The notes under the pieces: generated by a model
Databases searched by the model: none
Seen by the model: only the letters and a program-made list of their open reading frames with translations
Told to the model about the DNA's origin: nothing
Shown here: one piece after another, positions 1 to 54,470 of the stretch
How the letters are laid out: every line of letters begins with the position of its first letter
Position numbering within the stretch: position 1 is the first letter of the stretch
Assembly: GCA_041651355.1 (NCBI GenBank)
Contig: JBAZJK010000002.1
Coordinates: forward strand, 1 to 54,470
Source: Patescibacteria group bacterium
GTDB lineage: Bacteria > Patescibacteriota > Patescibacteriia > Patescibacteriales > UBA12465
Direction: 5' to 3'
DNA length: 54,470 nucleotides
Program-made: the position numbers and the translations under genes

Positions 1-2
1 TC

Positions 3-182
3 GTTTATCCCAGATTTCCGCTTCTGAGCGGTAAGTATTACCTCTCGATAGGTCTTTTAAAAAACAGAATAGCAGAGCCGGTATTTTATAAACACAGGGC
101 TTCTACGTTTCAGATGTCTTTTGCGGGCGATGACCACGGGACGGTTTATTTAGAGCACGGCTGGAAATATAAATTACCGTAA
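3..182 (+). CDS. wzt: 3' end of ABC transporter ATP-binding protein, Wzt C-terminal carbohydrate-binding domain (partial, runs off window start)
   Basis: Manual translation of frame 3: VYPRFPLLSGKYYLSIGLLKNRIAEPVFYKHRASTFQMSFAGDDHGTVYLEHGWKYKLP*. The pattern (L-x-G-x-Y-x-L-S-I-G ... F ... G-x-V-x-L-x-x-x-W near the C-terminus) matches Wzt_C, and the gene sits directly upstream of glycosyltransferases. Confidence 0.65.
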   Translation, partial: VYPRFPLLSGKYYLSIGLLKNRIAEPVFYKHRASTFQMSFAGDDHGTVYLEHGWKYKLP

Positions 183-208
183 CTATAAATTACATCCGGA
201 GGGCAGCA

Positions 209-3200
209 ATGAAGAATCGTTATCCAAAAGTTAGCATCATAACCGTAAATTTTAACGGCAGGAGATACCTCGGGGATTTTTTTAATTCCATAGCAAGGCT
301 GCGCTATCCCAAGAATAAATTAGAGATAATTTTAATTGATAACGTATCGGAAGACGGCTCGGTAGAGTTTGTGAGAAAGAGATACCCCAGGGTAAGAATA
401 ATCCAAAACGGTACTAATAACTACTGCAAAGCCGTTAACTTAGGAATAAAGGCAGCCCGTTCAGGATATATTGCGATAGCCAACAACGATACTAAATTAG
501 ACAAGGACTGGCTAGGAGAGTTGATAAGGGTCATCTCCAGCGATAAAAAGATTGCTGCGGCCGGAAGCAAGATACTGCATTGGAACGGCACATTGCAAAA
601 CGCCAGCCATTGTGAATTACCTAATTTTTACTGGGGGGAAAGGGGGGCCGGAAAGCATAGAGATAGCTATAATAATATTGATGAGGTACCCAGCTTATGC
701 GGGGCGGCAGTCTTGTATAGAAAAGAGGCTGTCTCGCGGGTCGGGTTTTTCGATGAGGATTTTGTTATATACGGAGAAGACGTAGATATATCTTTTAGGC
801 TGAGGCAGCTTGGTTATAAACTTATCTTTGTCCCCGATAGCGTTGTTTACCACAGGTTCCACGGCACAGCTACAGAGGAATTAGCGCGTTATTATATAGA
901 GAGAAACCGGCTGTTATTTTTGGCCAAACATTATCCCGAGAAGCTCACCAGTTCCTTGGTGGGCAGCGGTTATTTTACGGCAGAAGGTTCGGTTGACTCT
1001 TGCGGCAGGATATATTCTTTGTTCCCCGACATAATTATGAAGCTTATAAAGACCCACCCCCTAGACGTAGCCAGGAAGGCAATCTCAGACTTATTTGGAG
1101 AGGTAAGTAAAATTGTCAATTACGAAAACGACATATTAACGAAGGCATTGCGTAAAAACGAAGAAGAAAAAAACAAAGTAATACTCTCCCTAAAAGACGA
1201 AATTGAGCATGTCAATTATATCGTAGGGCAAAAAGAGGCCGAGGCGCGTTCTTTGAATAGCCAAATTACGGATATCGTGAAACGGAAAGAACAAGAGGCG
1301 CTTTCCTTAAAAGACGAAATTAAGCGCGTTGCTTCTCTTGCAGATCAGAAAGAATCCCAATCACAGTCCCTAAGAGACCAGTTAAAAGGCGTAAAGGATG
1401 AGCTTGAGAAGAAAACCGAAGAGGCGCTCTCTGGAGACGGACAGCTGATTGAGAAACTGGCAGAGCTCGGCGCCCTAAGAGACCAGTTAAAAGGCGTAAA
1501 GGATGAGCTTGCACGGAGAGCCGAAGAGACCCTGTCTAGGGGGGGGCAACTTATTGAAAAAGAGGCGGAAAACGGAGCGCTTAAAGATGAATTATCCCGT
1601 CTGGCGGAAAACCTTGCTGCTAGGCTGGTTAATCTGGAGGAGAATCAGGCGCAGTTGCTTGAAAAAGATTCTCGAATACAGCAATTGCAGATTGAGAAAG
1701 AAAAAATCGTTAAGGAGAAGGAACACGAACTGGATTGTTATAAAGAAGAATTGAGTAATATTCTGAATCAGTTACGCCGGAGGATGGATGAGGTCCTTAT
1801 CAAAGACAGCCAGATTATTGGAAAAGACGCGCAGATCGGGCAGCTCCGCATTGAAAAAGAACAACAGATAGGCCAGTTAAGAAGAGAGTTGGACGGAATT
1901 TATAACTCTGAAGGCTTCCGTTTAATATTGCGCCCCTTCTGGACAACTATATGGAATGCGAGGAAGGGCATCAAGGCAATGAAGATAAGATTAGGGAAGG
2001 CGATCTGGTTCGCCGTTACTTTGACCTTAGTGCCTTTATTTGTTTTTTTAGCAGCATCTTTTGTTTTTGAATATGCGGCATGGCTTATACTGAGGCCGCT
2101 GTTGAAAAATATCCTTCCCCGGAGGAGAGGCATTCAAAACAAAGACGCGGGAAAGATTAAAATAAGCGTAGTAATCCCGAATTACAATGGCACAGAGTTG
2201 CTTAAAGAATGTTTACCTTCTTTGTTTGCGGCTGAAGGGATTAATGAAGGGAAAAGCGAAGTCCTGGTAGTGGACGATGCCAGCACAGACGGTAGCGTTG
2301 CCTATATCAAGGAACACTTCCCGCAGGTAAAGCTGCTGATAAATAAGAGGAACAGGGGTTTTGGTTTCAGTTGCAACAGAGGCATTAAAGCGGCGAGCAA
2401 CGAGCTGGTGGTATTGCTGAATAATGATATTATTCTGACCAAGGGATTCCTGGAGCCTTTGGTCAGGCATTTCAAGAGGCAGGATGTGTTTGCGGCTACC
2501 CCCAAACTCTACGCCTGGGATAGAGAGACCTTTGCCTGGGGGATGCACATGGGCAATTTTAAGGACGGCTACGTAAGATTATGGAATGAGTCCGAAACAG
2601 GCAATGGCGACAGGCTGCGGCAGCCCGCACCTTCCGTATTTGCTATCGGCGGTGCGGCGGTGTTTCGCAAGTCCGATTTTATGTGGCTTGGGGGGTTTGA
2701 CAATATCTACAGACCGAACTGTTGGGAGGATATAGATATAGGTTACCGTGCCTGGAAGAGAGGGTTGAAGGTTATCTATGAACCGGGCAGCATCCTCTAT
2801 CATAAAGGACGGGCAACCCTGACCTATGAGCGCCCCAAGGAGATAAAAAACGAACTTCTTTTCACCTGGAAGAATATTACCGATAGCCGCATTTTAAAGG
2901 AACATTTTAATTTTCTTCCCTGGCACCTCTATCTTAACAGAATGAATTTCCTGAGAGGATTTTTATGGGCCTTGAACCATCTGCCTCAAACCCTACTGCA
3001 TCGCATTTTAGAAAGGAGGTTTGTCGTACATCCGCAAGATAGAAAAATTTTTAACAGCATCACGCTTTATTATAATAATTTCATAAATAGAGGCTCCCGG
3101 CATCTTAGCGAAAGCAAGCCGACGGTGCTATTGGTTTCACGGTTTCTGCCATATCCGCTTAATGCGGGCGGCAAGATAAGAATCCATAACCTAGTTAAAT

Positions 3201-5428
3201 CGCTGTCTGAAAAATATAATTTTATACTCCTCAGTCTCATTGACCATAAGGACGAATTGGCGTATATACCAAAAATCAAAGAATTGTTTAGCGAGGTTTA
3301 TACGGTATTGGCAAAATCCCCTCTGGATTTGAATTTTTCCTCACGTTTATTTTACCCGGAGTTGTATAAAATAGCCTATAGCTATAGCCGGGAGCTGGTG
3401 GAGAAGCTCAAGGAGCTTGAAGATACGAAAGCAGCGGATATTATACACATAGAAACAAATGAATTATTATACCTGGTTGACTATGTCAAGTCCGCCCCTA
3501 TAGTTTATACCGAGCACGATATAAGCATCCTTTCGCTGCGCAAATCTTATTATAAGAATAAAGGCAACCCGGCGAAGTCCTTTGTTGACCATTTAAAAAA
3601 GGTTAATTTCCACCACCGACAGATTAAAAAAACAGACAGGGTCATTAGCCTCTCAAGAGAGGATGATGCCGTGCTGAGGGGGCTTTTTCCCAAGAGCGCC
3701 ATTACCCTGATACCGACCGGGGTAGATCTGGGGCATTTTTCTTCCAGACGGTCTGCGGGAAAAATAAATAAATTGATATTCGTAGGGCACTATCTTCATT
3801 ATCCCAACGAGGACGCTGTGCTTTATTTTTCGAAGAAGATACTCCCGATCATCAAAAAAAGCGTTCCGGACGTTCAACTGCTGATTGTAGGTTCGAATCC
3901 GACGCCAGCTGTAGAGGCCATCGCCAAGGAAGACAGCGTAAGGCTTATAGGAGAGGTGCCTGATGTTAAGCCTTACCTGGAGGAAGCCGCCGTTTTTGTG
4001 AATGCCATACGCATAAGTGCGGGGATAAAAGGAAAAGTGCTGGAGGCGATGGCTTGCGGGGTGCCGGTGGTTTCTACCAGGAACGGGTCCTCCGGTATCG
4101 ATGCTAGGCCGGAAAAGGATATTCTGCTTGCGGAGAAACCGAAAGAATTCGCAAGACAGGTGATTCGCCTTTTAAGCGACCCACCCCTGAGAGAGCGGAT
4201 CGTAGCCAACGCTAAGCGCCTGGTTCAAGATAGATATGATTGGAAAGGAAGCGCGGATAAGCTCGATGGTGTATATAGGGGGCTATCATTTTTCCAAAAG
4301 GATATCTTCTCCTGTTTGTCTCAAGGTGCAACCGAAGAAGTCGTAAATTACACGAATAATTTCATTGAGCAAAAGATAGCGCAGACAGAAGGCGATCTGG
4401 GAATGGTCTCTGACGGCCCAGAAGAATTGCACATAGAATTGACATATAGCTGTAACAGCAAGTGTATTATGTGCGACCTATGGGATTATAACAAAAGAAT
4501 GCCGTCATCTCCGGGCAAGGAACTTTCTCTTGCAGAGATTAGGAAGTTCGTAGATGAATCCCGTCTCTTGCAGAAAACAAAAACCGTCGTGCTCTCTGGA
4601 GGGGAGCCGTTCATGCGAAACGATATAGCAGAGCTCTGCGGTTTTTTCACCAGAAAATTTCCAGACGGCTCAATCGGCATATTAACCAATGGAATGGCAA
4701 CCGACACGATAGTAGAAAAATCCAAGGAGGTCTTGGACAGGTTTTCTCCCAGATCTCTATGGCTGGGAAGTTCTCTGGACGGAATAGGAAAAACCCATGA
4801 TAAAATCCGGGGGGCCGACGGCGCATTTTTGCGTCTTTGCCAAACAATCAGCCGCTGCAAAAAAGAGTTGCCGGGGGTGGATTTATCGTTGACCTTTACC
4901 CTTACTCCGTATAACGTAGACCAGCTTGTGCCGGCAAAACAGTTTGCTGACGACGAAGGCGTAAATTTCTTTGCTCAATTTGTCGTTCCCAAGTCATCAA
5001 GACAGGAGTTTAACTGGACGCCCCAGGAGCTGAGTCTCGCAGAAAAAGAAATCGGACGCATAATGGAAGGGATATCCGATAAGATGGGTAACAATGCCAT
5101 CTGCGGCGTTAAAGGCATGCAGGATAAAGGGCTGATGGCTCAGCTTTATTTCTGGTCGCACCTTGTCAAATATCAGATTAACCCCCAGAGGTTTTTTAAG
5201 AAATGCGTTGCCGGTTATAGATTCGCGATGCTGAATCCTTACGGAGACTTATTTTTCTGCCCAACCCATAAAGATAATTCTGTCGGGAATCTAAGAGAGA
5301 ATAAGTTTGATTATCTCTGGACCTGCGATAAGGCGGAGCAACTAAGGAGATTTATTTCCAGCGGGAATTGCCATTGCTGGCTGGTTTGCATTCTTTTCCC
5401 GGTATTGGATAAGGTCTTGAGCAATTAA
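209..5428 (+). CDS. 1739-aa multidomain protein: GT2 - coiled coil - hydrophobic anchor - GT2 - GT4 - radical SAM/SPASM-like
   Basis: GT2 #1: VSIITVNFN, IDNVSEDGS, ANNDT, GEDVD. EKLQ-rich heptad region about nt 1130-1910 ending IYNSEGFRL. Hydrophobic stretch IWFAVTLTLVPLFVFLAASFVF. GT2 #2: ISVVIPNYNG, VDDASTDGS, LNNDI, WEDID. GT4: IPTGVD, FVGHYLHYPNEDA, KVLEAMACGVPVVST. Radical SAM: CNSKCIMC (4451-4474), GGEP, C-terminal Cys cluster. GGAGG RBS upstream. Confidence 0.9.
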   Translation: MKNRYPKVSIITVNFNGRRYLGDFFNSIARLRYPKNKLEIILIDNVSEDGSVEFVRKRYPRVRIIQNGTNNYCKAVNLGIKAARSGYIAIANNDTKLDKDWLGELIRVISSDKKIAAAGSKILHWNGTLQNASHCELPNFYWGERGAGKHRDSYNNIDEVPSLCGAAVLYRKEAVSRVGFFDEDFVIYGEDVDISFRLRQLGYKLIFVPDSVVYHRFHGTATEELARYYIERNRLLFLAKHYPEKLTSSLVGSGYFTAEGSVDSCGRIYSLFPDIIMKLIKTHPLDVARKAISDLFGEVSKIVNYENDILTKALRKNEEEKNKVILSLKDEIEHVNYIVGQKEAEARSLNSQITDIVKRKEQEALSLKDEIKRVASLADQKESQSQSLRDQLKGVKDELEKKTEEALSGDGQLIEKLAELGALRDQLKGVKDELARRAEETLSRGGQLIEKEAENGALKDELSRLAENLAARLVNLEENQAQLLEKDSRIQQLQIEKEKIVKEKEHELDCYKEELSNILNQLRRRMDEVLIKDSQIIGKDAQIGQLRIEKEQQIGQLRRELDGIYNSEGFRLILRPFWTTIWNARKGIKAMKIRLGKAIWFAVTLTLVPLFVFLAASFVFEYAAWLILRPLLKNILPRRRGIQNKDAGKIKISVVIPNYNGTELLKECLPSLFAAEGINEGKSEVLVVDDASTDGSVAYIKEHFPQVKLLINKRNRGFGFSCNRGIKAASNELVVLLNNDIILTKGFLEPLVRHFKRQDVFAATPKLYAWDRETFAWGMHMGNFKDGYVRLWNESETGNGDRLRQPAPSVFAIGGAAVFRKSDFMWLGGFDNIYRPNCWEDIDIGYRAWKRGLKVIYEPGSILYHKGRATLTYERPKEIKNELLFTWKNITDSRILKEHFNFLPWHLYLNRMNFLRGFLWALNHLPQTLLHRILERRFVVHPQDRKIFNSITLYYNNFINRGSRHLSESKPTVLLVSRFLPYPLNAGGKIRIHNLVKSLSEKYNFILLSLIDHKDELAYIPKIKELFSEVYTVLAKSPLDLNFSSRLFYPELYKIAYSYSRELVEKLKELEDTKAADIIHIETNELLYLVDYVKSAPIVYTEHDISILSLRKSYYKNKGNPAKSFVDHLKKVNFHHRQIKKTDRVISLSREDDAVLRGLFPKSAITLIPTGVDLGHFSSRRSAGKINKLIFVGHYLHYPNEDAVLYFSKKILPIIKKSVPDVQLLIVGSNPTPAVEAIAKEDSVRLIGEVPDVKPYLEEAAVFVNAIRISAGIKGKVLEAMACGVPVVSTRNGSSGIDARPEKDILLAEKPKEFARQVIRLLSDPPLRERIVANAKRLVQDRYDWKGSADKLDGVYRGLSFFQKDIFSCLSQGATEEVVNYTNNFIEQKIAQTEGDLGMVSDGPEELHIELTYSCNSKCIMCDLWDYNKRMPSSPGKELSLAEIRKFVDESRLLQKTKTVVLSGGEPFMRNDIAELCGFFTRKFPDGSIGILTNGMATDTIVEKSKEVLDRFSPRSLWLGSSLDGIGKTHDKIRGADGAFLRLCQTISRCKKELPGVDLSLTFTLTPYNVDQLVPAKQFADDEGVNFFAQFVVPKSSRQEFNWTPQELSLAEKEIGRIMEGISDKMGNNAICGVKGMQDKGLMAQLYFWSHLVKYQINPQRFFKKCVAGYRFAMLNPYGDLFFCPTHKDNSVGNLRENKFDYLWTCDKAEQLRRFISSGNCHCWLVCILFPVLDKVLSN
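1368..1511 (+). repeat. 39-bp exact direct repeat (1368-1406 and 1473-1511) inside the coiled coil, spacing 105 nt = 35 aa
   Basis: ccctaagagaccagttaaaaggcgtaaaggatgagcttg occurs twice (LRDQLKGVKDEL). A looser SLKDEI repeat lies at about 1185 and 1302. Confidence 0.9.
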
Positions 5429-5439
5429 TCCTTAAGGAT

Positions 5440-6603
5440 ATGGTTGAAGCCCAAGAAAAGAGATCAAAGCGGATTGCGGAGCTTAAGCGGAATATCATAA
5501 ACACCGCAACCAAAAGAGCGCAGGAGGCATCCTATCCTATCGCCGCCCGCAATAAAAATTTGCTTCTGAATGACTTTGAATATGCAACAGGCAAGATAGC
5601 CCTAGAGTCTTCTCCCGAGGGTATCGGTATAGGGACGCATTACGCCTGCAATGGGAAATGCGTTTTTTGTTTAGGCGGAAAACCCCGGATTTTCTCGCTT
5701 GAGAGATATAGGGAATTTTTTGAGCCGAGACTGGAAAACGTTTTATCAAGAGCAAGCTATGTGAGCTTCTGCGGTTTCGGAGAGTTGTTTTTAATGCCGC
5801 GGGTAGAGGAATTCATGGATTATGTAAATAAAAAAATTCCATGGGCTAATAAGATATATACTACAAACGGAGCGCCTTTAGCCAATGATAAGATATTAAA
5901 TTTACTTACCCAGAGCCAATCCGCAGTGCAGATATCTCTTCACGCCTCTCATAGAGAGCTCCACAGGGCCTTGACGAAATTAGACTCCTTTGACGAGATT
6001 GTAGCCAGAATAAGACAAATAATCTCTATGCGTAAGTCAAAAGAGCGCCCCAGCGTGATTCTGGTTTTTCTTATCAACAGCCTGAATGTGGAGAATCTTG
6101 CGGATTTTGTGGAGTTTGCCCATCGCCTGAGGGTAGACGAGGTGCGATGTAATTATATGACGGCATTCCATCACTCCCAGCTAAAGCTTTCATGTTTCTT
6201 TAAACAAGAGTTAACCAACCGGAGCCTGGAGGAGGCCGAAGAACGCGCTGCTAAGTTGGATTTGATTTTGAAACTGCCTCCGAGATTCGGCCGGGGTAGT
6301 CAAGGAACAGGGAGCCTCCTGTGCGCCGAACCCTGGAAATACATCTATGTGGAGAATGAATCTTCGGTCCTGCCGTGTTGTTATGCAGGCAGTCACTTCG
6401 GCTATTTGGACAGGATGGACTTTCAGACTATCTGGAACGGCTCAAGTTATAGGCAGTTGCGCAAGTCCTTGGTAGAGGGGCCGCCCCATAAATGGTGCAA
6501 ACATTGCCAGAGATACCGCGCAGAAAATATAAACGACATCCGTTCGCACATAAACTTCCGCCCCGGAGGGCTTTTAAAGATCTTGAAAGGGTATAAATTA
6601 TGA
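5440..6603 (+). CDS. Radical SAM/SPASM-domain protein (module A)
   Basis: CNGKCVFC, GFGE, TTNG, SLHAS. C-terminal CAEPW...PCC...IWNG...CKHC. Confidence 0.9.
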   Translation: MVEAQEKRSKRIAELKRNIINTATKRAQEASYPIAARNKNLLLNDFEYATGKIALESSPEGIGIGTHYACNGKCVFCLGGKPRIFSLERYREFFEPRLENVLSRASYVSFCGFGELFLMPRVEEFMDYVNKKIPWANKIYTTNGAPLANDKILNLLTQSQSAVQISLHASHRELHRALTKLDSFDEIVARIRQIISMRKSKERPSVILVFLINSLNVENLADFVEFAHRLRVDEVRCNYMTAFHHSQLKLSCFFKQELTNRSLEEAEERAAKLDLILKLPPRFGRGSQGTGSLLCAEPWKYIYVENESSVLPCCYAGSHFGYLDRMDFQTIWNGSSYRQLRKSLVEGPPHKWCKHCQRYRAENINDIRSHINFRPGGLLKILKGYKL

Positions 6604-9287
6604 AAGTTGCTCTTGTGCAATGCCCGGGCTGGGGCAGGGATTGCCCTCCTTATACGCTGGCGCTTTTTGCAGCATATCTGCGTCAAAATGAACATCGTGT
6701 TTTCAGTTACGATATCAATAACGCACTTTATTGTAGCGGACCTGACAAGTACAGGAGGATGTGGGATGACAAGGATCTCTATTCCTTTTGGAGCAACAAG
6801 TCCCTCATTACAGAGTTTATCCGGGACAACGAGAGGATGGTGGAATTTCAAGTAAAACATATTTTAGACAGCGGCGCCAAAATCATCGGTTTTAGCGTTC
6901 AGTTTAGTTCTCTGCTTGTCAGTTTAGAGGTAGCTCGCAGGATTAAGGCTAAATCCAGGGATAGAATTATTGTTTTTGGAGGTCCGGACTGCTGCCGCCA
7001 TTTACGGGGCTCAGAGATAATAAAAGAGGATTGCGTAGATGTCGTAGCGCTTGGCGAAGGAGACACAACATTATTAGAGTTAGTGAATATGGTAGAACTG
7101 GACGGCAAGGTAGAAAATTGCCCGGGCGCCTTACTTAAAAAAGAAGGGAAGATTTTTGATTGCGGCGACGGGATTGCAGTGAGAGATCTTGATCTTATCC
7201 CCTTTCCAGATTATAGCGATTTCAGAAAAGATATTATGGCCGGTCATTATCGTCAGCCCGAACGCCTAGAGATATTTGACAGCCGGGGATGCATTACTCG
7301 TTGCCATTTCTGCAGCGAATGGCAGTTTTGGCAAAATTATCGTTCCATGAGCGGAGAGAGAATATTCGAAGAGGTTGCTTATCAGATAAGGCGTTTTCCC
7401 GGAACGGAATATTTTTATTTTATCGGTTCACTCTTAAACGGGAATATAAAATCATTAAACAGGTTTTGTGATTTGGTAATACAGAATAGTCTGGTGGTAA
7501 GATGGGCCGGTCAGGCGGTAATAAGGCCAGAGATGAGCGCGGAACTTTTAGGAAAAATGAGAAAGGCCGGTTGCGAATGGTTGGGATATGGCATTGAAAG
7601 CGGCTCGCAGAGAGTAGTGGACAGCATGAATAAGCACTTCTTTATTGCGGATGCCGAAAGGGTATTAAGGGATACCCATCAGGCAGGGATTGGCACCCAG
7701 GTTAATTTTATGTTCGGCATTCCCACTGAGACATTGGAAGATTTTAAGGAAACACTGGAATTCCTTAAAAGAAACAGGGAGAACATTGATTCGGTTCTAG
7801 CAAGCCAATCGTTCTGCGTTTTAGACAAAGGCACATACCTTTACAACCATGCCGAGGAATTCGGCATCAGGAATCCCGATCATCATCTGTATTGGGAGAC
7901 AGACGGCAACGATTATCCGGAGAGATTCAGAAGGTATGAGGAATTTTGTAGTCTAGCCCTGTCTTTGGGGCTTCCGGAGACATCGGGCGTACTAAGGTTG
8001 AAACCCGACAAATGGGCGCTCTTGGGGGATTATTACCTTTTCAAGAAAGACTATCCCATGGCCAAAGAGTGCTTTCTTAAATCTATGGAAAGAGAATCCA
8101 GCAACAATACGGTCTCTGCGAAATTAGAGCTATGCGTCAAAGATCCGGAGGGAGCTCCTGGCGCTGCCCAGCGGGCTGAACTGCAGATCTACCCGGCAGA
8201 AGTTGCCGGAGAGCTTAGCGGGATGCAACAGAAAATCAGGGATGCGCTTAGTCGCTTTGGCCTGGCGGGGAAATTACGCAACTTCCTTGCAATGGAAAAA
8301 GAGAAACAGGAGCGCAGGGAAGAATTGGAATCCCATCCTTACTGGTTGACCATTGATCCCGCAAATTTTTGCACCCTTAGGTGCCCTTTTTGCCCTACCG
8401 GACAGAATCGCGGCTCTAGGGAAAAAACCAAGCTTTCCTTCGATAGTTTTGAAAAGATAATAGATGAGCTAGGCCCGTATTTAATCCATATAGATTTCTG
8501 CAACTGGGGGGAGCCCCTTTTGAATAAAGACATCTATAAGATGATAAGATGCGCCAAGGGGTATGGTATCGACACAAAGATAGACTCAAACCTTAACGTT
8601 TTCAGCGAAGAGGACGCCGAGGACATCGTATCATCGGGGCTGGATAAGATAATCGTCTCGATTGACGGGGCAACTCAGGGGTCATATTCGAAATACAGGA
8701 TAGGAGGGGATTTTAACGTCGCGTTAAATAACCTCAGGTTATTGATTGAGAAAAAAAGAGAGCTCCGCAAAGCAAATCCGTATATCTGCTGGCAGTTTCT
8801 TGTCTTCAGGCACAATGAGCACGAGACCGAAAAAGCGAAATCCATAGGCAGGGACCTGGGGGTTGACGACGTATCGATCACCAAGGCGTTTATCGGTAAT
8901 AAAGATTGGATACCACTTAATGAGCACTACAGTCATTACAAAAATAGCGAGATTGGCGATGACCAGTATACCTCCGGCTATTTCAAGTCTGCCAACGAAG
9001 AATTCTGTAATTGGCCGTGGGAAGCAATAGTAATAAATTCCAACGGATCCGTTTCGCCATGCTGTTCTGTTGAAGACGAAAAATACGATTTCGCAAACAT
9101 ACTGAAGCAGCCGTTTAAAGAACTCTGGAATAACGAAAAGTATATCAGGGCAAGAAGGTTTATCGGCAAGAGAGGCGGATGCGGTAGAGATAACGCAAAT
9201 ATATGCCACGGATGCAGGCACTCAGGACTAATCAATATAGATATACTTTCTTGCCACTCGTTATTTAATCGCGATGATAATAAATAA
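6600..9287 (+). CDS. Cobalamin-binding radical SAM fused via a TPR-like linker to a second radical SAM/SPASM domain (modules E+D)
   Basis: N-terminal B12-binding-type region (MKVALVQCPGWG...PP, GFSV, FGGP, GEGD). CITRCHFC at 7290-7313, GIESGS. TPR-like WALLGDYYLFKKDYPMAKECFLKSME. Second motif CTLRCPFC at 8370-8393, NWGEP, CNWPW...PCC...CHGC. Confidence 0.9.
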   Translation: MKVALVQCPGWGRDCPPYTLALFAAYLRQNEHRVFSYDINNALYCSGPDKYRRMWDDKDLYSFWSNKSLITEFIRDNERMVEFQVKHILDSGAKIIGFSVQFSSLLVSLEVARRIKAKSRDRIIVFGGPDCCRHLRGSEIIKEDCVDVVALGEGDTTLLELVNMVELDGKVENCPGALLKKEGKIFDCGDGIAVRDLDLIPFPDYSDFRKDIMAGHYRQPERLEIFDSRGCITRCHFCSEWQFWQNYRSMSGERIFEEVAYQIRRFPGTEYFYFIGSLLNGNIKSLNRFCDLVIQNSLVVRWAGQAVIRPEMSAELLGKMRKAGCEWLGYGIESGSQRVVDSMNKHFFIADAERVLRDTHQAGIGTQVNFMFGIPTETLEDFKETLEFLKRNRENIDSVLASQSFCVLDKGTYLYNHAEEFGIRNPDHHLYWETDGNDYPERFRRYEEFCSLALSLGLPETSGVLRLKPDKWALLGDYYLFKKDYPMAKECFLKSMERESSNNTVSAKLELCVKDPEGAPGAAQRAELQIYPAEVAGELSGMQQKIRDALSRFGLAGKLRNFLAMEKEKQERREELESHPYWLTIDPANFCTLRCPFCPTGQNRGSREKTKLSFDSFEKIIDELGPYLIHIDFCNWGEPLLNKDIYKMIRCAKGYGIDTKIDSNLNVFSEEDAEDIVSSGLDKIIVSIDGATQGSYSKYRIGGDFNVALNNLRLLIEKKRELRKANPYICWQFLVFRHNEHETEKAKSIGRDLGVDDVSITKAFIGNKDWIPLNEHYSHYKNSEIGDDQYTSGYFKSANEEFCNWPWEAIVINSNGSVSPCCSVEDEKYDFANILKQPFKELWNNEKYIRARRFIGKRGGCGRDNANICHGCRHSGLINIDILSCHSLFNRDDNK

Positions 9288-9338
9288 AGGACACGCCGTT
9301 TATCTAAATAACCCCGGTTTTGATACAGAAGCAATATT

Positions 9339-12113
9339 ATGAAAATCGCACTTATTCAATGCCCGGTATGGGGCACCTATGATCCGCCGCTCGCCTTAGC
9401 CCAGCTTTCCGCCTGTCTGAAGAAAGACGGACATGAGATATGCGCTCTGGATTTGAATATCGAGCTATATCTTAGCCGCCAGGAAAATTATAAGAATACC
9501 TGGGCCTGGGAACAATCTCTTTTTTGGTACAATCAGGAGTGCGTATCAAAATTTCTTGCCGATAACAAAGACACAATAAATAAATACGTAGAACAGATTG
9601 TTGACGGCGGATATGGCGTGGTTTGTTTTTCTGTAACGGCAGCTTCAAAACTGTCCAGTCTGGAATTAGCGCGGTCAATCAAGAAACGCAACAAGGGTAT
9701 CATTATAATATTCGGAGGTACCCTATTTTTTGACAGGAATTTTATAAAAGTAATATTAAGCGACGCATCCGTAGATATCGTAGCATGCGGAGAAGGAGAA
9801 GTAACATTATCTGAATTGGCAAGGCTCATAGAAAATAAAGAACACTTAGATGCCTGCCGCGGGATAGCTTTTAAAAATAAAGGCATACGGGTTAACCCCG
9901 AACGGCCTTTAATCGGAGATTTGGATGATCTACCGTTTCTGGATTTTTCCCAATTGCCGCTATCCAACTATGACGATAAAGGCCACGTCGCATTTCTATC
10001 CAGTCGCGGTTGTTGGCAACAATGCGTATTCTGCAGTTCCCGGACATTCTGGGCCGGCTACCGCAGGATGAGCGCTAAGAGGATTTTTGATGAAATACAC
10101 TTCCACTATAAAAATAATGACGAGGTTAGGCATATTGACTTCTTGGATTTGATGTTTAACGGAGATATAGAAGAGCTTAATTCATTCTGCGACCTGATGA
10201 TTGGTTCTGAGTTAAAGGGGAGGATATGTTGGGCAGCTAATGCTATTATCAGGCCCGAGATGACCCCTGCGTTATTAAACAAGATGAAGGCGGCAGGCTG
10301 TAAGCATCTCATCTATGGCATCGAATCAGGGTCGCAGAAGGTATTGAATTTAATGAAAAAACGATACAGGATAGAAGATGCCGATATCGTAATCAAGGCT
10401 ACCCATGAGGCCGGCATAGTAGTGACCGCTAATTTTATGTTTGGTTTCCCCGGAGAGAGCGAAGAAGATTTCGGGCAGACGCTTGGTTTTCTCAAGAGAA
10501 ATGCCAGGTATCTGGATAGGGCTTATCCCAGCCGCACCTTTTGCGCCCTGGAGGAAGACAGTTATTTACACGCGCATTTAGAAGAATTCGGTATCAAGCC
10601 CAATCCGCCCAATCATTTATATTGGGAGTCGCTCGACAGCCAAAATACCTACCCCGAGCGACTGAGGCGATGCGAGGAATTCTGCAATCTCGCATCTTCC
10701 TTGGGGATCGAAGTAGCCAGCGGCGTACAGACATCCGTAGAGCTAGACCGCTGGTTTAATCTGCTGCATTACTACGAACAGAAAAAAGACATAAAGAACA
10801 TGCTTCAGTGCTGCCTGAACTATTATAAATCAGAGCCCGATAACGAGTTCGTTGTGGGAAAAATTGAAAAATATTTTTATGGATTACAAGAAGAAGAAAG
10901 AGAAAAAATTCTCGGAGCGAGGTTATTCTCCGAATTGCAGATAGTTGTCAATAAGATAGGCTCCAAATGTTCTGCCCTCGCCTTAGTGTCAAATCAACAG
11001 GTAGAAAAGATTGGCAGAGAAAAAAGCTTTGCTTTAGCGATAGCCGAACAGCGGGACAATAAACAGCTCACCGAGACGGAATATCATAATAATGAGAGTA
11101 GCCTTAATTCCTGGCCAAGGGTTTTGTTCATTCAAGCCTCCGGACCATGCAATTCAAGTTGCGTATTTTGCTCCCGCGGCGATAATTACAAGATGTTTGA
11201 CTTGGAGGAATTTAAGAAAGGTTTTGTTGAAAATTTCTACTTTTTGTTTTATATAGCGGAAAAGATTGTTTTAACGGGTTCAGGCGAATTTCTTCTTTTG
11301 CCCGAGGCAGAAAAAATATTGGATTATTTCGATGAAAATTTTCCGCATATAGAGAAGATGTTTGCGACCAACGGCTCGGGTCTCCTCCCCAGCATAGCTA
11401 AAAAAATCGTAGATAGTAAAAGCAGGTATACAATTCATTTTTCTTTACACGCTTCCAATCACAAGCTGCACAAAACCCTTACCCGGATGGATAATTTTTA
11501 TAAGATATTAGGTCAATTGAAGTATTTACTTGATATCAGGAAAGACAAGGAGAGGCCAGCCGTCCACCTTACCTTTGTAGCTACAACCTTGAACATCGAG
11601 GACCTTCCTAACTTCGTCAGGTTGGCTTCCAACCTGGGAGTCGATAAGGTCGTATGTTATTATAACTATATATATGTACCTGCCCAGAAGTATCTCTCAT
11701 GTTTTTTTAAACAGGATATTACCAACAGCGTGCTGGATGAAGCCGAAGATTTAGCAAGGAGTCTAAAGGTACAACTTGAGCTCCCCCCCAGGTTTAAACA
11801 GAAGGAATATCCCAAATTAGATATCTGCCGCGAGCCGTGGACGCAGGTAATGTTTGATATCGACGGTAATGTTTTGCCATGTGATGCCTCGGAAGACTTC
11901 CGAGGCAATCTCAAAAATGCCAAACATTTCCATGAGATTTGGAACGGGCAGCATTACCGCAGGTTAAGGGAGTCTTTAATTAATGGCACCAGCGATTGTT
12001 TTAAGTATTGTTTTAGGGCAAATCCGGCGGCGGTTAATGATTTTCGCTCCCATGTCATACGTAGAGGCAGGGAGGCGTCAGAAATAGATGTTTATTGGGG
12101 GGATAACTTTTAG
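9339..12113 (+). CDS. Cobalamin-binding radical SAM fused to a second radical SAM/SPASM domain (modules E+A)
   Basis: MKIALIQCPVWG...PP, FGGT, GEGE. SRGCWQQCVFC at 10011-10034, GIESGS. Second motif CNSSCVFC at 11148-11171, SLHAS, LSCFF, LPPRF, CREPW. Confidence 0.9.
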   Translation: MKIALIQCPVWGTYDPPLALAQLSACLKKDGHEICALDLNIELYLSRQENYKNTWAWEQSLFWYNQECVSKFLADNKDTINKYVEQIVDGGYGVVCFSVTAASKLSSLELARSIKKRNKGIIIIFGGTLFFDRNFIKVILSDASVDIVACGEGEVTLSELARLIENKEHLDACRGIAFKNKGIRVNPERPLIGDLDDLPFLDFSQLPLSNYDDKGHVAFLSSRGCWQQCVFCSSRTFWAGYRRMSAKRIFDEIHFHYKNNDEVRHIDFLDLMFNGDIEELNSFCDLMIGSELKGRICWAANAIIRPEMTPALLNKMKAAGCKHLIYGIESGSQKVLNLMKKRYRIEDADIVIKATHEAGIVVTANFMFGFPGESEEDFGQTLGFLKRNARYLDRAYPSRTFCALEEDSYLHAHLEEFGIKPNPPNHLYWESLDSQNTYPERLRRCEEFCNLASSLGIEVASGVQTSVELDRWFNLLHYYEQKKDIKNMLQCCLNYYKSEPDNEFVVGKIEKYFYGLQEEEREKILGARLFSELQIVVNKIGSKCSALALVSNQQVEKIGREKSFALAIAEQRDNKQLTETEYHNNESSLNSWPRVLFIQASGPCNSSCVFCSRGDNYKMFDLEEFKKGFVENFYFLFYIAEKIVLTGSGEFLLLPEAEKILDYFDENFPHIEKMFATNGSGLLPSIAKKIVDSKSRYTIHFSLHASNHKLHKTLTRMDNFYKILGQLKYLLDIRKDKERPAVHLTFVATTLNIEDLPNFVRLASNLGVDKVVCYYNYIYVPAQKYLSCFFKQDITNSVLDEAEDLARSLKVQLELPPRFKQKEYPKLDICREPWTQVMFDIDGNVLPCDASEDFRGNLKNAKHFHEIWNGQHYRRLRESLINGTSDCFKYCFRANPAAVNDFRSHVIRRGREASEIDVYWGDNF

Positions 12114-12940
12114 TGGTCGAAAATAGCGTTCCTTTACGGTTTACCTGGGATATCCATTATAAGTGCAATTTCCGCTGTCCTTACTGCTGGTTTTATAAAA
12201 AATGGATAAGCGAAGGCAGGCGGTATCTTCTTCTTTCCCCCGACGAATGGCTTAAGCACTGGTTAAAGGTTCGCAATCGCTATGGAGAAGCAGATATCGC
12301 TATTACCGGCGGGGAACCGTTTCTTTATCCGAATTTTATCGAGATAATAAAAATACTGTCTTTGATACACAGGATAAAGATTACCACGAATATGTCAGGT
12401 GATATCGATACCTTTGTTAAGCAGATAGCCCCCAGCAGAGTAACGTTAGACCTGAATTTCCATCCGCTCTTTTCTGAAATAGGAAGTTTTATAGAAAAGA
12501 CCCTTCTTTTAAAAAAGGCGGGTTTCCGGGCCGGCGTATGTTATTTGGCCTATCCTCCTCAAATGGGGCAGATAGATATTTTTAGAAGGCGTTTTGAGGA
12601 AGCGGGGATTAACTTTGCCCTTGCCGCTTTCTGGGGTGAATTTGAAGGCAAGAGATACCCGCAGAGCTACACTCCACAGGAGTTGGATTTTATACGTCCG
12701 TTTTTAGGAGACATCGACAGGATTGTTTATCATCTGGGCGCCGAAACCCCCCGCGGAAAACTCTGCAATGCGGGGTATACCTACGCAATTGTTCAAGGGG
12801 ATGGTTATGTAGTAAGATGCGGTCAGTTAGCAGATAAGTTCATAGGAAATATTACGGATGAAGATTTTAATCTCTTTGATTCGCCAAAGGCCTGCGAAGC
12901 GGAGTTTTGCCCGTGCAATGAATACGTTAATTTAATCTAA
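12113..12940 (+). CDS. Compact radical SAM protein with short C-terminal Cys domain (module B)
   Basis: GTG start overlaps the upstream TAG. FTWDIHYKCNFRCPYC, GGEPF, TTN, YPP, C-terminal C...RC...CEAEFCPC. Confidence 0.88.
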   Translation: MVENSVPLRFTWDIHYKCNFRCPYCWFYKKWISEGRRYLLLSPDEWLKHWLKVRNRYGEADIAITGGEPFLYPNFIEIIKILSLIHRIKITTNMSGDIDTFVKQIAPSRVTLDLNFHPLFSEIGSFIEKTLLLKKAGFRAGVCYLAYPPQMGQIDIFRRRFEEAGINFALAAFWGEFEGKRYPQSYTPQELDFIRPFLGDIDRIVYHLGAETPRGKLCNAGYTYAIVQGDGYVVRCGQLADKFIGNITDEDFNLFDSPKACEAEFCPCNEYVNLI

Positions 12941-12967
12941 AGAAAACTCGAGCCCCGGGTAGCCATC

Positions 12968-14845
12968 ATGAATGAGACGTCTAAGTATTTCAGAAAAAAC
13001 ATATTTCCCAAGAGGGTATTTTTAAACTGGGAGGTTACTCATCAGTGCAATTATAATTGTTTGTACTGTTCAATTCATAAGCCATTAACGACTGAATCTC
13101 TGCCCCGCCTGTCTATGGGAAAAATGAAGGAGATAAGCTGCGGGATATATGAGAGCTACGGAAGTTGTCATATAAGATTTTCAGGAGGGGAGCCTTTTGT
13201 TTGCCCGGATTTTATCCAGTTTCTTCGGGTGCTTTCAGAGTATCATACCCTGGAAGTCTCGACCAATCTCTCTGCGGATGTAAATAATTTAAAGGAACGA
13301 CTGTGTCCGGAGGGCCTGCTTTTATCAAGCAGTTTTCATCCGCAGTTCATTGATATCCACGAATTTCTAAAGAAGGTCCTATTTTTAAAAAATAGCGGGT
13401 TCGATATTTCGGTTACCTTTGTAGCATATCCTCCATTTTTGGCGCAACTAAAATATTATAGAGAGACCATAGAGAATAATGGAATACAATTCATCATTCA
13501 GCTTTTTAGCGGCGCATTCAACGGCCTAAGGTATCCGGAGTCATATACAGATGAGGAAAAAATGTTACTTAAAGAGCAGGCCGGCCTTTCTTTGCACAAA
13601 GATGCTAATAAGCAGATATACGAATCAAAGATGGATATCGGGAGAATCCACGCTCGCATTTGCCGCATGGGCCAGATGTATGCCAAGATCGACAATAATG
13701 GCGATGTATTCCGCTGTTGCGCATCAGGTAGCCCCAAATTGGGTAATATATTTAATGGTGGCTTGCAATTGTTGGATAAACCCCAGGCGTGCGAAATTAA
13801 CCCTTGCCCGTGTTGGAAGGCTATGATAGTAGGAGAAGAAGAGGTCTGGCTTAAGAATTGGGAATATCAAAAGCATCGGAAAGAAGGTAATTCCATTGAG
13901 GGAGGTGGTAACTTGGAGTCGTCTCTTAATATCAAGGAGACCATCCCGAGAGAATCAATTCCTCCCCACCGCGTATTTTTTACTTGGGATATCCATTATA
14001 GATGCAACTACAGGTGCACATATTGTAATGCCCCAAAGCCGGGGCAGGGAGGCTTTATTGAGGCGCGATACCTGCCGATTGATAAATGGTTAGCTATTTG
14101 GGGAGATATTTATGAAAGGTACGGCAGGTGCCAGATACAGTTATCGGGAGGCGAGCCGTTTATTTATCCCGGAGCCATGGATTTAGTAATACAGCTTTCT
14201 AAAATACATACCTTGGAATTTTCAACTAACTTTTATTGGGACATCGAGCCTTTTATACAAAATGTTAGTCCGGACAGAGCGCGGATAGGCGTAAGTTTTC
14301 ATCCCGAATTTGCTGATTTCGGTTCATTCTTAGACAAAGCCTTAAGGTTAAAAAGAAACGGGTTTGAAGTGTGGGTAAATTACGTAGCTTATCCCGCCTT
14401 ACTAAAAGACATGCCGGGATATAAACTTGAAATAGAGAGAGCGGGGATGCATTTTTCAATTTTGCCGTTCACGGGGCAATTTGAAGGGAGGGTATTTCCC
14501 GGGGGATATACTGAGCGCGAAATGATGGTTATAAATGAGGGGTATGTGGCGGCCGACGAAGTCAATAAAAAAACAATAGATTGGAATATGGGTGAACAAA
14601 AGAACAAGACCAAAGGAAAATTATGCCGCATGGGGCAAATGTACGGAAAGATCCGTCCTAATGGATTGGTGCATAGGTGTTGCGGCACCCCGGCTAGTGA
14701 GTTGGGCAACATAATCGATGGGACGTTTAAGTTATCGGAGGAACCCCTGGCTTGTGAGTCAGAGCAGTGTCCTTGCTGGCGATGTATGCTTGTATCGGAT
14801 GAAGGGCAGTGGTCAACCCATTGGGTTATACCTCATAAGCGCTAG
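12968..14845 (+). CDS. Tandem double radical SAM protein (modules B+B)
   Basis: Two homologous halves, CNYNCLYC and CNYRCTYC. Each half has GGEPF, STN, SFHP, CRMGQMY, and a C-x4-CPCW ending. Confidence 0.9.
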   Translation: MNETSKYFRKNIFPKRVFLNWEVTHQCNYNCLYCSIHKPLTTESLPRLSMGKMKEISCGIYESYGSCHIRFSGGEPFVCPDFIQFLRVLSEYHTLEVSTNLSADVNNLKERLCPEGLLLSSSFHPQFIDIHEFLKKVLFLKNSGFDISVTFVAYPPFLAQLKYYRETIENNGIQFIIQLFSGAFNGLRYPESYTDEEKMLLKEQAGLSLHKDANKQIYESKMDIGRIHARICRMGQMYAKIDNNGDVFRCCASGSPKLGNIFNGGLQLLDKPQACEINPCPCWKAMIVGEEEVWLKNWEYQKHRKEGNSIEGGGNLESSLNIKETIPRESIPPHRVFFTWDIHYRCNYRCTYCNAPKPGQGGFIEARYLPIDKWLAIWGDIYERYGRCQIQLSGGEPFIYPGAMDLVIQLSKIHTLEFSTNFYWDIEPFIQNVSPDRARIGVSFHPEFADFGSFLDKALRLKRNGFEVWVNYVAYPALLKDMPGYKLEIERAGMHFSILPFTGQFEGRVFPGGYTEREMMVINEGYVAADEVNKKTIDWNMGEQKNKTKGKLCRMGQMYGKIRPNGLVHRCCGTPASELGNIIDGTFKLSEEPLACESEQCPCWRCMLVSDEGQWSTHWVIPHKR

Positions 14846-14852
14846 GATATTA

Positions 14853-15692
14853 ATGGAAAAACTGAATAACAAACGGATTACATTCTCTTGGGATATACAT
14901 TATGCCTGTAATTATCGTTGTCCGTATTGTTGGTATGCGGCGGACGGGACGTTTTTAAAAAATAAAAATAAATACCTACCATTTAAAAAGCTGATAGATA
15001 TCTGGACCGACATGCATAGAAAACACGGTTCCTTATGGATTGATATAATCGGAGGCGAGCCGTTTATCTATCCTGATTTTAACGAGATAATCAGAGAGCT
15101 TTCCAAAATGCATTTCATAGAGATTACCTCTAATCTGTCAACTGATCTATCAAGCTCTCTAGGCGGGATAAACCCCGAAATGGTGCGCATCGCAGGGACG
15201 CTGCACCCCCTATTCGCAGACCTGCGCGTTTTTATCAGGAACTTACTGGCGCTTAAAGAGCATGGGATAAAAACCTTTGCGCTCTATTTGGCATATCCGC
15301 CTCAAATCCCTCTCATTCCGTATTACAGGGAGAAATTCGCTTATTGCGGGATAGACTTCTCGGTAATAACCTTCTGGGGGGAATATAGGGGTGTCAGGTA
15401 TCCTGAAGGATACAGCCAGGAAGAAATAAATATTATCGAGCCTTTTTTGGGAGAGCGAGGGGAGGAAAAATATCAATTGCGTCCTAAAGAGGTAAAGAGA
15501 AAAATATGCCGTGCCGGGCAAATTTACGTAAATCTAAAAGCCGACGGGTCTGCGTATAGATGTGGTTCCCATAAATCCCAATCATTGGGGAACCTGTTTG
15601 CGGGTAACTTTCAGTTGCTGGATAAGCCCATGCCGTGCGATTCAGACTTTTGTCCCTGCAATGAATGGGCCGGCTTGTTAGTCGAGACGTGA
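14853..15692 (+). CDS. Compact radical SAM protein (module B); start moved from 14718 to ATG 14853
   Basis: MEKLNNKRITFSWDIHYACNYRCPYC, GGEPF, YPP, CRAGQ, CDSDFCPC. ATG 14853 lies 8 nt after the upstream stop and aligns with the paralog starts. Confidence 0.88.
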   Translation: MEKLNNKRITFSWDIHYACNYRCPYCWYAADGTFLKNKNKYLPFKKLIDIWTDMHRKHGSLWIDIIGGEPFIYPDFNEIIRELSKMHFIEITSNLSTDLSSSLGGINPEMVRIAGTLHPLFADLRVFIRNLLALKEHGIKTFALYLAYPPQIPLIPYYREKFAYCGIDFSVITFWGEYRGVRYPEGYSQEEINIIEPFLGERGEEKYQLRPKEVKRKICRAGQIYVNLKADGSAYRCGSHKSQSLGNLFAGNFQLLDKPMPCDSDFCPCNEWAGLLVET

Positions 15693-15719
15693 TGCGAGGT
15701 TAATCAAAGGACAGACTGA

Positions 15720-16349
15720 ATGAGTAAAATGCTAAGCGGACTTGGAAGGGTCTTTGTGATCCTGACCGATGAACAAAATAAAATCTTGAGGCGCTCCGTT
15801 CTTATTGTGGATAACGGTTATTACCCGCAGGAGCACCTGCGCAGCGTTGTAGCGGAAACACAGAGGCGCATTCCGGCTTCCGAGGTCGCAATCCTTTCTT
15901 TTGAACATAGAAGAGGCTATCTTCAAGAAAATTTTCCAGATATCAAAGCTGTCTTTCCGGGAAAATGGATTAGGCCGCAAAGATATAGTTTAGCCATTAA
16001 GTTGTTAATCCTAAGCAGAAGGGGTTACGATTTTGTGGTTGTAATGTCTTTGGACAAGACGCCGATAATAGTTGCGTTATTGTTCATGAATGCACAGCTC
16101 TTTTTATATAATAGATGGAACGAATGGTATCTTTTGAGATTCAGGAACCCTTGGGAGTTTTTAACATTCAGGGAAGGACAGGATATAGCTAAATATAGAT
16201 CTCGAAACAGCCGGTTTATAAATTTATTTTTATTTATACCCAGACTCATTCTTCATGTTCTCGTATTCATATATTTAGCATCCTATAGTTTATTTCTTCT
16301 CTTTTATAGACTTTACAATATTATTAAAATCAGGTTATTGAAGAAATAG
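15720..16349 (+). CDS. Hypothetical protein with C-terminal hydrophobic segment; possibly a lone GT-B (GT9-like) N-terminal Rossmann domain
   Basis: In-operon ORF. VLIVD...FP.SEVAIL...YDFVVVM pattern resembles the GT9 N-domain. Hydrophobic FLFIPRLILHVLVFIYLASYSLFLLF near the end. Confidence 0.55.
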   Translation: MSKMLSGLGRVFVILTDEQNKILRRSVLIVDNGYYPQEHLRSVVAETQRRIPASEVAILSFEHRRGYLQENFPDIKAVFPGKWIRPQRYSLAIKLLILSRRGYDFVVVMSLDKTPIIVALLFMNAQLFLYNRWNEWYLLRFRNPWEFLTFREGQDIAKYRSRNSRFINLFLFIPRLILHVLVFIYLASYSLFLLFYRLYNIIKIRLLKK

Positions 16350-16365
16350 AACAAGAGAAGCGACT

Positions 16366-17424
16366 ATGGAAACCGATGTCCGGCAGTTTAGCTCCGATAA
16401 AATATTAAAGCATCTGGATCGCGTTAATGAATGGCTCGAGGGACTTAATCCCCCGCCGGTTACCGTTGAGCTGGACATGACAAATTTATGCAACCATAAG
16501 TGCCCCGAGTGCGTAGTTAACTATTTCAGAGTCGCCGATAAAAGCGCGCTTTCAGGCGTTACCGCTAAATCCATCATTAGACAATTAGCGAGAGCCAAGG
16601 TGAGGGGGTTGATATTCACGGGAGGCGGAGAGCCGCTTTGCAACCCCCATACCTTATCGGCCGTGGAATTGGCGAAGGCTAGCGGGTTAGACGTAGGCTT
16701 TATCACCAACGGCGCGCTCTTAAATCAAAAGATAGCAGGGGCTTTATTAGAGAGCTGCACTTGGATTAGGGTATCTCTGGATGCCGGCTCGCCGCGGGCG
16801 TTCCAGTCTACCCACGGCATGAATGATAGTGAGTTCCGTAAGGTCGTTGATAATATCGGGGTTTTGACAGGTCTCAAGAGAAAAATGAAAAACAGATGCA
16901 CCGTAGGCGTCGGTTTTCTTACCTGTGATTATACGACTACCGATATGGAGAAGGCGGCGGCATTGAGTAAAAGGATGGGCGTTGATTACCTGCAGTTTAG
17001 GCCGATGCAGATCCATAGAGGTGGAAAATTTGGGTATCATTGGTTAGACGTGCAGGCCAATATAAAAAAGTGCCTAAGATATTCCGGAAATGGTTTCCAG
17101 GTGCTTTATTCCAAACACAAATATGATATGGCCCACGACCCGCGTTTCGGCAGGCATTATCGGAAATGTTACGGGCATCAATTCGCGACGGTAGTAGCTG
17201 CGGATGCCAAGATGTATCTTTGTTGCCACACCCGCGGATACAAAAAATACTGTATCGGAGACCTGAAAAAAGATTCTTTTAAGAAAATCTGGAATTCCAA
17301 GAGGAGAAAAACGGTAGCCAAAAGGATTGATTTTAAGGACTGCATTCCTTTATGCCGCGATAATACTTTTAATCAGATACTGTGGAATATAAAACAAAAC
17401 AGGGAGCACGTGAATTTTCTATAG
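16366..17424 (+). CDS. Radical SAM/SPASM-like protein (module C)
   Basis: PVTVELDMTNLCNHKCPEC, GGGEP, ITNG, SLDAG. C-terminal CYGHQF...CC...IW...C...CR. Confidence 0.9.
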   Translation: METDVRQFSSDKILKHLDRVNEWLEGLNPPPVTVELDMTNLCNHKCPECVVNYFRVADKSALSGVTAKSIIRQLARAKVRGLIFTGGGEPLCNPHTLSAVELAKASGLDVGFITNGALLNQKIAGALLESCTWIRVSLDAGSPRAFQSTHGMNDSEFRKVVDNIGVLTGLKRKMKNRCTVGVGFLTCDYTTTDMEKAAALSKRMGVDYLQFRPMQIHRGGKFGYHWLDVQANIKKCLRYSGNGFQVLYSKHKYDMAHDPRFGRHYRKCYGHQFATVVAADAKMYLCCHTRGYKKYCIGDLKKDSFKKIWNSKRRKTVAKRIDFKDCIPLCRDNTFNQILWNIKQNREHVNFL

Positions 17425-17431
17425 CAATCTC

Positions 17432-18649
17432 ATGAAACGGCATAGTAACCCAGGAAATAAATTCTTGGTTATCAAGACAGTATCGGGTTATGTATTAAAA
17501 GGGTTTATTAGCGCAGCAGTTTTTTTAATAATTTTAGAAGCGGCACTGCAGATAACCGGGACAGCATATCTAAGATTAAAATATACAATTAAAAACCCGG
17601 AAGCGCTAAAGGACGATTCTTTACGCATAATGTTTATAGGGGATTCCTGGACGCAGGGGGCTGACGCAGCCCCGGGGCCGGGATATGTAATGCTGGTGAC
17701 GCAAGAATTGAACCGCCTTTACCCTGTTAAAAGCATCCAGGTATATAATTTTGCCTTAGGCAGCACGAATTCATCGCAGGCAATACATCAGTTTTTAGAC
17801 AACTATCGCAATATAAAACCCGATATATTGGTGGTTTTGACAGGGGCAAATAACGGATGGAATACCCAAGATATTATAACCGCCCGCAAGCGCATTAGAA
17901 ACGGGATAATTAATTATAATGAGCTGGAAAACACTAGTTTTGCCGAACAGTCCGCCAACTTTTTTAAAAAATTGAAGATCGCAAAGTTATATAACTTGAT
18001 TTCGTACAATATATTTTATAAATCCCAGGAAATCAAGATTCCCCTGCCCGACAATGAATACCTTCTTGGTTACCATAAAATTTTTAATGCTACCAGGGAT
18101 CCAGAAAAAGCAAGATTATATTTAATAAATAACTATAAGGAAAATACGACTGATTACAATGATCTTTATAAAGCAACGCGGCATTCCTTTGGAGGCGACA
18201 TAGAAAAAACCTTAAATTATTTAAAAAATAAAAACATGCTCAAACTTAATTTGATTAGCGAGAAAATAGATATAAAGAAGGATAGAACCAGTCGGTCTCT
18301 TCATTTGAAAATCCTGGAAGAGAATCTGACGGATTTGAAAGACCTGTGCGACCAGGAAGGCATAATAATGGTTGTAGAGAATTATCCTTATAATAGTATG
18401 CAGTTTAGAGCTGTCAACGATGCCCTCGGCAGAATATCTTCAAGGATAAATGCAGTCTATGTAAATCATTACGGGTATTTCAAGGATAAAGTTGGCTATG
18501 AAGAATGGGATAAGGTTATGACTAAGTCGCACGTTAATTATAAAGGTCACGAGTATATGGCGGACAATCTGGTTGAGATATTGAGCGCTGCTATTGCTAC
18601 TCAAGAGAGAAGCAAAAAAGATAGGGAGAATATGAATTCTGAAAAATGA
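17432..18649 (+). CDS. Membrane-anchored SGNH/GDSL-family protein (putative esterase or O-acyltransferase)
   Basis: N-terminal TM segment. Block I FIGDSW, block II NFALGS, block III TGANN, block V TKSHVNYKGH. Confidence 0.8.
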   Translation: MKRHSNPGNKFLVIKTVSGYVLKGFISAAVFLIILEAALQITGTAYLRLKYTIKNPEALKDDSLRIMFIGDSWTQGADAAPGPGYVMLVTQELNRLYPVKSIQVYNFALGSTNSSQAIHQFLDNYRNIKPDILVVLTGANNGWNTQDIITARKRIRNGIINYNELENTSFAEQSANFFKKLKIAKLYNLISYNIFYKSQEIKIPLPDNEYLLGYHKIFNATRDPEKARLYLINNYKENTTDYNDLYKATRHSFGGDIEKTLNYLKNKNMLKLNLISEKIDIKKDRTSRSLHLKILEENLTDLKDLCDQEGIIMVVENYPYNSMQFRAVNDALGRISSRINAVYVNHYGYFKDKVGYEEWDKVMTKSHVNYKGHEYMADNLVEILSAAIATQERSKKDRENMNSEK

Positions 18650-20523
18650 AACGCGGCCCCCTGAACAATAGATTGCATGCGGCTTGGGAGATTTTTTATA
18701 GGTGTAATTATAGGTGTCCCTATTGTTTTTTCTACGAGAGTTGGGCAGACCGCAGGATAAGCTATAAGCATGTACCAGCTGAGAAATGGATTGAATGCTG
18801 GGACAGAGTTTATGATAGATACGGGAGTGTAAATATCTGTATATCCGGCGGAGAGCCGTTTATCTATCCCGGCTTTATGAAGATAGTCGCCGAGCTGTCC
18901 AAGAGACACGCGCTGACGATTGTGACCAATTTATCATGGGAAACCGAGATATTTGTTAATACAGTATTTCCTCAAAGAGTGGCTATTCATCCGAGTTTGC
19001 ACCCCTTGTTTGCCGATTTAGGAATTTTTAAGAGTAAATTAAGACGCTTAAGAGAGAAGGGATTTGATGCTACGCCGACATGCGTAGGCTATCCTCCCCT
19101 ATTGAAAAAAGCCTTAGATATTAAGAAAGAATTAGAAAACGATAGATTTGGCTTGGTGGTTTCTCCGTTTTCTGGGGTGTACAATGGGATTCTGTATCCC
19201 CAGGGATATACTGATGAGGAGAGGCGTCTTGTAGGCATGCTCTCTGCAGATGACCCTAAGATGAAAAAATACCAGTTGGAAAAAGCTCCTACTAAAGGCA
19301 AATTGTGCAGTGCCGGGCAGGCATATATAAGGGTTCATCCGGATGGTGACATTTTCCGTTGTGCGCATGCTATTAAACCGATGGGCAATATTCTAACTGA
19401 TGATTTTAGCCTTTTGAAAGAACCGCAACCTTGTGAAGCGAATTCCTGTGAATGCGGGAATGAGCTGGTACACATTATCGACGATAAAACGACTAAATCA
19501 GAGAACATTTTAAGCGTTGACTCCTCATTTGTCAGGAAAGAACTAATAGTCGGTGGATACCCCTATCGTTTGCGCGTGGAAATATCTAATGCCTGCAATT
19601 TAAGATGTACGTCTTCAAAAGAGGCTTTCAGCAGATGTCCGCAGTGGGAGATTAACAATGCGGCTCCTGTTTTGATGTCATTTGATTTTTTTAAAAAGAT
19701 TGCGGATGAGACTGGACGGTATCTTACCCATGCCGAACTTTATAATTACGGCGAGCCTTTCATGAATCCCCGCGCCGTTGATATGATACGTTACCTTAAG
19801 CAGATAAATCCAGAGGTTATTATTGAGATGCATACGAACGGGCATTATTTTAAGACTGAGAAGAAAAGAGAAGATATTATCAATTCAGGTTTAGATATTT
19901 TGTCGTTTTCTGTAGACGGTATCACCCAAGAGGTATATGAGAAGTATCGTATCGGCGGGGATTTAGAGACGGTGCTTAGAGCTATCAGGGGAATCTGCGC
20001 TTTGAAAAAATCGATGAATATGCTGAAACCAAGGGTGATTTTTCAATTTATCGTATTTGAGCATAACTTCCATGAAGCGCCGAAGGTCGAAGAATTTGCC
20101 AAAGAGTTAGGGGCGGATGAGGTGGCTTTAAAGACCGATATCTTTAACCTCAGGCCCGAATTGAAGATTTCGCACGCGGATATCTATAGCGCCGTCGTCG
20201 GCCTTCAAAGCAAGGATAGCAGAGACAATTTTTTTAAGAAGGACGAAGATGCCGGCCGTCAGTTTTGCGATTTTCCTTGGGTTTATCCGACTATTCTTGC
20301 GGACGGCCGGGTAGTTATCTGTTGCCGGGATGGGCGTTATGAAAGTCTTGTCGGGGCAATCGGGGGTAGAACTTTAATCCAGGTATGGAATAACGAGGCA
20401 GCCCAGGAATTCCGCAGGAGATTCTTGGAAGAAGATACCAAACCCTACCCCTGTTCTCTATGCGAATGTAGGCCGAAAAATAATAGTATCACTGTGGGTG
20501 AAAAATGCAGTTGCCGGAATTGA
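18646..20523 (+). CDS. Double radical SAM protein (modules B+D); second domain has an atypical CX3CX9C motif
   Basis: CNYRCPYC, GGEPF, CSAGQ, CEANSCEC. Then SNACNLRCTSSKEAFSRC, NYGEP, SVDG, YRIGGD, CDFPW...CC...CSLC. Confidence 0.88.
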   Translation: MKRGPLNNRLHAAWEIFYRCNYRCPYCFFYESWADRRISYKHVPAEKWIECWDRVYDRYGSVNICISGGEPFIYPGFMKIVAELSKRHALTIVTNLSWETEIFVNTVFPQRVAIHPSLHPLFADLGIFKSKLRRLREKGFDATPTCVGYPPLLKKALDIKKELENDRFGLVVSPFSGVYNGILYPQGYTDEERRLVGMLSADDPKMKKYQLEKAPTKGKLCSAGQAYIRVHPDGDIFRCAHAIKPMGNILTDDFSLLKEPQPCEANSCECGNELVHIIDDKTTKSENILSVDSSFVRKELIVGGYPYRLRVEISNACNLRCTSSKEAFSRCPQWEINNAAPVLMSFDFFKKIADETGRYLTHAELYNYGEPFMNPRAVDMIRYLKQINPEVIIEMHTNGHYFKTEKKREDIINSGLDILSFSVDGITQEVYEKYRIGGDLETVLRAIRGICALKKSMNMLKPRVIFQFIVFEHNFHEAPKVEEFAKELGADEVALKTDIFNLRPELKISHADIYSAVVGLQSKDSRDNFFKKDEDAGRQFCDFPWVYPTILADGRVVICCRDGRYESLVGAIGGRTLIQVWNNEAAQEFRRRFLEEDTKPYPCSLCECRPKNNSITVGEKCSCRN

Positions 20524-20542
20524 ATTACAAATTTAAACGATA

Positions 20543-21628
20543 ATGAGGTCCGGGCAATCAGAAAACAAGGCGCTTAACGAAAAAGAATATGTTGCCCGAA
20601 AAGACATTCTGCAATCCGGTCCTAGCAACATAATTTTATGCTCAACTTATAAATGTAATATGAGTTGTATTTTTTGCTTGGGGAGAGGTCAAGACCCCGA
20701 TTTCAACTGCGATATTTATAAAAAAATTTTCGAAAATAAATTACGCCGGTTTTTAGAAAATGCTACGGATATCTGTTTTACGGGATGGGGAGAATTCCTA
20801 TTATGGCCCGGGGCAGCGGACTTCTTAGGTTATCTTAACGAGCATTTCCCCGAAGCAAACAAGATTCTTACCACTAACGGCACCCCCTTGTCGGAAGCCA
20901 TGGCGAGCAAGATGATAATCGGAAATTATACGGTACAGGTCTCCTTACATACATCTGATGCGCTTATCCATAGGTCGCTTACGCAGTCTGATTTTTTTGA
21001 GCAGATTGTCATGAATCTGGACAATTTGATTCTGCTAAGAAACGAGAACAGTTGCCATTCAAAATTATGGATAGTCTTGATGTTCCTTGTAACCTCATTA
21101 AATATTGAAAATTTACCTGATTTTGTGGATTTTGCAGGATTGCGCGGGGTAAACGAGGTATTTTGTAACTATATAACTATTTTTTTGCCTGAGCAGATTG
21201 GGTTGTCATGTTTTTTCTCGCCCCAGAACACTAACCGGATATTTGATGAAGCGCAAAAGAGGGCTCAAAGATATAATATGCGTTTAAATCTGCCTCCTCG
21301 GTTTGGCCTAACAGACGGCATGCAGCGAGAAAGCGTATGCCAAGACCCCTGGAACACTGTTTTTATAGACGGGTTAGGGAATATCCACCCCTGCTGTTTT
21401 TCCGGCAGACCTATAGGCAATATTAACATGGATGATTTTGGGGCGATATGGAATGGAGAAAATTACAGGGAATTGCGCAATTGTTTAACCGAGAATAGGT
21501 CACATGAAAGATGTAAAAATTGCTATAAGTTTTCTCCGGTAAACGTTAACGATATAAAGTCACACGTTACCTTTCGCGACATTCGCGCCAAAGAAGATAT
21601 TTTTAGAAGATTAAACCTAGAAGCTTAA
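20543..21628 (+). CDS. Radical SAM/SPASM-domain protein (module A)
   Basis: CNMSCIFC, GWGE, TTNG, SLHTS, LSCFF, LPPRFG, CQDPW...PCC...CKNC. Confidence 0.9.
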   Translation: MRSGQSENKALNEKEYVARKDILQSGPSNIILCSTYKCNMSCIFCLGRGQDPDFNCDIYKKIFENKLRRFLENATDICFTGWGEFLLWPGAADFLGYLNEHFPEANKILTTNGTPLSEAMASKMIIGNYTVQVSLHTSDALIHRSLTQSDFFEQIVMNLDNLILLRNENSCHSKLWIVLMFLVTSLNIENLPDFVDFAGLRGVNEVFCNYITIFLPEQIGLSCFFSPQNTNRIFDEAQKRAQRYNMRLNLPPRFGLTDGMQRESVCQDPWNTVFIDGLGNIHPCCFSGRPIGNINMDDFGAIWNGENYRELRNCLTENRSHERCKNCYKFSPVNVNDIKSHVTFRDIRAKEDIFRRLNLEA

Positions 21629-21648
21629 TTTTAATATAAGAGTTAAAG

Positions 21649-22833
21649 TTGAAAAAGGCACCCCCCATAGATTTATATAAGATGCTTAATGGCAGAGAGA
21701 TAAAATTTGATTGTTGTTATTTCAATGGTGCCAAGCCATGTCAATTCAGCTCCGTATGTAATAGTTGCGATTCCTATCGCCCAATGGGGAAAAGAATACT
21801 GGTTATAAAACTAGCTTCTGCGGGAGATGTTTTAAGGACTACAGCTTTATTGCCTGCTTTAAAAGTGAAATTCCCGGACAGTTATGTAACCTGGCTTACT
21901 AAAGAACCTGCCAATGAGCTATTAGAATTAAGCCCTTATATAGACCGTATCCTTACATACGGGTTAGAATCCGCAACTTTGCTACAGGTTGAAAGCTTCG
22001 ATCTGGTTATTTCTTTGGATAAGGCTTCCGAGGCAGCCTCTCTGGCCGAACTAGTTAAAGCGGCAGCGAAGTGCGGATACGGCTTAAATGAAAAAGGGAA
22101 AATCTACCCTTTTAACAAAAAAGCCGAATACTCTTTCCTGCTTGGTTTAGATAATGAATTGAAGTTTTCCATCAATAAAAAAACTTATCAGGAGATTATG
22201 TTTGAGGCGGTCGGGTTGCCTTATAATAATGAACGATACGAATTAAGACTAGGCCCCCGGGAATTAGATTTTGCAGCGGAATTTTTTAAAAGACAAAATC
22301 TCAGTAGCAGCGATTTTATAATTGGGATAAATACAGGGGCAGGGAAAATCTTCGCCAATAAAAGTTTGAAGCCGGCGAGGATAGTCGAATTAATAGGCTT
22401 GCTATATGAACGGTTGAATACGAATATAAAGATATTATTATTAGGGGGCCCCCTTGAAAAAGATATTAATGGAACCATATTAAAAAAATTGACAGATCAT
22501 AAAATAATAGATAGCGGTCATGAAAATACTATCCGTGAATTCTGCTCTTTGGTTAATCTTTGTTCCGCCGTTATCAGCGCTGATACCCTGGCGTTGCATA
22601 TAGCCGTCGCCCTTAATAAGGCAGCCATAGCGTTGTTCGGTCCTACCTGCCCCCAAGAGATAGACCTCTATAACCGCGGCCGCAAAATAATTACAAAATC
22701 AGAATGCGCCCCTTGCTATAAGAATATATGCGATAAGAACGTCACATGCATGGACAGGATAGACCTTAATGAAGTTGTGGGAGCGATAAAAGAGTTGGAG
22801 CCGATTTGTTCTAAAGGCCATGAGAGATATTGA
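21649..22833 (+). CDS. GT9 family glycosyltransferase (ADP-heptose heptosyltransferase-like) with Cys-rich N- and C-termini
   Basis: RILVIKLASAGDVLRTT, IGINTGAG, ADTLALHIAVA, LFGPT. TTG start as given; the true start may be the downstream ATG. Confidence 0.85.
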   Translation: MKKAPPIDLYKMLNGREIKFDCCYFNGAKPCQFSSVCNSCDSYRPMGKRILVIKLASAGDVLRTTALLPALKVKFPDSYVTWLTKEPANELLELSPYIDRILTYGLESATLLQVESFDLVISLDKASEAASLAELVKAAAKCGYGLNEKGKIYPFNKKAEYSFLLGLDNELKFSINKKTYQEIMFEAVGLPYNNERYELRLGPRELDFAAEFFKRQNLSSSDFIIGINTGAGKIFANKSLKPARIVELIGLLYERLNTNIKILLLGGPLEKDINGTILKKLTDHKIIDSGHENTIREFCSLVNLCSAVISADTLALHIAVALNKAAIALFGPTCPQEIDLYNRGRKIITKSECAPCYKNICDKNVTCMDRIDLNEVVGAIKELEPICSKGHERY

Positions 22834-23743
22834 GATATCAGTGGTTATGCCGGTAAAAAACGGAGAAAAGCGCCTCGCAACGGTATTGGACTCCGTATTT
22901 GCTCAGGAGATTGATGTCGGATTTGAGGTTATCATTGTGGATTCGGGATCAAATGATACCAGCCTAGAGATAATAAAAAAATATCCGGTTGAGGTCTACC
23001 ATATTCCCGAGCATAAATTCAACCATGGGCTTACGCGTAATTATCTTATATCCAAAAGCCGAGGGGAGTTTATAGTTTTGCTTACCCAGGATGCCGTACC
23101 CCGCGATAATTATTGGATGAAAAAGCTCGTAGATGAACTAAAACAGGATAGCATGGTAGCCGGGGTTTATTCCAGACAGATTCCTCACCGCGATGCGAGC
23201 ATAATTACCCGCATGAGGTCGCAAAGATTTTATGCAGCTTCCGGGGAGAGAAGAGAGAGTTGTATTAGAACGCGGGGGGATTACGACAATCTATCTGCGA
23301 ACCAAAAACACAAATTCTGTAACTTTGAAAACGTCTCTTCCTGCATCAGGAAAGCAGTCTGGAAAAAGTATCCCTTTCCCAAAACAGACTTTGCCGAAGA
23401 CCTGCTCTGGTCAAAAACAGTTTTAGAAAACGGCTTTAAGGTTATCTATAAGCCGGAATCCGTGGTTTATCATTCACACGATTTTTCAGCATGGGGATGG
23501 TATAGAAGGAATCTTATAAATTATAGCGCCCTCCACGCAATTTTTGGGATGAATACAGCAGAGAGTTTGCGTAAATTGCCAAAAATATTTTTCTTTTATG
23601 CACTAAGAGATTTATGCCAGCTTATTAAGGAAGGAGGGTGCCCCAGGAATATCATTTCAAATATCCACCTAATTCCTATTTTTTCCTTCACGGGGGTACT
23701 AGGGCAGCACTTAGGTATAAAAAATTCTAAGCGTCGAAGGTGA
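22820..23743 (+). CDS. GT2 glycosyltransferase (rhamnosyltransferase-like)
   Basis: ISVVMPVKNG, VDSGSND, FNHGLTRN, LLTQDAVP, FAED, VYHSH. Confidence 0.88.
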   Translation: MRDIEISVVMPVKNGEKRLATVLDSVFAQEIDVGFEVIIVDSGSNDTSLEIIKKYPVEVYHIPEHKFNHGLTRNYLISKSRGEFIVLLTQDAVPRDNYWMKKLVDELKQDSMVAGVYSRQIPHRDASIITRMRSQRFYAASGERRESCIRTRGDYDNLSANQKHKFCNFENVSSCIRKAVWKKYPFPKTDFAEDLLWSKTVLENGFKVIYKPESVVYHSHDFSAWGWYRRNLINYSALHAIFGMNTAESLRKLPKIFFFYALRDLCQLIKEGGCPRNIISNIHLIPIFSFTGVLGQHLGIKNSKRRR

Positions 23744-23750
23744 CTCTCGT

Positions 23751-25115
23751 ATGAAGATATTGCAGGTAGTACATAGTTTGCCTTTTCTAACTCAGGCGGG
23801 CACGGAGATATATGCATACGAGCTGTCTCTGCGCCTGGCCGGAAAGCACGAAGTTTATTTATTCTCCAGAAAATCTGATATCAGGCAAGAGGAGTACCTG
23901 GTTACAGATAAGAAACACAATCAGGTGAGCATCTGTCTGCTGAATAATACGTTTAGAGAATGCACGTCATTCGAATATTATTATGCCAATAAGAAGATAG
24001 ACATTCAATTTGCGCTTTTTCTCGATAAGGTCAAACCAGATATAGTGCATATTCACCACCTTATATTTTTATCGGTGGGCATGATACAGGAAATAAATAA
24101 AAGGAAGATACCCGTTGTTTTTACGCTACACGATTATTGGCTCATGTGTCCGGGCTGGCACCTTTTAAAAAAAGACTGCCGTCCATGCACAAAGGCTCAA
24201 TATGGAAAGTTCGATGAGGAATGCATAATTTGTTTAAATGATTTACTTGCTGTCAAAAAAACAGCCAAGAGGACCTATCTTATTATTAGAAGTATTACCC
24301 CGAAGTTTCTTTCCGATTATCTCAGAAGAAAATACTTTCAATTCATACCAAGGATGCCTGGCGATAACGCCGCCTTGATTAGGCTCGAGGAACGGCGCCA
24401 CAAAATTCGCGGTCTCTTGGATAGGATAGACATGTTTATCGTTCCTTCGAGGTACGCAAGGGATAGATTTATGGAGTTTGGCATTTCGCAGAGAAGAATG
24501 AGAATATTGTCCTCCGGAGTGGATGCCGGACTGTTTGAGGTAACAGATAAAATTCCTAGCAGGAAACTCAGGTTTGGTTTTATCGGTACTCTCCTGCCGG
24601 CAAAAGGGATTCATGTTTTACTTGAGGCTTTCCATAAAGTTAAAGGCGAGGCAGAATTGAAGATTTACGGGAAGTTAAAACAATATATCGGCTTTGAATA
24701 TTATTTACCGTATTTAAAAAGAATAGCAAAGGATAAGAGAATAAGGTTTATGGGAGAATTTAAGCATGCAGAGTCCCAAAAAATTTTTAAAGAATTGGAT
24801 GTATTAGCGGTTCCTTCCATCTGGAATGAAAATGCACCCCTGGTTATACAGGAAGCCTTTGCTTCCAAGACTCCCGTGATTGCGTCTAGAATCGGCGGAA
24901 TACCCGAATTGGTTTCTGACGGCGTGGATGGGATATTGTTTCAACCCGGAGATATAGAAGGCCTCTATCATAAAATGCAATTATTGGTGTCTCAGCCGGA
25001 TATAATAGATAAGCTAAAGAGAAACATATCGCAGGTAAAGAACATATCTGACCACGCGAAAGAGATAGAAGAAATTTACAGCGGTTTATTAACTGCCAAG
25101 AGTTATTTATCATAA
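23751..25115 (+). CDS. GT4 glycosyltransferase
   Basis: MKILQVVH, GTEIY, PDIVHIHH, TLHDYW, KGIHVLLEAF, PSIWNENAPLVIQEAFASKTPVIASRIGGIPE. Confidence 0.92.
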   Translation: MKILQVVHSLPFLTQAGTEIYAYELSLRLAGKHEVYLFSRKSDIRQEEYLVTDKKHNQVSICLLNNTFRECTSFEYYYANKKIDIQFALFLDKVKPDIVHIHHLIFLSVGMIQEINKRKIPVVFTLHDYWLMCPGWHLLKKDCRPCTKAQYGKFDEECIICLNDLLAVKKTAKRTYLIIRSITPKFLSDYLRRKYFQFIPRMPGDNAALIRLEERRHKIRGLLDRIDMFIVPSRYARDRFMEFGISQRRMRILSSGVDAGLFEVTDKIPSRKLRFGFIGTLLPAKGIHVLLEAFHKVKGEAELKIYGKLKQYIGFEYYLPYLKRIAKDKRIRFMGEFKHAESQKIFKELDVLAVPSIWNENAPLVIQEAFASKTPVIASRIGGIPELVSDGVDGILFQPGDIEGLYHKMQLLVSQPDIIDKLKRNISQVKNISDHAKEIEEIYSGLLTAKSYLS

Positions 25116-25163
25116 AGCCATTCAATTTAGATTAAAGATGCCGTTAACCCTCAGTTTTTCAAG

Positions 25164-26855
25164 ATGCGAAATAAAACAGTAGTTGCTATCCTGCTATCAT
25201 TATTTTTGTTCCATGCCGTCTGTAATTATTTTTGGATAAAAAAAGATTACTTTTCTTTTTCTCCCGAAAAATTTACGACGCTTTCTTTTGAACACGAACT
25301 ATACCTCCGATTGCAAAAAAAGACAGACAATTTAAAAAACTTTTTGAATAAATGTAAAGGCATAATAGAATTTACTTTTGAGGCTAAGCGCTCCCAATTC
25401 AAAATTATTCCTCTCTACACGGCGGTCTTTAACTATTATTTTGGGGAGAATATCACTAACGCCGTTTTTTCCAATATCCCCTTTCTTTTGCTTGCTATCT
25501 TATTTGTTTTTTTATTAGGCAGAGACCTTTTTTCAAGGGAAGCCGGTTTATTGGCAAGTTTTATAATTTCTTTTTATCCGAGTTTTTTCGGAGCCTCACG
25601 CGGCTACGGAGTTGATTTTGCCGAGATAGCCATAGTGGCAATGACATTTTATTTTTTGGTAAAAGCAGCTAATTCTGTAACGATGAAGGATTTAGCCACC
25701 TTCGTCGTTATGTTTTCGGTCGCTGTTCTTGTTACCCCACGGGCAGCAGTTTTTTTAATAGGCCCGCTATTTTATTTAATATATAAAGTCATACAAAAAA
25801 AATCCTCCATGCATATTTTGAAAATTCTGGTTGTTTTTGTTTTCCCGCTGATAATCACATCCCTATGGTGGTTCCCCAGGAAGGATCTATGGTGGTGCGT
25901 GGCTCCTCAAGTCTATATTTCACGCCTATCAGGACTTTTTAAACTACCGTTGGCGGATACCTTTTCTTATGTCGTAAAGAATTATTTTATTAGAGCAGCA
26001 GGGCATATCTCGCTGCTATTCACTTTGGCTTTTATTGTTGCTTTGCTTTTTTTTGCAATGATGAAAATGCGCCGCAGAGCAATCTTGACCATATTTTTGT
26101 TAACCCCCTGCCTCGTTCTGCCGTTTTTTATTAATAATTTTAACAGATACTTTTTCCCGCTTTTTATCGGATTCGCCTTGGTGACTGCAGCGTGGTTAGC
26201 GGGGATAAAAAGGCGGGCCGTGAAATATGCTTCTATTTTTTTGATAATTTTGCTATCTACCTTGCAATTTTTTGACTTATCTTTTGGAAGCCATTTCCTT
26301 CCTTACCCGCTCAGAAAGGCCAATAAGGCGGTAGAAGATTCCATACCTGAATATGAAGACTGGGCCCGTCCTCCAGATTTCTACGATGAAGGGATAGCTG
26401 CGCAGCGCTTCTTTGATAACGTATACGCCTATAAAGAAGGTAACCTTCAGGATACAAGAGTTCTTTTAACGGGGAGGTGTTTTGACATCAAAAGAGGGGT
26501 ATTCGAGTATGTATTTTTTGTTAGGTCTAACAGGGATATGATTAAAAGCTTATCTATCTGTAGTGTGCCTGATTATGAAGATTATGATTTCCTGATTGTG
26601 ATGACATATAGGCCGCAGAGCGATGTTGATTGCGATACCCCAGATGTGGAATTTTTCAAATGGTTTGATTGCAGGAAACAATTTGTTCTCTATCGTCATT
26701 GTCCCGGCCCGCTTCATTTTTCCGCTTCTAAGAGAGAGCAGATGTGTGAGTTTTTCAAAAGGGCGCCGGTATTAGATTACCATATAGGGAAAAAATACGC
26801 ATATTATCTATGCATAAATCCTAAGATGAAAAGCAAAAAAGACGCTAGCCGATGA
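25164..26855 (+). CDS. Polytopic membrane protein, ArnT/PMT-like (GT-C fold) glycosyltransferase
   Basis: About 10-11 hydrophobic segments. LGRDLFSREAGLLASFIISFYPSFF and NRYFFPL match ArnT-like patterns. Soluble C-terminal domain. Confidence 0.72.
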   Translation: MRNKTVVAILLSLFLFHAVCNYFWIKKDYFSFSPEKFTTLSFEHELYLRLQKKTDNLKNFLNKCKGIIEFTFEAKRSQFKIIPLYTAVFNYYFGENITNAVFSNIPFLLLAILFVFLLGRDLFSREAGLLASFIISFYPSFFGASRGYGVDFAEIAIVAMTFYFLVKAANSVTMKDLATFVVMFSVAVLVTPRAAVFLIGPLFYLIYKVIQKKSSMHILKILVVFVFPLIITSLWWFPRKDLWWCVAPQVYISRLSGLFKLPLADTFSYVVKNYFIRAAGHISLLFTLAFIVALLFFAMMKMRRRAILTIFLLTPCLVLPFFINNFNRYFFPLFIGFALVTAAWLAGIKRRAVKYASIFLIILLSTLQFFDLSFGSHFLPYPLRKANKAVEDSIPEYEDWARPPDFYDEGIAAQRFFDNVYAYKEGNLQDTRVLLTGRCFDIKRGVFEYVFFVRSNRDMIKSLSICSVPDYEDYDFLIVMTYRPQSDVDCDTPDVEFFKWFDCRKQFVLYRHCPGPLHFSASKREQMCEFFKRAPVLDYHIGKKYAYYLCINPKMKSKKDASR

Positions 26856-28000
26856 AGAGGGTCTTGATAAGCAACATTTTTAGCTACATTATATTATCTC
26901 TGGTGCTGCTGGGAGGATCCCTGTATTTTTTATATAGAGCCGATACCGGCATCAAGAGAACGCCGTGGATTAAAACAGAAAATACGGCGTTCATCAAGGA
27001 AGGCAAACCTTTTAGGTTCATTGGGGCAAATGCCGTAAATATTGTTTTTTATGATGATTGGGGCCTAGATATCGAAAAAGCCATACGTGCTTCCAGGAAA
27101 AATAACATTTCTGTCTTAAGGATCTATCTGGATTGGGGATGGGCCAAGGACGAGGATATCGATAGAATTATAGATATATCCCGGAGGAACCGCACCCACC
27201 TTATATTAACATTAACCGATTGTTGTTGCAGCGGCGATCACGCTAGTTTAGAAAAATATTTTTATGTACATGCCCCCTTTTGCAACCTGACTAATAAACA
27301 ATGTATTTTAGCTTTTAAGAGGAGGATTAAGCAGATAATTACCAGGAGAAATTCCGTAAACGGCATAATTTATCGCGATGACCCGACAATATTAGCTTGG
27401 GAGATTGCGAATGAATTGGAATATCGAAGGTTTTCTCATGGCGAAGTAAAACATTGGATAGAGGAGATATCGAACTATATCAAATCATTGGATGGGAGGC
27501 ATCTTTTAACCATCGGCTTATCGATTGGCGAGTCCGATCTTAAGAATTACCCTCGGTTACCCCAGTTATTCGATGCCTTTAATATTGATTTTTTTTCGGT
27601 CCATTTCTATGCCTCTTCCCGTCAACAGGGGGAGCCCGTATATAGACTAAAGGATAATTATCCAGAGCAGCTCAGGTCCCTGGTAGATGCTTTTCTTATG
27701 ATTGGCAAGCCGGTTATAATCGGTGAATTCGGCCTAAGTGATTCGGGGGATTTCAATTATAAGATGAGAAAAGATCCCCAATCCAAGAGCCGGTATAGTT
27801 TAGTATTTAAAGAAGCCATGGATGCCGCTTTTTCAGCAGGGGCTTCAGGAGTAATGTTCTGGGGGTGGGGCATTCCGGAGGAGGAATGCGTTCCCATGTG
27901 GTGGAATAATGAAAGCCACAATCAGGACGATAAAGAGTTCTGTTTTTTGTTAAGAAATTACGTTATGCCGCAGACCAAATATTATAATGGCAGACCATAA
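26852..28000 (+). CDS. Glycoside hydrolase family 5 (beta-mannanase/cellulase-like) with N-terminal membrane anchor
   Basis: GKPFRFIGAN, VLRI, YRDDPTILAWEIANE (acid/base Glu), SVHFY, KPVIIGEFG (nucleophile Glu), GVMFW. Confidence 0.9.
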   Translation: MKRVLISNIFSYIILSLVLLGGSLYFLYRADTGIKRTPWIKTENTAFIKEGKPFRFIGANAVNIVFYDDWGLDIEKAIRASRKNNISVLRIYLDWGWAKDEDIDRIIDISRRNRTHLILTLTDCCCSGDHASLEKYFYVHAPFCNLTNKQCILAFKRRIKQIITRRNSVNGIIYRDDPTILAWEIANELEYRRFSHGEVKHWIEEISNYIKSLDGRHLLTIGLSIGESDLKNYPRLPQLFDAFNIDFFSVHFYASSRQQGEPVYRLKDNYPEQLRSLVDAFLMIGKPVIIGEFGLSDSGDFNYKMRKDPQSKSRYSLVFKEAMDAAFSAGASGVMFWGWGIPEEECVPMWWNNESHNQDDKEFCFLLRNYVMPQTKYYNGRP

Positions 28001-29717
28001 GAAAAAACTTCGCTATCTGTTATTGCTATTTATAATTTATAATTCGTTTTTTCTCAATAAGGCCTTTCATATTGACGACCCGTTTACTATCGGTATCGCA
28101 GAGGCAATAAATAAGAATCCGGTCATTGTGCCGTTTGAAGGAGATTCCATTGCCAGGATTATTGAAACCATACCCGTTGACCTTCTGGATAAGCCGCTGG
28201 CATTAGGAAATAATCCTTTGCTGATAGGGTATTATTATGCGCCTATAATCAGATTTCTCGGTGAGCGTGAGTTCTGGTTGCACCTTTTTCTTTTGCCGTT
28301 TTCCGTATTAGCAATCATATCAATGTACTTTCTTTCATCGAGATTCGTCGCTAGACCATTCCTGCCTACACTCCTTTTGGTTATAAGCCCGGTTTTCTTA
28401 ATTATGTCCCAGAGTATTATGTTAGATATACCGCTTTTGTCTTTTTTTCTTCTTTCCGCCACAGTATTTATCTACGGAGTGGATAAAGACAACATTCCCT
28501 TGCTGTTTTTATCGGGCCTTCTGGCAGGATTGGCAAGCTTGATTAAATATTCCGGGCTCCTGCTTATTGCGCTCATGGCGCTTTATATCTTGATAAAACG
28601 TAAACAGAAACGCTATTATCTGTTTCTGCTTATACCTCTAGCGATATTTATCGTATGGTGCGGCCGCGACTTTTTATTTTACGGGAAGATATATTTTCTC
28701 GAAGTATTATCAGGGAAACTGCAAGCGATAAGACACCCGCCGCAAGGCGCATTCACGATGAGGATATTTGCCTTCCTGAGCTTTCTTTCCGGGGTGACAA
28801 TCACTCCCGTATTTTTTCTTCCTTGGCTAACCAAGGTTAAGAGAAGAAAGGCGATATTATTGGTTTCTCTGGTAGCAGGATTCTTGCCAGTCTTGTTAAA
28901 AAATATTTTTATGGAATATACCGCCGTTGAAAAGACGTTTCTGGCGATGCTTTTTATATCGTCAACTTTCATAATATGCATTATGATTGAAGCCGGGATT
29001 AATTCCCTCTCGCGAAAATCACAGGATAATGATAAGGCATTCCTGGCTTTATGGTTTTTACTGGTATTGGTTTTTACCGTTGTTATCCAGTTCGTTGCAG
29101 CGAGATTCCTGCTTTTATTATTGCCACCCATGTTTATAATTATTTATCAGCAAGCAGAATCATCCGATGGGTTTTTAAGACCACTCTTTAAAAACACCTT
29201 CAAGATAGCGGTCTTATTTACGCTAGTCATTTCTACTGTTTTGGCGGCCGGGGATTATTACTCTGCCGGTTTATATCGAGACTTTATCGTTTCTTTGAAG
29301 AATGGCAACCGCCCATACAGGGAGATCTATATTTGTCCCGCCTCTTATTACTTCCATTTGGCCTGGGGATACGCATATTACGTATCTAAATATTATCCCG
29401 GGCTTTTATATTTAGATCCAGAACCGGCCTTAGATAAAAATAAAGAGCTTGTCTTTGTCGCTCCGACCCGGGGGGTGCTGCCCGTAGCCATCAATAAGAT
29501 CTGTTGTAAGAAGATGAAGGAAGAAGATTACTCCAGGCATTTAATAAAGAGGGTTTGTTATAAAGGGAATGTAACGCTTCATCATCGTAATTTTCGAGCT
29601 GGCTTTTATTCTCATGACTGGGGACTTCTGCCGTTTCATCTATCGTTTTGCGAGGTGCCGCTGGAGGCGTTTGAGATCTACTCCCTTAACCCAAAAACAA
29701 GGTCAACCGGAGAATGA
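27987..29717 (+). CDS. ArnT/PMT-like GT-C membrane glycosyltransferase
   Basis: Acidic HIDDP in the first loop, NPLLIGYYYA, MLDIP, GLASLIKYSG, ARFLLLLLPP. Many TM segments. Confidence 0.8.
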   Translation: MADHKKKLRYLLLLFIIYNSFFLNKAFHIDDPFTIGIAEAINKNPVIVPFEGDSIARIIETIPVDLLDKPLALGNNPLLIGYYYAPIIRFLGEREFWLHLFLLPFSVLAIISMYFLSSRFVARPFLPTLLLVISPVFLIMSQSIMLDIPLLSFFLLSATVFIYGVDKDNIPLLFLSGLLAGLASLIKYSGLLLIALMALYILIKRKQKRYYLFLLIPLAIFIVWCGRDFLFYGKIYFLEVLSGKLQAIRHPPQGAFTMRIFAFLSFLSGVTITPVFFLPWLTKVKRRKAILLVSLVAGFLPVLLKNIFMEYTAVEKTFLAMLFISSTFIICIMIEAGINSLSRKSQDNDKAFLALWFLLVLVFTVVIQFVAARFLLLLLPPMFIIIYQQAESSDGFLRPLFKNTFKIAVLFTLVISTVLAAGDYYSAGLYRDFIVSLKNGNRPYREIYICPASYYFHLAWGYAYYVSKYYPGLLYLDPEPALDKNKELVFVAPTRGVLPVAINKICCKKMKEEDYSRHLIKRVCYKGNVTLHHRNFRAGFYSHDWGLLPFHLSFCEVPLEAFEIYSLNPKTRSTGE

Positions 29718-31168
29718 AAACTCTGTTTATGTTTAAAAGCGAGAATTTTCTAGCCCCCATCGGATTATGCACCATTTCAGCGGTTGCAAAAAAATACGGC
29801 CATCAGACGTATCTGTGCGAGACGAATTCAGAGAATACAATGCAGCGCATAGCCGATATCAAGCCCGATGTTATCTGTTATAGCTCCTCTACCGGAGAGG
29901 CCAAGCATTATTTTCGGTTAAATACCGAGATCAAAAATGAATTCCCGCAGGTATTTACGATTATGGGCGGGCCCCACCCCACATTTTACCCTGAGGTTAT
30001 CTCTGAGGAGAAAGGCCTGGATGCACTTTGCATCGGGGACGGCGAGATAGCTTTTGTAAGCTTGCTTTCGGCGCTCTCCAGAAAGGAATCCATCGATGCC
30101 ATCCCGGGGATTGTCACCAGGAATAATAGAAACATATTTACGGCCGGCGAGCTTACGGAAAACCTGGATATGCTGCCGCATCCAGATTTTTCATTAATTT
30201 ACGATAATACCCCTTTGGGCAAATACCCCCTCAAGAGTTTTATTGCCTCCAGAGGCTGTTCTTACGATTGTACATATTGTTTTAATAAGGCCTGGCGTAA
30301 TATCTATGTCGGCAAAGGAAAGATGGTGCGGCGCAATAGCGTAGATTACGTTATTGACCAGATTAAGCATGTGCAAGAGAAGTGGCCTTTAAGTTGCATT
30401 AAGTTCTATGATGACATTTTTTCGTACACCGCAGACGAATGGCTTGAGGAATTTTCCAAGAAATACAAGGAACGCGTGAACCTGCCGTTTTTTATCCTGA
30501 CGAGAGCAGATCTGCTTACGGAAGAAATGGTAAAATTACTCAAATACGCCGGCTGCCGCACAATCAGCATGTCAATAGAATCGGGGGATCAAGGCATCAG
30601 GGCCCAGATGCTCGGGCGGCGCATGTCCGATAAACAGATTGTTAACGCCCATCGCCTGTGCGATAGATACGGGATTTACACCTTTGCTAACTGCATATTA
30701 GGCCTGCCGGGGACATCCGTTGGCGATGATATTAAATCGGTCGATCTGGCAATTAAGGCTAAAGCTACCTGGTCGGAATTCCCGATATTTTATCCATACC
30801 CAAAAACAGAACTCGGCAGGTATGCAATAGAGAAAGGGTTTTATAAGCCAGTTTATAAACAGATGCATACCTCCTATCAATATAGATCGCTTCTCAGCTG
30901 TTTTTCCGATAGAGAAAAAAACGCCCAGATGAATTTATCCGTATTGGGAGCGGTGGCCGTAGTTTTTCCTTATTTCCGGAGCCTGATTGTACGTTATTTA
31001 ATATATCTGCCCCACAATCCAGTTTTTACATTGATTTATCATTTGGCAAAGACACATACATTCAGAAAAAAGATATATGTTACCAAAACGAATTTTTTAA
31101 GCTCGTTGCATATATTCCTGAGAAGCTTGAGGCAGGAGTGGTTTAGGCACGAGGATAAAAACGGATAG
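29714..31168 (+). CDS. Cobalamin-binding radical SAM protein (class B methylase-like)
   Basis: PIGL, GGPHPT, GDGE, SRGCSYDCTYC, DDIF, SIESG, ILGLPG. Confidence 0.9.
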   Translation: MKTLFMFKSENFLAPIGLCTISAVAKKYGHQTYLCETNSENTMQRIADIKPDVICYSSSTGEAKHYFRLNTEIKNEFPQVFTIMGGPHPTFYPEVISEEKGLDALCIGDGEIAFVSLLSALSRKESIDAIPGIVTRNNRNIFTAGELTENLDMLPHPDFSLIYDNTPLGKYPLKSFIASRGCSYDCTYCFNKAWRNIYVGKGKMVRRNSVDYVIDQIKHVQEKWPLSCIKFYDDIFSYTADEWLEEFSKKYKERVNLPFFILTRADLLTEEMVKLLKYAGCRTISMSIESGDQGIRAQMLGRRMSDKQIVNAHRLCDRYGIYTFANCILGLPGTSVGDDIKSVDLAIKAKATWSEFPIFYPYPKTELGRYAIEKGFYKPVYKQMHTSYQYRSLLSCFSDREKNAQMNLSVLGAVAVVFPYFRSLIVRYLIYLPHNPVFTLIYHLAKTHTFRKKIYVTKTNFLSSLHIFLRSLRQEWFRHEDKNG

Positions 31169-31178
31169 AATTATTACG

Positions 31179-32099
31179 GTGAGAAATAAAAAACAGGCAT
31201 GCGCTATTAATGCAAGACAAGAAATGCTTAAAAGGCTGCAGTTGCCCTTAAGATATAATTATATAGCCTGTTTCTTGACCTTGGATTGCAACTTTAATTG
31301 TGATTACTGCATTAACTGGTTTAACGGCAGGAAGAAATATAAAGAAACAGGCATTTCCGGTAAAGAGTGGGTAGAGGGCCTAAATCGTCTCGATTGCCCC
31401 GACGACCTACCCGTTACCATCCAAGGCGGAGAACCGGCCATGCATCCGGATTTTATATGGATAATCAAAAATATCAGGATGGGTTTAAACATCGACATCC
31501 TAACCAATCTCTCATTTAATGTCGAGGAATTCATTAAGAGCGTTAATCCTCTCCGCTTGCGCAGGGAGGCGCCTTATCCCAGCATCAGGGTAAGCTATCA
31601 TCCTTCCCATGCCGATTTAGACGTACTTATGACAAAGGTTTTAAAGATGCAGCATGCCGGGTTTTCCGTAGGGATTTTCGGTATTTTGCACCCCGGCTTC
31701 GAAGAAAATATTCTAAAGGCGCAACAACGCTGCAGAGAGGCGGGAATAGACTTTAGGACAAAAGAGTTCTTGGGTGAGTTTAGGGGGCGCATATACGGCA
31801 CTTATCTGTATCCCGAAGCCATAGGAGGCAGTCGGCAGAAGAGTTGTTTTTGCAGAACGTCCGAACTTATTATCGGACCGGAAGGAAACATTTACCGGTG
31901 TCACCATGACCTCTATGAAGATTCTTCTAAGATAGGCAACCTTTTAGACCCGAACTTCGAAATTATAGATATATTTAGAGAATGTAGCCGGTTCGGAGAA
32001 TGCAATCCTTGCGATATGAAGGTTAAGACGGACCGTTTTCAAGTTTATGGATATACTGCGGTTGAGGTAAAAGATATCCAGGGTAAAGGGGCGCAGTAA
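31179..32099 (+). CDS. Radical SAM protein with short C-terminal Cys domain (distantly related to module B)
   Basis: GTG start. CNFNCDYC, QGGEP, LTNL, VSYHP, CFCR...RC...CNPC. Confidence 0.88.
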   Translation: MRNKKQACAINARQEMLKRLQLPLRYNYIACFLTLDCNFNCDYCINWFNGRKKYKETGISGKEWVEGLNRLDCPDDLPVTIQGGEPAMHPDFIWIIKNIRMGLNIDILTNLSFNVEEFIKSVNPLRLRREAPYPSIRVSYHPSHADLDVLMTKVLKMQHAGFSVGIFGILHPGFEENILKAQQRCREAGIDFRTKEFLGEFRGRIYGTYLYPEAIGGSRQKSCFCRTSELIIGPEGNIYRCHHDLYEDSSKIGNLLDPNFEIIDIFRECSRFGECNPCDMKVKTDRFQVYGYTAVEVKDIQGKGAQ

Positions 32100-32111
32100 A
32101 TTAATCCAAAG

Positions 32112-33875
32112 ATGACGCATAGGCTCAAATCAATAAATAAGAATGGCATAGCAGTTCTTTTGCTTCTGGCGGTATTTACCTATCTTTTTTCGGTTTATGA
32201 TATAAACTTTTACGGCCCTGATGACGCCATATATTTTGCTTATATTTCAAGCGTAGCCGAAGACGGGGATTTAAACGCCGCCGACGACATAGGCCAGCGC
32301 TATCCTTATTATCTTGATTCTGGCAAGATAGGGGTGTCCGGGACGTATAACCTGCCGGATTTCCATAACCACGGCGGGGTAGTTCTCTGGGTTCCTTTTT
32401 ACGCCTACGCCAAGTTTATATATCGGGCCGCCTCAAAATTTAAAGTATCGAGTTTAAGCAGTGAAGGTTTATCGCGGATTATCAGGTGCGCCCTGTCATT
32501 CAGTACGGTTATCTTTGGATTTTGCGCCGTCATCCTTACCTATTTTTTATGCCGCAGTTTTTTTAATAAAAGTAATTCCTTGTTTTCTATTGCAGCAATA
32601 ACTTTAGGGACCCCCTATCTTTATTTTATGTTGGCAGAGCCCGGAAATGCGAATATACTGGCGTCTTTGCTTTCGGTTGTTTCTATCTTGTTTTGCTGTT
32701 ATTTAGTCAACGGAAGAAAGTCGGATTGGTTCTTGTACGGACTATTTTTTTCAATCTGCATAGCGGTTAAACTGGATTTATGGTTTCAACTGATATTCAT
32801 CGGCTTGTTCTTTAGCGCTTTGATTTTATTAAAACAGGCGCCGCCTAGAAACATATTATATTTTATCTTAGGCATCTTGCCGGGCGCGGCATTGATTTTT
32901 ATAAATAACTATATAAAATACGGAACGTTCCATATAGGTGAACTTGGAGTTCTAAATCTCAGAGAATCTTATTTTTTTGAGCAGCTATTTTCATCTTACC
33001 GCGGGATTTTTTATACCTCTCCCATCATTTACCTTTGCTTCTTAGGGGGCATCTTTATAATCGCGGATTTAGTAAAGAATAAGATTAACGCAGCAGGAGG
33101 CCGGTTTGATAGCAAGGGTAGAGAGGTAGACGCCGATTTGTTTTTTGTTATTCTGATTTTCTATGTCCTTATCAAGATATTTGTTATGTCAAAAAATTAT
33201 GCCTGGGGAGGAGGAACTACCTCCGGCAGGCTGTTGCTTACAGAATTTCCTGTATTCGTACTGTTATTTAGCAGGGTATTAGAAATTAAAAATAGACGCT
33301 TGCGTTACGCAATCATTATTGCAGTTATCCCGTTCATCGCCTGGAATCTCCTTGCGCTTTCCGAATATATGACGGGGGTCGACTTTAAATACATTGTTAG
33401 GATGCCTCCGCTAAACATACGGATACCGATTATCAAAAGCGCTTTTTACGCCTTGTTTTATCCCAAGGAACTATATATAAAAATTCAATCGTGCTTTTCT
33501 TTGTTGATAATTGTTTTGGCCGGAATTTTTTATTTAGCTCCTATTTTATCAAGAGATAGGTCCTTGTCTTTTACAAGGCATAAGGCCGTGATGACAAGAT
33601 TGCCTACGCCGCTTATTATATTCACAGTTTGTCTGTTTACGGGCTATACCGCTGTAACCTCTTCAAATATAATAAATAACTCGCGCAACTTAAGATTGCT
33701 AAAGAAGGACGGTTTCTTTGAAAAGACCAAGATAATAGCTCCGTATGAATTCGAAAAAGAGGAAAATATAGGCTCGATGAACGATATGATAGAATACTTC
33801 AGATTAAAGGGCGACCCGGAAAGGGCGGAAGGCATCAAGAGGCATAAAGAAGAAATCTATGGCAGCCCTAGATAA
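32112..33875 (+). CDS. Polytopic membrane protein, probable GT-C-fold glycosyltransferase
   Basis: GPDDAIYFAY acidic motif after TM1, GIFYTSPI, WGGG...GRLL. Many TM segments. Confidence 0.68.
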   Translation: MTHRLKSINKNGIAVLLLLAVFTYLFSVYDINFYGPDDAIYFAYISSVAEDGDLNAADDIGQRYPYYLDSGKIGVSGTYNLPDFHNHGGVVLWVPFYAYAKFIYRAASKFKVSSLSSEGLSRIIRCALSFSTVIFGFCAVILTYFLCRSFFNKSNSLFSIAAITLGTPYLYFMLAEPGNANILASLLSVVSILFCCYLVNGRKSDWFLYGLFFSICIAVKLDLWFQLIFIGLFFSALILLKQAPPRNILYFILGILPGAALIFINNYIKYGTFHIGELGVLNLRESYFFEQLFSSYRGIFYTSPIIYLCFLGGIFIIADLVKNKINAAGGRFDSKGREVDADLFFVILIFYVLIKIFVMSKNYAWGGGTTSGRLLLTEFPVFVLLFSRVLEIKNRRLRYAIIIAVIPFIAWNLLALSEYMTGVDFKYIVRMPPLNIRIPIIKSAFYALFYPKELYIKIQSCFSLLIIVLAGIFYLAPILSRDRSLSFTRHKAVMTRLPTPLIIFTVCLFTGYTAVTSSNIINNSRNLRLLKKDGFFEKTKIIAPYEFEKEENIGSMNDMIEYFRLKGDPERAEGIKRHKEEIYGSPR

Positions 33876-34932
33876 GTTCAAAATAGACAGTCACAAGCTC
33901 ATTTATCATGTCCCTTCTCTGTATGCCTGGTTAAGGGGAGAAGATATCTATCCCATTTACATGGAGATAGGTCTTTATGGAGGTTGTAACCACCGCTGCA
34001 TATTTTGCGCTTTTGACTTCTTGGAATATAAACCCCTGAGCCTTGATGCGGACGTGGCAAAAAGGTTTATATGCATGGCTGGCAAGAAAGGGACGAAATC
34101 CATTCTCTATTCGGGGGAAGGAGAACCGCTTCTTCATAAGGATATCGCGGATATTATTGCTTTTACAAAGAAAAGCGGTATTGATGCAGCCCTTGTGACC
34201 AATGGGGTTATGCTTGATGAGGAAAAGGCCGAAAAAACCTTAAGGCACCTGACATGGATGAAGGTAAGCTTAGATGCAGGCACCAAAGATACATATGCAC
34301 TTATACACGGGACAAAAAAGGAAGACTTTGCTAAGGTAATCGGGAACCTTGAAAATGCCGTCAGGATTAAGAGAAAAAACAAATACGGTTGCAGCATAGG
34401 CGCACAGTATCTCTTATTGCCGCAGAATTACAAAGAGGTTAAAACAGCAACTAAGGTACTGCGCGATGCGGGGATAGATTATATGGTCATAAAACCATAT
34501 TCTCAACATCCCTTTAGCAAAAATAGAATAGACTCCAGATTAAATCTTAAGAGGCTGGACTGTTTAGAAAAAGAGCTTGAGAAATGCTCGAATAACCGCT
34601 TTCAGATAATATTCCGCCGTCACACCATGGAAAGGCTCAAGGCAGACAGGCCGTATAAATATTGTATCGGTGCGCCGTTTACGGCGCTTATAACTACGGA
34701 GGGTAACATTTATCCCTGCAACATTTTTTTAGGGAAAAATGAATTTTCACTCGGGAATATTTACGAAAATAACCTTACTGAAATCTGGAAAGGGAAAAGA
34801 CGCAAGGCGGTAATGGATTTTATCTATAAAAGATGGAAGATATCCAAATGCAGAAAGGCCTGCAGGATGGATGCAATTAACACTTATCTCTGGGAGCTTA
34901 GACATCCTGACAGCCATATTAATTTCATATAA
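33859..34932 (+). CDS. Radical SAM/SPASM-like protein (module C)
   Basis: DSHKLIYH...PIYMEIGLYGGCNHRCIFC, GEGEP, VTNG, SLDAG. CIGAPF...PC...IW...CRKACR. Confidence 0.9.
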   Translation: MAALDKFKIDSHKLIYHVPSLYAWLRGEDIYPIYMEIGLYGGCNHRCIFCAFDFLEYKPLSLDADVAKRFICMAGKKGTKSILYSGEGEPLLHKDIADIIAFTKKSGIDAALVTNGVMLDEEKAEKTLRHLTWMKVSLDAGTKDTYALIHGTKKEDFAKVIGNLENAVRIKRKNKYGCSIGAQYLLLPQNYKEVKTATKVLRDAGIDYMVIKPYSQHPFSKNRIDSRLNLKRLDCLEKELEKCSNNRFQIIFRRHTMERLKADRPYKYCIGAPFTALITTEGNIYPCNIFLGKNEFSLGNIYENNLTEIWKGKRRKAVMDFIYKRWKISKCRKACRMDAINTYLWELRHPDSHINFI

Positions 34933-34938
34933 CAGCCG

Positions 34939-35628
34939 ATGATGACTGACATAGCTGTTTCAATTTGCGTGCCTGCGTTTAACGAAGAAAAAACCCTGAG
35001 GGGAGCCGTTGAGGATTTATTAGAGACTCTGCACTCGAAGGTCGGGGGATTAGATATTATTATCGTTGATGACGGGAGCACGGATTCTACCACGCAGGTT
35101 TCCGTTCAGCTAATGAGGATGCATAAAAATATCAGGGTTATCCGGCATGCAAAAAGAATGGGCATCGGGGCAAGCTACAGAGATGCCTTAAAAATAGCCC
35201 GGGGGGATTATTTTACATGGTTCCCCGCAGACCATGAGAATTCAGCTCAGGAATTTATCCTCTGCCTGCCATATTTAAAAAAAGGCGCGATAGCAACATG
35301 TTATCATCGCGGACAGGACCCCCGGACATATTTGCGGCGTTTTATTTCCCGCGGTTATACCGTTCTTTTAAATATCGTTTTCCGCTTAAATCTAAAATAT
35401 TACAACGGCTTGACAATATTCCCGCTATCGGCCTTGTCTCCGTCCGTTTCTCTTTGCGACGGCTTCTTTTTTACCGCCGAAAATATCATCAAGGCAGTCC
35501 GGAGAGGTTACAAGGTAATAGAACTACCGGCTCCGTTAAAGGGGCGCGCATCCGGAAGCTCCAGTGCGTTGACATTTTCATCTTTCAGACAGGCGATAAG
35601 CGATATCCTGCGTATTTTAAGGGGATAA
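34939..35628 (+). CDS. GT2, polyprenol-phosphate glycosyltransferase (DPM1-like)
   Basis: VSICVPAFNEE, VDDGSTD, GIGASYRDA, FPADHE, R...SSA. Short single domain. Confidence 0.85.
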   Translation: MMTDIAVSICVPAFNEEKTLRGAVEDLLETLHSKVGGLDIIIVDDGSTDSTTQVSVQLMRMHKNIRVIRHAKRMGIGASYRDALKIARGDYFTWFPADHENSAQEFILCLPYLKKGAIATCYHRGQDPRTYLRRFISRGYTVLLNIVFRLNLKYYNGLTIFPLSALSPSVSLCDGFFFTAENIIKAVRRGYKVIELPAPLKGRASGSSSALTFSSFRQAISDILRILRG

Positions 35629-35639
35629 GGATACATCGG

Positions 35640-36701
35640 ATGGGTTTTAAGAGTTCAATACGCTACCTTAGAGTTATAGGCGCACTGTTAAAATCTAATT
35701 TTTTTAAACAGCGCTTACCCATTATCACGATCCTTGGGGTTACTAACCGCTGCAATCTTAGCTGTTGGTATTGTTATGGAGAGCATCCTTACCGTAGCCG
35801 ATGTTGCGATTTCGGCACCGGTGAACTCCTTGAGATAGTAAGGGTTATGCGACAACTAGGCACGCAGCTATTACAACTGCAGGGAGGGGAGCCTCTCCTC
35901 CGCGAAGACTTGGATATCGTTATCGATGAGGCCCATCGTTTTGGGATGGCCTGCGACATGGTCACTAACGGCACTTTGGTTTTGAAGAAAACAGATATAG
36001 TCAGAAGGTTGGATAGAATCTGTATCAGTTTAGACGGGAGGCCGGGTCTGAACGATGCCAACCGCGGAGAAGGCGCATATGGGCGGGCCCTGGAAGGGGT
36101 AGAGTTTGCTTGTTCTTGCGGTTTAGCGGTTCGCCTTAGCGCTGTATTGACCGACAAAACCGCTGCTGAGGACATCGATTGGCTGATAGGTTTAGCGCGC
36201 AGGTATAAAATAACGGTTAATTTTTCACCGCCGTTTTATTTCCGCCCGCAGTTTAGTAAGAATGAAATGACTCCGCACCTCATGGCCGATGTCAAGCTAA
36301 AGTCTCTCCTCCAACATATTATATATCGCAAGAGAGAAAAAGCGCCCATACAATTTAGCCTTGCCAGTTATGGCCTCGCCTTAAACTGGCCGTTTACATA
36401 TAAAAAACGCACCGCAACCCAACAGGAGCTTCCTGCCGGTACCGGATATCCTAAATGCTACCACGGTGACCGTGTTGTATTTATTGACAGTGACGGTAGC
36501 GTTTATCCGTGTTGTAATTTTTGGGGCAGGGCGTATGGCAACATTCGCAACGACGGCATTAAAGCAGCGGTCGGGAATATAAGCAGGGATAATTGCAGAG
36601 CTTGCTATATACCGGCTTATATAGACAGGAACCTTATCTTTGGAATAAATTTTAATGCATGCGGGAATTATGTAAAATACATTATAAGGGGACAGATATG
36701 A
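35640..36701 (+). CDS. Radical SAM protein; start moved from 35298 to ATG 35640
   Basis: GVTNRCNLSCWYC, GGEPLL, VTNG, ISLDG, CYHG...PC...CRAC. The longer ORF overlaps the upstream GT2 by 330 nt. Confidence 0.88.
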   Translation: MGFKSSIRYLRVIGALLKSNFFKQRLPIITILGVTNRCNLSCWYCYGEHPYRSRCCDFGTGELLEIVRVMRQLGTQLLQLQGGEPLLREDLDIVIDEAHRFGMACDMVTNGTLVLKKTDIVRRLDRICISLDGRPGLNDANRGEGAYGRALEGVEFACSCGLAVRLSAVLTDKTAAEDIDWLIGLARRYKITVNFSPPFYFRPQFSKNEMTPHLMADVKLKSLLQHIIYRKREKAPIQFSLASYGLALNWPFTYKKRTATQQELPAGTGYPKCYHGDRVVFIDSDGSVYPCCNFWGRAYGNIRNDGIKAAVGNISRDNCRACYIPAYIDRNLIFGINFNACGNYVKYIIRGQI

Positions 36702-38098
36702 TTGATAAAGGCAATTGGTATAAACTGGAAGACGCAGAAAAGCTACCGCCTCGGGCGAAGAACCTTTTAATGCGCAGATACGTAAATCCGGGTATGGTGA
36801 AGTTATTCGGGTTGCTGGGTTTTGAGGAGGTGTGGGCTTCCTCTGCAGAAGGGATGTACATTACCCTAAACGATGGAAGGCGCATATTGGATATGACGGG
36901 AGGTAACGGCGTCCTGGGGTTAGGGCATAATCATCCCAGGATATTGTCTGTTCGCGAAAAGATAGCCAGGGAAAAAAGACTGGAAATCTGTAAGGCCTTT
37001 CTCTCTCCCTATGTCGCTGCTTTGGCAGCTGATATCTCGAGTCTCTTGCCGGAAGATTTAGACTATTCATTTTTTTGCAATAGCGGTGCCGAAGCAGTGG
37101 AGGGCGCATTAAAAACAGCCGAGAAGTGTTACGGGGGCTCGCGTAAAGGTTTGATATACACGGATCACTCCTTTCACGGCAAGACGCATGCGGCCATGTC
37201 CGTATCAAGCCTTGATGAATCACGCAGCTATTTTCAATTGTTAGAGCAGTGTTACCGGGTGCCCTACGGTAGCATCAACGCCTTTAAGGAAATGATAGAG
37301 AAGCATAGACAGGATGTCTGTGCCTTTATAGTTGAGGCAATTCACGGAACACGCATTATTTTCCCTCCGGAGGGATATATGCGGGAAGTGCGCGACATCT
37401 GTACGAAAAACGAGGTGGTGCTGATACTCGATGAGATATATACGGGATTCGGAAGAACGGGATACTGGTTTGCGTTTGAGGCCGAAGGAATTGTCCCAGA
37501 TATAGTATGTTACTCTAAGGCCTTCGGAGGGGGCAAGGCGAGTATAGCCGGTTATACTGTGCGACGGCCGATATTCTTACGAGCCTACGGTAGCACAAAA
37601 GACTGCATGATGCATTCCTCTACTTTTAGCGGTATGACAGAAGAATGCGCTACCGCGATCGAGGCGTTAAACATATTCAAAGAAGAGGGATTGATAGAAA
37701 AAAGCAGGAAACTCGGCGGGTACCTCGGAGAGCGCCTGTCCGCCCTTAAAATAAAATACCCGGAGCGCGTTAATGACGTGAGGGGTAGAGGTCTATTGTG
37801 GGGAATCGAGCTTAAACCCGTTTTTGGGTTAAATAGGATATCTAAGAATATTTTTTCTGAAGATAATCAGACATTGGCTAGCCTAACCGGAGCGATTGTT
37901 TTGGCAGCCCTGTTCGGCCGGTATAATCTTCTGGCCTATCTGGGATTTACCAGGCGTAACCTCATTGTTTTTTCTCCCGCCCTGATCGTCAACAGGGAAG
38001 AGTTAGACAAAGCAGTTTCCGTCCTGGAAGAGGTCCTTAAGACCCCCTGGCCGGTTCTTATAAGTTCATTTTTAACAAAGCGAACCATAAAGCCATGA
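36698..38098 (+). CDS. Class III PLP-dependent aminotransferase (PatA/HpnO/acetylornithine-AT-like); start moved to ATG 36698
   Basis: LGLGHNHP, NSGAEAVEGALK, SFHGKT, FIVEAIHG, LILDEIYTGFGRTG, PDIVCYSKAFGGG (PLP Lys), RGRGL. ATGA overlap with the upstream stop. Confidence 0.92.
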   Translation: MIDKGNWYKLEDAEKLPPRAKNLLMRRYVNPGMVKLFGLLGFEEVWASSAEGMYITLNDGRRILDMTGGNGVLGLGHNHPRILSVREKIAREKRLEICKAFLSPYVAALAADISSLLPEDLDYSFFCNSGAEAVEGALKTAEKCYGGSRKGLIYTDHSFHGKTHAAMSVSSLDESRSYFQLLEQCYRVPYGSINAFKEMIEKHRQDVCAFIVEAIHGTRIIFPPEGYMREVRDICTKNEVVLILDEIYTGFGRTGYWFAFEAEGIVPDIVCYSKAFGGGKASIAGYTVRRPIFLRAYGSTKDCMMHSSTFSGMTEECATAIEALNIFKEEGLIEKSRKLGGYLGERLSALKIKYPERVNDVRGRGLLWGIELKPVFGLNRISKNIFSEDNQTLASLTGAIVLAALFGRYNLLAYLGFTRRNLIVFSPALIVNREELDKAVSVLEEVLKTPWPVLISSFLTKRTIKP

Positions 38099-39477
38099 AG
38101 GTACTGTTGACAGTCCCTGCCGTTGATACTTGCTATGAGCGCGTCCCGAGCATTGGGCTTATGAACCTCTACCTTATAGGCAAGAGGCTTGGGTGCGATA
38201 TTGAATTATTGGATATATCCGACCTGCCTTATCAGAGAGGACTACGCAGGCTTTTGGCAAAGCGATATGATGTGATCGGCATTTCGTGCAACTTTACTAA
38301 CGCCGCCCCCTACTGTATGCAATATGCCAGAGAGATAAAAGAAAAATACCCCGATACGCTCGTCATCTCCGGAGGTAATCATGCCACCCTCGTTCCGGAA
38401 GACCTTTTATTTAACAAATACGATTATATTCTCTATGGGGAAGGGGAGTTGGTCTTTGCAGATTTTATAGGCAGGATTCTAAAGGGCAAGCCCGCAGATG
38501 ATATGAGCGGGATCTTCTATTTAAAGGGGGGCAAAATAATAAGGAACGCCCCCCGCCAGCCCATAGAGGACCTGGATACCCTGCCGTTTAATGATTATTC
38601 TGATTTTGACCTGGAGTATTATTTCCGGCGTTCAGGCCTGCGCTACATAAGCATGGAAACCTCTCGCGGTTGTATCTATAATTGCTCGTTTTGCTCTACC
38701 GTGAAGATGTGGGGGCATAGATATAGACATAAGAGCCCGGAGAGGGTGCTTAGCGAATTCAGGGTTGCCGGGAAGCTAGGACTTGACTTCATATTTGTAG
38801 AAGACGATGACGCGGCACTTGACGAAGATAACCTGCGCAGCTTCTGCGGACTGCTGGCTCGCGAAGATATAGGCGTGCCCTGGGGGATGGGGGTAGGCTC
38901 CGCGTCCATCAAGAAAGAATCTACGTTTGACCTTATAGCGAAAGCAGGATGCGTTAAGGTTAATGTAAACATAGAATCGGCTAATCCGCGCATTTTGAAG
39001 GAATACCGCAAGCCTTATGCCATAGAAGATAACAGGGCCTTATGCGAAAATTTAAAGAAGAGGAAAATCCTAATTCATAATCATGGTATAATTGGCTTGC
39101 CTGGCGAAAGTATAAAAGAAACGCTTAATACCTATTTTTACCTTATCAAGACATCTCCGCTTTGGCATATCAGTATCTTGGAGCCGAGGCCCGGATCCGA
39201 TTATTGGAGAAGATGGGATAAAAAGGGAGACGTTAGGCAATATAGGCTTTTTGGCAAGGCCAATGTTATACTAGGCCGAAAGAAATTAGCTAGTTATTTA
39301 TTATACAGGATTTTTGCTCTATTTTATTTTTTGAATCCCGCCCGAGTTTACAAGGCGCTCTTCGGAGCTGATAAAGGCACAAGATACAGTTATCGTGTGC
39401 AGTATTATGTCGCTTACAGAACCGTAAAGGCGAACCTTTTTAACCTTTTTTCGGCTAAGATCAACGATGTTAAATAG
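38095..39477 (+). CDS. Cobalamin-binding radical SAM protein (class B methylase-like)
   Basis: PSIGL, GISC, SGGNHAT, GEGE, SRGCIYNCSFC, IES, IIGLPGE. Confidence 0.9.
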   Translation: MKVLLTVPAVDTCYERVPSIGLMNLYLIGKRLGCDIELLDISDLPYQRGLRRLLAKRYDVIGISCNFTNAAPYCMQYAREIKEKYPDTLVISGGNHATLVPEDLLFNKYDYILYGEGELVFADFIGRILKGKPADDMSGIFYLKGGKIIRNAPRQPIEDLDTLPFNDYSDFDLEYYFRRSGLRYISMETSRGCIYNCSFCSTVKMWGHRYRHKSPERVLSEFRVAGKLGLDFIFVEDDDAALDEDNLRSFCGLLAREDIGVPWGMGVGSASIKKESTFDLIAKAGCVKVNVNIESANPRILKEYRKPYAIEDNRALCENLKKRKILIHNHGIIGLPGESIKETLNTYFYLIKTSPLWHISILEPRPGSDYWRRWDKKGDVRQYRLFGKANVILGRKKLASYLLYRIFALFYFLNPARVYKALFGADKGTRYSYRVQYYVAYRTVKANLFNLFSAKINDVK

Positions 39478-41263
39478 TTTTTATAAAAGCACAGAAAAAA
39501 AATATTTTTTGTTTTTTTCTTTTGTATTATTCGCCTCGCTGTTTATTATTTATTTTCCTTGCGTTCATTATCCCCCTCTGAGCGATTACTGGGAAAACTT
39601 TTATTTTTATCAACATCTCGATAAGCTCCCCGGAACAATAAAATGGCTCCATGTTTTAAACCATGATCCTTTTGAGCATATGCGTTATCAGCCCTTATCG
39701 CGCATATTCTCTTATTTTTTATATCTGACATTCGGCTCCAACTTCATCTTTTACAATATTTTAAACTTCATCTTTTATTTTTTGAGCCTCTTGATCCTCT
39801 ACAGGTTCGCCCTTTATTTTATCAAGGATAAGATTCTCATCGCAGCATTCATCTTTCTCTACGCTTTTCTATTCAATCACTTTGATATCCTGCTGTGGTC
39901 CTGTCATATACATATCATCGCGGGCTTCTCTTTATTTCTGCTGGGATTTATTGCCTTCATGGAATACCTTAAAAAGGGGGGGATGCATTTAGTTTTAGCG
40001 AGCGCGCTACTTTTCTTAATAGGAATGTTCTGTTATGAAAGTTTCTTCCTCTGGCCCCTCGGGATTGTCATATTGTCCTCTATAAAAAGCCTTAGAACAC
40101 AAGGAAAGCACGCGGCCAAGCCGCTTAAAAAGCCCATTTTCTTAATATTGGCAAGCGTTTATATTTTTTATTTTCTCGCCTTTCTTTTCACACGCTCTTT
40201 AAAAACATACATTAACCCCCGCTATAGTTTCTACGATTTTTTACAACCGCATGTCTTTGTTCTATCTGCCCTCTCTGTAATTTTTAATATTTACAACAAT
40301 CTCGCTGTAGCTATCCTTCCCATAATCGTTTTCCCCCTTAAGGTGGCAGAAAATATATATATGGCCGGTCCGTTGATTAATTATATCAACCGAGGTAATA
40401 ATTGGTTTGTTTATTCGATGGGCGGCTTATTTAGCTTGATCGTAGCAGCGCTCTTTGTTTATCTCTATAAAAAAAGATACGTTGAAGAATGGAAGATAAT
40501 AGTTTATTTCTTATTTTTGCTAACCGCAGAACCTTATATAATTTTTTTCTGCAGGCTTCTTGATAACGCCTTAGGATATTGCCTCAGCGAATTCAGGTAT
40601 CAGTATATACCCAACGCCTTTATTATCTTAACTGTTGCTTTTATCATTGAAAGGTTCGTTAAGCCATCCAGGCGCAGGAAGAAATTAATATTTGCCTTTT
40701 TGGCGCTAATCTTTTTCTTAAACATTGTTTGTATCCACAGGGTCATGAACATATATAATTACCATCTTTCCGGGCTTCAGAGGATGATCTCCAGCATCAA
40801 AAGAGGCATAGGCCAAGGGTATATAAACAGCAGTAACAGGTTGTATATAGATGAGGACCTGCCGGATTACCTGCCGCATTTATGTTGGAACATTGAAATG
40901 GGGGAATTATTTATTCCCAATGGCAATTATAAATGGATGTTTTCAGAGAAAGAGATGGAGAATTTTACAGATGCCCCTCAGAATGCCAGATGGGTTATCA
41001 GCAAAGAAAACTTCGGTGTTATTGACAAAAGCCAGGAGAGCCTTTCCGGAAAAGGTAGGAAGATAAATACTATCAGAGATAAATACTATATTACGCCAGG
41101 CAAGGACTACGTCTATATTGAATTAGGGTATCGCTACCGGAGGGAGGGGCGCCATGACCGCGAGAGAAGGATGTTTGAGAAGGCGCTGGAGTTGAATCCG
41201 AGAAATGAAGAAGCTAGGGGAGAACTATACCGCTGCCAGAGTAAGGGAACAGCGCTGTTTTAA
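39467..41263 (+). CDS. Polytopic membrane protein with C-terminal TPR, probable GT-C glycosyltransferase
   Basis: PPLSDYWE acidic first loop, YQPLS, about 11 TM segments, FRYQY. Terminal TPR YIELGYRYRREG...FEKALELNP. Confidence 0.7.
   Translation: MLNSFYKSTEKKYFLFFSFVLFASLFIIYFPCVHYPPLSDYWENFYFYQHLDKLPGTIKWLHVLNHDPFEHMRYQPLSRIFSYFLYLTFGSNFIFYNILNFIFYFLSLLILYRFALYFIKDKILIAAFIFLYAFLFNHFDILLWSCHIHIIAGFSLFLLGFIAFMEYLKKGGMHLVLASALLFLIGMFCYESFFLWPLGIVILSSIKSLRTQGKHAAKPLKKPIFLILASVYIFYFLAFLFTRSLKTYINPRYSFYDFLQPHVFVLSALSVIFNIYNNLAVAILPIIVFPLKVAENIYMAGPLINYINRGNNWFVYSMGGLFSLIVAALFVYLYKKRYVEEWKIIVYFLFLLTAEPYIIFFCRLLDNALGYCLSEFRYQYIPNAFIILTVAFIIERFVKPSRRRKKLIFAFLALIFFLNIVCIHRVMNIYNYHLSGLQRMISSIKRGIGQGYINSSNRLYIDEDLPDYLPHLCWNIEMGELFIPNGNYKWMFSEKEMENFTDAPQNARWVISKENFGVIDKSQESLSGKGRKINTIRDKYYITPGKDYVYIELGYRYRREGRHDRERRMFEKALELNPRNEEARGELYRCQSKGTALF
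39730..41214 (+). repeat. 1485-bp direct repeat, copy 1 (copy 2 at 41552-43036)
   Basis: attcggctccaacttcatc ... agaaatgaagaagc recurs at a constant offset of 1822 nt. The translated proteins are identical over this span and no mismatch was seen in spot checks. Confidence 0.92.
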
Positions 41264-41288
41264 TCCTGAAACAGGAGGCCGGGGTTAA

Positions 41289-43070
41289 GTGTTAAAGATG
41301 GTTTTAAGGGTAATAAACGCTAGGGGGAATCTAATATTTTTTTTTCTGCTTCTTGGAGGCCTATTCCTGGCAGCTTATCCCTCATTTTTCTATCCGCCCT
41401 TAAGCGATTATTGGGAGATGTTTTATTCTTTTCATAATCTAGGGCGTTTCCCCGGACAGATAAAATGTCTGCATATTCTGGGCTTTGACCCGCTAGAGCA
41501 AGTAGGATTCCGTCCGCTTGCAAACTTATTCTACTATATTTTTTATCTTTTATTCGGCTCCAACTTCATCTTTTACAATATTTTAAACTTCATCTTTTAT
41601 TTTTTGAGCCTCTTGATCCTCTACAGGTTCGCCCTTTATTTTATCAAGGATAAGATTCTCATCGCAGCATTCATCTTTCTCTACGCTTTTCTATTCAATC
41701 ACTTTGATATCCTGCTGTGGTCCTGTCATATACATATCATCGCGGGCTTCTCTTTATTTCTGCTGGGATTTATTGCCTTCATGGAATACCTTAAAAAGGG
41801 GGGGATGCATTTAGTTTTAGCGAGCGCGCTACTTTTCTTAATAGGAATGTTCTGTTATGAAAGTTTCTTCCTCTGGCCCCTCGGGATTGTCATATTGTCC
41901 TCTATAAAAAGCCTTAGAACACAAGGAAAGCACGCGGCCAAGCCGCTTAAAAAGCCCATTTTCTTAATATTGGCAAGCGTTTATATTTTTTATTTTCTCG
42001 CCTTTCTTTTCACACGCTCTTTAAAAACATACATTAACCCCCGCTATAGTTTCTACGATTTTTTACAACCGCATGTCTTTGTTCTATCTGCCCTCTCTGT
42101 AATTTTTAATATTTACAACAATCTCGCTGTAGCTATCCTTCCCATAATCGTTTTCCCCCTTAAGGTGGCAGAAAATATATATATGGCCGGTCCGTTGATT
42201 AATTATATCAACCGAGGTAATAATTGGTTTGTTTATTCGATGGGCGGCTTATTTAGCTTGATCGTAGCAGCGCTCTTTGTTTATCTCTATAAAAAAAGAT
42301 ACGTTGAAGAATGGAAGATAATAGTTTATTTCTTATTTTTGCTAACCGCAGAACCTTATATAATTTTTTTCTGCAGGCTTCTTGATAACGCCTTAGGATA
42401 TTGCCTCAGCGAATTCAGGTATCAGTATATACCCAACGCCTTTATTATCTTAACTGTTGCTTTTATCATTGAAAGGTTCGTTAAGCCATCCAGGCGCAGG
42501 AAGAAATTAATATTTGCCTTTTTGGCGCTAATCTTTTTCTTAAACATTGTTTGTATCCACAGGGTCATGAACATATATAATTACCATCTTTCCGGGCTTC
42601 AGAGGATGATCTCCAGCATCAAAAGAGGCATAGGCCAAGGGTATATAAACAGCAGTAACAGGTTGTATATAGATGAGGACCTGCCGGATTACCTGCCGCA
42701 TTTATGTTGGAACATTGAAATGGGGGAATTATTTATTCCCAATGGCAATTATAAATGGATGTTTTCAGAGAAAGAGATGGAGAATTTTACAGATGCCCCT
42801 CAGAATGCCAGATGGGTTATCAGCAAAGAAAACTTCGGTGTTATTGACAAAAGCCAGGAGAGCCTTTCCGGAAAAGGTAGGAAGATAAATACTATCAGAG
42901 ATAAATACTATATTACGCCAGGCAAGGACTACGTCTATATTGAATTAGGGTATCGCTACCGGAGGGAGGGGCGCCATGACCGCGAGAGAAGGATGTTTGA
43001 GAAGGCGCTGGAGTTGAATCCGAGAAATGAAGAAGCGGTTTTTGTATTGGAAGAGTTAAGGATGAGGTAA
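41289..43070 (+). CDS. Paralog of 39467..41263: polytopic GT-C-like membrane protein with C-terminal TPR
   Basis: GTG start. PPLSDYWE, FRPLA. Identical to the upstream gene from FGSNFIF to NPRNEEA. Confidence 0.7.
   Translation: MLKMVLRVINARGNLIFFFLLLGGLFLAAYPSFFYPPLSDYWEMFYSFHNLGRFPGQIKCLHILGFDPLEQVGFRPLANLFYYIFYLLFGSNFIFYNILNFIFYFLSLLILYRFALYFIKDKILIAAFIFLYAFLFNHFDILLWSCHIHIIAGFSLFLLGFIAFMEYLKKGGMHLVLASALLFLIGMFCYESFFLWPLGIVILSSIKSLRTQGKHAAKPLKKPIFLILASVYIFYFLAFLFTRSLKTYINPRYSFYDFLQPHVFVLSALSVIFNIYNNLAVAILPIIVFPLKVAENIYMAGPLINYINRGNNWFVYSMGGLFSLIVAALFVYLYKKRYVEEWKIIVYFLFLLTAEPYIIFFCRLLDNALGYCLSEFRYQYIPNAFIILTVAFIIERFVKPSRRRKKLIFAFLALIFFLNIVCIHRVMNIYNYHLSGLQRMISSIKRGIGQGYINSSNRLYIDEDLPDYLPHLCWNIEMGELFIPNGNYKWMFSEKEMENFTDAPQNARWVISKENFGVIDKSQESLSGKGRKINTIRDKYYITPGKDYVYIELGYRYRREGRHDRERRMFEKALELNPRNEEAVFVLEELRMR
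41552..43036 (+). repeat. 1485-bp direct repeat, copy 2
   Basis: See copy 1. Both boundaries were checked by eye. Confidence 0.92.
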
Positions 43071-43127
43071 CGAGAGTCGGGCGCAGCGGGGTTTAGAAAT
43101 ATTTTTCTATGACATATATTTATAGAG

Positions 43128-43133
43128 TATAAT
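43128..43133 (+). promoter_or_regulatory. Possible sigma70 -10 element (TATAAT) in the longest intergenic gap, upstream of the SGNH-TPR genes
   Basis: Perfect TATAAT in an AT-rich 140-nt gap (43071-43210). No convincing -35 at 16-18 nt spacing. Confidence 0.25.
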
Positions 43134-43210
43134 TATTAAAATGCGATTGATTAGAGCTAAGGTTGAGAGATCAGTAAATATGAGGTGGTATTCAGTAAGG
43201 AAAACATATT

Positions 43211-45070
43211 GTGTATAAAACAACCTTTCTCCAGAAGATAGGCCTGATTCTTGTAGGGATATTTTTATGCGCTTTGATTATTGAAGTAAGTTTACGTACC
43301 GCAGGATTTTTAATTATATTAATGCGGGAACGCGATAATGCCGCATCTTTGAGAGATAAAGGGGCTTATCACATTCTATGTTTAGGAGAGTCTACTACCG
43401 CCTTGGGGGGGGAATCGTCTTGGCCCGCGCAGCTGGAGACTGTTTTGAATGAACGTAACAGCGGCATTAGATTTAAAGTAATAAATGGCGGGAGAGAGGA
43501 TATTGATACCGCTACCATTTCCTCAACATTAGAAAATACGCTTGTTAAATATCATCCCGATATGGTTATATCCATGACAGGCATCAACGATGGTCCCCGT
43601 ACAGTGCCCCACGAATACCTCGTACTCGTAAATAAAAAGCCATTTTTTTCGAGACTTAGAGTCTATAAATTAGCGAAAGCGATTTTTTTGCATATTATGA
43701 ACAAAGCGAGGGAAATGGGTATTTATAAAACCCGGGTTTCTCTGAATAATCGGGTTTCTAGTTATGCTGATGCGGGCTACAGGAGCAAGCGTTTTAGGAA
43801 AACAGAGAATATGGCACTTGATACTTTGAAAATCGACCCCAACAATTCCGAGGTCTATAATGAATTAGGGCATCTCTATAACAATCTTAATAGGGTCCGC
43901 GAGGCAGAAGAGATGTTCAAGAAGGCCTTGAAGATCTCTCCGGTGATGTTTAGTGCATATGACGGACTGGGGGCTTGTTATGCTAGCCAGAGCAGGTACG
44001 GCGAGGCAGAAGAGATGTTCAAGAAGGCATTGAAAATCGACCCCAACAATTCCGAGGTCTATAATGAATTAGGGAGGCTCTATAGCAAAACAAAAGACTA
44101 TCATCAGGCAACAGTGATGTTTAAAAAAGCAATGAGCTTAACGATTGCCGAGTCTTCTCAGGATAATGAAATTGACGCAAGGCAAGAAGAGCGCGCCTAT
44201 AGCGAAACAGAAGAAGCATATAGAAAAGCAATAGAGCTTACGCCGCTCGACTATAATAAATACATAGTGCTAGGGTCTTATTACCGAGAGCAAGAAAGAT
44301 ATGCCGAATCGGAAAAAATTCTTAAAGAGGCCATTCGTATAGCCCCAGATAATGCAAGGGCCTATTTTGAATTAGGAACTTGTTATATTAACCAGCATAG
44401 ATATAAGGAACAAGAGAAAATGTTCAGGAAGGTAATCGAGATTAACCCATCTGACAGTGCTGCCTATTGTGAATTGGGTCATCTTTATAGCAGTCATCAG
44501 AGATACGGCGAGGCAGAAGAGATGTTCAAGAAAGCAATAGAGCTTGCCCCGTACGAAATTGAGGCCTATCTAGGATTAGCCACTTGCTATAGAGAGCAGG
44601 GCAAGCTTGAAGGAGTAGAAGAATTAGCCAATTTGCTCAGGAAAAGAGAGATACAGCACGACCGCATTTACGGCATCATAGCCCTCTCTTATTTAGATGA
44701 GGGGCAATTCAAAAAGGCAGAGATTTTTATTAAGAAAGCAAACGAATTCAGGGCCAAGTATTACAATCCCGTAACTTACTATAACTACAGAAGAATCAAG
44801 AAGATTGTTACAGAAAGAGGAATTAAATTTGTCTGTATGCAGTATCCGATGCGCAGCATAGAACCTTTGAAAAAGATTTTTGACTCTAACGAAGACATCA
44901 TCTTCGTAAGCAACGAAAAGATCTTCAAGGAAGAGCTAAAAAAAGCCAGATACGAAGACCTCTTTGTAGACAGTTTTGGTGGCGAGTTTGGTCATGCTAC
45001 TGCCCGCGGCAATAGGCTTATTGCCGAGAATCTCGCGGATACCATAATCAAAGAGGTCATCAGTAAATAG
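43211..45070 (+). CDS. Membrane-anchored SGNH-family protein with inserted TPR array
   Basis: TM LQKIGLILVG.... Block I LGESTT, INGG, TGIND. About 8 TPRs (VYNELG...AEEMFKKAL.I.P). Block V DSFGGEFGHAT. Confidence 0.85.
   Translation: MYKTTFLQKIGLILVGIFLCALIIEVSLRTAGFLIILMRERDNAASLRDKGAYHILCLGESTTALGGESSWPAQLETVLNERNSGIRFKVINGGREDIDTATISSTLENTLVKYHPDMVISMTGINDGPRTVPHEYLVLVNKKPFFSRLRVYKLAKAIFLHIMNKAREMGIYKTRVSLNNRVSSYADAGYRSKRFRKTENMALDTLKIDPNNSEVYNELGHLYNNLNRVREAEEMFKKALKISPVMFSAYDGLGACYASQSRYGEAEEMFKKALKIDPNNSEVYNELGRLYSKTKDYHQATVMFKKAMSLTIAESSQDNEIDARQEERAYSETEEAYRKAIELTPLDYNKYIVLGSYYREQERYAESEKILKEAIRIAPDNARAYFELGTCYINQHRYKEQEKMFRKVIEINPSDSAAYCELGHLYSSHQRYGEAEEMFKKAIELAPYEIEAYLGLATCYREQGKLEGVEELANLLRKREIQHDRIYGIIALSYLDEGQFKKAEIFIKKANEFRAKYYNPVTYYNYRRIKKIVTERGIKFVCMQYPMRSIEPLKKIFDSNEDIIFVSNEKIFKEELKKARYEDLFVDSFGGEFGHATARGNRLIAENLADTIIKEVISK
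43826..44074 (+). repeat. 45-bp exact repeat (43826-43870 and 44030-44074), spacing 204 nt = two TPR units
   Basis: ttgaaaatcgaccccaacaattccgaggtctataatgaattaggg occurs twice. Confidence 0.85.
44711..45065 (+). repeat. 355-bp gene-tail repeat shared with 47724-48078; inner 247 bp (44812-45058) also at 46253-46499
   Basis: Offsets 3013 and 1441 nt. One silent mismatch seen (ggcaat vs ggcaac at 45013). Confidence 0.9.
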
Positions 45071-45089
45071 CCCTGCAGTATATATACAA

Positions 45090-46514
45090 ATGCCGATTAA
45101 GCAAAAAGTAAGCCTGGTATTATTTGGGATATTGCTGTGTTGTTTTATTCTTGAGTTGGGGCTGCAATTGTCGTCTTTCGCATTCCTGTCATTAAGAAAG
45201 CATAAAAATAAAACACCACTTAAATCTTTATCTAATGGTGTCAGCTACTGTATTTTATGCCTGGGTGAATCAACCACAGCCTTAGGAGAAGATAGCTCTT
45301 GGCCTACGCAACTCGAAAAGATATTAAATGAGAATAAGAACGGAATAAGTTACAAGGTTATAAATATGGGTAGAATGGCGGTTGAATCCTCAGCTGTGCT
45401 GTCGCTCCTAAAAGCAGACTTGGATAAATACAATCCTGATATGGTAATTACTATGATAGGCGTGAATGACTGGGTAGGGACCATACCGTATCAAGATTCT
45501 CGGGTTTTTAGAATCAAGTTATTTATAAGCAGACTGAAAAGCTACAAATTAGCAAGATTAGTTTGGCTGCATACGATAAATAAGGTTAATCAGGCGGCGC
45601 AATCTAAGAAGCAGAAGGATGGGGGGTCTCTTAGAATTTCATCTATTTCTAGCGGCGGAAAGCAGTTAGGTGCAGAAGCGGCTTTATCTAACGGGCAGGC
45701 ATTCGTTGAGTTAGGGTATTATTATTATGAGAGAGGGGAATATAAAGAAGCAGAGCATGCTTTTAAGAAAGCAATAAGTGCGGATTCCCAGGATGCAGCT
45801 GGGCATATCGGCTTAGGGCAATGTTATAGAGAACAGGACAGGAATAAAGAGATGGAGAAGGCGGCAAAACAAGCGATTAGGCTTGACCCCGGCAACGCAG
45901 ATGCCTATATCCTGCTTGGAAATGCCTATCAGGATCGGGAAGATTACCGGAGTGCGGAAGAGGCGCTGAAACAGGCCGTCGAACTTAATCCGAGGTGGGA
46001 ACCCGCTTATACAGAATTAGGAAGTTGTTATAGGAAACAAGGAAAGGTAAAAGAGGCGCACGACCTAGCTAAAAGAATTATAAAGGAAGGGCTGGTTAAT
46101 GATCGTCTTTATGGTTTTGTGGCTACTTCTTATGTGGAGGAAGGCAGATATTATGAAGCCGGCGAATATTATAGAAAGGCAGAAGAATTTCGGTTGAGAT
46201 ATTATAATCCTGCTACGAGGCACAATTATAATAAACTCAGAGAAATCCTGGTAGAAAGAGGAATTAAATTTGTCTGTATGCAGTATCCGATGCGCAGCAT
46301 AGAACCTTTGAAAAAGATTTTTGACTCTAACGAAGACATCATCTTCGTAAGCAACGAAAAGATCTTCAAGGAAGAGCTAAAAAAAGCCAGATACGAAGAC
46401 CTCTTTGTAGACAGTTTTGGTGGCGAGTTTGGTCATGCTACTGCCCGCGGCAACAGGCTTATTGCCGAGAATCTCGCGGATACCATAATCAAAGAGGTCT
46501 CTTGGAAGGAGTAA
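45090..46514 (+). CDS. Membrane-anchored SGNH-family protein with inserted TPR array (paralog 2)
   Basis: LGESTT, INMG, IGVND, about 4 TPRs, identical C-terminal GEFGHAT block. Confidence 0.85.
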   Translation: MPIKQKVSLVLFGILLCCFILELGLQLSSFAFLSLRKHKNKTPLKSLSNGVSYCILCLGESTTALGEDSSWPTQLEKILNENKNGISYKVINMGRMAVESSAVLSLLKADLDKYNPDMVITMIGVNDWVGTIPYQDSRVFRIKLFISRLKSYKLARLVWLHTINKVNQAAQSKKQKDGGSLRISSISSGGKQLGAEAALSNGQAFVELGYYYYERGEYKEAEHAFKKAISADSQDAAGHIGLGQCYREQDRNKEMEKAAKQAIRLDPGNADAYILLGNAYQDREDYRSAEEALKQAVELNPRWEPAYTELGSCYRKQGKVKEAHDLAKRIIKEGLVNDRLYGFVATSYVEEGRYYEAGEYYRKAEEFRLRYYNPATRHNYNKLREILVERGIKFVCMQYPMRSIEPLKKIFDSNEDIIFVSNEKIFKEELKKARYEDLFVDSFGGEFGHATARGNRLIAENLADTIIKEVSWKE

Positions 46515-46517
46515 TTC

Positions 46518-48083
46518 ATGCGACATGCCAGGCTTCGTTATAAGATAGCAGTGGTATCCTTGGCGATCTTTTTTTCTTTTTTTGCGCTTGAGGCGGTGAT
46601 GCGTCTCGAAGAATCTATAACTATTTCATTAAAACACTACAAAAATATACAATTTCCCAAAAATGAAGGTGTATATTGCATTTTGGCCCTCGGTGATTGC
46701 ACTACTGCATTGGGAGGAATGGATTCTTGGCCAGCGCAGTTAGACAAAGTATTAAATGCACAGAATACAGGCGTAAGATTTAAAGTAATAAATAAAGGCA
46801 GAACAGATACGGACACCTCGGTCATCGTTTCAAAGCTGGATGACCTGCTAAATAAAATTAAGCCAGATATGGTTGTCGTAATGAGCGGTATCAACGATGG
46901 CATACGCGATACACCTTATGATAATTTAGAGATTCCTAATAAAAAGAGGTATCCTCCCCAGTTAAAGATATATAACTTAACGAGAAAAATTTACTTAGCA
47001 ATTGTTAAAAATATTAAAAGAACAAGATATAGCCGCAAGAGCAATATTTCTAAAAACTGCGAATCCGGAATTATTAATAATGGTAATTCTTATGCATTTG
47101 GGAAGCAATACAATAGGGCGGAGGCGATATTTAAAAGAAAAATAGAGATTAATCCCCGGGATGATGAGGCATATCTTAGGCTGGCGCGTTATTATAAAAA
47201 GAACGGGGCTTATTCTCAGGCAGTAGAAGCACTTAAAAAAGCTATAGCCTTAGACCCTAAGAATTACAAGGCCTATATCGAACTGGGAGATTGTTATAGT
47301 TCTCATGATGCATTTGTCGAAGCAGAAGAGACATATCAAAAGGCGATAGAGTTAGCACCTGAAAATCACGTAACTTATATGATGCTCGGCTATTGTTATA
47401 GAGATCAAAGAAAACATCAACAGGCAGAGGCAATGTTTAAGAGAGCCATAGTAATAAACCCTAGAAGCGACTGGGCATATGGGGAGCTTGGAAATCTTTA
47501 CGCTGGTTCTAAGCGATGTGCTGACGCAGAAAAAATGTATCAAAAAGCAATAGAGCTTGATCCGAGGCACATCAGCGTTTATGTTGAATTGGGCAGTTGC
47601 TATATGCAGGAAAATAAAATCAGCGAGCTGGAAGAGTTGCTGGAGCAGGCCAAAAAAAGAAATATTTACAATGACCGTTTATATGCGCTTGAGGCCCTGT
47701 ATTATAGGGCCCAAGGAAATGATAAAAAGGCAGAGATTTTTATTAAGAAAGCAAACGAATTCAGGGCCAAGTATTACAATCCCGTAACTTACTATAACTA
47801 CAGAAGAATCAAGAAGATTGTTACAGAAAGAGGAATTAAATTTGTCTGTATGCAGTATCCGATGCGCAGCATAGAACCTTTGAAAAAGATTTTTGACTCT
47901 AACGAAGACATCATCTTCGTAAGCAACGAAAAGATCTTCAAGGAAGAGCTAAAAAAAGCCAGATACGAAGACCTCTTTGTAGACAGTTTTGGTGGCGAGT
48001 TTGGTCATGCTACTGCCCGCGGCAACAGGCTTATTGCCGAGAATCTCGCGGATACCATAATCAAAGAGGTCATCAGTAGATAA
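46518..48083 (+). CDS. Membrane-anchored SGNH-family protein with inserted TPR array (paralog 3; Cys at the nucleophile position)
   Basis: LGDCTT, INKG, SGIND, about 6 TPRs, identical C-terminal GEFGHAT block. Confidence 0.85.
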   Translation: MRHARLRYKIAVVSLAIFFSFFALEAVMRLEESITISLKHYKNIQFPKNEGVYCILALGDCTTALGGMDSWPAQLDKVLNAQNTGVRFKVINKGRTDTDTSVIVSKLDDLLNKIKPDMVVVMSGINDGIRDTPYDNLEIPNKKRYPPQLKIYNLTRKIYLAIVKNIKRTRYSRKSNISKNCESGIINNGNSYAFGKQYNRAEAIFKRKIEINPRDDEAYLRLARYYKKNGAYSQAVEALKKAIALDPKNYKAYIELGDCYSSHDAFVEAEETYQKAIELAPENHVTYMMLGYCYRDQRKHQQAEAMFKRAIVINPRSDWAYGELGNLYAGSKRCADAEKMYQKAIELDPRHISVYVELGSCYMQENKISELEELLEQAKKRNIYNDRLYALEALYYRAQGNDKKAEIFIKKANEFRAKYYNPVTYYNYRRIKKIVTERGIKFVCMQYPMRSIEPLKKIFDSNEDIIFVSNEKIFKEELKKARYEDLFVDSFGGEFGHATARGNRLIAENLADTIIKEVISR

Positions 48084-48121
48084 GAGCAGCGGCAGTATGG
48101 ATAGGAAAAGTCGAAAGGTAT

Positions 48122-48946
48122 ATGGATAAAAAACGCGGAATAGATTATTTGAAATTTAAAGCGAGCTGGATTAGGAAAAAAATATTGGAAATGGCAGTTA
48201 AAAGCGGCGGGGGGCATATCGCTCCCTCCTTTTCATGCGTCGAAATACTGACGGCGCTTTATTATTGCGGAATATTAAATGTTGATCCTAAACGTCCGCG
48301 ATGGCCAGGGCGTGATAGGTTTATTTTAAGCAAAGGACACGCGGCTTTAGCTCTCTATGCTATCCTGGCGGATAAGGGATTTTTCCCCAGGTCAAAATTA
48401 ATGACTTTTACCCAAGCAGGAAGCAGTTTGGGCGGGCACATTGAGAATAATGTGCCCGGCGTTGAGGCCTTGAGCGGTTCACTCGGCCACGGTTTATGCA
48501 TCGCAGCCGGAATATCCTTAGCGGCGAAGATGGACCAAAAGAAACATTTTGCCATAGCCTTGCTGGGAGACGGGGAATGCCACGAGGGTGCAGTATGGGA
48601 AGCGGCAATGTTTGCGTCTCAGCAGCGTTTAAATAATTTAGTTGCTATCATCGACCATAACGGCCTCTCGGCTACGGATTTTCTTAATAATTATCTAAAA
48701 GTTGAGCCGTTGGACGGAAAATGGAAATCTTTCGGATGGGAAGTCAGAATAATAGACGGTCATTCTTATCGCGAGATCCTTTCGTCGTTTAGTGATATCA
48801 GGAGGAGAAAATCCGAAAGACCCCTGGCAATAATAGCTTTAACCACAAAAGGCAAAGGTATTTCGTTTATGGAAAATAAGCCTATCTGGCATTTCCGCGT
48901 ACCCACGGGCAAGGAATTAAGGATGGCGAGAGAGGAGTTGTTTTGA
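48122..48946 (+). CDS. Transketolase, N-terminal (ThDP-binding) subunit
   Basis: GGHIAPSFS, DRFILSKGH, GSLGHG, GDGECHEGAVWEA...DHN, KGKG...WH. Confidence 0.95.
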   Translation: MDKKRGIDYLKFKASWIRKKILEMAVKSGGGHIAPSFSCVEILTALYYCGILNVDPKRPRWPGRDRFILSKGHAALALYAILADKGFFPRSKLMTFTQAGSSLGGHIENNVPGVEALSGSLGHGLCIAAGISLAAKMDQKKHFAIALLGDGECHEGAVWEAAMFASQQRLNNLVAIIDHNGLSATDFLNNYLKVEPLDGKWKSFGWEVRIIDGHSYREILSSFSDIRRRKSERPLAIIALTTKGKGISFMENKPIWHFRVPTGKELRMAREELF

Positions 48947-49914
48947 ATCGGCGAGAGAAGAGAGGAATGAAATACTGGATTAGAGGAATGAGAGATGCCT
49001 TTTTCGAATCTCTTTATAGCATAGCCCAAAAAGATAAAAAGGTAATTTTGGTTACCGCCGATACCGGAGCGATATGTCTCGACAGATTCAGGAAGAATTT
49101 AAATAAACAATACATTAATGTAGGCATAGCGGAGCAGAACATGGTCGGCTTAGCCTCGGGATTGGCCTTATCAGGCAAGACCGTATATGTTTATGCCATA
49201 TCTCCTTTTGTGACAGCGCGTTGCTTTGATCAGGTAAAGATAGATTTATGTTGTATGGATCTTCCGGTCACCGTCGTAGGGATAGGCGCTGGATTCGATT
49301 ACTCTACGTTAGGACCAACGCATCATGGAACGGAAGATATCGCATTGATGAGGACGTTGCCAGGGATGACAATTTATAGTCCGAGCGACAGCCTGAGCGC
49401 AAGCTTATTTGCAAAAATAAGTCATAAACATAAAGGGCCGGCGTATATCAGGCTCGATAGGGAAGGTCTTCCGGCAGTGTATAAAAAGAAAGAAGACATT
49501 GATGCTAACGCCGGGTTTTCTTTATTGAAAAAAGGCGGAGATTTATGCATTATCAGCACGGGCAGGATGGTTTATAATTCGCTGGAGGTCTCCAAAAGAT
49601 TATCCCAGAAGGCGATTAGCGCAAGCGTAATCGATTTATTTAGAATCAAACCCCTTAATGCAGAAGAGATATTGAGGAAAATCGAACATAACAAGCATAT
49701 CGTGACAATAGAGGAACATTTTACTACTGGGGGGATCGGGAGCGCCATGGCCGAGGCATTATCCAGCGCGAGGGGCGCAGGGCATTTTTTGAAATCTATC
49801 GGTATACCGGATAAGTTTTGCAGAAGGTATGGTTCGCGAGAATATCTGAAATGTTTAAATAAACTTGATACCGATAACTTAGTCAAGGTTATTGAGAGAT
49901 GGGTGAGGGGCTAG
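48943..49914 (+). CDS. Transketolase, C-terminal (pyrimidine-binding + C-terminal) subunit
   Basis: VGIAEQNMVG, GPTHHGTED, PAYIRL, DLFRIKPL, TIEEHFTTGGIGS. TTG start; the ATG at 48967 is an alternative. Confidence 0.95.
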   Translation: MNRREKRGMKYWIRGMRDAFFESLYSIAQKDKKVILVTADTGAICLDRFRKNLNKQYINVGIAEQNMVGLASGLALSGKTVYVYAISPFVTARCFDQVKIDLCCMDLPVTVVGIGAGFDYSTLGPTHHGTEDIALMRTLPGMTIYSPSDSLSASLFAKISHKHKGPAYIRLDREGLPAVYKKKEDIDANAGFSLLKKGGDLCIISTGRMVYNSLEVSKRLSQKAISASVIDLFRIKPLNAEEILRKIEHNKHIVTIEEHFTTGGIGSAMAEALSSARGAGHFLKSIGIPDKFCRRYGSREYLKCLNKLDTDNLVKVIERWVRG

Positions 49915-49954
49915 GGTTTTTGTTGAACGATAAAAGTTTTTTAAAAGCCGCAAA

Positions 49955-50698
49955 TTGGAACTAAAGTTGTTGTCTCTTGTTATCCCGGTGTACAATGAAG
50001 AACCCAATATGGCAGAGGTTTGTTCGGGCTTAAGGACAACATTGGATTCCTTGTGTTTTCCTTACGAGATTATTGTCGTAGATGACGGCAGCAAAGATAG
50101 GACGTTTTCAATTCTGCGAGGCATCCAAGCCAACGATAGTCGCATAAAGGTTGTAAGGCTTGCTAAAAACTGCGGTCAGGCATATGCGTTCTGGGCAGGT
50201 TTTGATATCAGCAAGGGGGACGTCATCATAACTATGGATGGTGATTTACAGAATGATCCGGCAGATATCCCTTTGTTCTTAAAAGAGATTGAGAAGGGCT
50301 TTGAGGCCGTAAACGGATGGAGGCATGCTAGGAATGATAGTTGCGTAAGAAAATCTATTTCCTGTCTTGCAAACTGGTTTATTGGATTAAAGACAGGTGT
50401 CAAATTGCATGATTACGGATGCGCCTTTATGGCAATAAGGAGGAGTTTAATGGATCGCCTCCTAAGCCGAGGCAGAGGGTGTCGTTTTATCAAGCCTTTG
50501 ATTGCTTGCTTAGCTCAATCAATAGGCGAGATTAGAATAAGGCATCATCCGCGTAAACACGGCAATTCAAAATACAGTCTTTTAAAGATATTTAAAACAG
50601 GATTACATTTCGCGCTCAGTTTTAAAGCAAGGCTGTTCAAAAGACAGGCGTCCCGTTTTATCATCGAAAATCCTAGGTATTTAGGTTCAAAAACGTGA
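49955..50698 (+). CDS. GT2, ArnC/GtrB-like polyprenol-phosphate glycosyltransferase lacking the C-terminal TM hairpin
   Basis: LSLVIPVYNEE, VDDGSKD, NCGQAYA, MDGDLQNDP, DYGC, H..R..G.SKY. Confidence 0.88.
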   Translation: MELKLLSLVIPVYNEEPNMAEVCSGLRTTLDSLCFPYEIIVVDDGSKDRTFSILRGIQANDSRIKVVRLAKNCGQAYAFWAGFDISKGDVIITMDGDLQNDPADIPLFLKEIEKGFEAVNGWRHARNDSCVRKSISCLANWFIGLKTGVKLHDYGCAFMAIRRSLMDRLLSRGRGCRFIKPLIACLAQSIGEIRIRHHPRKHGNSKYSLLKIFKTGLHFALSFKARLFKRQASRFIIENPRYLGSKT

Positions 50699-50822
50699 AT
50701 AATCCTGCAACTTCAGAAAAAGAAGATTCTAGGTACCCTGAGTTTTTTAGATTTTAGCAATCCCAAGCAAGCCGTCAACTTGTTTAATGATGAAAGGGCC
50801 CAAACTGCTATCGGATTAGGTT

Positions 50823-53681
50823 ATGAATAAAGCTCAACGGTACGCTTTATTTTCGGTGCTTTTCATAATCCTTGTTACCGCGATTCTATTCCTGCCGGCC
50901 ATGCTCGGTCTAAAAGGCATATTCCACGATGATTTAGCATTAGAGGTTTTCCCAAGGCATTTTTTTCTTGCTACCAACCTTCAAAAAGGTATCCTCCCGT
51001 TGTGGAACCCGCATATATGGTGCGGGGCCATTCCGTTTTGCGCGCGTTACTACGCCGATACCTATTACGTAATACTCTGGCCGTTTTATTTAATGGCCAA
51101 TTTAAAGAATATAAATCATGCCTATTGGTTTCTTTATTTGATACCGCTTTTGCTGCATTACATATTAGCTGCCAGCGGAATGTTTTTTTTGCTGAGAAAA
51201 GCGCTAAGATGCGATTTCTTCCCGGCGATACTCGGAGCGCTTGCATACATCTATAGCCCGACATTTGTTTACGCATATGTCTGGCTAAAAATAGTAATAT
51301 TGCAGGCATGGCTTCCCTGGTTTCTGCTTCTTTACATAAAAACAATTGAGGACTTTAGGCCGTGGAAACTTATATTAACGGCGCTTATTTTTGTTTTTAT
51401 GTTGACGGTGGGCGCCCCAAATTATATGCCATTCGTAATATTTATCTGGATAGCCGTCATTATTATATATTTTTTACAGGCCGTTAAGCAAAGGCAATTA
51501 AAGCGGGCCTTCGGTTATCTTTTTATAGCAGGAGGCATAATAGTCTTAGGGCTGGCGCTGAGCGCAGTTTATCTCCTGCCTGTGGCAGATGGGGTTAGTT
51601 ACACTCTTGCCCATATGAGGCTTTCGCCCGAGGAGGCGCTTTTGTCTCCCGACAGCGTATTGCCGCCTTTTTATCTCGCCACTCTTTTTGCCCCTAATCT
51701 ATTCGGTAATATAACGGGGTCAAATTTTACCGTCCCCCCATTAAAATTCTATGATGCCAATATGAGCGGCGGGTTAGCGGTGATGTTTCTCGTAACGCTC
51801 GCCTTCTCGCTGTCCTTTATAGTCCCAAACGATAAACGGCGCTATTGGGTTATAGCAATGGCGGGCTTGTGTTTTTTTGCCGTTATTTGCATGTTAGGAG
51901 ATCACCTGCCGTTTTATCGTTATGTAATCGGGTCGCTCCCCCTGGTTAATATTTTTCCTTATCCCATTCGCTATAGGATGATTCAGTGTTTTGCGGTGGC
52001 GGTATTGGTCGCCTTGGGTGCAGGATTTTTGGTCGGAGATAAGAGTTTCAAATCAATCTCACTTATAAAAAGATGGGCTTGGTTGTACCTGCTTATTTCT
52101 TTCTTTATTGTTGGCTTGGCCTTAATCCAACCTCAAAAAAGCATCTATTCTTCGGCCTGGACAGGAGAAGGCGCTAATATAGTTGACGGGTATCTGCTTT
52201 CAAGAGAGCCGGTAGGAATTTATTCTCCTGACACGGCAAGAGTCAAGAAGGTGGGAGTGTTTTTTAGCGGTCCCTCGAGCGGAGAAATAAGATACAGCAA
52301 CGGACCTATAGATGGTCTCGGAGAAAAATGGAAAAGGGTTTCTAGTTACAGCGTTCCAGCTAAAGGCTGGTTTGAATTTGAGGTAGATGTCGGACCCGGC
52401 AAGTTTATTTATATTTATCCCGAGAGGGGTAACGGCGCCATAGGATACAAATTACAGAAGGGAGACCCCACCTCTTTTGTTTATCAAAAAGTATGGAGGG
52501 AAGAAATAAATAAGACAATCCTTTATCTATATCTCGAGCCGGATGACATCCTGCCAGCTTCATTACTTTCAAGGTTGCAAAGAGGCTCTATAGTAAAATT
52601 TCCGATTTTTTCGTCTTTACTGTATTTATTGGTAGCGGCTATTTTAATTATATGCGTGACGCTCTTATGTCATTCGCAGAAGGCCGGTTACCTGTTATCG
52701 TGTTTAGCGGCAACAGAATTTTTTGTTTTCGGAGCAGTCGCTTTTTACGGGACGAATTTCAGCCAGGATTATCTGCCAGGTCAAGCCCGTGCTAAGTCTC
52801 CCCTCGAATACAGCATGCTTCGGCGCCAACTGCTCGAGCTGCCTCCCTTGACCGGAAATTCGATATTACGGATAGCAAGCGACCAGCCATTTCATGACAA
52901 TTTTGCCCAGCTTAATAAGCATTTTTCATTTATGGGATACGAGATGCACCCCTTAGAAAGGCGTTTTAAGTATGCCATTGAAGTTGCCTATGCCAGGGCG
53001 ATGGATTGGCCATTTTACGAAGGAGATAATTCTTTCCCGCTTAGCAGAGCCTTTTTGGATAACTTTTCTGTAGGTTATTTGTTGACTACGACAGAAAGGC
53101 TTCCTTTTTTACAAAGTAATGGCATACCTTTATCCGGAGATCCGGGATTTTTTATGCATATTAACCCCGGGGCGCTGCCGCGCGCGTATACCGTTACAAA
53201 TATAATCTCTGTTCCTGAACAGGAGCAGCTTAGTCAATTGATAATTGGAGATTTAAGAAATGCAGTTTATATGGATCCCGGAGACTATTCTTTATTTTCC
53301 CGGGGCGATAAGGGTTATTCAGAATCAGAATCCCAGTTTGCTATTTTACAGAAAAAAAACCCGATCACAAAAACAGATTTTTCAGATCCCAACCGTATTT
53401 ATATAAATATAGAGGTAAGCGTTCCTTCAATGTTAGTATTAACAGAGGTATGGTATCCTGGCTGGAGGGCTACAATAAATGGACGTTATGCCAAAATATT
53501 CCGTGTAAACTATTGTCAGAGAGGAGTATGGTTAGAGAAGGGGAAACAGACGGTTATTTTGAGCTTCCGTCCATTATCCTGGGCGTGCGGATTAATCATT
53601 TCATGTGTAACGCTACTGGGCGCATTTGCATTTCTTATATTAAATTATCTTCGGGATAAAAAGGTCTGTTTTAAAAAATAA
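50823..53681 (+). CDS. YfhO-like polytopic membrane protein (GT-C fold) with inserted soluble domain
   Basis: FHDD, PLWNPHIWCG.PF, AYIYSP, PRAY. C-terminal LVLTEVWYPGWRATING...RGV...G...V.L.F.P followed by a final TM, as in YfhO. Confidence 0.85.
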   Translation: MNKAQRYALFSVLFIILVTAILFLPAMLGLKGIFHDDLALEVFPRHFFLATNLQKGILPLWNPHIWCGAIPFCARYYADTYYVILWPFYLMANLKNINHAYWFLYLIPLLLHYILAASGMFFLLRKALRCDFFPAILGALAYIYSPTFVYAYVWLKIVILQAWLPWFLLLYIKTIEDFRPWKLILTALIFVFMLTVGAPNYMPFVIFIWIAVIIIYFLQAVKQRQLKRAFGYLFIAGGIIVLGLALSAVYLLPVADGVSYTLAHMRLSPEEALLSPDSVLPPFYLATLFAPNLFGNITGSNFTVPPLKFYDANMSGGLAVMFLVTLAFSLSFIVPNDKRRYWVIAMAGLCFFAVICMLGDHLPFYRYVIGSLPLVNIFPYPIRYRMIQCFAVAVLVALGAGFLVGDKSFKSISLIKRWAWLYLLISFFIVGLALIQPQKSIYSSAWTGEGANIVDGYLLSREPVGIYSPDTARVKKVGVFFSGPSSGEIRYSNGPIDGLGEKWKRVSSYSVPAKGWFEFEVDVGPGKFIYIYPERGNGAIGYKLQKGDPTSFVYQKVWREEINKTILYLYLEPDDILPASLLSRLQRGSIVKFPIFSSLLYLLVAAILIICVTLLCHSQKAGYLLSCLAATEFFVFGAVAFYGTNFSQDYLPGQARAKSPLEYSMLRRQLLELPPLTGNSILRIASDQPFHDNFAQLNKHFSFMGYEMHPLERRFKYAIEVAYARAMDWPFYEGDNSFPLSRAFLDNFSVGYLLTTTERLPFLQSNGIPLSGDPGFFMHINPGALPRAYTVTNIISVPEQEQLSQLIIGDLRNAVYMDPGDYSLFSRGDKGYSESESQFAILQKKNPITKTDFSDPNRIYINIEVSVPSMLVLTEVWYPGWRATINGRYAKIFRVNYCQRGVWLEKGKQTVILSFRPLSWACGLIISCVTLLGAFAFLILNYLRDKKVCFKK

Positions 53682-53692
53682 GAGGAGAGCCG

Positions 53693-54470
53693 ATGAAATT
53701 ATTATTTTTAATATTTGCGGCATTAATATCAGCGGATATAATTGGGCATTGCGAAGCAGTTGATGATACGCAGATATCAGCTACTGCTAATGTAAAGTCT
53801 TCATCTGATTCGGGCAAGACAACTGTTGGCGAAGCGTTTAATTATTATCGTATTTACTATGAAAATGGCCAGCAGTTTAATCCCTATTATTTGTCTGGTG
53901 CTTATTTTAATTTAGCCCAATCCTACTCTACCCAAGGCAATTACCCCAAGGCGCTGGAATACCTGCAAAAGGCGCTGGGGCTTAATCCCAATAATGTTGA
54001 TGTATATGTTGGCCTGGCACAGATCCATTCCACCCAAGGCAATTACCCCAAGGCGCTGGAATGCCTGCAAAAGGCGCTGGGGCTTAATCCCAATAATGTT
54101 GATGTATATGTTGGCCTGGCACAGATCCATTCCACCCAAGGCAATTACCCCAAGGCGCTGGAATGCCTGCAAAAGGCGCTGGGGCTTAATCCCAATAGCG
54201 CTGATTATTACTCCAGGGTGGCTGAGATCTATTCTACCCAAGGCAATTACCCCAAGGCGTTGGAATGCCTGCAGAAGGCGCTGGTGCTTAATCCCAATAA
54301 TGTTGATGTATATGTTGGCCTGGCACAGATCCATTCCACCCAAGGCAATTACCCCAAGGCGCTGGAATGCCTGCAAAAGGCGCTGGGGCTTAATCCCAAT
54401 AGCGCTGATTATTACTCCAGGGTGGCTGAGATCTATTCTACCCAAGGCAATTACCCCAAGGCGTTGGAAT
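53693..54470 (+). CDS. Secreted TPR-repeat protein (partial, runs off window end; absent from the ORF track because it has no stop)
   Basis: AGAGGAG RBS, ATG 53693. MKLLFLIFAALISADIIGHCEA signal-like peptide. Then repeated TQGNYPKALECLQKALGLNPNNVDVYVGLAQIHS (34 aa), open to the window end. Confidence 0.9.
   Translation, partial: MKLLFLIFAALISADIIGHCEAVDDTQISATANVKSSSDSGKTTVGEAFNYYRIYYENGQQFNPYYLSGAYFNLAQSYSTQGNYPKALEYLQKALGLNPNNVDVYVGLAQIHSTQGNYPKALECLQKALGLNPNNVDVYVGLAQIHSTQGNYPKALECLQKALGLNPNSADYYSRVAEIYSTQGNYPKALECLQKALVLNPNNVDVYVGLAQIHSTQGNYPKALECLQKALGLNPNSADYYSRVAEIYSTQGNYPKALE
53930..54470 (+). repeat. 102-bp tandem repeat array encoding TPR units (at least 5.3 copies)
   Basis: acccaaggcaattaccccaaggcg starts at 53930, 54032, 54134, 54236, 54338 and 54440. 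Confidence 0.95.

Follow-up and report, generated by a model that had tools for sequence, protein, structure and literature searches.

Results

A Radical SAM-Rich Glycan Locus

Fifteen co-oriented genes encoding 19 radical SAM domains follow an ABC-transporter gene, wzt, in the DNA analyzed here (the window, 54,470 nt in full). We read this locus, with a probability of roughly 0.55, as directing synthesis of an ABC-exported, O-antigen-like glycan whose sugars would be edited by cytoplasmic radical SAM enzymes before export; every chemical step, the level of substrate, and any use of cobalamin are inferred. Gene content, predicted topology, synteny, gene fusions, and host origin are shown.

Eighteen CX3CX2C motifs and one CX3CX9C were counted in plus-strand genes starting at 209, 5440, 6600 (two motifs), 9339 (two), 12113, 12968 (two), 14853, 16366, 18646 (two), 20543, 29714, 31179, 33859, 35640, and 38095. 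All 15 proteins exceeded the gathering cut-off of PF04055 (Radical_SAM), with 19 matching stretches in total, and nine proteins of the window exceeded the 21.5-bit cut-off of SPASM (PF13186). The contig carries 9.4 CX3CX2C motifs per 10,000 aa versus 0.44 on the main chromosome of its bin (C1), a ~21-fold difference, and the enrichment in the window is well above chance. Hydropathy found no transmembrane (TM) segment in any radical SAM protein of the window, while the GT-C, SGNH, and GH5 proteins were membrane-embedded or N-anchored. The genes are as follows.

1..182, +: 3' end of wzt, last ~60 codons; ABC-transporter ATPase with C-terminal Wzt_C carbohydrate-binding module (CBM) (identity with L012)
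209..5428, +: gene 1, putative 1739-aa assembly protein; two GT2, coiled coil, membrane segment, GT4, radical SAM/SPASM (Pfam, hydrophobicity, sequence)
5440..6603, +: radical SAM/SPASM enzyme, paralog family B (Pfam, paralog comparison)
6600..9287, +: 895-aa double radical SAM; N half B12-type (family E), C half SPASM (family C) (Pfam, motifs, paralog comparison)
9339..12113, +: 924-aa double radical SAM; N half B12-type (family E), C half SPASM (family B) (Pfam, motifs, paralog comparison)
12113..12940, 12968..14845, 14853..15692, +: three genes with four ~275-aa twitch-type radical SAM domains (family A, STM4011-like)
15720..16349, +: 209-aa protein, function unknown; two hydrophobic segments, lacks Cys
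16366..17424, +: radical SAM/SPASM enzyme, family D (Pfam, paralog comparison)
17432..18649, +: SGNH/GDSL hydrolase or acyl-esterase, N-terminal anchor, probably periplasmic (Pfam, hydropathy)
18646..20523, +: 625-aa double radical SAM; family A twitch, family C SPASM with CX3CX9C (Pfam, motifs)
20543..21628, +: radical SAM/SPASM enzyme, family B (Pfam, paralog comparison)
21649..25115, +: GT9 (heptosyltransferase family), GT2, and GT4 glycosyltransferases (Pfam)
25164..29717, +: GT-C (PMT_2) polytopic transferase, N-anchored GH5 glycosidase, second GT-C (PMT_2) (Pfam, hydropathy)
29714..32099, +: 484-aa radical SAM with B12-binding domain (family F), small 306-aa radical SAM (distant family A)
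32112..33875, +: 587-aa protein, ~12 hydrophobic segments, family unknown (hydropathy)
33859..39477, +: sub-module of radical SAM/SPASM (family D), 229-aa GT2, radical SAM/SPASM, class-III aminotransferase, radical SAM with B12 domain
39467..43070, +: two tandem 11-TM proteins with C-terminal TPR, GT-C-like (hydropathy; weak GtrII match)
43211..48083, +: three N-anchored SGNH-TPR proteins (Pfam, hydropathy)
48122..50698, +: split transketolase-like ThDP enzyme (N and C subunits), 247-aa GT2
50823..54469, +: 952-aa 13-TM YfhO-like protein, TPR protein cut off by the contig end

The tandem 11-TM proteins are 94.6% identical to one another. Family searches gave no match for the 32112 protein, nor Pfam and NCBIfam for the 15720 protein, a 31% homolog of which lies in the same neighborhood of genome G216. 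This genome also holds the GT trio in a cluster (38 to 46% identity), in the order GT4, GT9, TPR protein, GT2.

The first-pass annotation, made from the sequence alone, had claimed 19 radical SAM domains in 15 genes with this same split of motifs, which held exactly. Its co-oriented GT2/GT4/GT9, GT-C, GH5, SGNH, aminotransferase, and transketolase genes likewise held, all lying on the plus strand and the transketolase being split. Its co-oriented Wzt held in part, the window containing only the final 182 nt of the gene and the full Wzm and Wzt lying upstream on a second contig (L012). Four claimed B12-binding domains were also borne out in part: matches to PF02310 (cut-off 32.1 bits) were strong in 29714 (65.8 bits) and 38095 (55.2 bits), marginal in 9339 (33.7 bits), and under the cut-off in 6600 (28.5 bits).

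Gene 1 Encodes a Putative Polymerase Fused to a Radical SAM Domain

From the N terminus, the gene 1 product comprises a GT2 module (residues 1 to 240), a coiled coil (~300 to 565), a hydrophobic membrane segment (~597 to 630), a second GT2 (650 to 920), a GT4 (975 to 1355), and a radical SAM/SPASM domain (1400 to 1739). The coiled coil was recognized by its heptad-rich E/K/L/Q composition, no dedicated predictor being used. By analogy, this is the "terminator, coiled-coil ruler, polymerase" layout of WbbB and WbdD with a radical SAM/SPASM domain fused to the GT4, terminator activity being inferred. In the model for WbbB, WbdD, and ORF6 of O7, the coiled-coil protein marks a polymerase-terminator strategy, and the Wzt CBM reads the chain end (PMC11231755).

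As for WbbB (Klebsiella pneumoniae O12), WbdD/WbdA (E. coli O9a), and ORF6 (K. pneumoniae O7), Wzm and a CBM-bearing Wzt adjoin the polymerase (PMC11231755). Further likenesses to the WbbB/WbdD type are a putative WecA-type initiator within the locus, an LPS-making host, and a large protein with a catalytic module at its N end, two GT modules at its C end, and between them what its composition suggests is a long coiled coil, followed by a membrane-association segment. Unlike WbbB and WbdD, the putative terminator of gene 1 is a GT2 instead of a GT99 or kinase-methyltransferase, and a radical SAM/SPASM domain stands after the GT4, with 18 further radical SAM domains following. No sequence similarity of gene 1 to WbbB or WbdD was detectable. 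The GT4-radical SAM/SPASM fusion was kept in 52 of 53 gene 1 homologs (42 to 85% identity).

The Locus Recurs Downstream of wzm-wzt across Omnitrophota

The locus extends past both ends of the window. L012, an 81-kb contig 100% identical over window positions 1 to 15428, supplies the upstream part in the order GT4, WecA-type transferase, FAD oxidoreductase, Wzm (PF01061), and Wzt. The last of these is a 569-aa protein with ABC_tran (PF00005) and Wzt_C (PF14524) domains, whose gene ends 27 nt ahead of gene 1. The WecA-type protein (332 aa, PF00953) scored 101.6 bits against TIGR02380 (WecA), versus a cut-off of 326 bits. Downstream, the continuation on L013 holds two more radical SAM genes, PMT_2, WbqC, a U32-family protein, and, on the opposite strand, a Wzy_C/WaaL-like gene. 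The chromosomal locus spans at least 68 kb.

Wzm and Wzt also lie beside the polymerase gene in G061, G099, G188, and G216, and the whole radical SAM array again follows wzm-wzt in G061, G216, L015, and L016. Among 201 Omnitrophota genomes sampled, 29 encoded family E homologs, and in every case where family E and wzt shared a contig (21/21) the two lay within 20 kb on the same strand; in the remaining eight genomes they were on different contigs. Recurrence beside wzm/wzt in related genomes had been set beforehand as a check on the glycan reading, and the outcome was positive. Other genomes encode multi-radical-SAM fusion proteins of 1284 to 1917 aa straight after wzt, and fusion and fission of the same domains vary: the halves of 6600 are fused in L015 and separate genes in L017, both of which carry 5440 orthologs at 57% identity. 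Because the same domains are fused or split differently between genomes, we infer that they act together. Loci of this type are found repeatedly in Omnitrophota, an uncultured phylum.

The Contig Is Omnitrophota DNA

The Patescibacteria source under which the contig was filed did not hold. Composition, homologs, collinear flanks, and disjoint metagenome occurrence agree in identifying it as DNA of Omnitrophota that was wrongly binned with a Patescibacteria MAG. Its tetranucleotide profile makes it an outlier against C1, and its content was absent from 36 Patescibacteria genomes of the same family. The 9339 protein had 506 homologs, and all named homologs of it and of gene 1 were Omnitrophota. 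The flank PAC2-HAD-HypE-AbpE-GT4-WecA-FADox-Wzm-Wzt is collinear with G061 (40 to 63% identity). In runs X2 and X5 the contig had a depth of 13 to 28x, and a C1 segment (L022) had almost none, nearly all of its bins being at 0. For another C1 segment (L023) only the run index was consulted, which listed none of X2 to X8 for either segment.

A true Patescibacteria contig, acquired by recent horizontal transfer from Omnitrophota or carried as an extrachromosomal element, is very unlikely. In its favor, G+C content is alike (42.5% for the contig vs. 42.3%), the source run covers both to almost the same depth (~47x vs. 47 to 51x), and B12-type radical SAMs occur at order level among Patescibacteria (30 to 34% identity). 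Against it, besides the tetranucleotide signal and the depth in two other habitats where the C1 segment is all but missing, the identical longer contig carries on into housekeeping genes whose order follows that of an Omnitrophota chromosome. The GT9 in the locus and the WaaL-like gene downstream are moreover LPS-type, yet G000 lacks LpxC, which was found in G061, G216, G099, and G188. We take the host to be an LPS-making Omnitrophota bacterium.

Radical SAM Families and a Variant Cluster Motif

The radical SAM domains span twitch, SPASM, and B12-type classes and at least six old paralog families, many being paired by fusion. None of the radical SAM proteins of the window reached a curated NCBIfam cut-off, hence no reaction can be assigned by homology. 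Family A domains share 33 to 40% pairwise identity, with the CX3CX2C and four C-terminal Cys all invariant. The 12113, 12968, 14853, and 18646 proteins scored 69.6 to 120.7 bits against the STM4011 family (NF038073, curated cut-off 200 bits) and are relatives, not members. An AF2 model of family A (pLDDT 85.4) matched the folds of anSME, SuiB, BlsE, MoaA, viperin, and SpeY, as well as PqqE and EpeE.

The B12-domain proteins place an N-terminal Rossmann-type domain ahead of the radical SAM core, as judged from domain matches; that it binds or uses cobalamin is inferred. For the N half of 9339, the AF2 model (pLDDT 86.5) folds like OxsB, TsrM, MgmA, CysS, and TokK (E 1e-16 to 1e-21), as well as AprD4 and MiaB. 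The latter two carry a B12-type domain but are not known to use cobalamin. The first-pass annotation had the locus needing cobalamin; this requirement is uncertain, with two of the four B12-domain matches marginal and AprD4 and MiaB also among the fold matches.

In the second radical SAM domain of 18646 the third Cys is displaced (CNLRCTSSKEAFSRC; CX3CX9C at residue 317), and the domain does not match the canonical CX3CX2C cluster-binding motif of PF04055. Its homologs (39 to 76% identity) keep the displaced form, as CX3CX9C or CX3CX11C, with the consensus CX3C-[TS]-x-S-x(5-8)-C. The motif is a conserved variant rather than decay. In the bolder version of our reading given below, the CX3CX9-11C SPASM subfamily would be a cluster-binding variant of a new kind.

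Discussion

A Proposed Route to an Edited Surface Glycan

In the pathway we propose, an ABC-transporter-dependent polymerase-terminator route, undecaprenyl phosphate would be primed by the WecA-type enzyme, and the gene 1 protein would polymerize the chain on the cytoplasmic face and set its length. Before export, soluble radical SAM domains in the cytoplasm, as many as 19, would edit sugars through 5'-deoxyadenosyl-radical chemistry, candidate reactions being C-methylation, epimerization, dehydration/deoxygenation, oxidation, and C-C bond formation. The likeliest substrate would be the lipid-linked growing polymer or lipid-linked sugars, met by radical SAM enzymes in complex with the polymerase. 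Wzm-Wzt would export the finished chain, the Wzt CBM checking its end, a binding specificity that is inferred. In the periplasm, six polytopic proteins (at least five GT-C-like) together with the SGNH, SGNH-TPR, and GH5 proteins may then decorate or trim it, the GT-C-like proteins drawing on polyprenyl-phosphate sugars that the short GT2s would make.

Like the three-component systems for periplasmic glycosylation (GtrA/GtrB/GtrC, CsbB/YfhO, and ArnC/ArnT), the locus places short GT2s (229 and 247 aa) next to GT-C, YfhO-like, or PMT_2 polytopic proteins, and, like Arn, it has an aminotransferase within the same sub-module. Unlike the three-component systems, no GtrA-type flippase was recognized and radical SAM genes flank the short GT2; unlike Arn, the aminotransferase is class III instead of DegT/ArnB type.

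A rival that remains possible keeps the same glycan locus and places the radical SAM enzymes upstream of polymerization, where they would stand in for missing SDR and DegT enzymes and make deoxy, amino, C-methyl, or branched sugars from nucleotide sugars or polyprenyl-phosphate monosaccharides. BtrN, DesII, AprD4, GenK, and BlsE perform such conversions in antibiotic pathways. Pfam found none of the usual nucleotide-sugar synthesis genes (SDR epimerase/dehydratase, nucleotidyltransferase, DegT) within the window, an absence that also counts for our preferred reading. Family A is close in fold to BlsE and to radical SAMs that bind nucleotides (viperin, MoaA), and the sole PDB sequence match of 5440, a weak one (1e-4), is BtrN. 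The 33859 to 39477 sub-module, followed by GT-C, resembles an Arn-type cassette that modifies a carrier-linked sugar and then transfers it, and the transketolase-like pair and class-III aminotransferase suit monomer chemistry. Against this, one radical SAM domain is covalently joined to the polymerase GT4 across homologs, the large fusions directly after wzt suggest an assembly-line complex more than a soluble monomer pathway, and 19 domains exceed any known sugar monomer pathway.

The antibiotic-pathway enzymes (BtrN, SpeY, BlsE, DesII, AprD4, GenK/GenD1, OxsB) share the twitch, SPASM, and B12-domain classes with the locus, and several are among the top AF2 fold matches (OxsB and AprD4 for family E, BlsE and SpeY for family A). 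BtrN and SpeY are twitch dehydrogenases, BlsE is a decarboxylase, AprD4 is a diol dehydratase with a B12-like domain, and GenK/GenD1 and OxsB are cobalamin-dependent. Identities to the radical SAMs of the window are 12 to 20%, with no equivalog match. Each of these enzymes works alone or with one partner on small-molecule intermediates of aminoglycoside or nucleoside type, in contrast to 19 domains in a primary envelope-glycan locus, many fused to one another and one to the polymerase.

It is very improbable that the array makes a separate product (ribosomal peptide, lipid, or cofactor) and is merely housed in a glycan locus. SPASM enzymes are familiar chiefly for maturing peptides, and the best partial NCBIfam matches of the SPASM and B12-type families are RiPP C-methyltransferases, tungsten-cofactor/metalloenzyme maturases, HpnJ, and BchE; anSME, SuiB, PqqE, and EpeE are among the fold matches. 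However, these scores are all far under cut-offs, and no RiPP maturase model reaches its own in the window. Intergenic gaps of at most ~140 nt on the plus strand leave no space for a precursor-peptide gene; none was found in the window, and minus-strand ORFs lie within genes. Nor does the window hold lipid or cofactor pathway genes; GT modules and a radical SAM domain share one fusion protein, and the position downstream of wzt is consistent across genomes. The first-pass annotation was to be refuted if homologs mapped to non-glycan pathways without GT or Wzt linkage, which was not met; its ABC-exported surface glycan modified by radical chemistry is supported by wzt linkage, the conserved array, and the polymerase fusion, the chemistry itself being inferred.

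Our preferred reading, editing before export, calls for caution. The family A and E fold matches are generic, several matched enzymes acting on peptides, nucleotides, or small molecules; the radical SAM-polymerase fusion could also fit action on an NDP-sugar donor; 19 domains are hard to fit onto a simple repeat unit; and no expression data were found for the locus. A bolder version, tentative at present, is a post-polymerization editing line in which ~20 polymerase-tethered radical SAM domains would rewrite a lipid-linked, O-antigen-like polymer on the cytoplasmic face, perhaps by cross-linking its sugar residues or by their C-methylation, epimerization, or deoxygenation. PoyB/C/D, which rewrite the polytheonamide peptide, offer the closest analogy. 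No paper describing such a locus was found in the literature searched, and, if the bolder version is true, no primary cell-envelope polysaccharide before this one would have been shown to be tailored by radical SAM enzymes.

Radical SAM content of the locus

The window belongs to an Omnitrophota locus for an ABC-transporter-dependent glycan, and radical SAM genes are conserved and integral components of it, some of them fused. All 36 of its long ORFs (36/36) lie on the + strand of the 54,470-bp sequence. The first-pass annotation had listed 18 CX3CX2C motifs plus one CX3CX9C, and had counted 19 radical SAM domains in 15 genes. Both claims held: a regular-expression count returned exactly these motifs, and the Pfam Radical_SAM model matched 15/15 proteins above its gathering cut-off, with two stretches each in 6600, 9339, 12968, and 18646 bringing the total to 19. 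The motif-bearing genes, named by start coordinate, begin at 209 (gene 1), 5440, 6600, 9339, 12113, 12968, 14853, 16366, 18646, 20543, 29714, 31179, 33859, 35640, and 38095, and nine of the window's proteins carry SPASM (Pfam). The claim of four B12-binding domains held in part: the match is strong for 29714 and 38095 but marginal for 9339, and 6600 falls narrowly short of the cut-off. Motif density was 9.4 per 10,000 residues in the window vs 0.44 on C1, the main chromosome of the bin under which the contig is filed. None of the radical SAM proteins was counted with hydrophobic segments. No curated NCBIfam family scored above cut-off for any radical SAM protein of the window, and PDB sequence searches with these proteins gave weak, generic matches and nothing stronger.

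Radical SAM families are old and include a conserved motif variant

The 19 domains were sorted into families by all-against-all comparison.

Table. Radical SAM families of the window, with pairwise protein identity
Family A: twitch, STM4011-like; 12113, both halves of 12968, 14853, N half of 18646, and distantly 31179; 33-40%
Family B: SPASM; 5440, 20543, C half of 9339; 36-40%
Family C: SPASM; C halves of 6600 and 18646; 31%
Family D: SPASM; 16366, 33859; 28%
Family E: B12-type; N halves of 6600 and 9339; 40%
Family F: B12-domain; 29714, 38095; 25%
Singletons: radical SAM/SPASM; gene-1 domain, 35640; no pairwise identity

The radical SAM paralogues are old. Each of those compared is matched in other genomes by orthologues of its own (57-73% identity), whereas the paralogues share 22-40% identity among themselves, and recent paralogue amplification was rejected on this basis. 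Family A keeps four invariant C-terminal cysteines in addition to the core motif. AF2 models of families E and A were confident (pLDDT 85-86); in fold searches the family E model grouped with OxsB, TsrM, MgmA, CysS, TokK, AprD4, and MiaB, and that of family A with anSME, SuiB, BlsE, MoaA, viperin, SpeY, and EpeE. These predicted structures confirm the enzyme class and do not identify the reaction.

The single noncanonical motif is located as follows.

19594-19638, + strand: variant CX3CX9C motif, residues 317-331 of gene 18646, in a SPASM-type radical SAM domain

Here an insertion displaces the third cysteine. The pattern CX3C-[TS]-x-S-x(5-8)-C, that is CX3CX9C or CX3CX11C, is kept in homologs down to 39% identity and is therefore a conserved variant, so that a reading of the 19th domain as degenerate was ruled out. 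Some members of this subfamily are fused to 2OG-Fe(II) oxygenase domains.

Partner genes and extent of the locus

The first-pass annotation had placed the radical SAM genes among glycosyltransferases and other glycan genes, and all of these partners were found, comprising GT2, GT4, GT9, two PMT_2-type GT-C, GH5, SGNH, a class-III aminotransferase, and a split transketolase; three SGNH-TPR proteins are present besides SGNH. Its placement of Wzt in the cluster held only in part, as only the final 60 codons of wzt fall in the window, at bases 1-182, and no ABC-transporter gene lies inside it. The missing portion was found in another assembly, on the 81-kb contig L012, which matches window 1-15428 at 100% identity and encodes the gene-1 protein without a single residue change. 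Immediately before gene 1 it encodes a GT4, a WecA/MraY-family transferase, a protein resembling FAD amine oxidases, Wzm, and a Wzt of 569 aa that bears the Wzt_C carbohydrate-binding module. On the downstream side, the 93-kb contig L013 extends past the window with two further radical SAM genes, an additional PMT_2, WbqC, a U32-family protein, and a Wzy_C/WaaL-like gene. With both flanks counted, the locus is at least ~68 kb long and has a minimum of 21 radical SAM domains. The window lacks genes for SDR epimerases/dehydratases, nucleotidyltransferases, and DegT.

Six proteins are polytopic (two PMT_2, two 11-TM with TPR, one YfhO-like, and one of unknown family), and the GH5, SGNH, and SGNH-TPR proteins each have a single N-terminal anchor. 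Two other sources of radical SAM clustering were considered and rejected. A RiPP cluster would need a precursor gene, which is absent and for which there is no space; for lipid or hopanoid tailoring, lipid genes are absent and HpnJ/HpnR scores fell far under cut-off.

Several further features were observed in the window and its flanking contigs.

Window 39467-43070, + strand: two tandem 11-TM plus TPR genes (39467 and 41289)
Window 53693-54470: TPR gene made of ~100-nt near-repeats, inside which the contig stops
L012 6129-7442, just upstream of wzm: 437-aa FAD amine-oxidase/PRK07208-like protein
L013 11479-12522: Peptidase_U32-family gene, adjoining WbqC and another B12-domain radical SAM gene

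The tandem genes are 94.6% identical in protein, indicating recent duplication, and L012 breaks at them. Near-identical 3' ends of ~150 nt are common to the three SGNH-TPR genes. At the window's 3' end the other assembly matched at 99.4% over 6.4 kb, and several of the repeat alignments were offset; since the two differ at the TPR near-repeats, this end is an assembly break within a repeat. The role of the 437-aa FAD protein is unknown; it is conserved between WecA and Wzm in four genomes (G061, G206, G216, and G240), and no GLF (UDP-galactopyranose mutase) domain was matched in it. The U32 family includes O2-independent hydroxylases (UbiU/V, TrhP, RlhA). By analogy, the U32 gene hints that anaerobic hydroxylation may occur in the same pathway.

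The contig is Omnitrophota DNA

The window is the whole of contig C2, part of an 11-contig, 1.07-Mb bin filed under Patescibacteria, and makes up 5% of a MAG scored 98% complete with 0.16% contamination. Several independent lines show that C2 is Omnitrophota DNA and not Patescibacteria. Its tetranucleotide distance to the mean of C1 (881 kb) was 0.0167, vs 0.0065 +/- 0.0023 (maximum 0.0113) for same-sized C1 chunks. No real homolog of the 924-aa double radical SAM protein (gene 9339) was found in any of 36 genomes from the bin's own Patescibacteria family. This protein has 506 database homologs, full-length ones reaching 83% identity, and all named ones are 'Candidatus Omnitrophota/Omnitrophica', as is also the case for gene 1. 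A genome-collection search with the same protein was uninformative, returning only distant relatives (22-28% identity) in Bacteroidales, Faecalibacterium, and an unclassified MAG.

The upstream flank on L012 (PAC2, HAD, HypE, AbpE, GT4, WecA-type transferase, FAD oxidoreductase, Wzm, Wzt, giant GT) matches contig C34 of the NCBI Omnitrophota MAG G061 gene by gene and in the same order, at 40-63% identity, and PAC2 was absent from seven Patescibacteria genomes, the bin itself included. Sediment and oil-facility metagenomes (runs X2 and X5) yielded an assembled C2 segment at depths of 23-28x and 13x, with longer contigs there showing few differences; a C1 segment was essentially without coverage in the same runs, its depth being 0 in nearly every coverage bin and only short fragments recovered. 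The run index gave none of runs X2-X8 for either of two C1 segments queried. LpxC is present in the locus-carrying Omnitrophota genomes and was not found in the bin. A Patescibacteria origin, as the filing of the contig would have it, is thus rejected on composition, relatives, homologs, flanks, occurrence, and LpxC. In the source landfill run the C2 and C1 segments were both at ~47x, and this equal depth, together with equal G+C, explains the binning error.

The other small contigs of the bin, C3-C11, are also tetranucleotide outliers to C1 (distance 0.0125-0.0335 vs the C1 maximum of 0.0113), the shortest being too small for much weight, and they might be foreign as well. A metabolic reading of the Patescibacteria MAG with C2 included would miscredit a CPR bacterium with LPS-type glycan genes and ~20 Fe-S enzymes.

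The array recurs beside wzm-wzt across Omnitrophota

The array of giant GT-radical SAM, B, E+C, E+B, and A repeats occurs in the same order on two metagenome contigs (L015 and L016) and in the Omnitrophota genomes G061 (L017) and G216. Recurrence beside wzm/wzt in related genomes, the check proposed for the first-pass claim, held, the array directly following wzm-wzt in both G061 and G216. G216 also carries the GT4, GT9, and GT2 trio and a counterpart of the window's 209-aa unknown protein. Fusion and fission vary, with E and C split in G061, A fused to B in G216, and a Methyltransf_24 domain fused to family B in L015. Across 201 sampled Omnitrophota genomes, a family-E homolog (E < 1e-60) was detected in 29, all of which encode Wzt (29/29). 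Where both genes were on one contig, family E lay 2-19 kb from wzt on the same strand in 21/21 genomes; assuming one to three wzt copies per ~2 Mb genome, such proximity would arise by chance at an estimated few per cent. In more distant genomes (G206, G125, and G092; loci L029, L030, and L032), proteins of 1284-1917 aa directly downstream of wzt contain three or four radical SAM domains each, e.g., a B12-type and three family-D SPASM units.

G216 (1.8 Mb) and G061 (1.6 Mb) carry an extreme load of PF04055 matches, 91 and 56, respectively. In addition to the array syntenic with the window, these matches cluster in several other long arrays (G216 C1:283-405 kb; G061 C42:124-209 kb and C15:33-78 kb). 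Many Omnitrophota encode the Wzt ATPase domain within open frames of 900-1200 aa, and of 2746 and 4452 aa in two cases (examples of long frames are G206:C2:199118, G223:C60:2187, and G211:C178:29488); the ATPase of the exporter is thus joined to long additional stretches whose content is unknown.

Gene 1 fuses a radical SAM domain to a polymerase-like protein

Table. Layout of gene 1 (209-5428, + strand; 1739 aa)
1-240: GT2
~300-565: heptad-rich E/K/L/Q region
30-residue hydrophobic segment
650-920: GT2
975-1355: GT4
1400-1739: radical SAM/SPASM

In the polymerase-terminator proteins of ABC-transporter-dependent O-antigen pathways, a coiled-coil ruler lies between a distal terminating module and the polymerizing GT modules, and the CBM on Wzt lets through terminated chains only (PMC11231755). 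Read from sequence alone, with the coiled coil judged by composition and the terminator role putative, gene 1 appears to share the layout of these proteins (PMC11231755). In 52/53 gene-1 homologs (42-85% identity), GT modules and the radical SAM domain are joined in one protein.

Proposed level of radical SAM action

Radical SAM tailoring of the glycan at some level is likely, at a probability of about 0.8 that covers the two levels considered here jointly; the chemistry itself is inferred. Radical SAM chemistry depends on SAM and a reductant of low potential, and every such enzyme encoded here is soluble; by inference, these enzymes would therefore have to work ahead of export. Substrates at that stage would be nucleotide sugars, polyprenyl-linked sugars, or lipid-linked polymer. 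We favor, by inference, the lipid-linked level, with the enzymes in complex with the polymerase, for three reasons: the GT4-radical SAM fusion is conserved, multi-domain fusions stand immediately behind wzt, and genes for ordinary monomer tailoring are lacking. The rival reading, in which the enzymes act on monomers, is held less likely but remains a serious possibility. The GT-C, SGNH-TPR, and GH5 proteins would work post-export, and 33859-39477 (+ strand) with the following tandem GT-C-like genes may represent a cassette that modifies a carrier-linked sugar and then transfers it in the periplasm.

Relation to known systems and implications

The inferred logic of export and polymerization is the same as in WbbB/WbdD-type systems, and the enzyme classes are those of BtrN, BlsE, AprD4, GenK, and OxsB. 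Unlike either, the locus combines them within a primary envelope-glycan locus and differs in domain number, fusions, and phylum-wide recurrence. Outside antibiotic pathways, where one or two occur per cluster, carbohydrate-acting radical SAM enzymes are hardly known. The literature searched contained no description of Wzm/Wzt loci rich in radical SAM genes, and in two Omnitrophota preprints radical SAM figures solely as a Pfam count for giant proteins. With 19 domains (at least 21 with the continuation), one of them polymerase-fused, recurring after wzm-wzt across the phylum, these loci point to a large unexplored anaerobic envelope-glycan chemistry. Defined objects for cloning and testing are the fused GT4-radical SAM protein, the proteins with two radical SAM domains, and the conserved noncanonical CX3CX9-11C subfamily. 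The bacteria concerned are ultra-small and partly predatory or host-dependent. Unusual surface sugars are predicted, and in anoxic habitats these could influence how cells attach to one another, how phages recognize them, and the chemistry of biomarkers.

Follow-up and report, generated by a model that had tools for sequence, protein, structure and literature searches.

A giant protein with the predicted layout of a glycan polymerase, ruler and terminator carries a fused radical-SAM module in Omnitrophota

Coiled-coil rulers are an accepted means of length control for ABC-transporter-dependent O-antigens and related glycans. To our knowledge, the characterised examples all come from a few Proteobacteria, with caps made of methyl, phosphate or Kdo. 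The locus studied here lies at the start of a window of 54,470 nucleotides (the whole stretch of DNA that was analysed) and encodes one very long protein in which glycosyltransferases, a putative coil and a radical-SAM domain are combined. We asked whether such a protein could make, measure and finish an exported glycan by itself, and what a radical-SAM domain might do on it.

A single open frame and its distribution

A first-pass annotation of the sequence had placed GT2, coiled coil, anchor, GT2, GT4 and radical-SAM segments in a single open frame. The ORF call and the Pfam searches confirmed this, the frame being intact over 209-5428 with its stop codon at 5426-5428.

196..200, + strand: Shine-Dalgarno-like GGAGG, 8 nt before the ATG at 209 (direct sequence reading)
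209..5428, + strand: whole ORF of 1,739 aa, in the order GT2, coil, hairpin anchor, GT2, GT4, radical-SAM/twitch-SPASM (ORF and domain searches, homologs)

A frame of this length could stem from a chimeric assembly or from reading through several distinct genes: many MAG contigs end within the repeat-rich coil of the giant gene, and the window's own contig begins only 208 nt upstream of it. Against this, contigs of four metagenome runs from three studies covered positions 1-5600 with substitutions only and no indels, and some 50 homologs from separate assemblies, among them contigs of 170-200 kb, presented the same single-chain order. Neither a stop nor a misassembly was found among the contigs of the four runs and these homologs, in line with the continuity assumed from the start, and we regard a chimeric origin as scarcely credible.

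The approximately 50 homologs recovered by the domain-architecture search come nearly all from Omnitrophota, which are uncultivated. The contig carrying the window is probably a mis-binned Omnitrophota contig; without this correction the pathway would be credited to the wrong phylum. LpxC was not found in the genome with which it was binned, but given the probable mis-binning this says little for or against an LPS O-antigen. When domain positions were mapped on the homologs by BLASTP, the catalytic modules were constant in size, unlike the spacer between them, and the catalytic signatures were invariant in an alignment of 18 homologs.

Coil, anchor and glycosyltransferase modules

The central region had been described as a heptad-rich coiled coil, and we analyzed its periodicity, composition and predicted secondary structure.

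1061..1903, + strand: heptad coiled-coil spacer, aa ~285-565 (about 270 aa), proposed molecular ruler, ~40 nm if straight (period, AF2)
1368..1561, + strand: tandem duplication inside the coil, 105 nt = 35 aa = five heptads (TRF: 1.8 copies, 80% match)

Between aa 300 and 560 the hydrophobic period came to 3.55 residues (z = 6.6, reached in 0/500 shuffles), and the same analysis found no such heptad period in the four catalytic modules. Proline does not occur in the 261-aa spacer (aa 296-555). A single-sequence AF2 model of aa 1-660, used for secondary structure only because of its pLDDT of 51, predicted helices at 285-407, 411-441 and 457-565 with low confidence. Among the homologs, the equivalent spacer ranged from 102 to 777 aa; 35 of 37 had a period of 3.50-3.54, proline was nearly absent, and internal repeats were mostly multiples of 7. 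Indels between close homolog pairs were multiples of 7 in 58 of 122 cases, compared to about 17 expected. Judged by these properties, 35/37 homologs have a canonical heptad coil as their central region, and the original description is well supported. The tandem duplication was covered at doubled read depth in run X1. Two Gly-rich breaks (aa 408-410 and 442-456), together with the roughly half of the indels that are not multiples of 7, suggest that the coil may be hinged and not one rigid rod. The homologs offer a natural series of lengths, from 102 residues (P0019 type) to 777 (P0030 type), as a ready-made test of the ruler model. At the upper end, the estimated ~115 nm would be a considerable length in cells that are very small.

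The proximal end of the coil leads into a conserved motif and a hydrophobic segment.

1889..1978, + strand: pre-anchor motif L.GIYNSEGFRF.LRP.W, aa 561-590 (homolog alignment)
1997..2104, + strand: hydrophobic hairpin/re-entrant anchor, aa 597-632, central Pro609, invariant Glu621 (hydropathy, alignment)

The pre-anchor motif, in which I564, S567, G569, L574, P576 and W578 were invariant in the 18 aligned homologs, is probably an interfacial amphipathic element. A Kyte-Doolittle peak at aa 595-630 bore out the hydrophobic anchor noted in the first-pass annotation, and its form could be refined. The core is 22-24 aa long with a near-invariant (T/S)P and an invariant E621, and both flanks are net-positive in nearly all homologs. 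A single-span transmembrane anchor was rejected, since it would leave nucleotide-sugar- or SAM-dependent domains extracellular and both flanks are positive; from its sequence, a re-entrant or hairpin element is a better description of the segment than a membrane-spanning helix.

By Pfam and hydropathy, the hairpin is followed by a GT2 and a GT4 module, and a further GT2 stands at the other end of the coil.

209..1093, + strand: N-terminal GT2 module, aa 1-295, proposed distal chain-capping GT (Pfam PF00535/PF13632, aa 3-241)
2153..3088, + strand: second GT2 module, aa 649-960, proposed polymerase GT, inverting, GT-A (PF00535, aa 653-824)
3104..4288, + strand: GT4 module, aa 966-1360, proposed polymerase GT, retaining, GT-B (PF13692/PF00534/PF13439)

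Pfam and residue conservation suggest that the distal GT2 is active: D44, D49, N92, D94, E183-D184 and E190-D191-D193 were invariant in the 18 homologs. In the Pfam search the two GT2 stretches span aa 3-241 and 652-870 (PF00535, 4e-50). The second GT2 kept D689-D690, N738-N739-D740 and W839-E-D-I-D843 in the same homologs, and had the chondroitin polymerase K4CP as its top PDB sequence match (1.5e-11). The two GT2 modules are paralogs (31% identity, E 2e-26). The N-terminal one is consequently not an obviously different cap enzyme, and might instead serve as a third polymerase or introduce branches.

For the GT4 module, Pfam placed a GT-B domain at aa 1048-1355 (PF13692, 7e-29; also PF13439). 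Its best NCBIfam match was TIGR03087 (212.5 bits, E 1e-62), under the curated cut-off of 316.65 bits; by sequence it is related to this PEP-CTERM/XrtA-system glycosyltransferase family but is no member of it. In the AF2 model the module had a pLDDT of 80-93, and the best Foldseek matches of that model were MshA, PimB' and BshA (TM on target 0.7-0.77).

Export partners and comparison with known rulers

The protein had been expected to co-occur with Wzt transporters bearing carbohydrate-binding modules (CBM). The window itself begins within such a gene.

3..181, + strand: wzt, 3' end only, as the contig starts inside the gene; final 59 aa of the second Wzt_C module, TAA at 179-181

This tail matched Wzt_C weakly (E 0.005) and was identical at 59/59 positions to the C-terminus of a 569-aa Wzt at the homolog locus L006, which contains ABC_tran and two Wzt_C domains (PF14524, E 1.5e-24 and 1.4e-10). 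The paired Wzt_C modules are predicted carbohydrate-binding modules that would read a cap at the chain end. Wzm and a Wzt with ABC_tran and two Wzt_C domains lie directly upstream in 12 of the 14 related loci with enough flank, and were not found within 10 kb upstream at L022 and L031. Together with the Wzt C-terminus in the first 179 nt of the window, these loci bear out the expected association. In six loci a WecA-like PF00953 gene and a GT4 gene were also present upstream. Cut off by the contig break, wzm and most of wzt are missing from the window's own assembly. The only ABC2_membrane gene of the binned genome, at C1:317592, was considered as the missing wzm and rejected: it is one of a generic ABC pair and lies in mid-contig, on a contig of 881 kb.

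From the observed architecture, conservation, synteny, coil properties and fusion or fission of a second radical-SAM protein (see below), we infer the enzymatic roles, topology and ruler function of the giant protein, and we consider it, with a probability of about 0.6, to be a single-chain polymerase, ruler and terminator for a Wzm/Wzt-dependent surface glycan. The short hydrophobic hairpin, with both flanks cytoplasmic, would hold the protein on the cytoplasmic membrane, at its inner face. A WecA-type enzyme, such as the one encoded upstream in sister loci, would start the chain, and the GT2 (inverting) and GT4 (retaining) beside the membrane would alternately lengthen it on undecaprenyl-PP. 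The N-terminal GT2 would sit at the far tip of a rigid coil, ~40 nm away here and roughly 15-115 nm in the homologs. If it caps only chains that reach this tip, the coil sets chain length. Wzt would then recognise the cap through its two carbohydrate-binding modules and export the chain.

The first-pass annotation had likened the protein to the coil rulers WbdD and WbbB, and its format matches that of WbbB (O12) and of ORF6 (O7). According to the summary in PMC11231755 of Williams et al. 2017, WbbB of Klebsiella pneumoniae O12 and Raoultella terrigena is a polymerase, terminator and ruler in a single protein: a GT terminator forms the N-terminus, two polymerase GTs the C-terminus and an extended coiled coil the stretch between, and its partners are Wzm and a Wzt with a cap-reading CBM. 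The window protein has the same order of parts and the same genomic partners. The WbbB modules belong to GT99, GT102 and GT103, whereas those of the window protein are GT2, GT2 and GT4 by Pfam, the last with retaining GT4 enzymes as its fold matches. In addition, the window protein has a hairpin anchor between coil and polymerase, and its family differs from WbbB in a longer and highly variable coil (102-777 aa), in one or two fused radical-SAM domains and in a two-CBM Wzt. WbbB chains were absent from the PDB sequence matches of the window protein, and no sequence relationship was detected; the resemblance is one of analogous architecture and not of family membership.

ORF6 of Klebsiella pneumoniae O7 combines a methyltransferase-kinase, a coiled coil and two GT2 modules (PMC11231755). 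As proposed for the window protein, the terminator is N-terminal, the coil central and the polymerase GTs C-terminal, in a Wzm/Wzt pathway; the cap enzyme is a methyltransferase-kinase instead of a GT2, and ORF6 lacks the GT4, the integral hydrophobic hairpin and the radical-SAM domain. WbdD of E. coli O9a and Klebsiella O3 is a terminator with a coiled-coil ruler whose length governs that of the chain (PMC3482155; Hagelueken et al. 2015). Resembling the layout proposed here, its coil stands between a distal terminating enzyme and a membrane-associated end that bears the polymerase, and its cap is read by a Wzt-CBM. In contrast to the window protein, its polymerase WbdA is a separate, recruited protein, it binds the membrane through a C-terminal amphipathic helix and not an integral element, its cap is a methyl-phosphate and it has no radical-SAM domain. 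If the likeness holds, the ruler principle reaches into a candidate phylum whose members are very small and uncultivated.

In a different account of the same glycan synthase, the coil would serve purely as a stalk for oligomerisation or scaffolding, and the N-terminal GT2 would act as a third polymerase or transfer side branches. Other enzymes of the cluster would then terminate the chain and supply the cap that Wzt reads, for instance by methylation through a radical-SAM or B12-radical-SAM enzyme, and length would be set kinetically. The paralogy of the two GT2 modules, the Gly-rich breaks and the out-of-phase indels fit this account, as does the fact that known caps are often methyl or methyl-phosphate (PMC11231755); B12-radical-SAM genes are conserved directly downstream in the window and in related loci. 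However, the radical-SAM domains of the giant proteins are located at the membrane-proximal end, and a strict 3.5-residue period over 100-780 aa with an enrichment of multiple-of-7 indels represents more order than a plain linker needs. We therefore consider the stalk account improbable, although not negligible, and retain the combined polymerase, ruler and terminator.

The fused radical-SAM module and its downstream partner

SPASM/twitch radical-SAM enzymes are best known from peptide substrates. The one found here ends the giant protein, and a second is encoded immediately after it.

4394..5425, + strand: radical-SAM/twitch-SPASM module, aa 1396-1739 (PF04055, PF13186)
5440..6603, + strand: downstream 387-aa radical-SAM/SPASM gene, putative functional partner (Pfam, BLASTP mapping)

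Radical_SAM PF04055 matched at aa 1409-1562 (4e-14, 53.7 bits; cut-off 29.5) and SPASM PF13186 at aa 1666-1723 (2e-4, 22.1 bits; cut-off 21.5). The CNSKCIMC sequence is a CX3CX2C motif at aa 1415-1422 (nt 4451-4474), and C1415, C1419, C1422, GGEP 1464-1467, C1666, C1684, C1721, C1723 and C1727 were invariant in 18 homologs. The C-terminal cysteines follow the pattern C-x13-G-x4-C ... C-x-C-x3-C, which differs from the canonical seven-Cys SPASM motif in being incomplete, so the module is twitch-like. A Foldseek search with the 1,092-aa C-terminal model taught us nothing about its fold, the top 50 matches being all GT4.

Of 20 orthologous loci that include downstream flank, 19 have the gene of the 387-aa protein next after the giant gene. 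More than half of the homologs instead carry this protein fused to the C-terminus of the giant protein, at 40-56% identity (P0010, P0013-15, P0017-19, P0021, P0022, P0025-30 and others). The distant homologs P0049 and P0051 carry a different radical-SAM type in the same position. The first-pass annotation knew of no characterised polymerase or ruler with a fused radical-SAM domain; the literature searched likewise gave no description of one, nor of radical-SAM chemistry on a polysaccharide backbone. Publications on Xanthomonas that mention 'radical SAM' together with wzt proved irrelevant on inspection.

This covalent coupling of a polymerase to radical-SAM enzymes hints at radical chemistry on a growing polysaccharide. 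The fused domains would modify sugars of the nascent chain (the donor sugar being less likely) by hydrogen-atom abstraction, possibly for oxidation, epimerisation or preparation for C-methylation, and would form the first station of a downstream radical-SAM battery. We tentatively extend this to a wider proposal, which we hold to be possible rather than probable: the backbone of an Omnitrophota surface polysaccharide might be radically rewritten while still lipid-linked, during polymerisation, by the polymerase-ruler-terminator's own one or two fused radical-SAM modules and by up to ~17 further radical-SAM domains (some B12-dependent) encoded downstream. It would be in-line tailoring of the PKS/NRPS kind for a glycan, with length set by a heptad-modular coil evolutionarily tuned from ~15 to ~115 nm. 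If true, this would represent a new class of glycan modification (C-methylation, epimerisation or oxidation at unactivated carbons) and a source of new carbohydrate-active radical enzymes for glycoengineering.

Profile searches against PDB sequences retrieved SkfB (1e-14), CteB (2e-9), BlsE, MoaA and the twitch region of BtrN. SkfB and CteB (peptide) and BtrN and BlsE (carbohydrate) share with the module the CX3CX2C motif, the GGEP SAM motif and a C-terminal Cys-rich auxiliary-cluster domain; all these matches are remote, and none of the four is fused to glycosyltransferases. The closest solved relatives, SkfB and CteB, do not favour a glycan role. Like BlsE or BtrN, the fused domain might make or edit the nucleotide-sugar donor of the adjacent GT by substrate channelling and leave the chain untouched. 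The carbohydrate-acting solved relatives found by profile (BlsE, BtrN, MoaA) all act on small molecules, and unusual donors would need a source, since the window showed no genes of ordinary NDP-sugar pathways. On the other hand, the module is unaccompanied by a nucleotide-binding domain, a fusion to a membrane-pinned polymerase fits in-line tailoring at least as well, and repeated independent C-terminal fusions of different radical-SAM types fit it equally or better. Donor synthesis is in our view unlikely, if a serious competitor to tailoring of the chain.

In a hybrid peptide-glycan pathway, the radical-SAM/SPASM domains would instead mature peptides or proteins, in a RiPP-like or enzyme-activating manner; their peptide-modifying relatives and NCBIfam matches that include mycofactocin- and ScmE-type maturases point this way. 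Every named radical-SAM family in that search nevertheless scored far under its cut-off, and the genes of the window are tightly packed, with no space for a precursor peptide. We rejected the RiPP-type reading and consider maturation very improbable in comparison with action on the glycan: the constant partners of the giant protein are Wzm, Wzt-CBM, WecA and GTs, and stand-alone relatives of the fused radical-SAM domain are located in GT-rich glycan clusters.

An intact frame and the contig that carries it

The first-pass annotation had read a glycosyltransferase-rich protein with a C-terminal radical SAM in one open frame. We observed this frame intact at 209-5428, encoding in a single chain of 1,739 aa a GT2-coil-anchor-GT2-GT4-radical-SAM (rSAM) protein, hereafter the giant protein. 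Its continuity is upheld by contigs from four metagenome runs of three independent studies, which span positions 1-5600 and show substitutions but no indels. Pfam recovered all three GT domains as well as the rSAM module, followed by a SPASM domain.

Features of the giant gene (window positions) and of its product (aa)
179-181: stop of the preceding frame, read from the sequence
196-200: GGAGG before the giant ORF, read from the sequence
209-5428, + strand: giant ORF, ATG at 209, stop at 5426-5428
1368-1561: duplication inside the coil, 105 nt (35 aa, five heptads)
5440: start of the next gene, 11 nt past the giant ORF stop
aa 3-241: N-terminal GT2 (Pfam)
aa 597-632: hydrophobic element with a 22-24-aa core
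aa 652-870: second GT2 (Pfam)
aa 1048-1355: GT4/GT-B domain (Pfam)
aa 1409-1562: Radical_SAM (Pfam)
aa 1666-1723: SPASM (Pfam)

An NCBIfam search of the giant protein returned sub-threshold matches only, so that no module could be assigned to a named equivalog family. Across 18 aligned homologs, each of the four catalytic modules retains its signature residues without change, among them the Asp motifs of both GT2s, the nucleotide-sugar helix of the GT4 and, in the rSAM, C1415/C1419/C1422, GGEP 1464-1467 and five C-terminal cysteines.

The contig holding the window (C2) probably belongs to Omnitrophota and was mis-binned into a Patescibacteria-like bin. Close homologs of the giant gene and its synteny were all found in Omnitrophota, no ortholog was found in 30 relatives of the bin, and no LpxC in the bin itself. 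Moreover, the window and a stretch of C1, the 881-kb contig of the same bin, are contained in largely different public runs, and the tetranucleotide distance of C2 to C1 was 0.0167, compared to 0.0064 +/- 0.0023 for C1 chunks. By contrast, C1 and C2 are similar in source-run depth and GC content, which would also account for the binner joining them.

The heptad spacer and the hydrophobic anchor

A heptad-rich coil had been claimed. At aa 300-560 the hydrophobic period was 3.55 residues (z = 6.6; reached by none of 500 shuffles), and the same test on the catalytic modules revealed no coil-like period. Single-sequence AF2 predicted, at low confidence, helices 285-407, 411-441 and 457-565, interrupted at two Gly-rich spots. 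When the modules of the reference protein P0001 were mapped onto its homologs, the spacer ranged from 102 to 777 aa (median 238), with catalytic modules of constant size. The dominant period was 3.50-3.54 in 35 of 37 homologs, proline was virtually absent, and internal repeat periods were mostly multiples of 7 (e.g., 35, 70, 105, 42, 49, 63, 91, 98, 154). In comparisons of close pairs, exact multiples of 7 made up 58 of the 122 spacer indels that were at least 5 aa long, compared to about 17 expected, an excess that we take as support rather than proof because the pairs are non-independent and coil alignments imprecise. Overall, these sequence features argue for a true heptad coil whose length varies among homologs. 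At the coiled-coil rise of 0.15 nm per residue, it would be about 40 nm long in the giant protein, with a range of about 15-115 nm among family members.

Approximately 11 of the 28 MAG contigs with the giant gene begin inside it, in the repeat-rich coil just before the second GT2 (L008, L011, L012, L014, L015, L017, L019, L021, L023, L025 and L028), suggesting that coil repeats systematically break short-read assemblies. In databases, members of the family are likely to be missed or to appear truncated.

The claimed hydrophobic segment is present, and we read it here as a hairpin or re-entrant element. Its core, with a near-invariant (T/S)-Pro at the centre, is followed shortly by the invariant Glu621, both flanks carry a net positive charge (+2 to +7) in almost every homolog, and a strongly conserved motif, L.GIYNSEGFRF.LRP.W, precedes the element. 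A single membrane span was rejected, as it would place nucleotide-sugar- or SAM-dependent domains outside the cytoplasm; the favoured hairpin or re-entrant arrangement would spare them this location. Monotopic phosphoglycosyl transferases have a re-entrant helix, which the anchor resembles.

Export context and a proposed polymerase-ruler-terminator format

The window starts at base 1 of C2. Within it, the first 179 nt code for 59 aa with a weak Wzt_C match, identical (59/59) to the Wzt C-terminus of the sister locus L006. The remainder of wzt and wzm is lost in an assembly gap; one metagenome run (X1) has a 7-kb contig reaching further upstream. The order in sister contigs is FAD oxidoreductase, Wzm, Wzt, giant gene, a 387-aa rSAM/SPASM gene and B12-rSAM plus rSAM/SPASM, with a second B12-rSAM fusion farther downstream. 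Upstream flank of at least 3 kb was available for 14 related loci; Wzm-Wzt lay directly upstream of the giant gene in 12 of them, and six also encoded an initiating transferase of the WecA type as well as a GT4. The partner Wzt (L006:7063-8772, about 570 aa; its tail is window 3-181) carries Wzt_C carbohydrate-binding modules in tandem (aa 270-394 and about 440-569) rather than one. This gene content bears the signature of an ABC-transporter-dependent pathway with cap recognition.

The FAD gene, encoding a 436-aa amine-oxidase-like protein (PF01593/PF13450; PRK07208-like, below cut-off), lies upstream of wzm, mostly adjacent, in 12 sister loci (L006:4927-6240; equivalents in L004, L005, L007, L009, L010, L013, L016, L018, L026, L027 and L029).

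Terminators are found in proteins that have a characteristic coiled-coil ruler; WbbB (O12) combines in one chain an N-terminal terminating GT, a coil and two C-terminal polymerase GTs, and O7 ORF6 has the same layout with a methyltransferase-kinase as terminator (Whitfield laboratory, PMC11231755). The giant protein has exactly this format of parts without homology to WbbB: its modules are GT2, GT2 and GT4, and the WbbB chain was absent from its PDB sequence-search matches. In an MSA-based AF2 model (pLDDT 71.6 overall, 80-93 in GT4 and rSAM), the GT4 part resembles retaining GT-B enzymes such as MshA, PimB' and BshA. An inverting GT2 with a retaining GT4 would yield a disaccharide repeat of alternating anomeric configuration. 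The N-terminal and polymerase GT2s are paralogs (31% identical), which would fit a cap consisting of one residue that is added differently and also leaves room for a non-terminating N-terminal GT2.

The proposal of a distal terminator, a ruler and a polymerase is supported by the results on frame, coil and Wzt-CBM partners, with which it passes all the tests set beforehand. As far as computation can go, the comparison supports a polymerase-ruler-terminator of the WbbB/O7-ORF6 format, with enzymatic roles and a ruler function that we infer. The giant protein departs from that format in its integral anchor, read as a hairpin, in the unusual length and variability of its proposed heptad ruler, in having two CBMs in tandem on the partner Wzt, and in the covalent fusion of one or two rSAM enzymes.

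Radical-SAM enzymes of the locus

A profile of the fused rSAM matched SkfB (1e-14), CteB, BlsE and MoaA, along with the twitch region of BtrN, pointing to an enzyme of the twitch/SPASM type that has no close characterised relative. The 387-aa rSAM/SPASM encoded by the next gene is separate in the window and the nearest clade, and is joined C-terminally to the giant protein in more than half of the homologs. The distant homologs P0048, P0049 and P0051 retain GT2-coil-anchor-GT2-GT4; P0048 has no rSAM, and P0049 and P0051 carry at the same C-terminal position another type (CNYRCPYCF) with no match to the rSAM of the window. Radical-SAM enzymes have therefore been fused to the scaffold more than once, indicating repeated, independent recruitment.

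At E <= 1e-30, the rSAM domain family comprised 130 clusters, most of them stand-alone proteins 340-400 aa long. Two stand-alone members with readable context (L040:4444-5628 and L039:8001-9032; 41-42% identity; Abyssubacteria and Elusimicrobiota MAGs) both lie in GT-rich glycan clusters, one ordered SIS-GT4-GT9-GT2-rSAM-MT-GT4-GT2-rSAM, the other next to methyltransferases, a GT4 and an ABC pair of the Wzm/Wzt type. Beyond the giant gene, the window is dense in rSAM, B12-rSAM, GT, GT-C and SGNH-TPR genes. The stretch 5440-39477 is tightly packed, with all of these genes on one strand; some 14 further rSAM genes (four with B12-binding domains) are interspersed with GT9, GT2, GT4, GT-C (PMT_2, YfhO-like), GH5, SGNH-TPR, a class III aminotransferase and a split transketolase.

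Fusions, repeated recruitment, the clusters of relatives and this downstream run tie the rSAM functionally to the glycan machine and lead us to favour, as its role, in-line tailoring of the growing chain. Editing of the donor sugar is a serious alternative. Peptide maturation is unlikely, as the dense downstream run has no space for a precursor peptide. In the literature searched, we found no description of an rSAM domain that is fused to a coiled-coil terminator or polymerase or that works with one; a 2026 preprint on Omnitrophota genomes mentions radical SAM and GT domains among giant-protein contents, and does not discuss the architecture.

In the downstream run, a 229-aa GT2 ORF (34939-35628) and a 467-aa rSAM/SPASM ORF (35298-36701) overlap by 330 nt, which a frameshift, a wrong start call or a programmed fusion could explain. 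A second overlap, of 128 nt, was observed between ORFs 12968-14845 and 14718-15692.

Follow-up and report, generated by a model that had tools for sequence, protein, structure and literature searches.

Two Adjacent Double Radical-SAM Proteins in a Surface-Glycan Locus of Omnitrophota: Anatomy, Recurrence and Probable Chemistry

Introduction

Why would a single polypeptide carry two radical-SAM (rSAM) enzymes, and on which substrate would both of them act? Two adjacent genes in a window of 54,470 nucleotides, the whole stretch of DNA analyzed here, raise this question. An initial annotation described their products as fusions of a B12-type rSAM enzyme with a second rSAM/SPASM domain, and suggested coupled oxidation and methylation of one substrate. 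FbiC, the F0 synthase in which CofG and CofH are fused, likewise contains two complete rSAM domains, found elsewhere as separate proteins and acting consecutively in one pathway; it was the sole case found in a literature search for “two radical SAM domains” in one polypeptide. Nonetheless, FbiC is not homologous to the proteins described here, lacks both a cobalamin domain and a twitch domain, and belongs to a cofactor pathway rather than to a glycan locus.

Domain Organization of the Two Proteins

All features given with coordinates below lie on the forward (+) strand. The reading frames of P0001 (895 aa, 6600..9287) and P0002 (924 aa, 9339..12113) are uninterrupted, and both follow the same order: a Rossmann domain of the B12-binding type, an rSAM core, a TPR motif, a disordered linker, a second rSAM core and a domain with four auxiliary-cluster cysteines. 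P0001 thus consists of the B12-type rSAM N1, a TPR, a linker and the rSAM/twitch module D, and P0002 of the B12-type rSAM N2, a TPR/helical region, a linker and the rSAM/twitch module A. The two adjacent fusions are therefore as claimed, and the architecture for which a search had been proposed (PF02310, two PF04055 and PF13186) is present in each, with B12-binding, two stretches of Radical_SAM and SPASM. In the genome-wide Pfam scan, the four rSAM cores scored singly reach 67.7, 56.1, 69.6 and 38.6 bits (cut-off 29.5), and CX3CX2C is intact in all of them, in agreement with the two SAM-cleaving clusters that had been assigned to each polypeptide.

In P0001, the Rossmann domain (aa 1-200, 6600..7199; PF02310, profile alignment and Foldseek) contains the FGGP and GEGD strands. 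The first CX3CX2C (C231, C235, C238; 7290..7313) and the second one (C591, C595, C598; 8370..8393, within a PF04055 match of 56.1 bits over 8358-8756) are both invariant in 52/52 sequences. Between them lies a single TPR motif (aa 471-514, 8010..8141), with a profile match of residues 472-516 to consensus TPR proteins and helices at 471-481, 485-498 and 504-514 in the AF2 model; the “TPR-like helix pair” noticed before does follow the N-half, but amounts to one such motif. The linker (aa 515-536, 8142..8207) is disordered (pLDDT <50) and poorly conserved (majority fraction 0.31, 82 inserted alignment columns), and is the split point in relatives. The twitch cysteines C803, C821, C869 and C872 (9006..9215) are invariant. 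In P0002, the first CX3CX2C (C225, C229, C232; 10011..10034) occurs in 56/56 sequences and the second one (C604, C608, C611; 11148..11171, with PF04055 at 38.6 bits over 11148-11624), intact here, in 45-47 of 56; the linker (aa 544-561, 10968..11021) is again disordered (pLDDT <50, majority fraction 0.28), and the twitch cysteines C830, C848, C887 and C891 (11826..12011) are found in 56/56, 56/56, 51/56 and 56/56 sequences, respectively.

The N-halves are paralogous, as had been proposed, with 41.6% identity over ~510 residues and the motifs MKxALxQCPxWG, HLYWE and YPERxRRxEEFC in common. The C-halves do belong to different paralog groups: that of P0001 resembles the C-half of ORF 18646 (30.5% identity), and that of P0002 resembles ORFs 20543 (37.9%) and 5440 (36.5%). 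Purifying selection acts on the two halves to a similar degree (majority fraction 0.67-0.76 vs. 0.65-0.72). The AF2 models have pLDDT values of 88.5 (P0001) and 86.2 (P0002), with disorder confined to the linkers; pTM is 0.61 for P0001, whose inter-domain geometry is uncertain, and 0.84 for P0002.

The N-Terminal Halves and Cobalamin

The resemblance of the N-halves to class-B cobalamin rSAM enzymes is supported by predicted fold and by profile. Their best Foldseek matches are CysS, OxsB, MgmA (TM 0.71), TsrM and TokK, all cobalamin rSAM enzymes, and in CysS, OxsB, MgmA/QCMT (9CCB), TsrM and TokK an N-terminal Rossmann domain likewise precedes an rSAM barrel with CX3CX2C. A profile of stand-alone N-halves spans the Rossmann domain of OxsB (1e-17), MgmA (6e-17), TokK (5e-11) and CysS, the FGGP and GEGE strands aligning with their MgmA counterparts. 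On the other hand, identity to these enzymes is only 13-19%, and the N-halves add a helical insert after strand 2, the C-terminal TPR and four family-specific conserved cysteines (C290, C325, C406, C450) that are absent from MgmA; a second rSAM enzyme is joined to them or encoded next to them, and their cobalamin binding is predicted. Their top curated NCBIfam match is the C-methyltransferase family TIGR03975 (140-153 bits), HpnJ (TIGR03471, 105-118 bits), BchE and OxsB rank high among the families matched, and the PhpK, MgmA and KedN5 methylase families score as well. Since all these scores are far below the families’ own cut-offs, no orthology to any characterized enzyme is indicated.

B12-type rSAM enzymes also carry out ring contraction, cyclization and other non-methylating reactions. 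It is possible, if rather unlikely, that the N-half is no cobalamin methylase, but a B12-free diol-dehydratase like AprD4, or an enzyme for a B12-dependent rearrangement or cyclization on a sugar (HpnJ-, OxsB- or BchE-like), the C-half then supplying or consuming a neighboring intermediate. The sugar 1,2-diol dehydratase AprD4 shares the N-terminal fold but is not known to bind cobalamin, and its structure (6fd2) fits the N-half models with TM 0.70-0.72, equal to MgmA and nearly equal to the cobalamin rSAM enzymes in general. The high rank of HpnJ and BchE and OxsB as the best profile match point in the same direction, and the additional cysteines hint at a departure from the methylases with solved structures. 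The B12-binding score of P0001 alone (28.5 bits, below the cut-off of 32.1) counts against the reading favored below; P0001 reaches 33.5 bits for PF02310 when scored with its in-frame neighbors, and P0002 33.7 bits for B12-binding. Nevertheless, the sequence alignment with AprD4 is confined to the rSAM core (227-389), whereas that with OxsB, TokK, CysS and MgmA extends through the Rossmann domain, and methylases are well represented among the family matches, with TIGR03975 at the top. A cobalamin riboswitch (108 bits) and a BtuC-type permease in an Omnitrophota genome with an orthologous locus make a corrinoid supply in the lineage plausible, and the riboswitch speaks against a B12-free enzyme.

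The C-Terminal Halves

The sequence matches of the C-half include two sugar-acting enzymes: BtrN, the 2-deoxy-scyllo-inosamine dehydrogenase of butirosin biosynthesis and archetypal twitch rSAM enzyme, and the cytosylglucuronate decarboxylase BlsE, which aligns with the P0001 C-half over the core. As in BtrN, the P0001 C-half is a compact rSAM core plus a four-cysteine domain, and its twitch cysteines align one-to-one with cysteines 169, 187, 232 and 235 of the BtrN C-terminal domain (chain 4m7s), the ligands of its auxiliary cluster. In the SPASM-like region of both proteins only four cysteines are invariant and match the single auxiliary cluster of BtrN; three Fe-S clusters per protein are therefore expected, not four or five. 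In this sense, the SPASM label should be replaced by that of a BtrN-type twitch domain, and of the cluster content first proposed, both SAM-cleaving motifs hold while the auxiliary clusters reduce to a predicted one. BtrN and BlsE resemble the P0001 C-half locally (E 5e-7 and 7e-6), which is thus not an ortholog of either; it differs from them by a helical cap added at the N-terminus and by two more conserved cysteines (C822, C885), and the P0002 C-half differs from BtrN in carrying CX3C instead of CX2C.

Genomic Locus and Substrate

The neighborhood reads as a Wzm/Wzt (ABC-transporter-dependent) polysaccharide locus. Taking the window together with related loci and an independent 81-kb ENA contig, the upstream set comprises a polyprenyl-P sugar transferase, a GT4, Wzm, Wzt with a Wzt_C domain and a GT2-GT2-GT4-rSAM polymerase. 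The contig edge falls inside wzt, of which tblastn recovers the 3' end (C-terminal 59 aa of an ABC-exporter ATPase, 3..179; 64% and 100% identity to Wzt of loci L010 and L015, respectively), the complete gene being present on the 81-kb contig. It is followed by a 1739-aa GT2-GT2-GT4-rSAM/SPASM fusion (209..5428; Pfam), a putative glycan polymerase also found directly upstream in L009, L010 and L097, and by a 387-aa rSAM/SPASM gene (5440..6603; Pfam), the module A paralog mentioned above, whose stop overlaps the P0001 start and which has the same position in L010 and L014. The P0002 stop overlaps the start of a 275-aa compact rSAM gene, module B (12113..12940; Pfam), and genes for GT9, GT2, GT4, PMT_2, GH5 and a YfhO-like protein lie downstream. 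The contig itself comes from an uncultured Omnitrophota bacterium and had been mis-binned into a Patescibacteria MAG.

Characterized SPASM/twitch enzymes mostly act on peptides or proteins, and the C-halves also match PqqE, StsB, WgkB, SuiB and SkfB. The top NCBIfam families of the N-halves, TIGR03975 and ApyD, are RiPP enzymes as well; PoyB/PoyC/PoyD, B12-rSAM C-methylases and an rSAM epimerase that act iteratively on the proteusin polytheonamide, are examples of the kind to which TIGR03975 belongs. Besides, a 44-kb Omnitrophota rSAM cluster has been labeled RiPP by genome-mining software (as a ranthipeptide, 28% AAI; PMC12016038). The two proteins might thus be maturases of a RiPP-like peptide or of a surface/S-layer protein, C-methylating and cross-linking or epimerizing its residues, the glycan genes being mere neighbors or glycosylating the same protein. 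We consider this unlikely: every such family score is far under its cut-off, and the Poy substrate is a ribosomal peptide, whereas the present locus has no precursor gene and a context of polysaccharide assembly and export. Coding sequence makes up 98.7% of the window, and stops overlap starts within the operon; no gap exceeds 140 bp, what small ORFs the gaps contain (20-38 aa) look spurious, and both ORFs that lack a Pfam match encode membrane proteins, neither Cys- nor repeat-rich. Furthermore, the GT2-GT2-GT4 polymerase itself carries a covalently linked rSAM domain, the order Wzm-Wzt-polymerase-rSAMs is kept in four independent contigs, and among proteins of solved structure, module D is closest in sequence to the sugar enzymes BtrN and BlsE.

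Motif Loss in Module A

The objection that one domain per protein might be non-functional has no basis in the motifs of the present pair, which are all intact, but has some substance for its relatives: the second CX3CX2C has lost one to three cysteines in 11/56 aligned P0002 relatives (~20%), and the tree contains 19 rows without it, corresponding to at least four independent losses. SAM cleavage by module A would therefore be dispensable in some lineages. The P0002 C-half could even be mainly non-catalytic, serving in substrate binding, as a scaffold, or as an electron relay via its auxiliary cluster; C830, C848 and C891 persist throughout the 56 sequences in spite of the losses, and the pTM of P0002 suggests that its halves pack together. 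We judge this improbable for the protein at hand, as its second core keeps both CNSSCVFC and a GSGE (GGE-like) motif and scores above the Pfam cut-off, about 80% of the relatives retain the motif, and module A is known also as stand-alone genes with CX3CX2C.

Comparison With Other Systems

The pairing of a twitch/SPASM rSAM with a B12-binding rSAM has a counterpart in archaea, where the twitch/SPASM rSAM Hbs and the B12-rSAM methylase Hgm are encoded by neighboring genes and act on the same H-GDGT molecule; Omnitrophota, too, have homologs of Hbs (10.1101/2023.10.20.563219). Lipid tailoring in the manner of Hbs/Hgm or calditol synthase (whether of a polyprenyl carrier, of a membrane-spanning lipid or of the head group of a glycolipid) is nonetheless very improbable here. 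Hbs and Hgm are separate genes with a lipid substrate and no detectable orthology to P0001 or P0002; GDGT-MAS 7tol and the lipid B12-rSAM family TIGR04072 are matched weakly (E 0.002-0.006; 69-70 bits, where the cut-off is 360), annotation of the window shows no Tes-, Mss-, Grs-like or lipid-synthesis gene, and the surroundings form a complete set for glycan initiation, polymerization and export.

GenD1 had been offered as a precedent for coupled oxidation and methylation. GenD1 and GenK of the gentamicin pathway, cobalamin rSAM enzymes that C-methylate a sugar carbon, are functional analogs for the N-half (PMC4340712). The analogy with the whole proteins fails, since GenD1, with just one rSAM domain, only methylates C-4'', the oxidation of C-3'' being the task of a separate enzyme, GenD2 (PMC4340712).

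Recurrence, Fission and Partner Choice

That the fusions are assembly chimeras or gene-calling artefacts is a negligible prospect, in spite of the mis-binning (which touches the bin, not the internal continuity of the contig) and of split genes in relatives: the frames are open, the same 895- and 924-aa ORFs are intact on the 81-kb ENA contig, which shows no difference from the window across the 8,476 bases compared (window 1-8476), and independent cluster representatives with the fused architecture number more than 150 (83 N1+D and 68 N2+A, full-length), drawn from NCBI, JGI, ENA and Logan assemblies.

The fusion is labile, and the proteins are not an obligate two-site machine. Relatives with separate halves encode them as neighboring genes cut at the linker: in L009, a 518-aa N1 gene adjoins a 365-aa D gene with 65% identity to P0001 residues 532-890. 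The retrieved set includes 97 stand-alone N proteins, and the tree requires at least 12 fusion/fission changes. Relatives of P0002 with ~1200 aa carry a third rSAM module, inserted where the linker lies; this middle module (P0146, P0152, P0154, P0157, P0158 and P0174) has 40-43% identity to the 275-aa module B rSAM. Despite this lability, the pairing of N1 with D and of N2 with A is nearly fixed, with 92 N1+D, 101 N2+A and only 6 N1+A combinations in the retrieved set.

Proposed Activity

For the anatomy and motifs observed, their conservation, the specificity of partner choice, the occurrence of split and fused forms and the genomic context, we favor, at a probability of roughly 0.55, a “beads-on-a-string” reading drawn from sequence and models: each gene would encode a bifunctional rSAM enzyme with dedicated modules for the consecutive tailoring of a sugar substrate of the Wzm/Wzt surface glycan. 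The N-half (Rossmann B12-type domain, rSAM barrel, helical cap and one TPR) would be an autonomous class-B-like module, tied by the flexible disordered linker to a C-half (short helical cap, rSAM core and four-cysteine twitch with one auxiliary [4Fe-4S] cluster) that would be an autonomous BtrN/BlsE-like module. Each polypeptide would be loaded with three [4Fe-4S] clusters and probably one cobalamin, and would cleave SAM at two separate active sites. N1/D and N2/A would catalyze two consecutive steps, in an order that we can only infer, most likely on the same sugar-containing substrate, presumably a lipid-linked polymer of the Omnitrophota surface glycan or a precursor thereof. As the most likely chemistry, the N-half would transfer the methyl group of methylcobalamin to a carbon-centered substrate radical. 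The C-half would abstract a hydrogen atom from a carbinol or a ring C-H, and the outcome could be a ketone, with the electron passing to the auxiliary cluster, or an epimerization or decarboxylation.

Oxidation and methylation of one substrate, as first suggested, is a reasonable hypothesis. The double-rSAM pairing itself is real, widespread and uncharacterized, and it probably provides C-methylation together with oxidation or epimerization on the sugars of an exported glycan.

Architecture of the Paired Fusion Proteins

The genes of the window form a single co-directional array on the + strand, and include two uninterrupted ORFs, P0001 (6600-9287, +; 895 aa) and P0002 (9339-12113, +; 924 aa), whose products each show a B12-binding domain, two Radical_SAM stretches and a SPASM match in Pfam. 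In a genome-wide Pfam scan, their four radical SAM (rSAM) cores scored separately at 67.7, 56.1, 69.6 and 38.6 bits against PF04055 (cut-off 29.5), and all four carry the CX3CX2C motif (C231/235/238 and C591/595/598 in P0001; C225/229/232 and C604/608/611 in P0002), which places each of them in the radical SAM superfamily. The N-terminal halves, N1 and N2, are clear paralogs (41.6% identity over ~510 residues). The C-terminal halves, modules D (P0001) and A (P0002), come from separate groups of paralogs, with module D similar to the C-half of ORF 18646 (30.5% identity) and module A to ORFs 20543 (37.9%) and 5440 (36.5%). The double fusion described in the initial annotation is thus borne out by open frames, Pfam domains and two CX3CX2C motifs per protein; the N-half motifs quoted there are common to both paralogs in the alignment, and the second rSAM domain indeed differs between the genes. 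As a separate observation, the 1.07-Mb bin has 27 PF04055 and four PF02310 matches, of which 18 and all four, respectively, fall in this 54-kb contig.

AlphaFold2 models built from alignments of 52 (P0001) and 56 (P0002) sequences reached mean pLDDT values of 88.5 and 86.2, respectively, with a single disordered internal segment in each protein (residues 515-536 in P0001, 544-561 in P0002). The order of parts is a Rossmann domain, an rSAM barrel, a helical cap, one TPR motif (residues 472-516, which a profile search matched to consensus TPR proteins), the linker, a short helical cap, the second rSAM core and a Cys-rich domain. The pTM was 0.61 for P0001 versus 0.84 for P0002; therefore, the relative placement of the halves is uncertain in the former and more defined in the latter. 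Conservation is lowest in the linker (majority fraction 0.28-0.31), where most insertions and deletions also fall, and is about equal in the two catalytic halves (0.65-0.76).

The N-Terminal Halves: B12-Type Radical SAM Modules

A Rossmann domain precedes the first rSAM core in both proteins, as in the class B rSAM fold, with PF02310 scores of 33.7 bits for P0002 (cut-off 32.1) and, borderline by Pfam alone, of 28.5 bits for P0001, rising to 33.5 when its in-frame neighbors are included. The best Foldseek matches are cobalamin rSAM enzymes (CysS, OxsB, MgmA with a TM-score of 0.71, TsrM and TokK), and profile matches were found to OxsB (1e-17), MgmA (6e-17), TokK (5e-11) and CysS, with alignments spanning the Rossmann domain; that to MgmA takes in the FGGP and GEGE strands. 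MgmA (entry 9CCB) acts as the C-methyltransferase on a glutamine of methyl-coenzyme M reductase (PMC12931638). The NCBIfam matches (TIGR03975, ApyD, HpnJ, BchE, MgmA, PhpK) all lie far below their cut-offs, and the below-cut-off families mix methylases (TIGR03975, MgmA, PhpK, KedN5) with non-methylases (HpnJ, BchE, OxsB); P0001 and P0002 fall in no curated family.

An N-terminal auxiliary cluster of the MiaB/RimO kind was considered and ruled out, as the Rossmann domains have only C8 in common and hold no conserved three-Cys set. Four further cysteines of P0001, C290, C325, C406 and C450 (window 7467-7469, 7572-7574, 7815-7817 and 7947-7949), and their P0002 equivalents, are kept in both N-half families, two being invariant and two present in at least 90% of the sequences; C290 and C325 lie within the MgmA alignment, where MgmA has no Cys at either position. 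A further metal site is possible.

The C-Terminal Halves: Twitch-Type Radical SAM Modules

By sequence the C-halves match BtrN and BlsE, and by fold BlsE, BtrN, SuiB, SkfB, DesII and viperin. Orthology to BtrN or BlsE was not found, the matches being local only (BtrN twitch region, E 5e-7; 129 core residues of BlsE, E 7e-6). The invariant C803, C821, C869 and C872 of P0001 align one-to-one with Cys 169, 187, 232 and 235 of BtrN (4m7s), the ligands of its single auxiliary cluster, so that P0001 reproduces the C-X17-C ... C-X2-C pattern of a twitch domain. The twitch-domain family NF033640 matches residues 800-857 and 829-885. The corresponding cysteines of P0002 are C830-X17-C848 and C887-X3-C891.

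A SPASM domain with two auxiliary clusters was defined by the seven-Cys motif CX9-15GX4C - gap - CX2CX5CX3C - gap - C. Of this motif, P0001 has the first element (C803-X12-G-X4-C821); the second is shortened in both proteins, to CX2C (P0001) or CX3C (P0002), and only four cysteines are invariant; PF13186 (SPASM) still matches despite the incomplete motif. Given this incompleteness and the four BtrN-like cysteines, the domain is of the twitch type, with one auxiliary cluster, and three Fe-S clusters are predicted per chain instead of four or five. Two more cysteines of the P0001 twitch region, C822 and C885 (window 9063-9065 and 9252-9254), are kept in at least 90% of relatives; they do not suffice to make up a complete second SPASM cluster.

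Relatives, Fusion and Fission

Searching 5.8 billion proteins by word index yielded full-length relatives of both fusions, over 80 for P0001 (48-84% identity) and over 90 for P0002, from NCBI, JGI, ENA and Logan assemblies; the pooled set holds 83 N1+D and 68 N2+A proteins, each with two motifs. Besides, both ORFs (895 and 924 aa) are intact on an independent 81,335-bp ENA contig, which shows no base difference from the window in the 8,476 bases that were compared (window 1-8476). An assembly chimera is ruled out by these full-length relatives together with the second contig bearing both ORFs.

The modules also occur apart. GCA_043808095.1 encodes the P0001 ortholog as two genes, separated at the disordered linker: N1 (518 aa) and D (365 aa; 65% identity to P0001 residues 532-890) lie ~1 kb apart, and an intact 924-aa P0002 ortholog follows. 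Between the two split genes there is a 133-aa ORF without Pfam match (L009:12115-12516, in the locus from this assembly), which may have been left over at the fission point or inserted there. On a tree of 224 N-halves, stand-alone forms (517-608 aa) turn up in scattered positions; parsimony counts 21 changes between the "alone" and "fused" states, at least 12 of them forced by well-supported branches. Partner choice, by comparison, is nearly constant among the retrieved proteins (92 N1+D, 101 N2+A and only six N1+A). By the Rosetta-stone argument, this fixed pairing suggests that the members of each pair act on the same substrate.

Modules are added as well as separated. In P0002 relatives of ~1200 aa (P0146, P0152, P0154, P0157, P0158, P0174), a homolog of module B, the compact 275-aa rSAM protein encoded by the next gene (12113-12940, +), is inserted exactly at the linker (10968-11021 in the window), giving N2-B-A triple rSAM proteins; in one case (P0235), module B is N-terminal. 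An exhaustive search of 1.8 billion representatives revealed larger relatives still (the giants P0241, P0242 and P0250), comprising a 2331-aa protein with five Radical_SAM, three B12-binding and SPASM matches, a 2096-aa protein with four Radical_SAM and four B12-binding matches, and a 2689-aa protein with GT2, TPR, a class I methyltransferase, two B12 and three rSAM domains, and SPASM. The picture is one of autonomous catalytic beads, joined and separated repeatedly, and not of one co-evolved two-site center.

Genomic Context, Host and Corrinoid Supply

The window starts within wzt. On the longer contig, the upstream genes run from housekeeping genes through a GT4, a PF00953 polyprenyl-phosphate sugar transferase and a flavoprotein of the amine-oxidase type to Wzm and Wzt with Wzt_C; there follow a 1739-aa GT2-GT2-GT4-rSAM protein, a 387-aa rSAM/SPASM protein and then the two fusions. 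This order is repeated in three other contigs. The constituents of an ABC-transporter-dependent (Wzm/Wzt) glycan pathway, namely the sugar transferase, Wzm, Wzt with Wzt_C and a multidomain GT polymerase, were found in one operon with these genes in loci L015, L014, L010, L009 and L097, which identifies this pathway as the host system. Downstream of the fusions lie more rSAM genes, GT9, GT2, GT4, PMT_2 and GH5, genes for a class III aminotransferase, another two B12-rSAMs and a YfhO-like protein, and also SGNH-TPR proteins and a split transketolase. Non-coding sequence amounts to only 697 bases of the window (98.7% coding), the largest gap measuring 140 bp. In L097 (GCA_028707125.1), the ATPase and Wzt_C parts of Wzt are encoded as two proteins, and N2 stands alone (524 aa). 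A 437-aa flavoprotein (Amino_oxidase/NAD_binding_8; L015:8674-9987) lies directly upstream of wzm in L010 and L015, and could be a UDP-galactopyranose-mutase-like or sugar-oxidizing enzyme of the same pathway.

The bin carrying the window is deposited as Patescibacteria, and the RpoB on its contig C1 shares 85-87% identity with records named "Patescibacteria group bacterium". No full-length fusion relative was found among 36 same-family, 24 other same-order and 200 same-phylum genomes (260 searched). The window is an entire contig whose continuation, on the 81-kb contig, is missing from the bin; an M20 peptidase on that longer contig is deposited as Candidatus Omnitrophota, and so is every named homolog of this peptidase and of the fusions. 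Therefore, the window DNA is of Omnitrophota origin and mis-binned in a Patescibacteria MAG; GC content and tetranucleotide composition gave no separation of this contig from the others of the bin. Inference from the "own genome" is thus unsafe here: no BtuC, BtuF, CobS, EcfT or TonB-dependent receptor families were found in the bin, which is uninformative for the window, and their absence was dropped as an argument because of the mis-binning. In the Omnitrophota genome GCA_028707125.1, which has an orthologous locus, a 108-bit cobalamin riboswitch (G261:C1:1132411-1132597) lies ~9 kb from a BtuC-type permease, the sole indirect hint that the N-halves may bind cobalamin.

Proposed Function and Alternatives

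BtrN forms a ketone, and the BlsE reaction is a decarboxylation. Our main reading, to which we give a probability of roughly 55%, is composite: the cobalamin N-half would C-methylate a sugar, and the C-half would oxidize, epimerize or decarboxylate it, the substrate being a lipid-linked glycan or its precursor. The N-half would bind cobalamin, use one SAM to form methylcobalamin and a second to generate the 5'-deoxyadenosyl radical, and move the methyl group onto a carbon radical of the sugar. The C-half would take a ring or carbinol hydrogen; an electron could then pass to the auxiliary cluster to give a ketone as in BtrN, the hydrogen could be returned to the opposite face (epimerization), or decarboxylation could be triggered as in BlsE. 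The initial annotation had proposed coupled oxidation-methylation with GenD1 as precedent; that interpretation is borne out in part: the architecture of paired fusions stands, but the precedent fails, since GenD1 does no more than methylate C-4'' and the oxidation at C-3'' is carried out by GenD2 (PMC4340712).

The alternative that survives best, though we consider it unlikely, is that the N-half is non-methylating or B12-free. AprD4, a sugar diol-dehydratase, has the same fold as the class B enzymes and is not known to bind cobalamin, and it fits the models as well as MgmA does (Foldseek TM-scores of 0.70-0.72 vs. 0.71); its sequence alignment, however, is confined to the rSAM core. A peptide or protein substrate appears improbable. 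A 44-kb Omnitrophota cluster, which may be the same kind of locus, was called RiPP by mining software (PMC12016038), but no credible precursor-peptide ORF was found in the gaps and ORFs of the window, and the scores against TIGR03975, the RiPP maturation rSAM C-methyltransferase family, were 139.6 and 152.7 bits for a cut-off of 281.85.

That the C-half of P0002 is largely non-catalytic is a quite improbable alternative, on which the conservation of its second motif bears. Both motifs are present in all 52 sequences of the P0001 family. Of the 56 P0002-family sequences, all keep the first motif and C830, C848 and C891 of the twitch domain, and 45-47 have an intact second CX3CX2C, which 11 aligned relatives have lost; on the tree of 224, the loss covers 19 rows and at least four independent events. 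The motif-less relatives retain the twitch domain and its cysteines, and their condition looks like a recurrent pseudo-rSAM state; in the P0002 of the window the second motif is intact (11148-11171). A lipid substrate, finally, is highly improbable.

Beyond the composite reading, and only as a speculative extension that we hold doubtful, the fusions might work within a radical tailoring line that acts on the polymer, TPR-docked to the polymerase/exporter complex, in which N and C modules would iteratively C-methylate and oxidize or epimerize sugar residues of a lipid-linked polysaccharide before its Wzm/Wzt export. If true, this would be the carbohydrate counterpart of polytheonamide-type peptide maturation, a glycan chemistry so far undescribed.

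Significance

To our knowledge, sugar-acting radical SAM enzymes are known almost only from antibiotic pathways, where they act on small molecules. Our literature search found no paper on this fusion, on multi-rSAM proteins or on rSAM enzymes in Wzm/Wzt loci, beyond FbiC, the sole protein with "two radical SAM domains" found, and Hbs/Hgm of archaeal lipids, an adjoining twitch and B12-rSAM pair that serves as a conceptual precedent (10.1101/2023.10.20.563219). Each domain is already of a known kind; what is new is their combination, a B12-rSAM dedicated to a twitch-rSAM within an operon for glycan export. The two module types are dedicated partners, fused or adjacent, in a conserved polysaccharide assembly and export operon with 18 rSAM domains. 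If our reading is correct, the split, fused and second-cluster-less variants would be ready-made controls for enzymology, and the natural two- and three-module proteins would serve to examine the loading and reduction of cobalamin and of multiple oxygen-sensitive clusters on one chain; more broadly, the locus would represent undescribed radical chemistry on surface glycans in a phylum that is widespread and mostly uncultured.

Follow-up and report, generated by a model that had tools for sequence, protein, structure and literature searches.

How a single bacterial locus comes to carry the same catalytic modules both as free-standing genes and joined in differing pairs is the question raised by the window analysed here, the whole 54,470-nucleotide stretch of contig JBAZJK010000002.1 from a Patescibacteria group bacterium (assembly GCA_041651355.1). 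Between positions 5440 and 21628, open reading frames, Pfam and all-against-all blastp identify 13 radical-SAM (rSAM) modules distributed across nine genes, arranged as A alone (twice), E+D, E+A, B alone (twice), B+B, B+D and C alone. A sequence-only reading had already placed and paired these modules, and its coordinates and pairings are all correct by the same three analyses; missing from it was g09 (16366-17424), which represents another rSAM/SPASM class, designated C. The features concerned are as follows.

3..182, + strand: 3' part of a gene for a Wzt-type ABC-transporter ATPase, truncated at the start of the contig; its Wzt_C carbohydrate-binding domain is matched weakly (17.7 bits, 12-146)
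209..5428, + strand: g01, polymerase-like protein (GT2-GT2-GT4) carrying rSAM/SPASM module F at its C-terminus (about 4319-5425); Pfam; CNSKCIMC at residue 1415
5440..6603, + strand: g02, rSAM/SPASM module A2, free; Pfam; 36-40% identical to A4 and A12
6600..8237, + strand: g03, N-terminal module E3, B12-binding-like domain plus rSAM; Pfam
8238..9287, + strand: g03, C-terminal module D1, rSAM/SPASM; CTLRCPFC at residue 591
9339..11015, + strand: g04, N-terminal module E4, B12-binding domain plus rSAM; PF02310 at 33.7 bits (cut-off 32.1); E4 orthogroup support 99
11016..12113, + strand: g04, C-terminal module A4, rSAM/SPASM; A4 orthogroup of 39 rows, support 99
12113..12940, + strand: g05, compact rSAM module B5, free; Pfam
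12968..13867, + strand: g06, N-terminal module B6N; orthogroup support 95
13868..13939, + strand: g06, inter-module linker, residues 301-324; AF2 pLDDT about 31 over 300-324
13940..14845, + strand: g06, C-terminal module B6C; orthogroup support 99
14853..15692, + strand: g07, module B7, free; B7 orthogroup support 94
15720..16349, + strand: g08 (u08), 209-aa protein conserved beside module C
16366..17424, + strand: g09, rSAM/SPASM module C, free; Pfam; C clade support 98
17432..18649, + strand: g10, SGNH/GDSL esterase-like protein; Pfam
18646..19491, + strand: g11, N-terminal module B11; tree grouping, support 96
19492..20523, + strand: g11, C-terminal module D2, rSAM/SPASM with CX3CX9C; Pfam
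20543..21628, + strand: g12, rSAM/SPASM module A12, free; Pfam; deep branch within the A clade

The same island also includes the C-terminal rSAM/SPASM domain of g01 and five further rSAM genes downstream (29714, 31179, 33859, 35298 and 38095), and 19 of the 27 rSAM domain matches of the 1.07 Mb genome lie in this window. Copies of one class are 30-40% identical, with blastp E-values of 1e-40 to 1e-136, far beyond chance. PF04055 is matched by all 13 modules above 29.5 bits, over the gathering cut-off, B6N reaching 31.1 bits only by summing neighbouring hits in frame. The CX3CX2C motif occurs once per module in 12 of the 13, the exception being D2 of g11. The SPASM profile PF13186 (cut-off 21.5) scores 31.8-51.5 bits for A2, A4, A12, D1, D2 and C and 22.1 bits for F; it was not found in the B modules at the thresholds used, and these share five invariant C-terminal cysteines. 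Class A falls into three deep subfamilies (A2, A4, A12), class D into two (D1 of g03 and D2 of g11, the latter on a long branch of 1.91), and class B into at least seven orthogroups. Gaps between the window's genes range from -4 to +51 nt. In the open reading frame list, g07 starts at 14718 and overlaps g06, whereas homology is seen only from the ATG at 14853 onwards. The protein encoded by g08 has no Pfam or NCBIfam match; its homologues adjoin C and are internally doubled in five loci (L016, L033, L035, L052, L060).

The neighbourhood indicates what such modules may act upon. On an 81 kb contig carrying an identical g01 (L169), the genes directly upstream of g01 match PF00953, PF01061 (Wzm) and PF00005+PF14524 (Wzt): the nearest encodes a 569-aa ABC_tran+Wzt_C protein, and before it stand Wzm, a flavin oxidase, the PF00953 initiating transferase and a GT4. 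Through this contig, the locus is seen to hold the components of ABC-transporter-dependent polysaccharide synthesis, namely Wzm, Wzt with Wzt_C, a WecA-like PF00953 transferase and a multi-GT polymerase, the last being the 1739-aa g01 protein with its coiled coil. The window also encodes GT2, GT4, GT9, GT-C, GH5 and SGNH genes, and related loci add GT2, GT-C, SGNH and carbamoyltransferase genes. Fusions of rSAM modules to glycosyltransferases occur in g01, GTpol-F-A2, GTpol-B11, P0046 and P0051, and in P0084 an rSAM module is joined to two Wzt_C domains. Judged from this gene content, the setting is an ABC-transporter-dependent surface-polysaccharide locus, and its glycan is the likely substrate of the rSAM modules.

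The locus resembles the WbdA/WbdD and WbbB O-polysaccharide systems in its PF00953 transferase, Wzm, Wzt with Wzt_C and long multi-GT protein. In ABC-transporter-dependent O-polysaccharide synthesis, the polymer is finished in the cytoplasm, within reach of oxygen-sensitive rSAM enzymes. In the WbdA/WbdD and WbbB-type systems described so far, chains are known to be capped or decorated with methyl, phosphate or Kdo by conventional enzymes; in the literature, no described system was found that has 13-19 arrayed rSAM modules with one joined to a polymerase. Literature on rSAM-rich polysaccharide clusters or multi-rSAM fusions likewise yielded no description of the present system. Omnitrophota have been described as building giant proteins that combine many enzymes, GT and rSAM domains among them (preprint 10.64898/2026.06.07.730766).

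Among solved proteins, the nearest relatives of A and D are BtrN and BlsE (BtrN being the nearest solved sequence to A12), those of B are BlsE, SpeY, BtrN and DesII, and those of E are OxsB, TsrM, CysS, TokK and AprD4. The nearest structures therefore include the sugar- or nucleoside-modifying enzymes BtrN, BlsE, AprD4, DesII and OxsB, which, together with TokK, are likewise found among sugar-handling genes. GenK is a further cobalamin-type member of this sugar- and nucleoside-modifying group. The enzymes compared differ from the window's modules in sharing only 12-18% identity with them and in acting singly on small-molecule antibiotic precursors, whereas the window holds many paralogues, often fused, in a polysaccharide export locus. 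Peptide-modifying SPASM enzymes (anSME, CteB, SuiB, SkfB, PqqE) are also structural neighbours, so fold alone does not separate the two types of substrate. The fold matches of E4 are OxsB, TsrM, CysS, MgmA and TokK, and in addition AprD4, an enzyme of the same fold that is not known to use cobalamin; for g03, PF02310 reaches 28.5 bits, under its cut-off. A PDB sequence search with the B profile went no further than the N-terminal, cluster-binding portion of the rSAM core (profile positions about 8-105), and the fold search for B was not diagnostic of a reaction. No module reached a curated NCBIfam cut-off. The STM4011 family (NF038073) is the best NCBIfam match of all five B modules, near full length, and B-containing proteins score 69.6-120.7 bits against its cut-off of 200, which makes B a separate, undescribed family; 718 clusters at 50% identity score at E <= 1e-30 for it.

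The sequence-only reading had proposed that the locus evolves by mix-and-match fusion of catalytic units, much like a modular PKS/NRPS, with modules A-E expected to form clades and to persist while their pairings vary. In per-domain trees, the classes do appear as clades, with SH-aLRT values of 99 (A), 98 (D), 98 (C) and 100 (F), although the labels tested were themselves assigned by best hits, which favours clustering; E and B are split by the trees into orthogroups with supports of 92-100. A survey of about 90 related loci and 220 database proteins gave an estimated 44 multi-module architectures and 40 junction types, the orthogroup labels outside the trees being best hits to a small library and hence approximate for distant proteins. 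Relatives do not share one fixed set of fusions. At least 15 orthogroups combine, with up to four rSAM modules per protein, and 63 of the top 150 B-family cluster representatives are multidomain, including a 1482-aa B-E-A-B protein. Each orthogroup in the domain trees has free and fused members, and E3/D1, E4/A4, Bx, B5, B7, B6N, B6C, A2 and D2 are fused in some genomes and separate genes in others. Neither of the two outcomes that would have told against the proposal was observed, and its mix-and-match part is supported. The likeness to a PKS/NRPS extends to catalytic units that recur in varied orders and combinations in large polypeptides and goes no further: Pfam identifies no carrier (ACP/PCP), docking, tethering, condensation, KS or AT domain among the window's genes, the units are almost all free-standing in Elusimicrobiota, and the B-B linker is a disordered tether.

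The individual modules illustrate this variety. E3 forms an orthogroup of 17 rows (support 99) that is free in Elusimicrobiota, L031 and L034 and occurs as E3-D1 fusions elsewhere, while D1 stands alone in Endomicrobia, L031 and L034 and forms part of a fusion in nine loci. E4 and A4 are fused, split, or separated by a B module (E-Bx-A) in relatives. B5, a free gene in the window, is the second half of Bx-B5 in its closest relatives (L011-L014, L022, L168); the Bx module itself is absent from the window. By tree path, the A2 module of g02 lies nearest to fused copies in L017 and L021, where a g01-type protein runs on into A2 (GTpol-F-A2), although this placement in the tree is weakly supported (SH-aLRT 80), and L016 has F-A2. 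B7, B6N and B6C occur in all three mutual pairings. B6N stands first in B6N-B6C (window, L168, P0016), second in B7-B6N (L016, L034, L168), and free in Endomicrobia; in 18 loci or proteins B7 opens the doublet B7-B6C, and in three it opens B7-B6N; and B6C is partnered in other loci with B7, B9, B5, E4b and M. Grouping the B6N of g06 with B7, as positional homology would have it, was rejected by an AU test (p = 1e-9). B11 groups with the C-terminal B modules of GT-GT-B polymerase-like proteins in L053 and L092 (support 96). The C clade is an all-free group, with seven of seven members standing alone, and in L167 a free D2 is found in the order C / 117-aa ORF / D2 / rSAM / GT9.

Fusion almost always leaves the cluster motif of the modules intact. 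CX3CX2C is kept in 78 of 78 fused B modules, 29 of 29 fused E modules and 18 of 19 fused A modules, so that nearly all fused modules retain their own [4Fe-4S] cluster motif and the fusions would be multi-catalytic enzymes. In the AF2 model of g06 (pTM 0.51), modules mostly above pLDDT 85 lie on either side of the disordered linker, and in that of g04 (pTM 0.76), a helical spacer (471-543) and a disordered stretch (544-561) are predicted.

The closest known counterpart is FO synthase, made either as FbiC, one protein with two radical-SAM domains, or as the two proteins CofG and CofH (PMC11917521). Both cases involve autonomous rSAM domains with their own clusters, borne on one polypeptide or on adjacent genes according to lineage, a fused/split pattern repeated here by E3-D1, E4-A4 and the B doublets. 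FbiC differs in being a single fixed pairing with known joint chemistry, whereas here at least 15 orthogroups change partners across about 44 architectures. The fusions appear to be of the Rosetta-stone type, as FbiC is to CofG plus CofH, and not an assembly line.

Evidence on how the fusions form comes from their junctions. Fourteen of 23 junction types correspond to adjacent separate genes elsewhere in the same order, and 17 of 23 in either order. In L034, E4 and A4 are split solely by an in-frame TAG with an ATG directly after it, and E3 and D1 overlap in different frames; in L031, an extra 179-aa ORF lies between E3 and D1. Such fusions would fit an origin by frameshift or by the loss of a stop codon, the operon being tightly packed. 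Since most junctions join modules that are neighbours elsewhere and the genes are tightly packed, the main mechanism would be neighbour fusion and fission together with duplication, and not PKS/NRPS-style assembly. For six junction types, B11-D2, GTpol-B11 and GTpol-F among them, no counterpart as neighbouring separate genes is seen, whichever the order, so that neighbour fusion is not the whole explanation.

Fusion also depends on lineage, being common in Omnitrophota and almost absent in Elusimicrobiota that share the toolkit. With the refined library, class M included, 35% of the rSAM ORFs in Omnitrophota-labelled loci are multi-module, as are 33% of those in the window, against 1% in Elusimicrobiota-labelled loci, which carry the same modules. 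The contrast between the two groups of loci may reflect just a few ancestral events per lineage, related genomes being non-independent samples. The island itself is rare and patchy. No homologue of g04 was found in 24 genomes of the same family or in a genome of the same genus, other families of the order have solely free B12-rSAM genes of about 485 aa, and 400 further genomes sampled from the phylum yielded no B module; the comparison consequently rests on collection-wide locus searches.

The best explanation as a whole, and one that we consider probable, is that this is the tailoring section of a polysaccharide locus whose rSAM units have been repeatedly duplicated, joined and split. About five families (a class-B-like E, the rSAM/SPASM classes A, D and C, and the compact B) would supply 13 autonomous catalytic units, diversified through repeated duplication. 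The genes run head to tail, with stop and start codons that overlap or nearly touch, and neighbours would thereby have been repeatedly joined into one frame and then split, with local rearrangement and module gain or loss probably contributing. Joining, splitting and rearrangement would leave the same orthologous unit free or in a doublet, triplet or quadruplet, with partners differing by genome. Each unit would carry out one radical step on the sugars of a cytoplasmic nucleotide-sugar or undecaprenyl-linked polymer before Wzm/Wzt export, the candidate steps being C-methylation or rearrangement for E and oxidation, epimerisation, dehydration or decarboxylation for the SPASM/twitch-type units, and the recurrent pairs E3-D1, E4-A4, Bx-B5 and B7-B6C may be units that act together.

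A different history, in which the fusions are old and fixed, each doublet having arisen once and been duplicated whole so that the apparent variety is paralogy and misassigned orthology, draws on real features of the data. L168 and P0016 carry true two-module orthologues of g06, each half being sister to its counterpart in the window (supports 99 and 85), E is always placed before its SPASM partner, B7 is almost invariably N-terminal, and E3/E4 and D1/A4 resemble a duplicated pair. Three different doublets (B7-B6N, B6N-B6C and B7-B6C) stand side by side in L168, so that part of the apparent partner swapping is whole-doublet duplication; simple partner swapping of three single-copy B genes was dropped on this account. 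We nevertheless regard this history as unlikely, as single orthogroups are caught in several states: Bx (support 100) is free in L016, in E4-Bx-A4 in L017, in Bx-A4 in L015 and in Bx-B5 in L011-L013 and L168, and A4 is found free and in E4-A4, E4-Bx-A4 and Bx-A4. The free D1 of L031 is sister (support 98) to the fused D1 of L012, orthologues in Elusimicrobiota are almost all free, and the B tree needs at least 31 changes between free and fused, each of which may be a fusion or a fission since the trees are unrooted. B11-D2 is limited to the window's strain, and orthologues 74-76% identical (P0002, P0003) carry D2 alone with CX3CX9C retained. That the fused and split states are instead frameshifts or chimeras of metagenome assembly or sequencing seems extremely improbable, even though all data come from MAGs and metagenome contigs and the frame overlap of E3 and D1 in L034 could stem from a single indel error. 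E4-A4, B7-B6C and Bx-B5 recur in 12, 18 and 11 independent assemblies with diverged sequences; near-identical full-length copies of g11, g03 and g04 exist in other assemblies (the 625-aa g11 fusion in three independent ones, with 620-623 of 625 residues identical, and g03 at 95.9% identity); the split boundaries of L034 (TAG, then ATG) and L031 (the intervening ORF) are clean; and paralogues 30-40% identical are too diverged for chimeric assembly. The artefact reading was rejected because the fusions are seen in independent assemblies.

Two further proposals would give the modules another substrate, and both are judged very unlikely. Were the array one of RiPP biosynthesis, made up of peptide-modifying rSAM/SPASM maturases and C-methyltransferases, the best NCBIfam match of E would be in keeping with it (the RiPP rSAM C-methyltransferase TIGR03975, 140-153 bits), as would the typical role of SPASM enzymes as peptide maturases and the presence of anSME, CteB, SuiB and SkfB among the structural neighbours. 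The TIGR03975 scores, however, are 139.6 bits for g03 and 152.7 for g04 against a cut-off of 281.85, and the intergenic gaps leave no space for a precursor gene in the region. The cluster motif lies 20-70 residues from the module start and Pfam finds no PqqD/RRE-like domain, which makes a recognition element unlikely, and modules are fused to glycosyltransferases and Wzt_C and placed between Wzm/Wzt and GT genes. RiPP biosynthesis was rejected as the leading explanation on these grounds. Lipid modification or cofactor synthesis, such as the tetrapyrrole type proposed for rSAM suites beside nitrogenase paralogs in groundwater Elusimicrobia, would be in line with sub-threshold matches of E to HpnJ, BchE and ladderane-type B12-rSAM families; moreover, L054 is a locus of Elusimicrobia GWA2_69_24, one of the genomes that the description of those suites names (bioRxiv 10.1101/765248), and strong NifH-like matches occur in three of the five Elusimicrobia genomes searched. 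Yet a NifH-type P-loop is absent in any frame from all fetched loci, and the NifH-like genes of GWA2_69_24 are on another contig, so the link to these suites was rejected for the loci examined. Lipid or tetrapyrrole biosynthesis genes were not found in the window or its relatives, where the conserved neighbours are GT2, GT4, GT9, GT-C, SGNH, carbamoyltransferase and Wzm/Wzt.

Under the preferred reading of a polysaccharide tailoring section, the order of modules could carry information on the order of reactions, and fusion partners had earlier been proposed to mark consecutive steps (E with D, E with A, B with D). For E3-D1 and E4-A4 this is plausible, given their recurrence, the invariable placement of E first and the model of g04; D1 without E3 in Endomicrobia loci argues against obligate coupling. 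For B with D the case is weak, the fusion occurring only in this strain. A bolder reading, which we consider doubtful, is that Omnitrophota made a free-standing radical-SAM sugar-tailoring toolkit, left unfused in Elusimicrobiota, into tethered, multi-catalytic 'radical tailoring trains', some mounted on the glycan polymerase, in which module order and pairing would encode the order of steps on the growing polysaccharide. If true, polysaccharides would be diversified under anoxic conditions by a new kind of programmable logic.

To our knowledge, the chemistry of radical-SAM enzymes on polysaccharides has hardly been explored, and single fixed cases, FbiC among them, account for most of what is known about multi-radical-SAM polypeptides. 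Here, a genome of 1.07 Mb holds 70% of its radical-SAM domains within one surface-glycan island, and a large unnamed compact radical-SAM family, B, is defined and tied to glycosyltransferases and Wzt carbohydrate-binding domains. The modules can be traced across two phyla in free and fused states, showing multi-enzyme proteins forming and breaking up, and the lineage contrast in fusion within one toolkit amounts to a natural experiment on the manner and causes of enzyme fusion. The pairings provide a Rosetta-stone map of rSAM families that probably cooperate (E3-D1, E4-A4, Bx-B5, B7-B6C, polymerase-F-A2 and polymerase-B11), and natural pairs of fused and split orthologues are available for testing the effect of fusion on activity.

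Every long open reading frame (ORF) of the window lies on the forward strand, and nine of the eleven genes between 5440 and 21628 encode radical-SAM (rSAM) proteins according to Pfam. All-against-all blastp and competitive assignment against a module library bore out the map proposed by the sequence-only reading, in which module classes, denoted by letters (E being a B12-binding-like domain plus rSAM, and B a compact rSAM), occur as A alone, E+D, E+A, B alone, B+B and B+D. That reading had missed g09 and did not list the rSAM/SPASM domain that ends g01, a 1739-aa glycosyltransferase, nor five further rSAM genes downstream in the window.

rSAM genes of the region and their modules
g02, 5440-6603, forward strand: A
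g03, 6600-9287, forward strand: E+D
g04, 9339-12113, forward strand: E+A
g05, 12113-12940, forward strand: B
g06, 12968-14845, forward strand: B+B
g07, 14853-15692, forward strand: B
g09, 16366-17424: further rSAM/SPASM class C (Pfam)
g11, 18646-20523, forward strand: B+D
g12, 20543-21628, forward strand: A

Within the window, same-class copies share 30-40% identity (blastp E-values 1e-40 to 1e-136), and the five B copies have 48 invariant positions in common, including five C-terminal cysteines. Each module carries its own CX3CX2C motif, the exception being the D copy of g11, with CX3CX9C. The source genome, 1.07 Mb in size and ~98% complete, yields 27 rSAM domain matches, 19 of which fall in the window and 13 in 5440-21628. 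B modules score 70-121 bits against the STM4011 family (cut-off 200) and E modules 140-153 bits against TIGR03975 (cut-off 281.85), and are therefore members of neither. The product of g08 (15720-16349) matches no family; its homologue always adjoins the rSAM/SPASM gene C, upstream of GT9 and GT2, and in several related loci (numbered with L) reaches ~350 aa with two tandem g08-like halves (L016 13758-14798, L033 10834-11889, L035 2934-3980).

Searched with a profile of the five B copies, species-representative genomes supplied 76 loci and metagenomes a further 80, in all of which ORFs of at least 100 aa were labelled by best match to the window modules, with later refinement. The sequence-only reading had treated A to E as modules, and per-domain trees agree: A and D are recovered as clades, and E and B resolve into supported orthogroups, named after the window genes. 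In an rSAM/SPASM tree of 89 segments (IQ-TREE, LG+C20 PMSF), four classes each form one side of a branch: A with 52 rows (support 99), D with 19 (98), C with 7 (98) and F with 8 (100); best-hit class labels favour such clustering, and the stems are nonetheless long, at 1.3-2.4 substitutions per site. The E tree separates the g03-type E3 (17 rows, support 99) from the g04-type E4 (33 rows, 99), along with paralogues absent from the window. Among 113 rows, the B tree supports B6N (95) and B6C (99), the two halves of g06, as well as Bx (100), B11 (96) and B7 (94), B5 being less firm. A further rSAM/SPASM type, class M, is common in related clusters, with 51 ORFs spread over 25 loci (e.g. L012 8011-9084, L048 11793-12929), but has no copy in the window, which also lacks the extra free E paralogues Ea, Eb and Ec; some class M copies are fused as B6C-M, B7-B6C-M or M-M.

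The same orthogroups are paired differently in related loci and database proteins (the latter numbered with P; hyphens denote fusion). A4, from g04, is free in all Endomicrobia and Elusimicrobia loci and in L016, L020 and L034, and fused as E4-A4 (12 loci), E4-Bx-A4 (L017, L019, L021) and Bx-A4 (L015, P0034-P0036). D1, from g03, stands alone in Endomicrobia, L031 and L034 and occurs as E3-D1 in nine loci, the free D1 of L031 being sister (support 98) to the fused D1 of L012. Bx, absent from the window, is found free, within E4-Bx-A4, or as Bx-A4 or Bx-B5. B7-B6C occurs in 18 cases, B7-B6N in three, and B6N-B6C in the window, L168 and P0016; an AU test rejected grouping the N-terminal module of g06 with B7 (p = 1e-9), a group picked after the tree was seen. 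A2 is free in the window, whereas L017 and L021 carry GTpol-F-A2, GTpol being a g01-like multi-glycosyltransferase polymerase-like protein; B11 is joined to D2 in the window, whereas it is terminal in GT-GT-B proteins of L053 and L092. The B tree requires at least 31 changes between free and fused states. Counted over loci and database proteins together, modules combine into 44 multi-module architectures with 40 ordered types of junction, both figures being approximate because they rest on best-hit labels. Searched exhaustively with a profile, 1.84 billion cluster representatives yielded 718 B-family clusters at E <= 1e-30, and 63 of the best 150 are multidomain, including B-E-A-B (1482 aa), A-B-A, E-B-B and E-B-M. 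This tabulation supports, as an evolutionary reading of the sequences, the earlier claim that modules persist while pairings vary. The idea that the fusions are ancient, fixed and merely duplicated is contradicted, since strongly supported orthogroups mix free and fused members. L070 (3209-15600), on a contig labelled as a DPANN archaeon (Candidatus Pacearchaeota), holds seven tandem free B-type rSAM genes of ~304-317 aa, which would represent an independent expansion outside bacteria if the binning is right.

Assembly artefact as the origin of the fusions is contradicted by their recurrence in independent assemblies. The 625-aa B11-D2 protein is present in three of these, with 2-5 residue differences and the same linker, and full-length copies of g03 and g04 (95.9% and 97.2% identical) exist in another assembly. 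Fused modules retain CX3CX2C in 78/78 B, 29/29 E and 18/19 A copies. The CX3CX9C of D2 (window 19594-19638, g11 residues 317-331) recurs in the free orthologues P0002 and P0003, 74-76% identical, and more distant members have CX3CX11C (in a D2 set including P0011 and P0025-P0028), the non-canonical motif being a conserved subfamily trait rather than a lesion. P0011 is itself a D2-D1 fusion, and P0026 and P0027 join D2 to a 2OG-Fe(II) oxygenase. For g06, AlphaFold2 gives two confident B domains and a disordered linker at 300-324 (pLDDT ~31; pTM of the model 0.51), as expected of two independent units joined by a tether. Its model of g04 (pTM 0.76, from an alignment of only 15 rows) has a helical spacer at 471-543, followed by a brief stretch of disorder at 544-561, and is consistent with E and A sitting in a defined arrangement.

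Gaps between genes in the window range from -4 to +51 nt, with three overlapping junctions: 4 nt (ATGA) at g02/g03 and at g10/g11, and 1 nt at g04/g05. In L034, a TAG ends E4 and the very next codon starts A4 in frame. The E3 and D1 genes of L034 overlap but are read in different frames, and those of L031 have a 179-aa ORF between them. Split versions have clean boundaries, and in fused E4-A4 a spacer of ~30-35 residues, poorly conserved, falls exactly between the domain ends that they set. For 14 of the 23 junction types in loci, the two units are also found elsewhere as neighbouring but separate genes in the same order, and disregarding order raises this to 17; six, including B11-D2, GTpol-B11 and GTpol-F, had no such counterpart in either order in the loci compared. 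Gene order is broadly conserved across loci.

Gene order in three lineages
Omnitrophota: GTpol-F(-A2), E3-D1, E4-A4, Bx-B5, B7-B6x
Elusimicrobia (L049): F, E3, A2, D1, B7, E4, A4, Bx
Endomicrobia (L039): A2, D1, A4, E4, Bx, B6C ...

Junctions matching separate neighbours, together with this broadly kept order, point to fusion and fission of neighbours as the main source of variation. Local rearrangement (Bx before or after A4, B7 before B6N or after B6C) and module gain and loss add to it, as does duplication of whole doublets, since L168 holds three different B doublets.

With the refined library, multi-module ORFs make up 44/127 (35%) in Omnitrophota-labelled loci, 5/15 in the window, and 2/228 (1%), both M-M, in Elusimicrobiota-labelled loci with the same orthogroups, the contrast between the two phyla being descriptive and without a statistical test because kin are not independent. 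Giant multi-enzyme proteins with a GT/rSAM domain module have been reported for Omnitrophota (preprint 10.64898/2026.06.07.730766), which the fusion-rich Omnitrophota loci match.

An 81 kb assembly of the same organism with identical g01 (L169, region 5456-7974) shows the genes directly upstream: GT4, a WecA/MraY-type transferase (PF00953), a flavin oxidase, Wzm (ABC2_membrane) and Wzt (ABC_tran plus Wzt_C). The window itself opens with the 3' end of the Wzt gene, within Wzt_C (3-182, forward strand). With Wzt/Wzm, PF00953 and GT4 ahead of g01, the whole island is therefore read as an ABC-transporter-dependent polysaccharide locus. Downstream, the window encodes GT9, GT2, GT4, two GT-C, GH5, SGNH-TPR esterases, an aminotransferase and a split transketolase, and related loci further contain GT2, GT-C, SGNH and carbamoyltransferase. 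Fusions of rSAM to glycosyltransferases comprise g01, GTpol-F-A2, GTpol-B11, P0046 (GT1-rSAM) and P0051 and P0053 (GT2-rSAM); rSAM modules are also fused to O-methyltransferase, aldo-keto reductase, 2OG-oxygenase and TPR domains. In P0084 (632 aa), a B module is joined to two Wzt_C carbohydrate-binding domains, suggesting that some B enzymes bind polysaccharide chain ends. Partners in the B-module fusions P0082, P0144 and P0032/P0033 include an aldo-keto reductase, a metallo-beta-lactamase-fold domain and O-methyltransferases. In the ABC-transporter-dependent pathway the polymer is completed in the cytoplasm, so that oxygen-sensitive cytoplasmic rSAM enzymes could reach nucleotide sugars or the lipid-linked chain. 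The array probably acts on a glycan substrate.

The nearest solved relatives include the sugar/nucleoside rSAM enzymes BtrN, BlsE, DesII, AprD4 and OxsB, but also peptide maturases. RiPP maturation is nevertheless very improbable for the array, given the lack of space for a precursor gene, the failure to find an RRE, family scores far below cut-offs and the glycan context. The array is just as unlikely to serve lipid or cofactor synthesis, the nitrogenase-paralog idea (10.1101/765248) included: none of the fetched loci contained a NifH-type gene, and GWA2_69_24 has its NifH-like genes on another contig. FbiC, fused in bacteria, and CofG plus CofH, separate in archaea, offer a two-domain rSAM precedent (PMC11917521); the array resembles it in having rSAM domains fused in some lineages and separate in others, and differs in its at least 15 orthogroups and variable partners. 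The array is not an assembly line of the PKS/NRPS type, as it lacks carrier domains. Neither the proposed analogy to modular PKS/NRPS nor the earlier suggestion that fusion partners indicate consecutive reactions is established. In the literature searched, neither an rSAM-rich array for polysaccharide tailoring nor combinatorial fusion of multiple rSAM domains was described.

Neither 24 genomes of the same family nor a same-genus genome (80% complete) yielded a g04 homologue, and the 400 other genomes sampled from the phylum yielded no B module. The island is rare and very patchy, with homologous clusters scattered in Omnitrophota and Elusimicrobiota, and this distribution suggests an accessory, possibly horizontally moving surface-glycan island.
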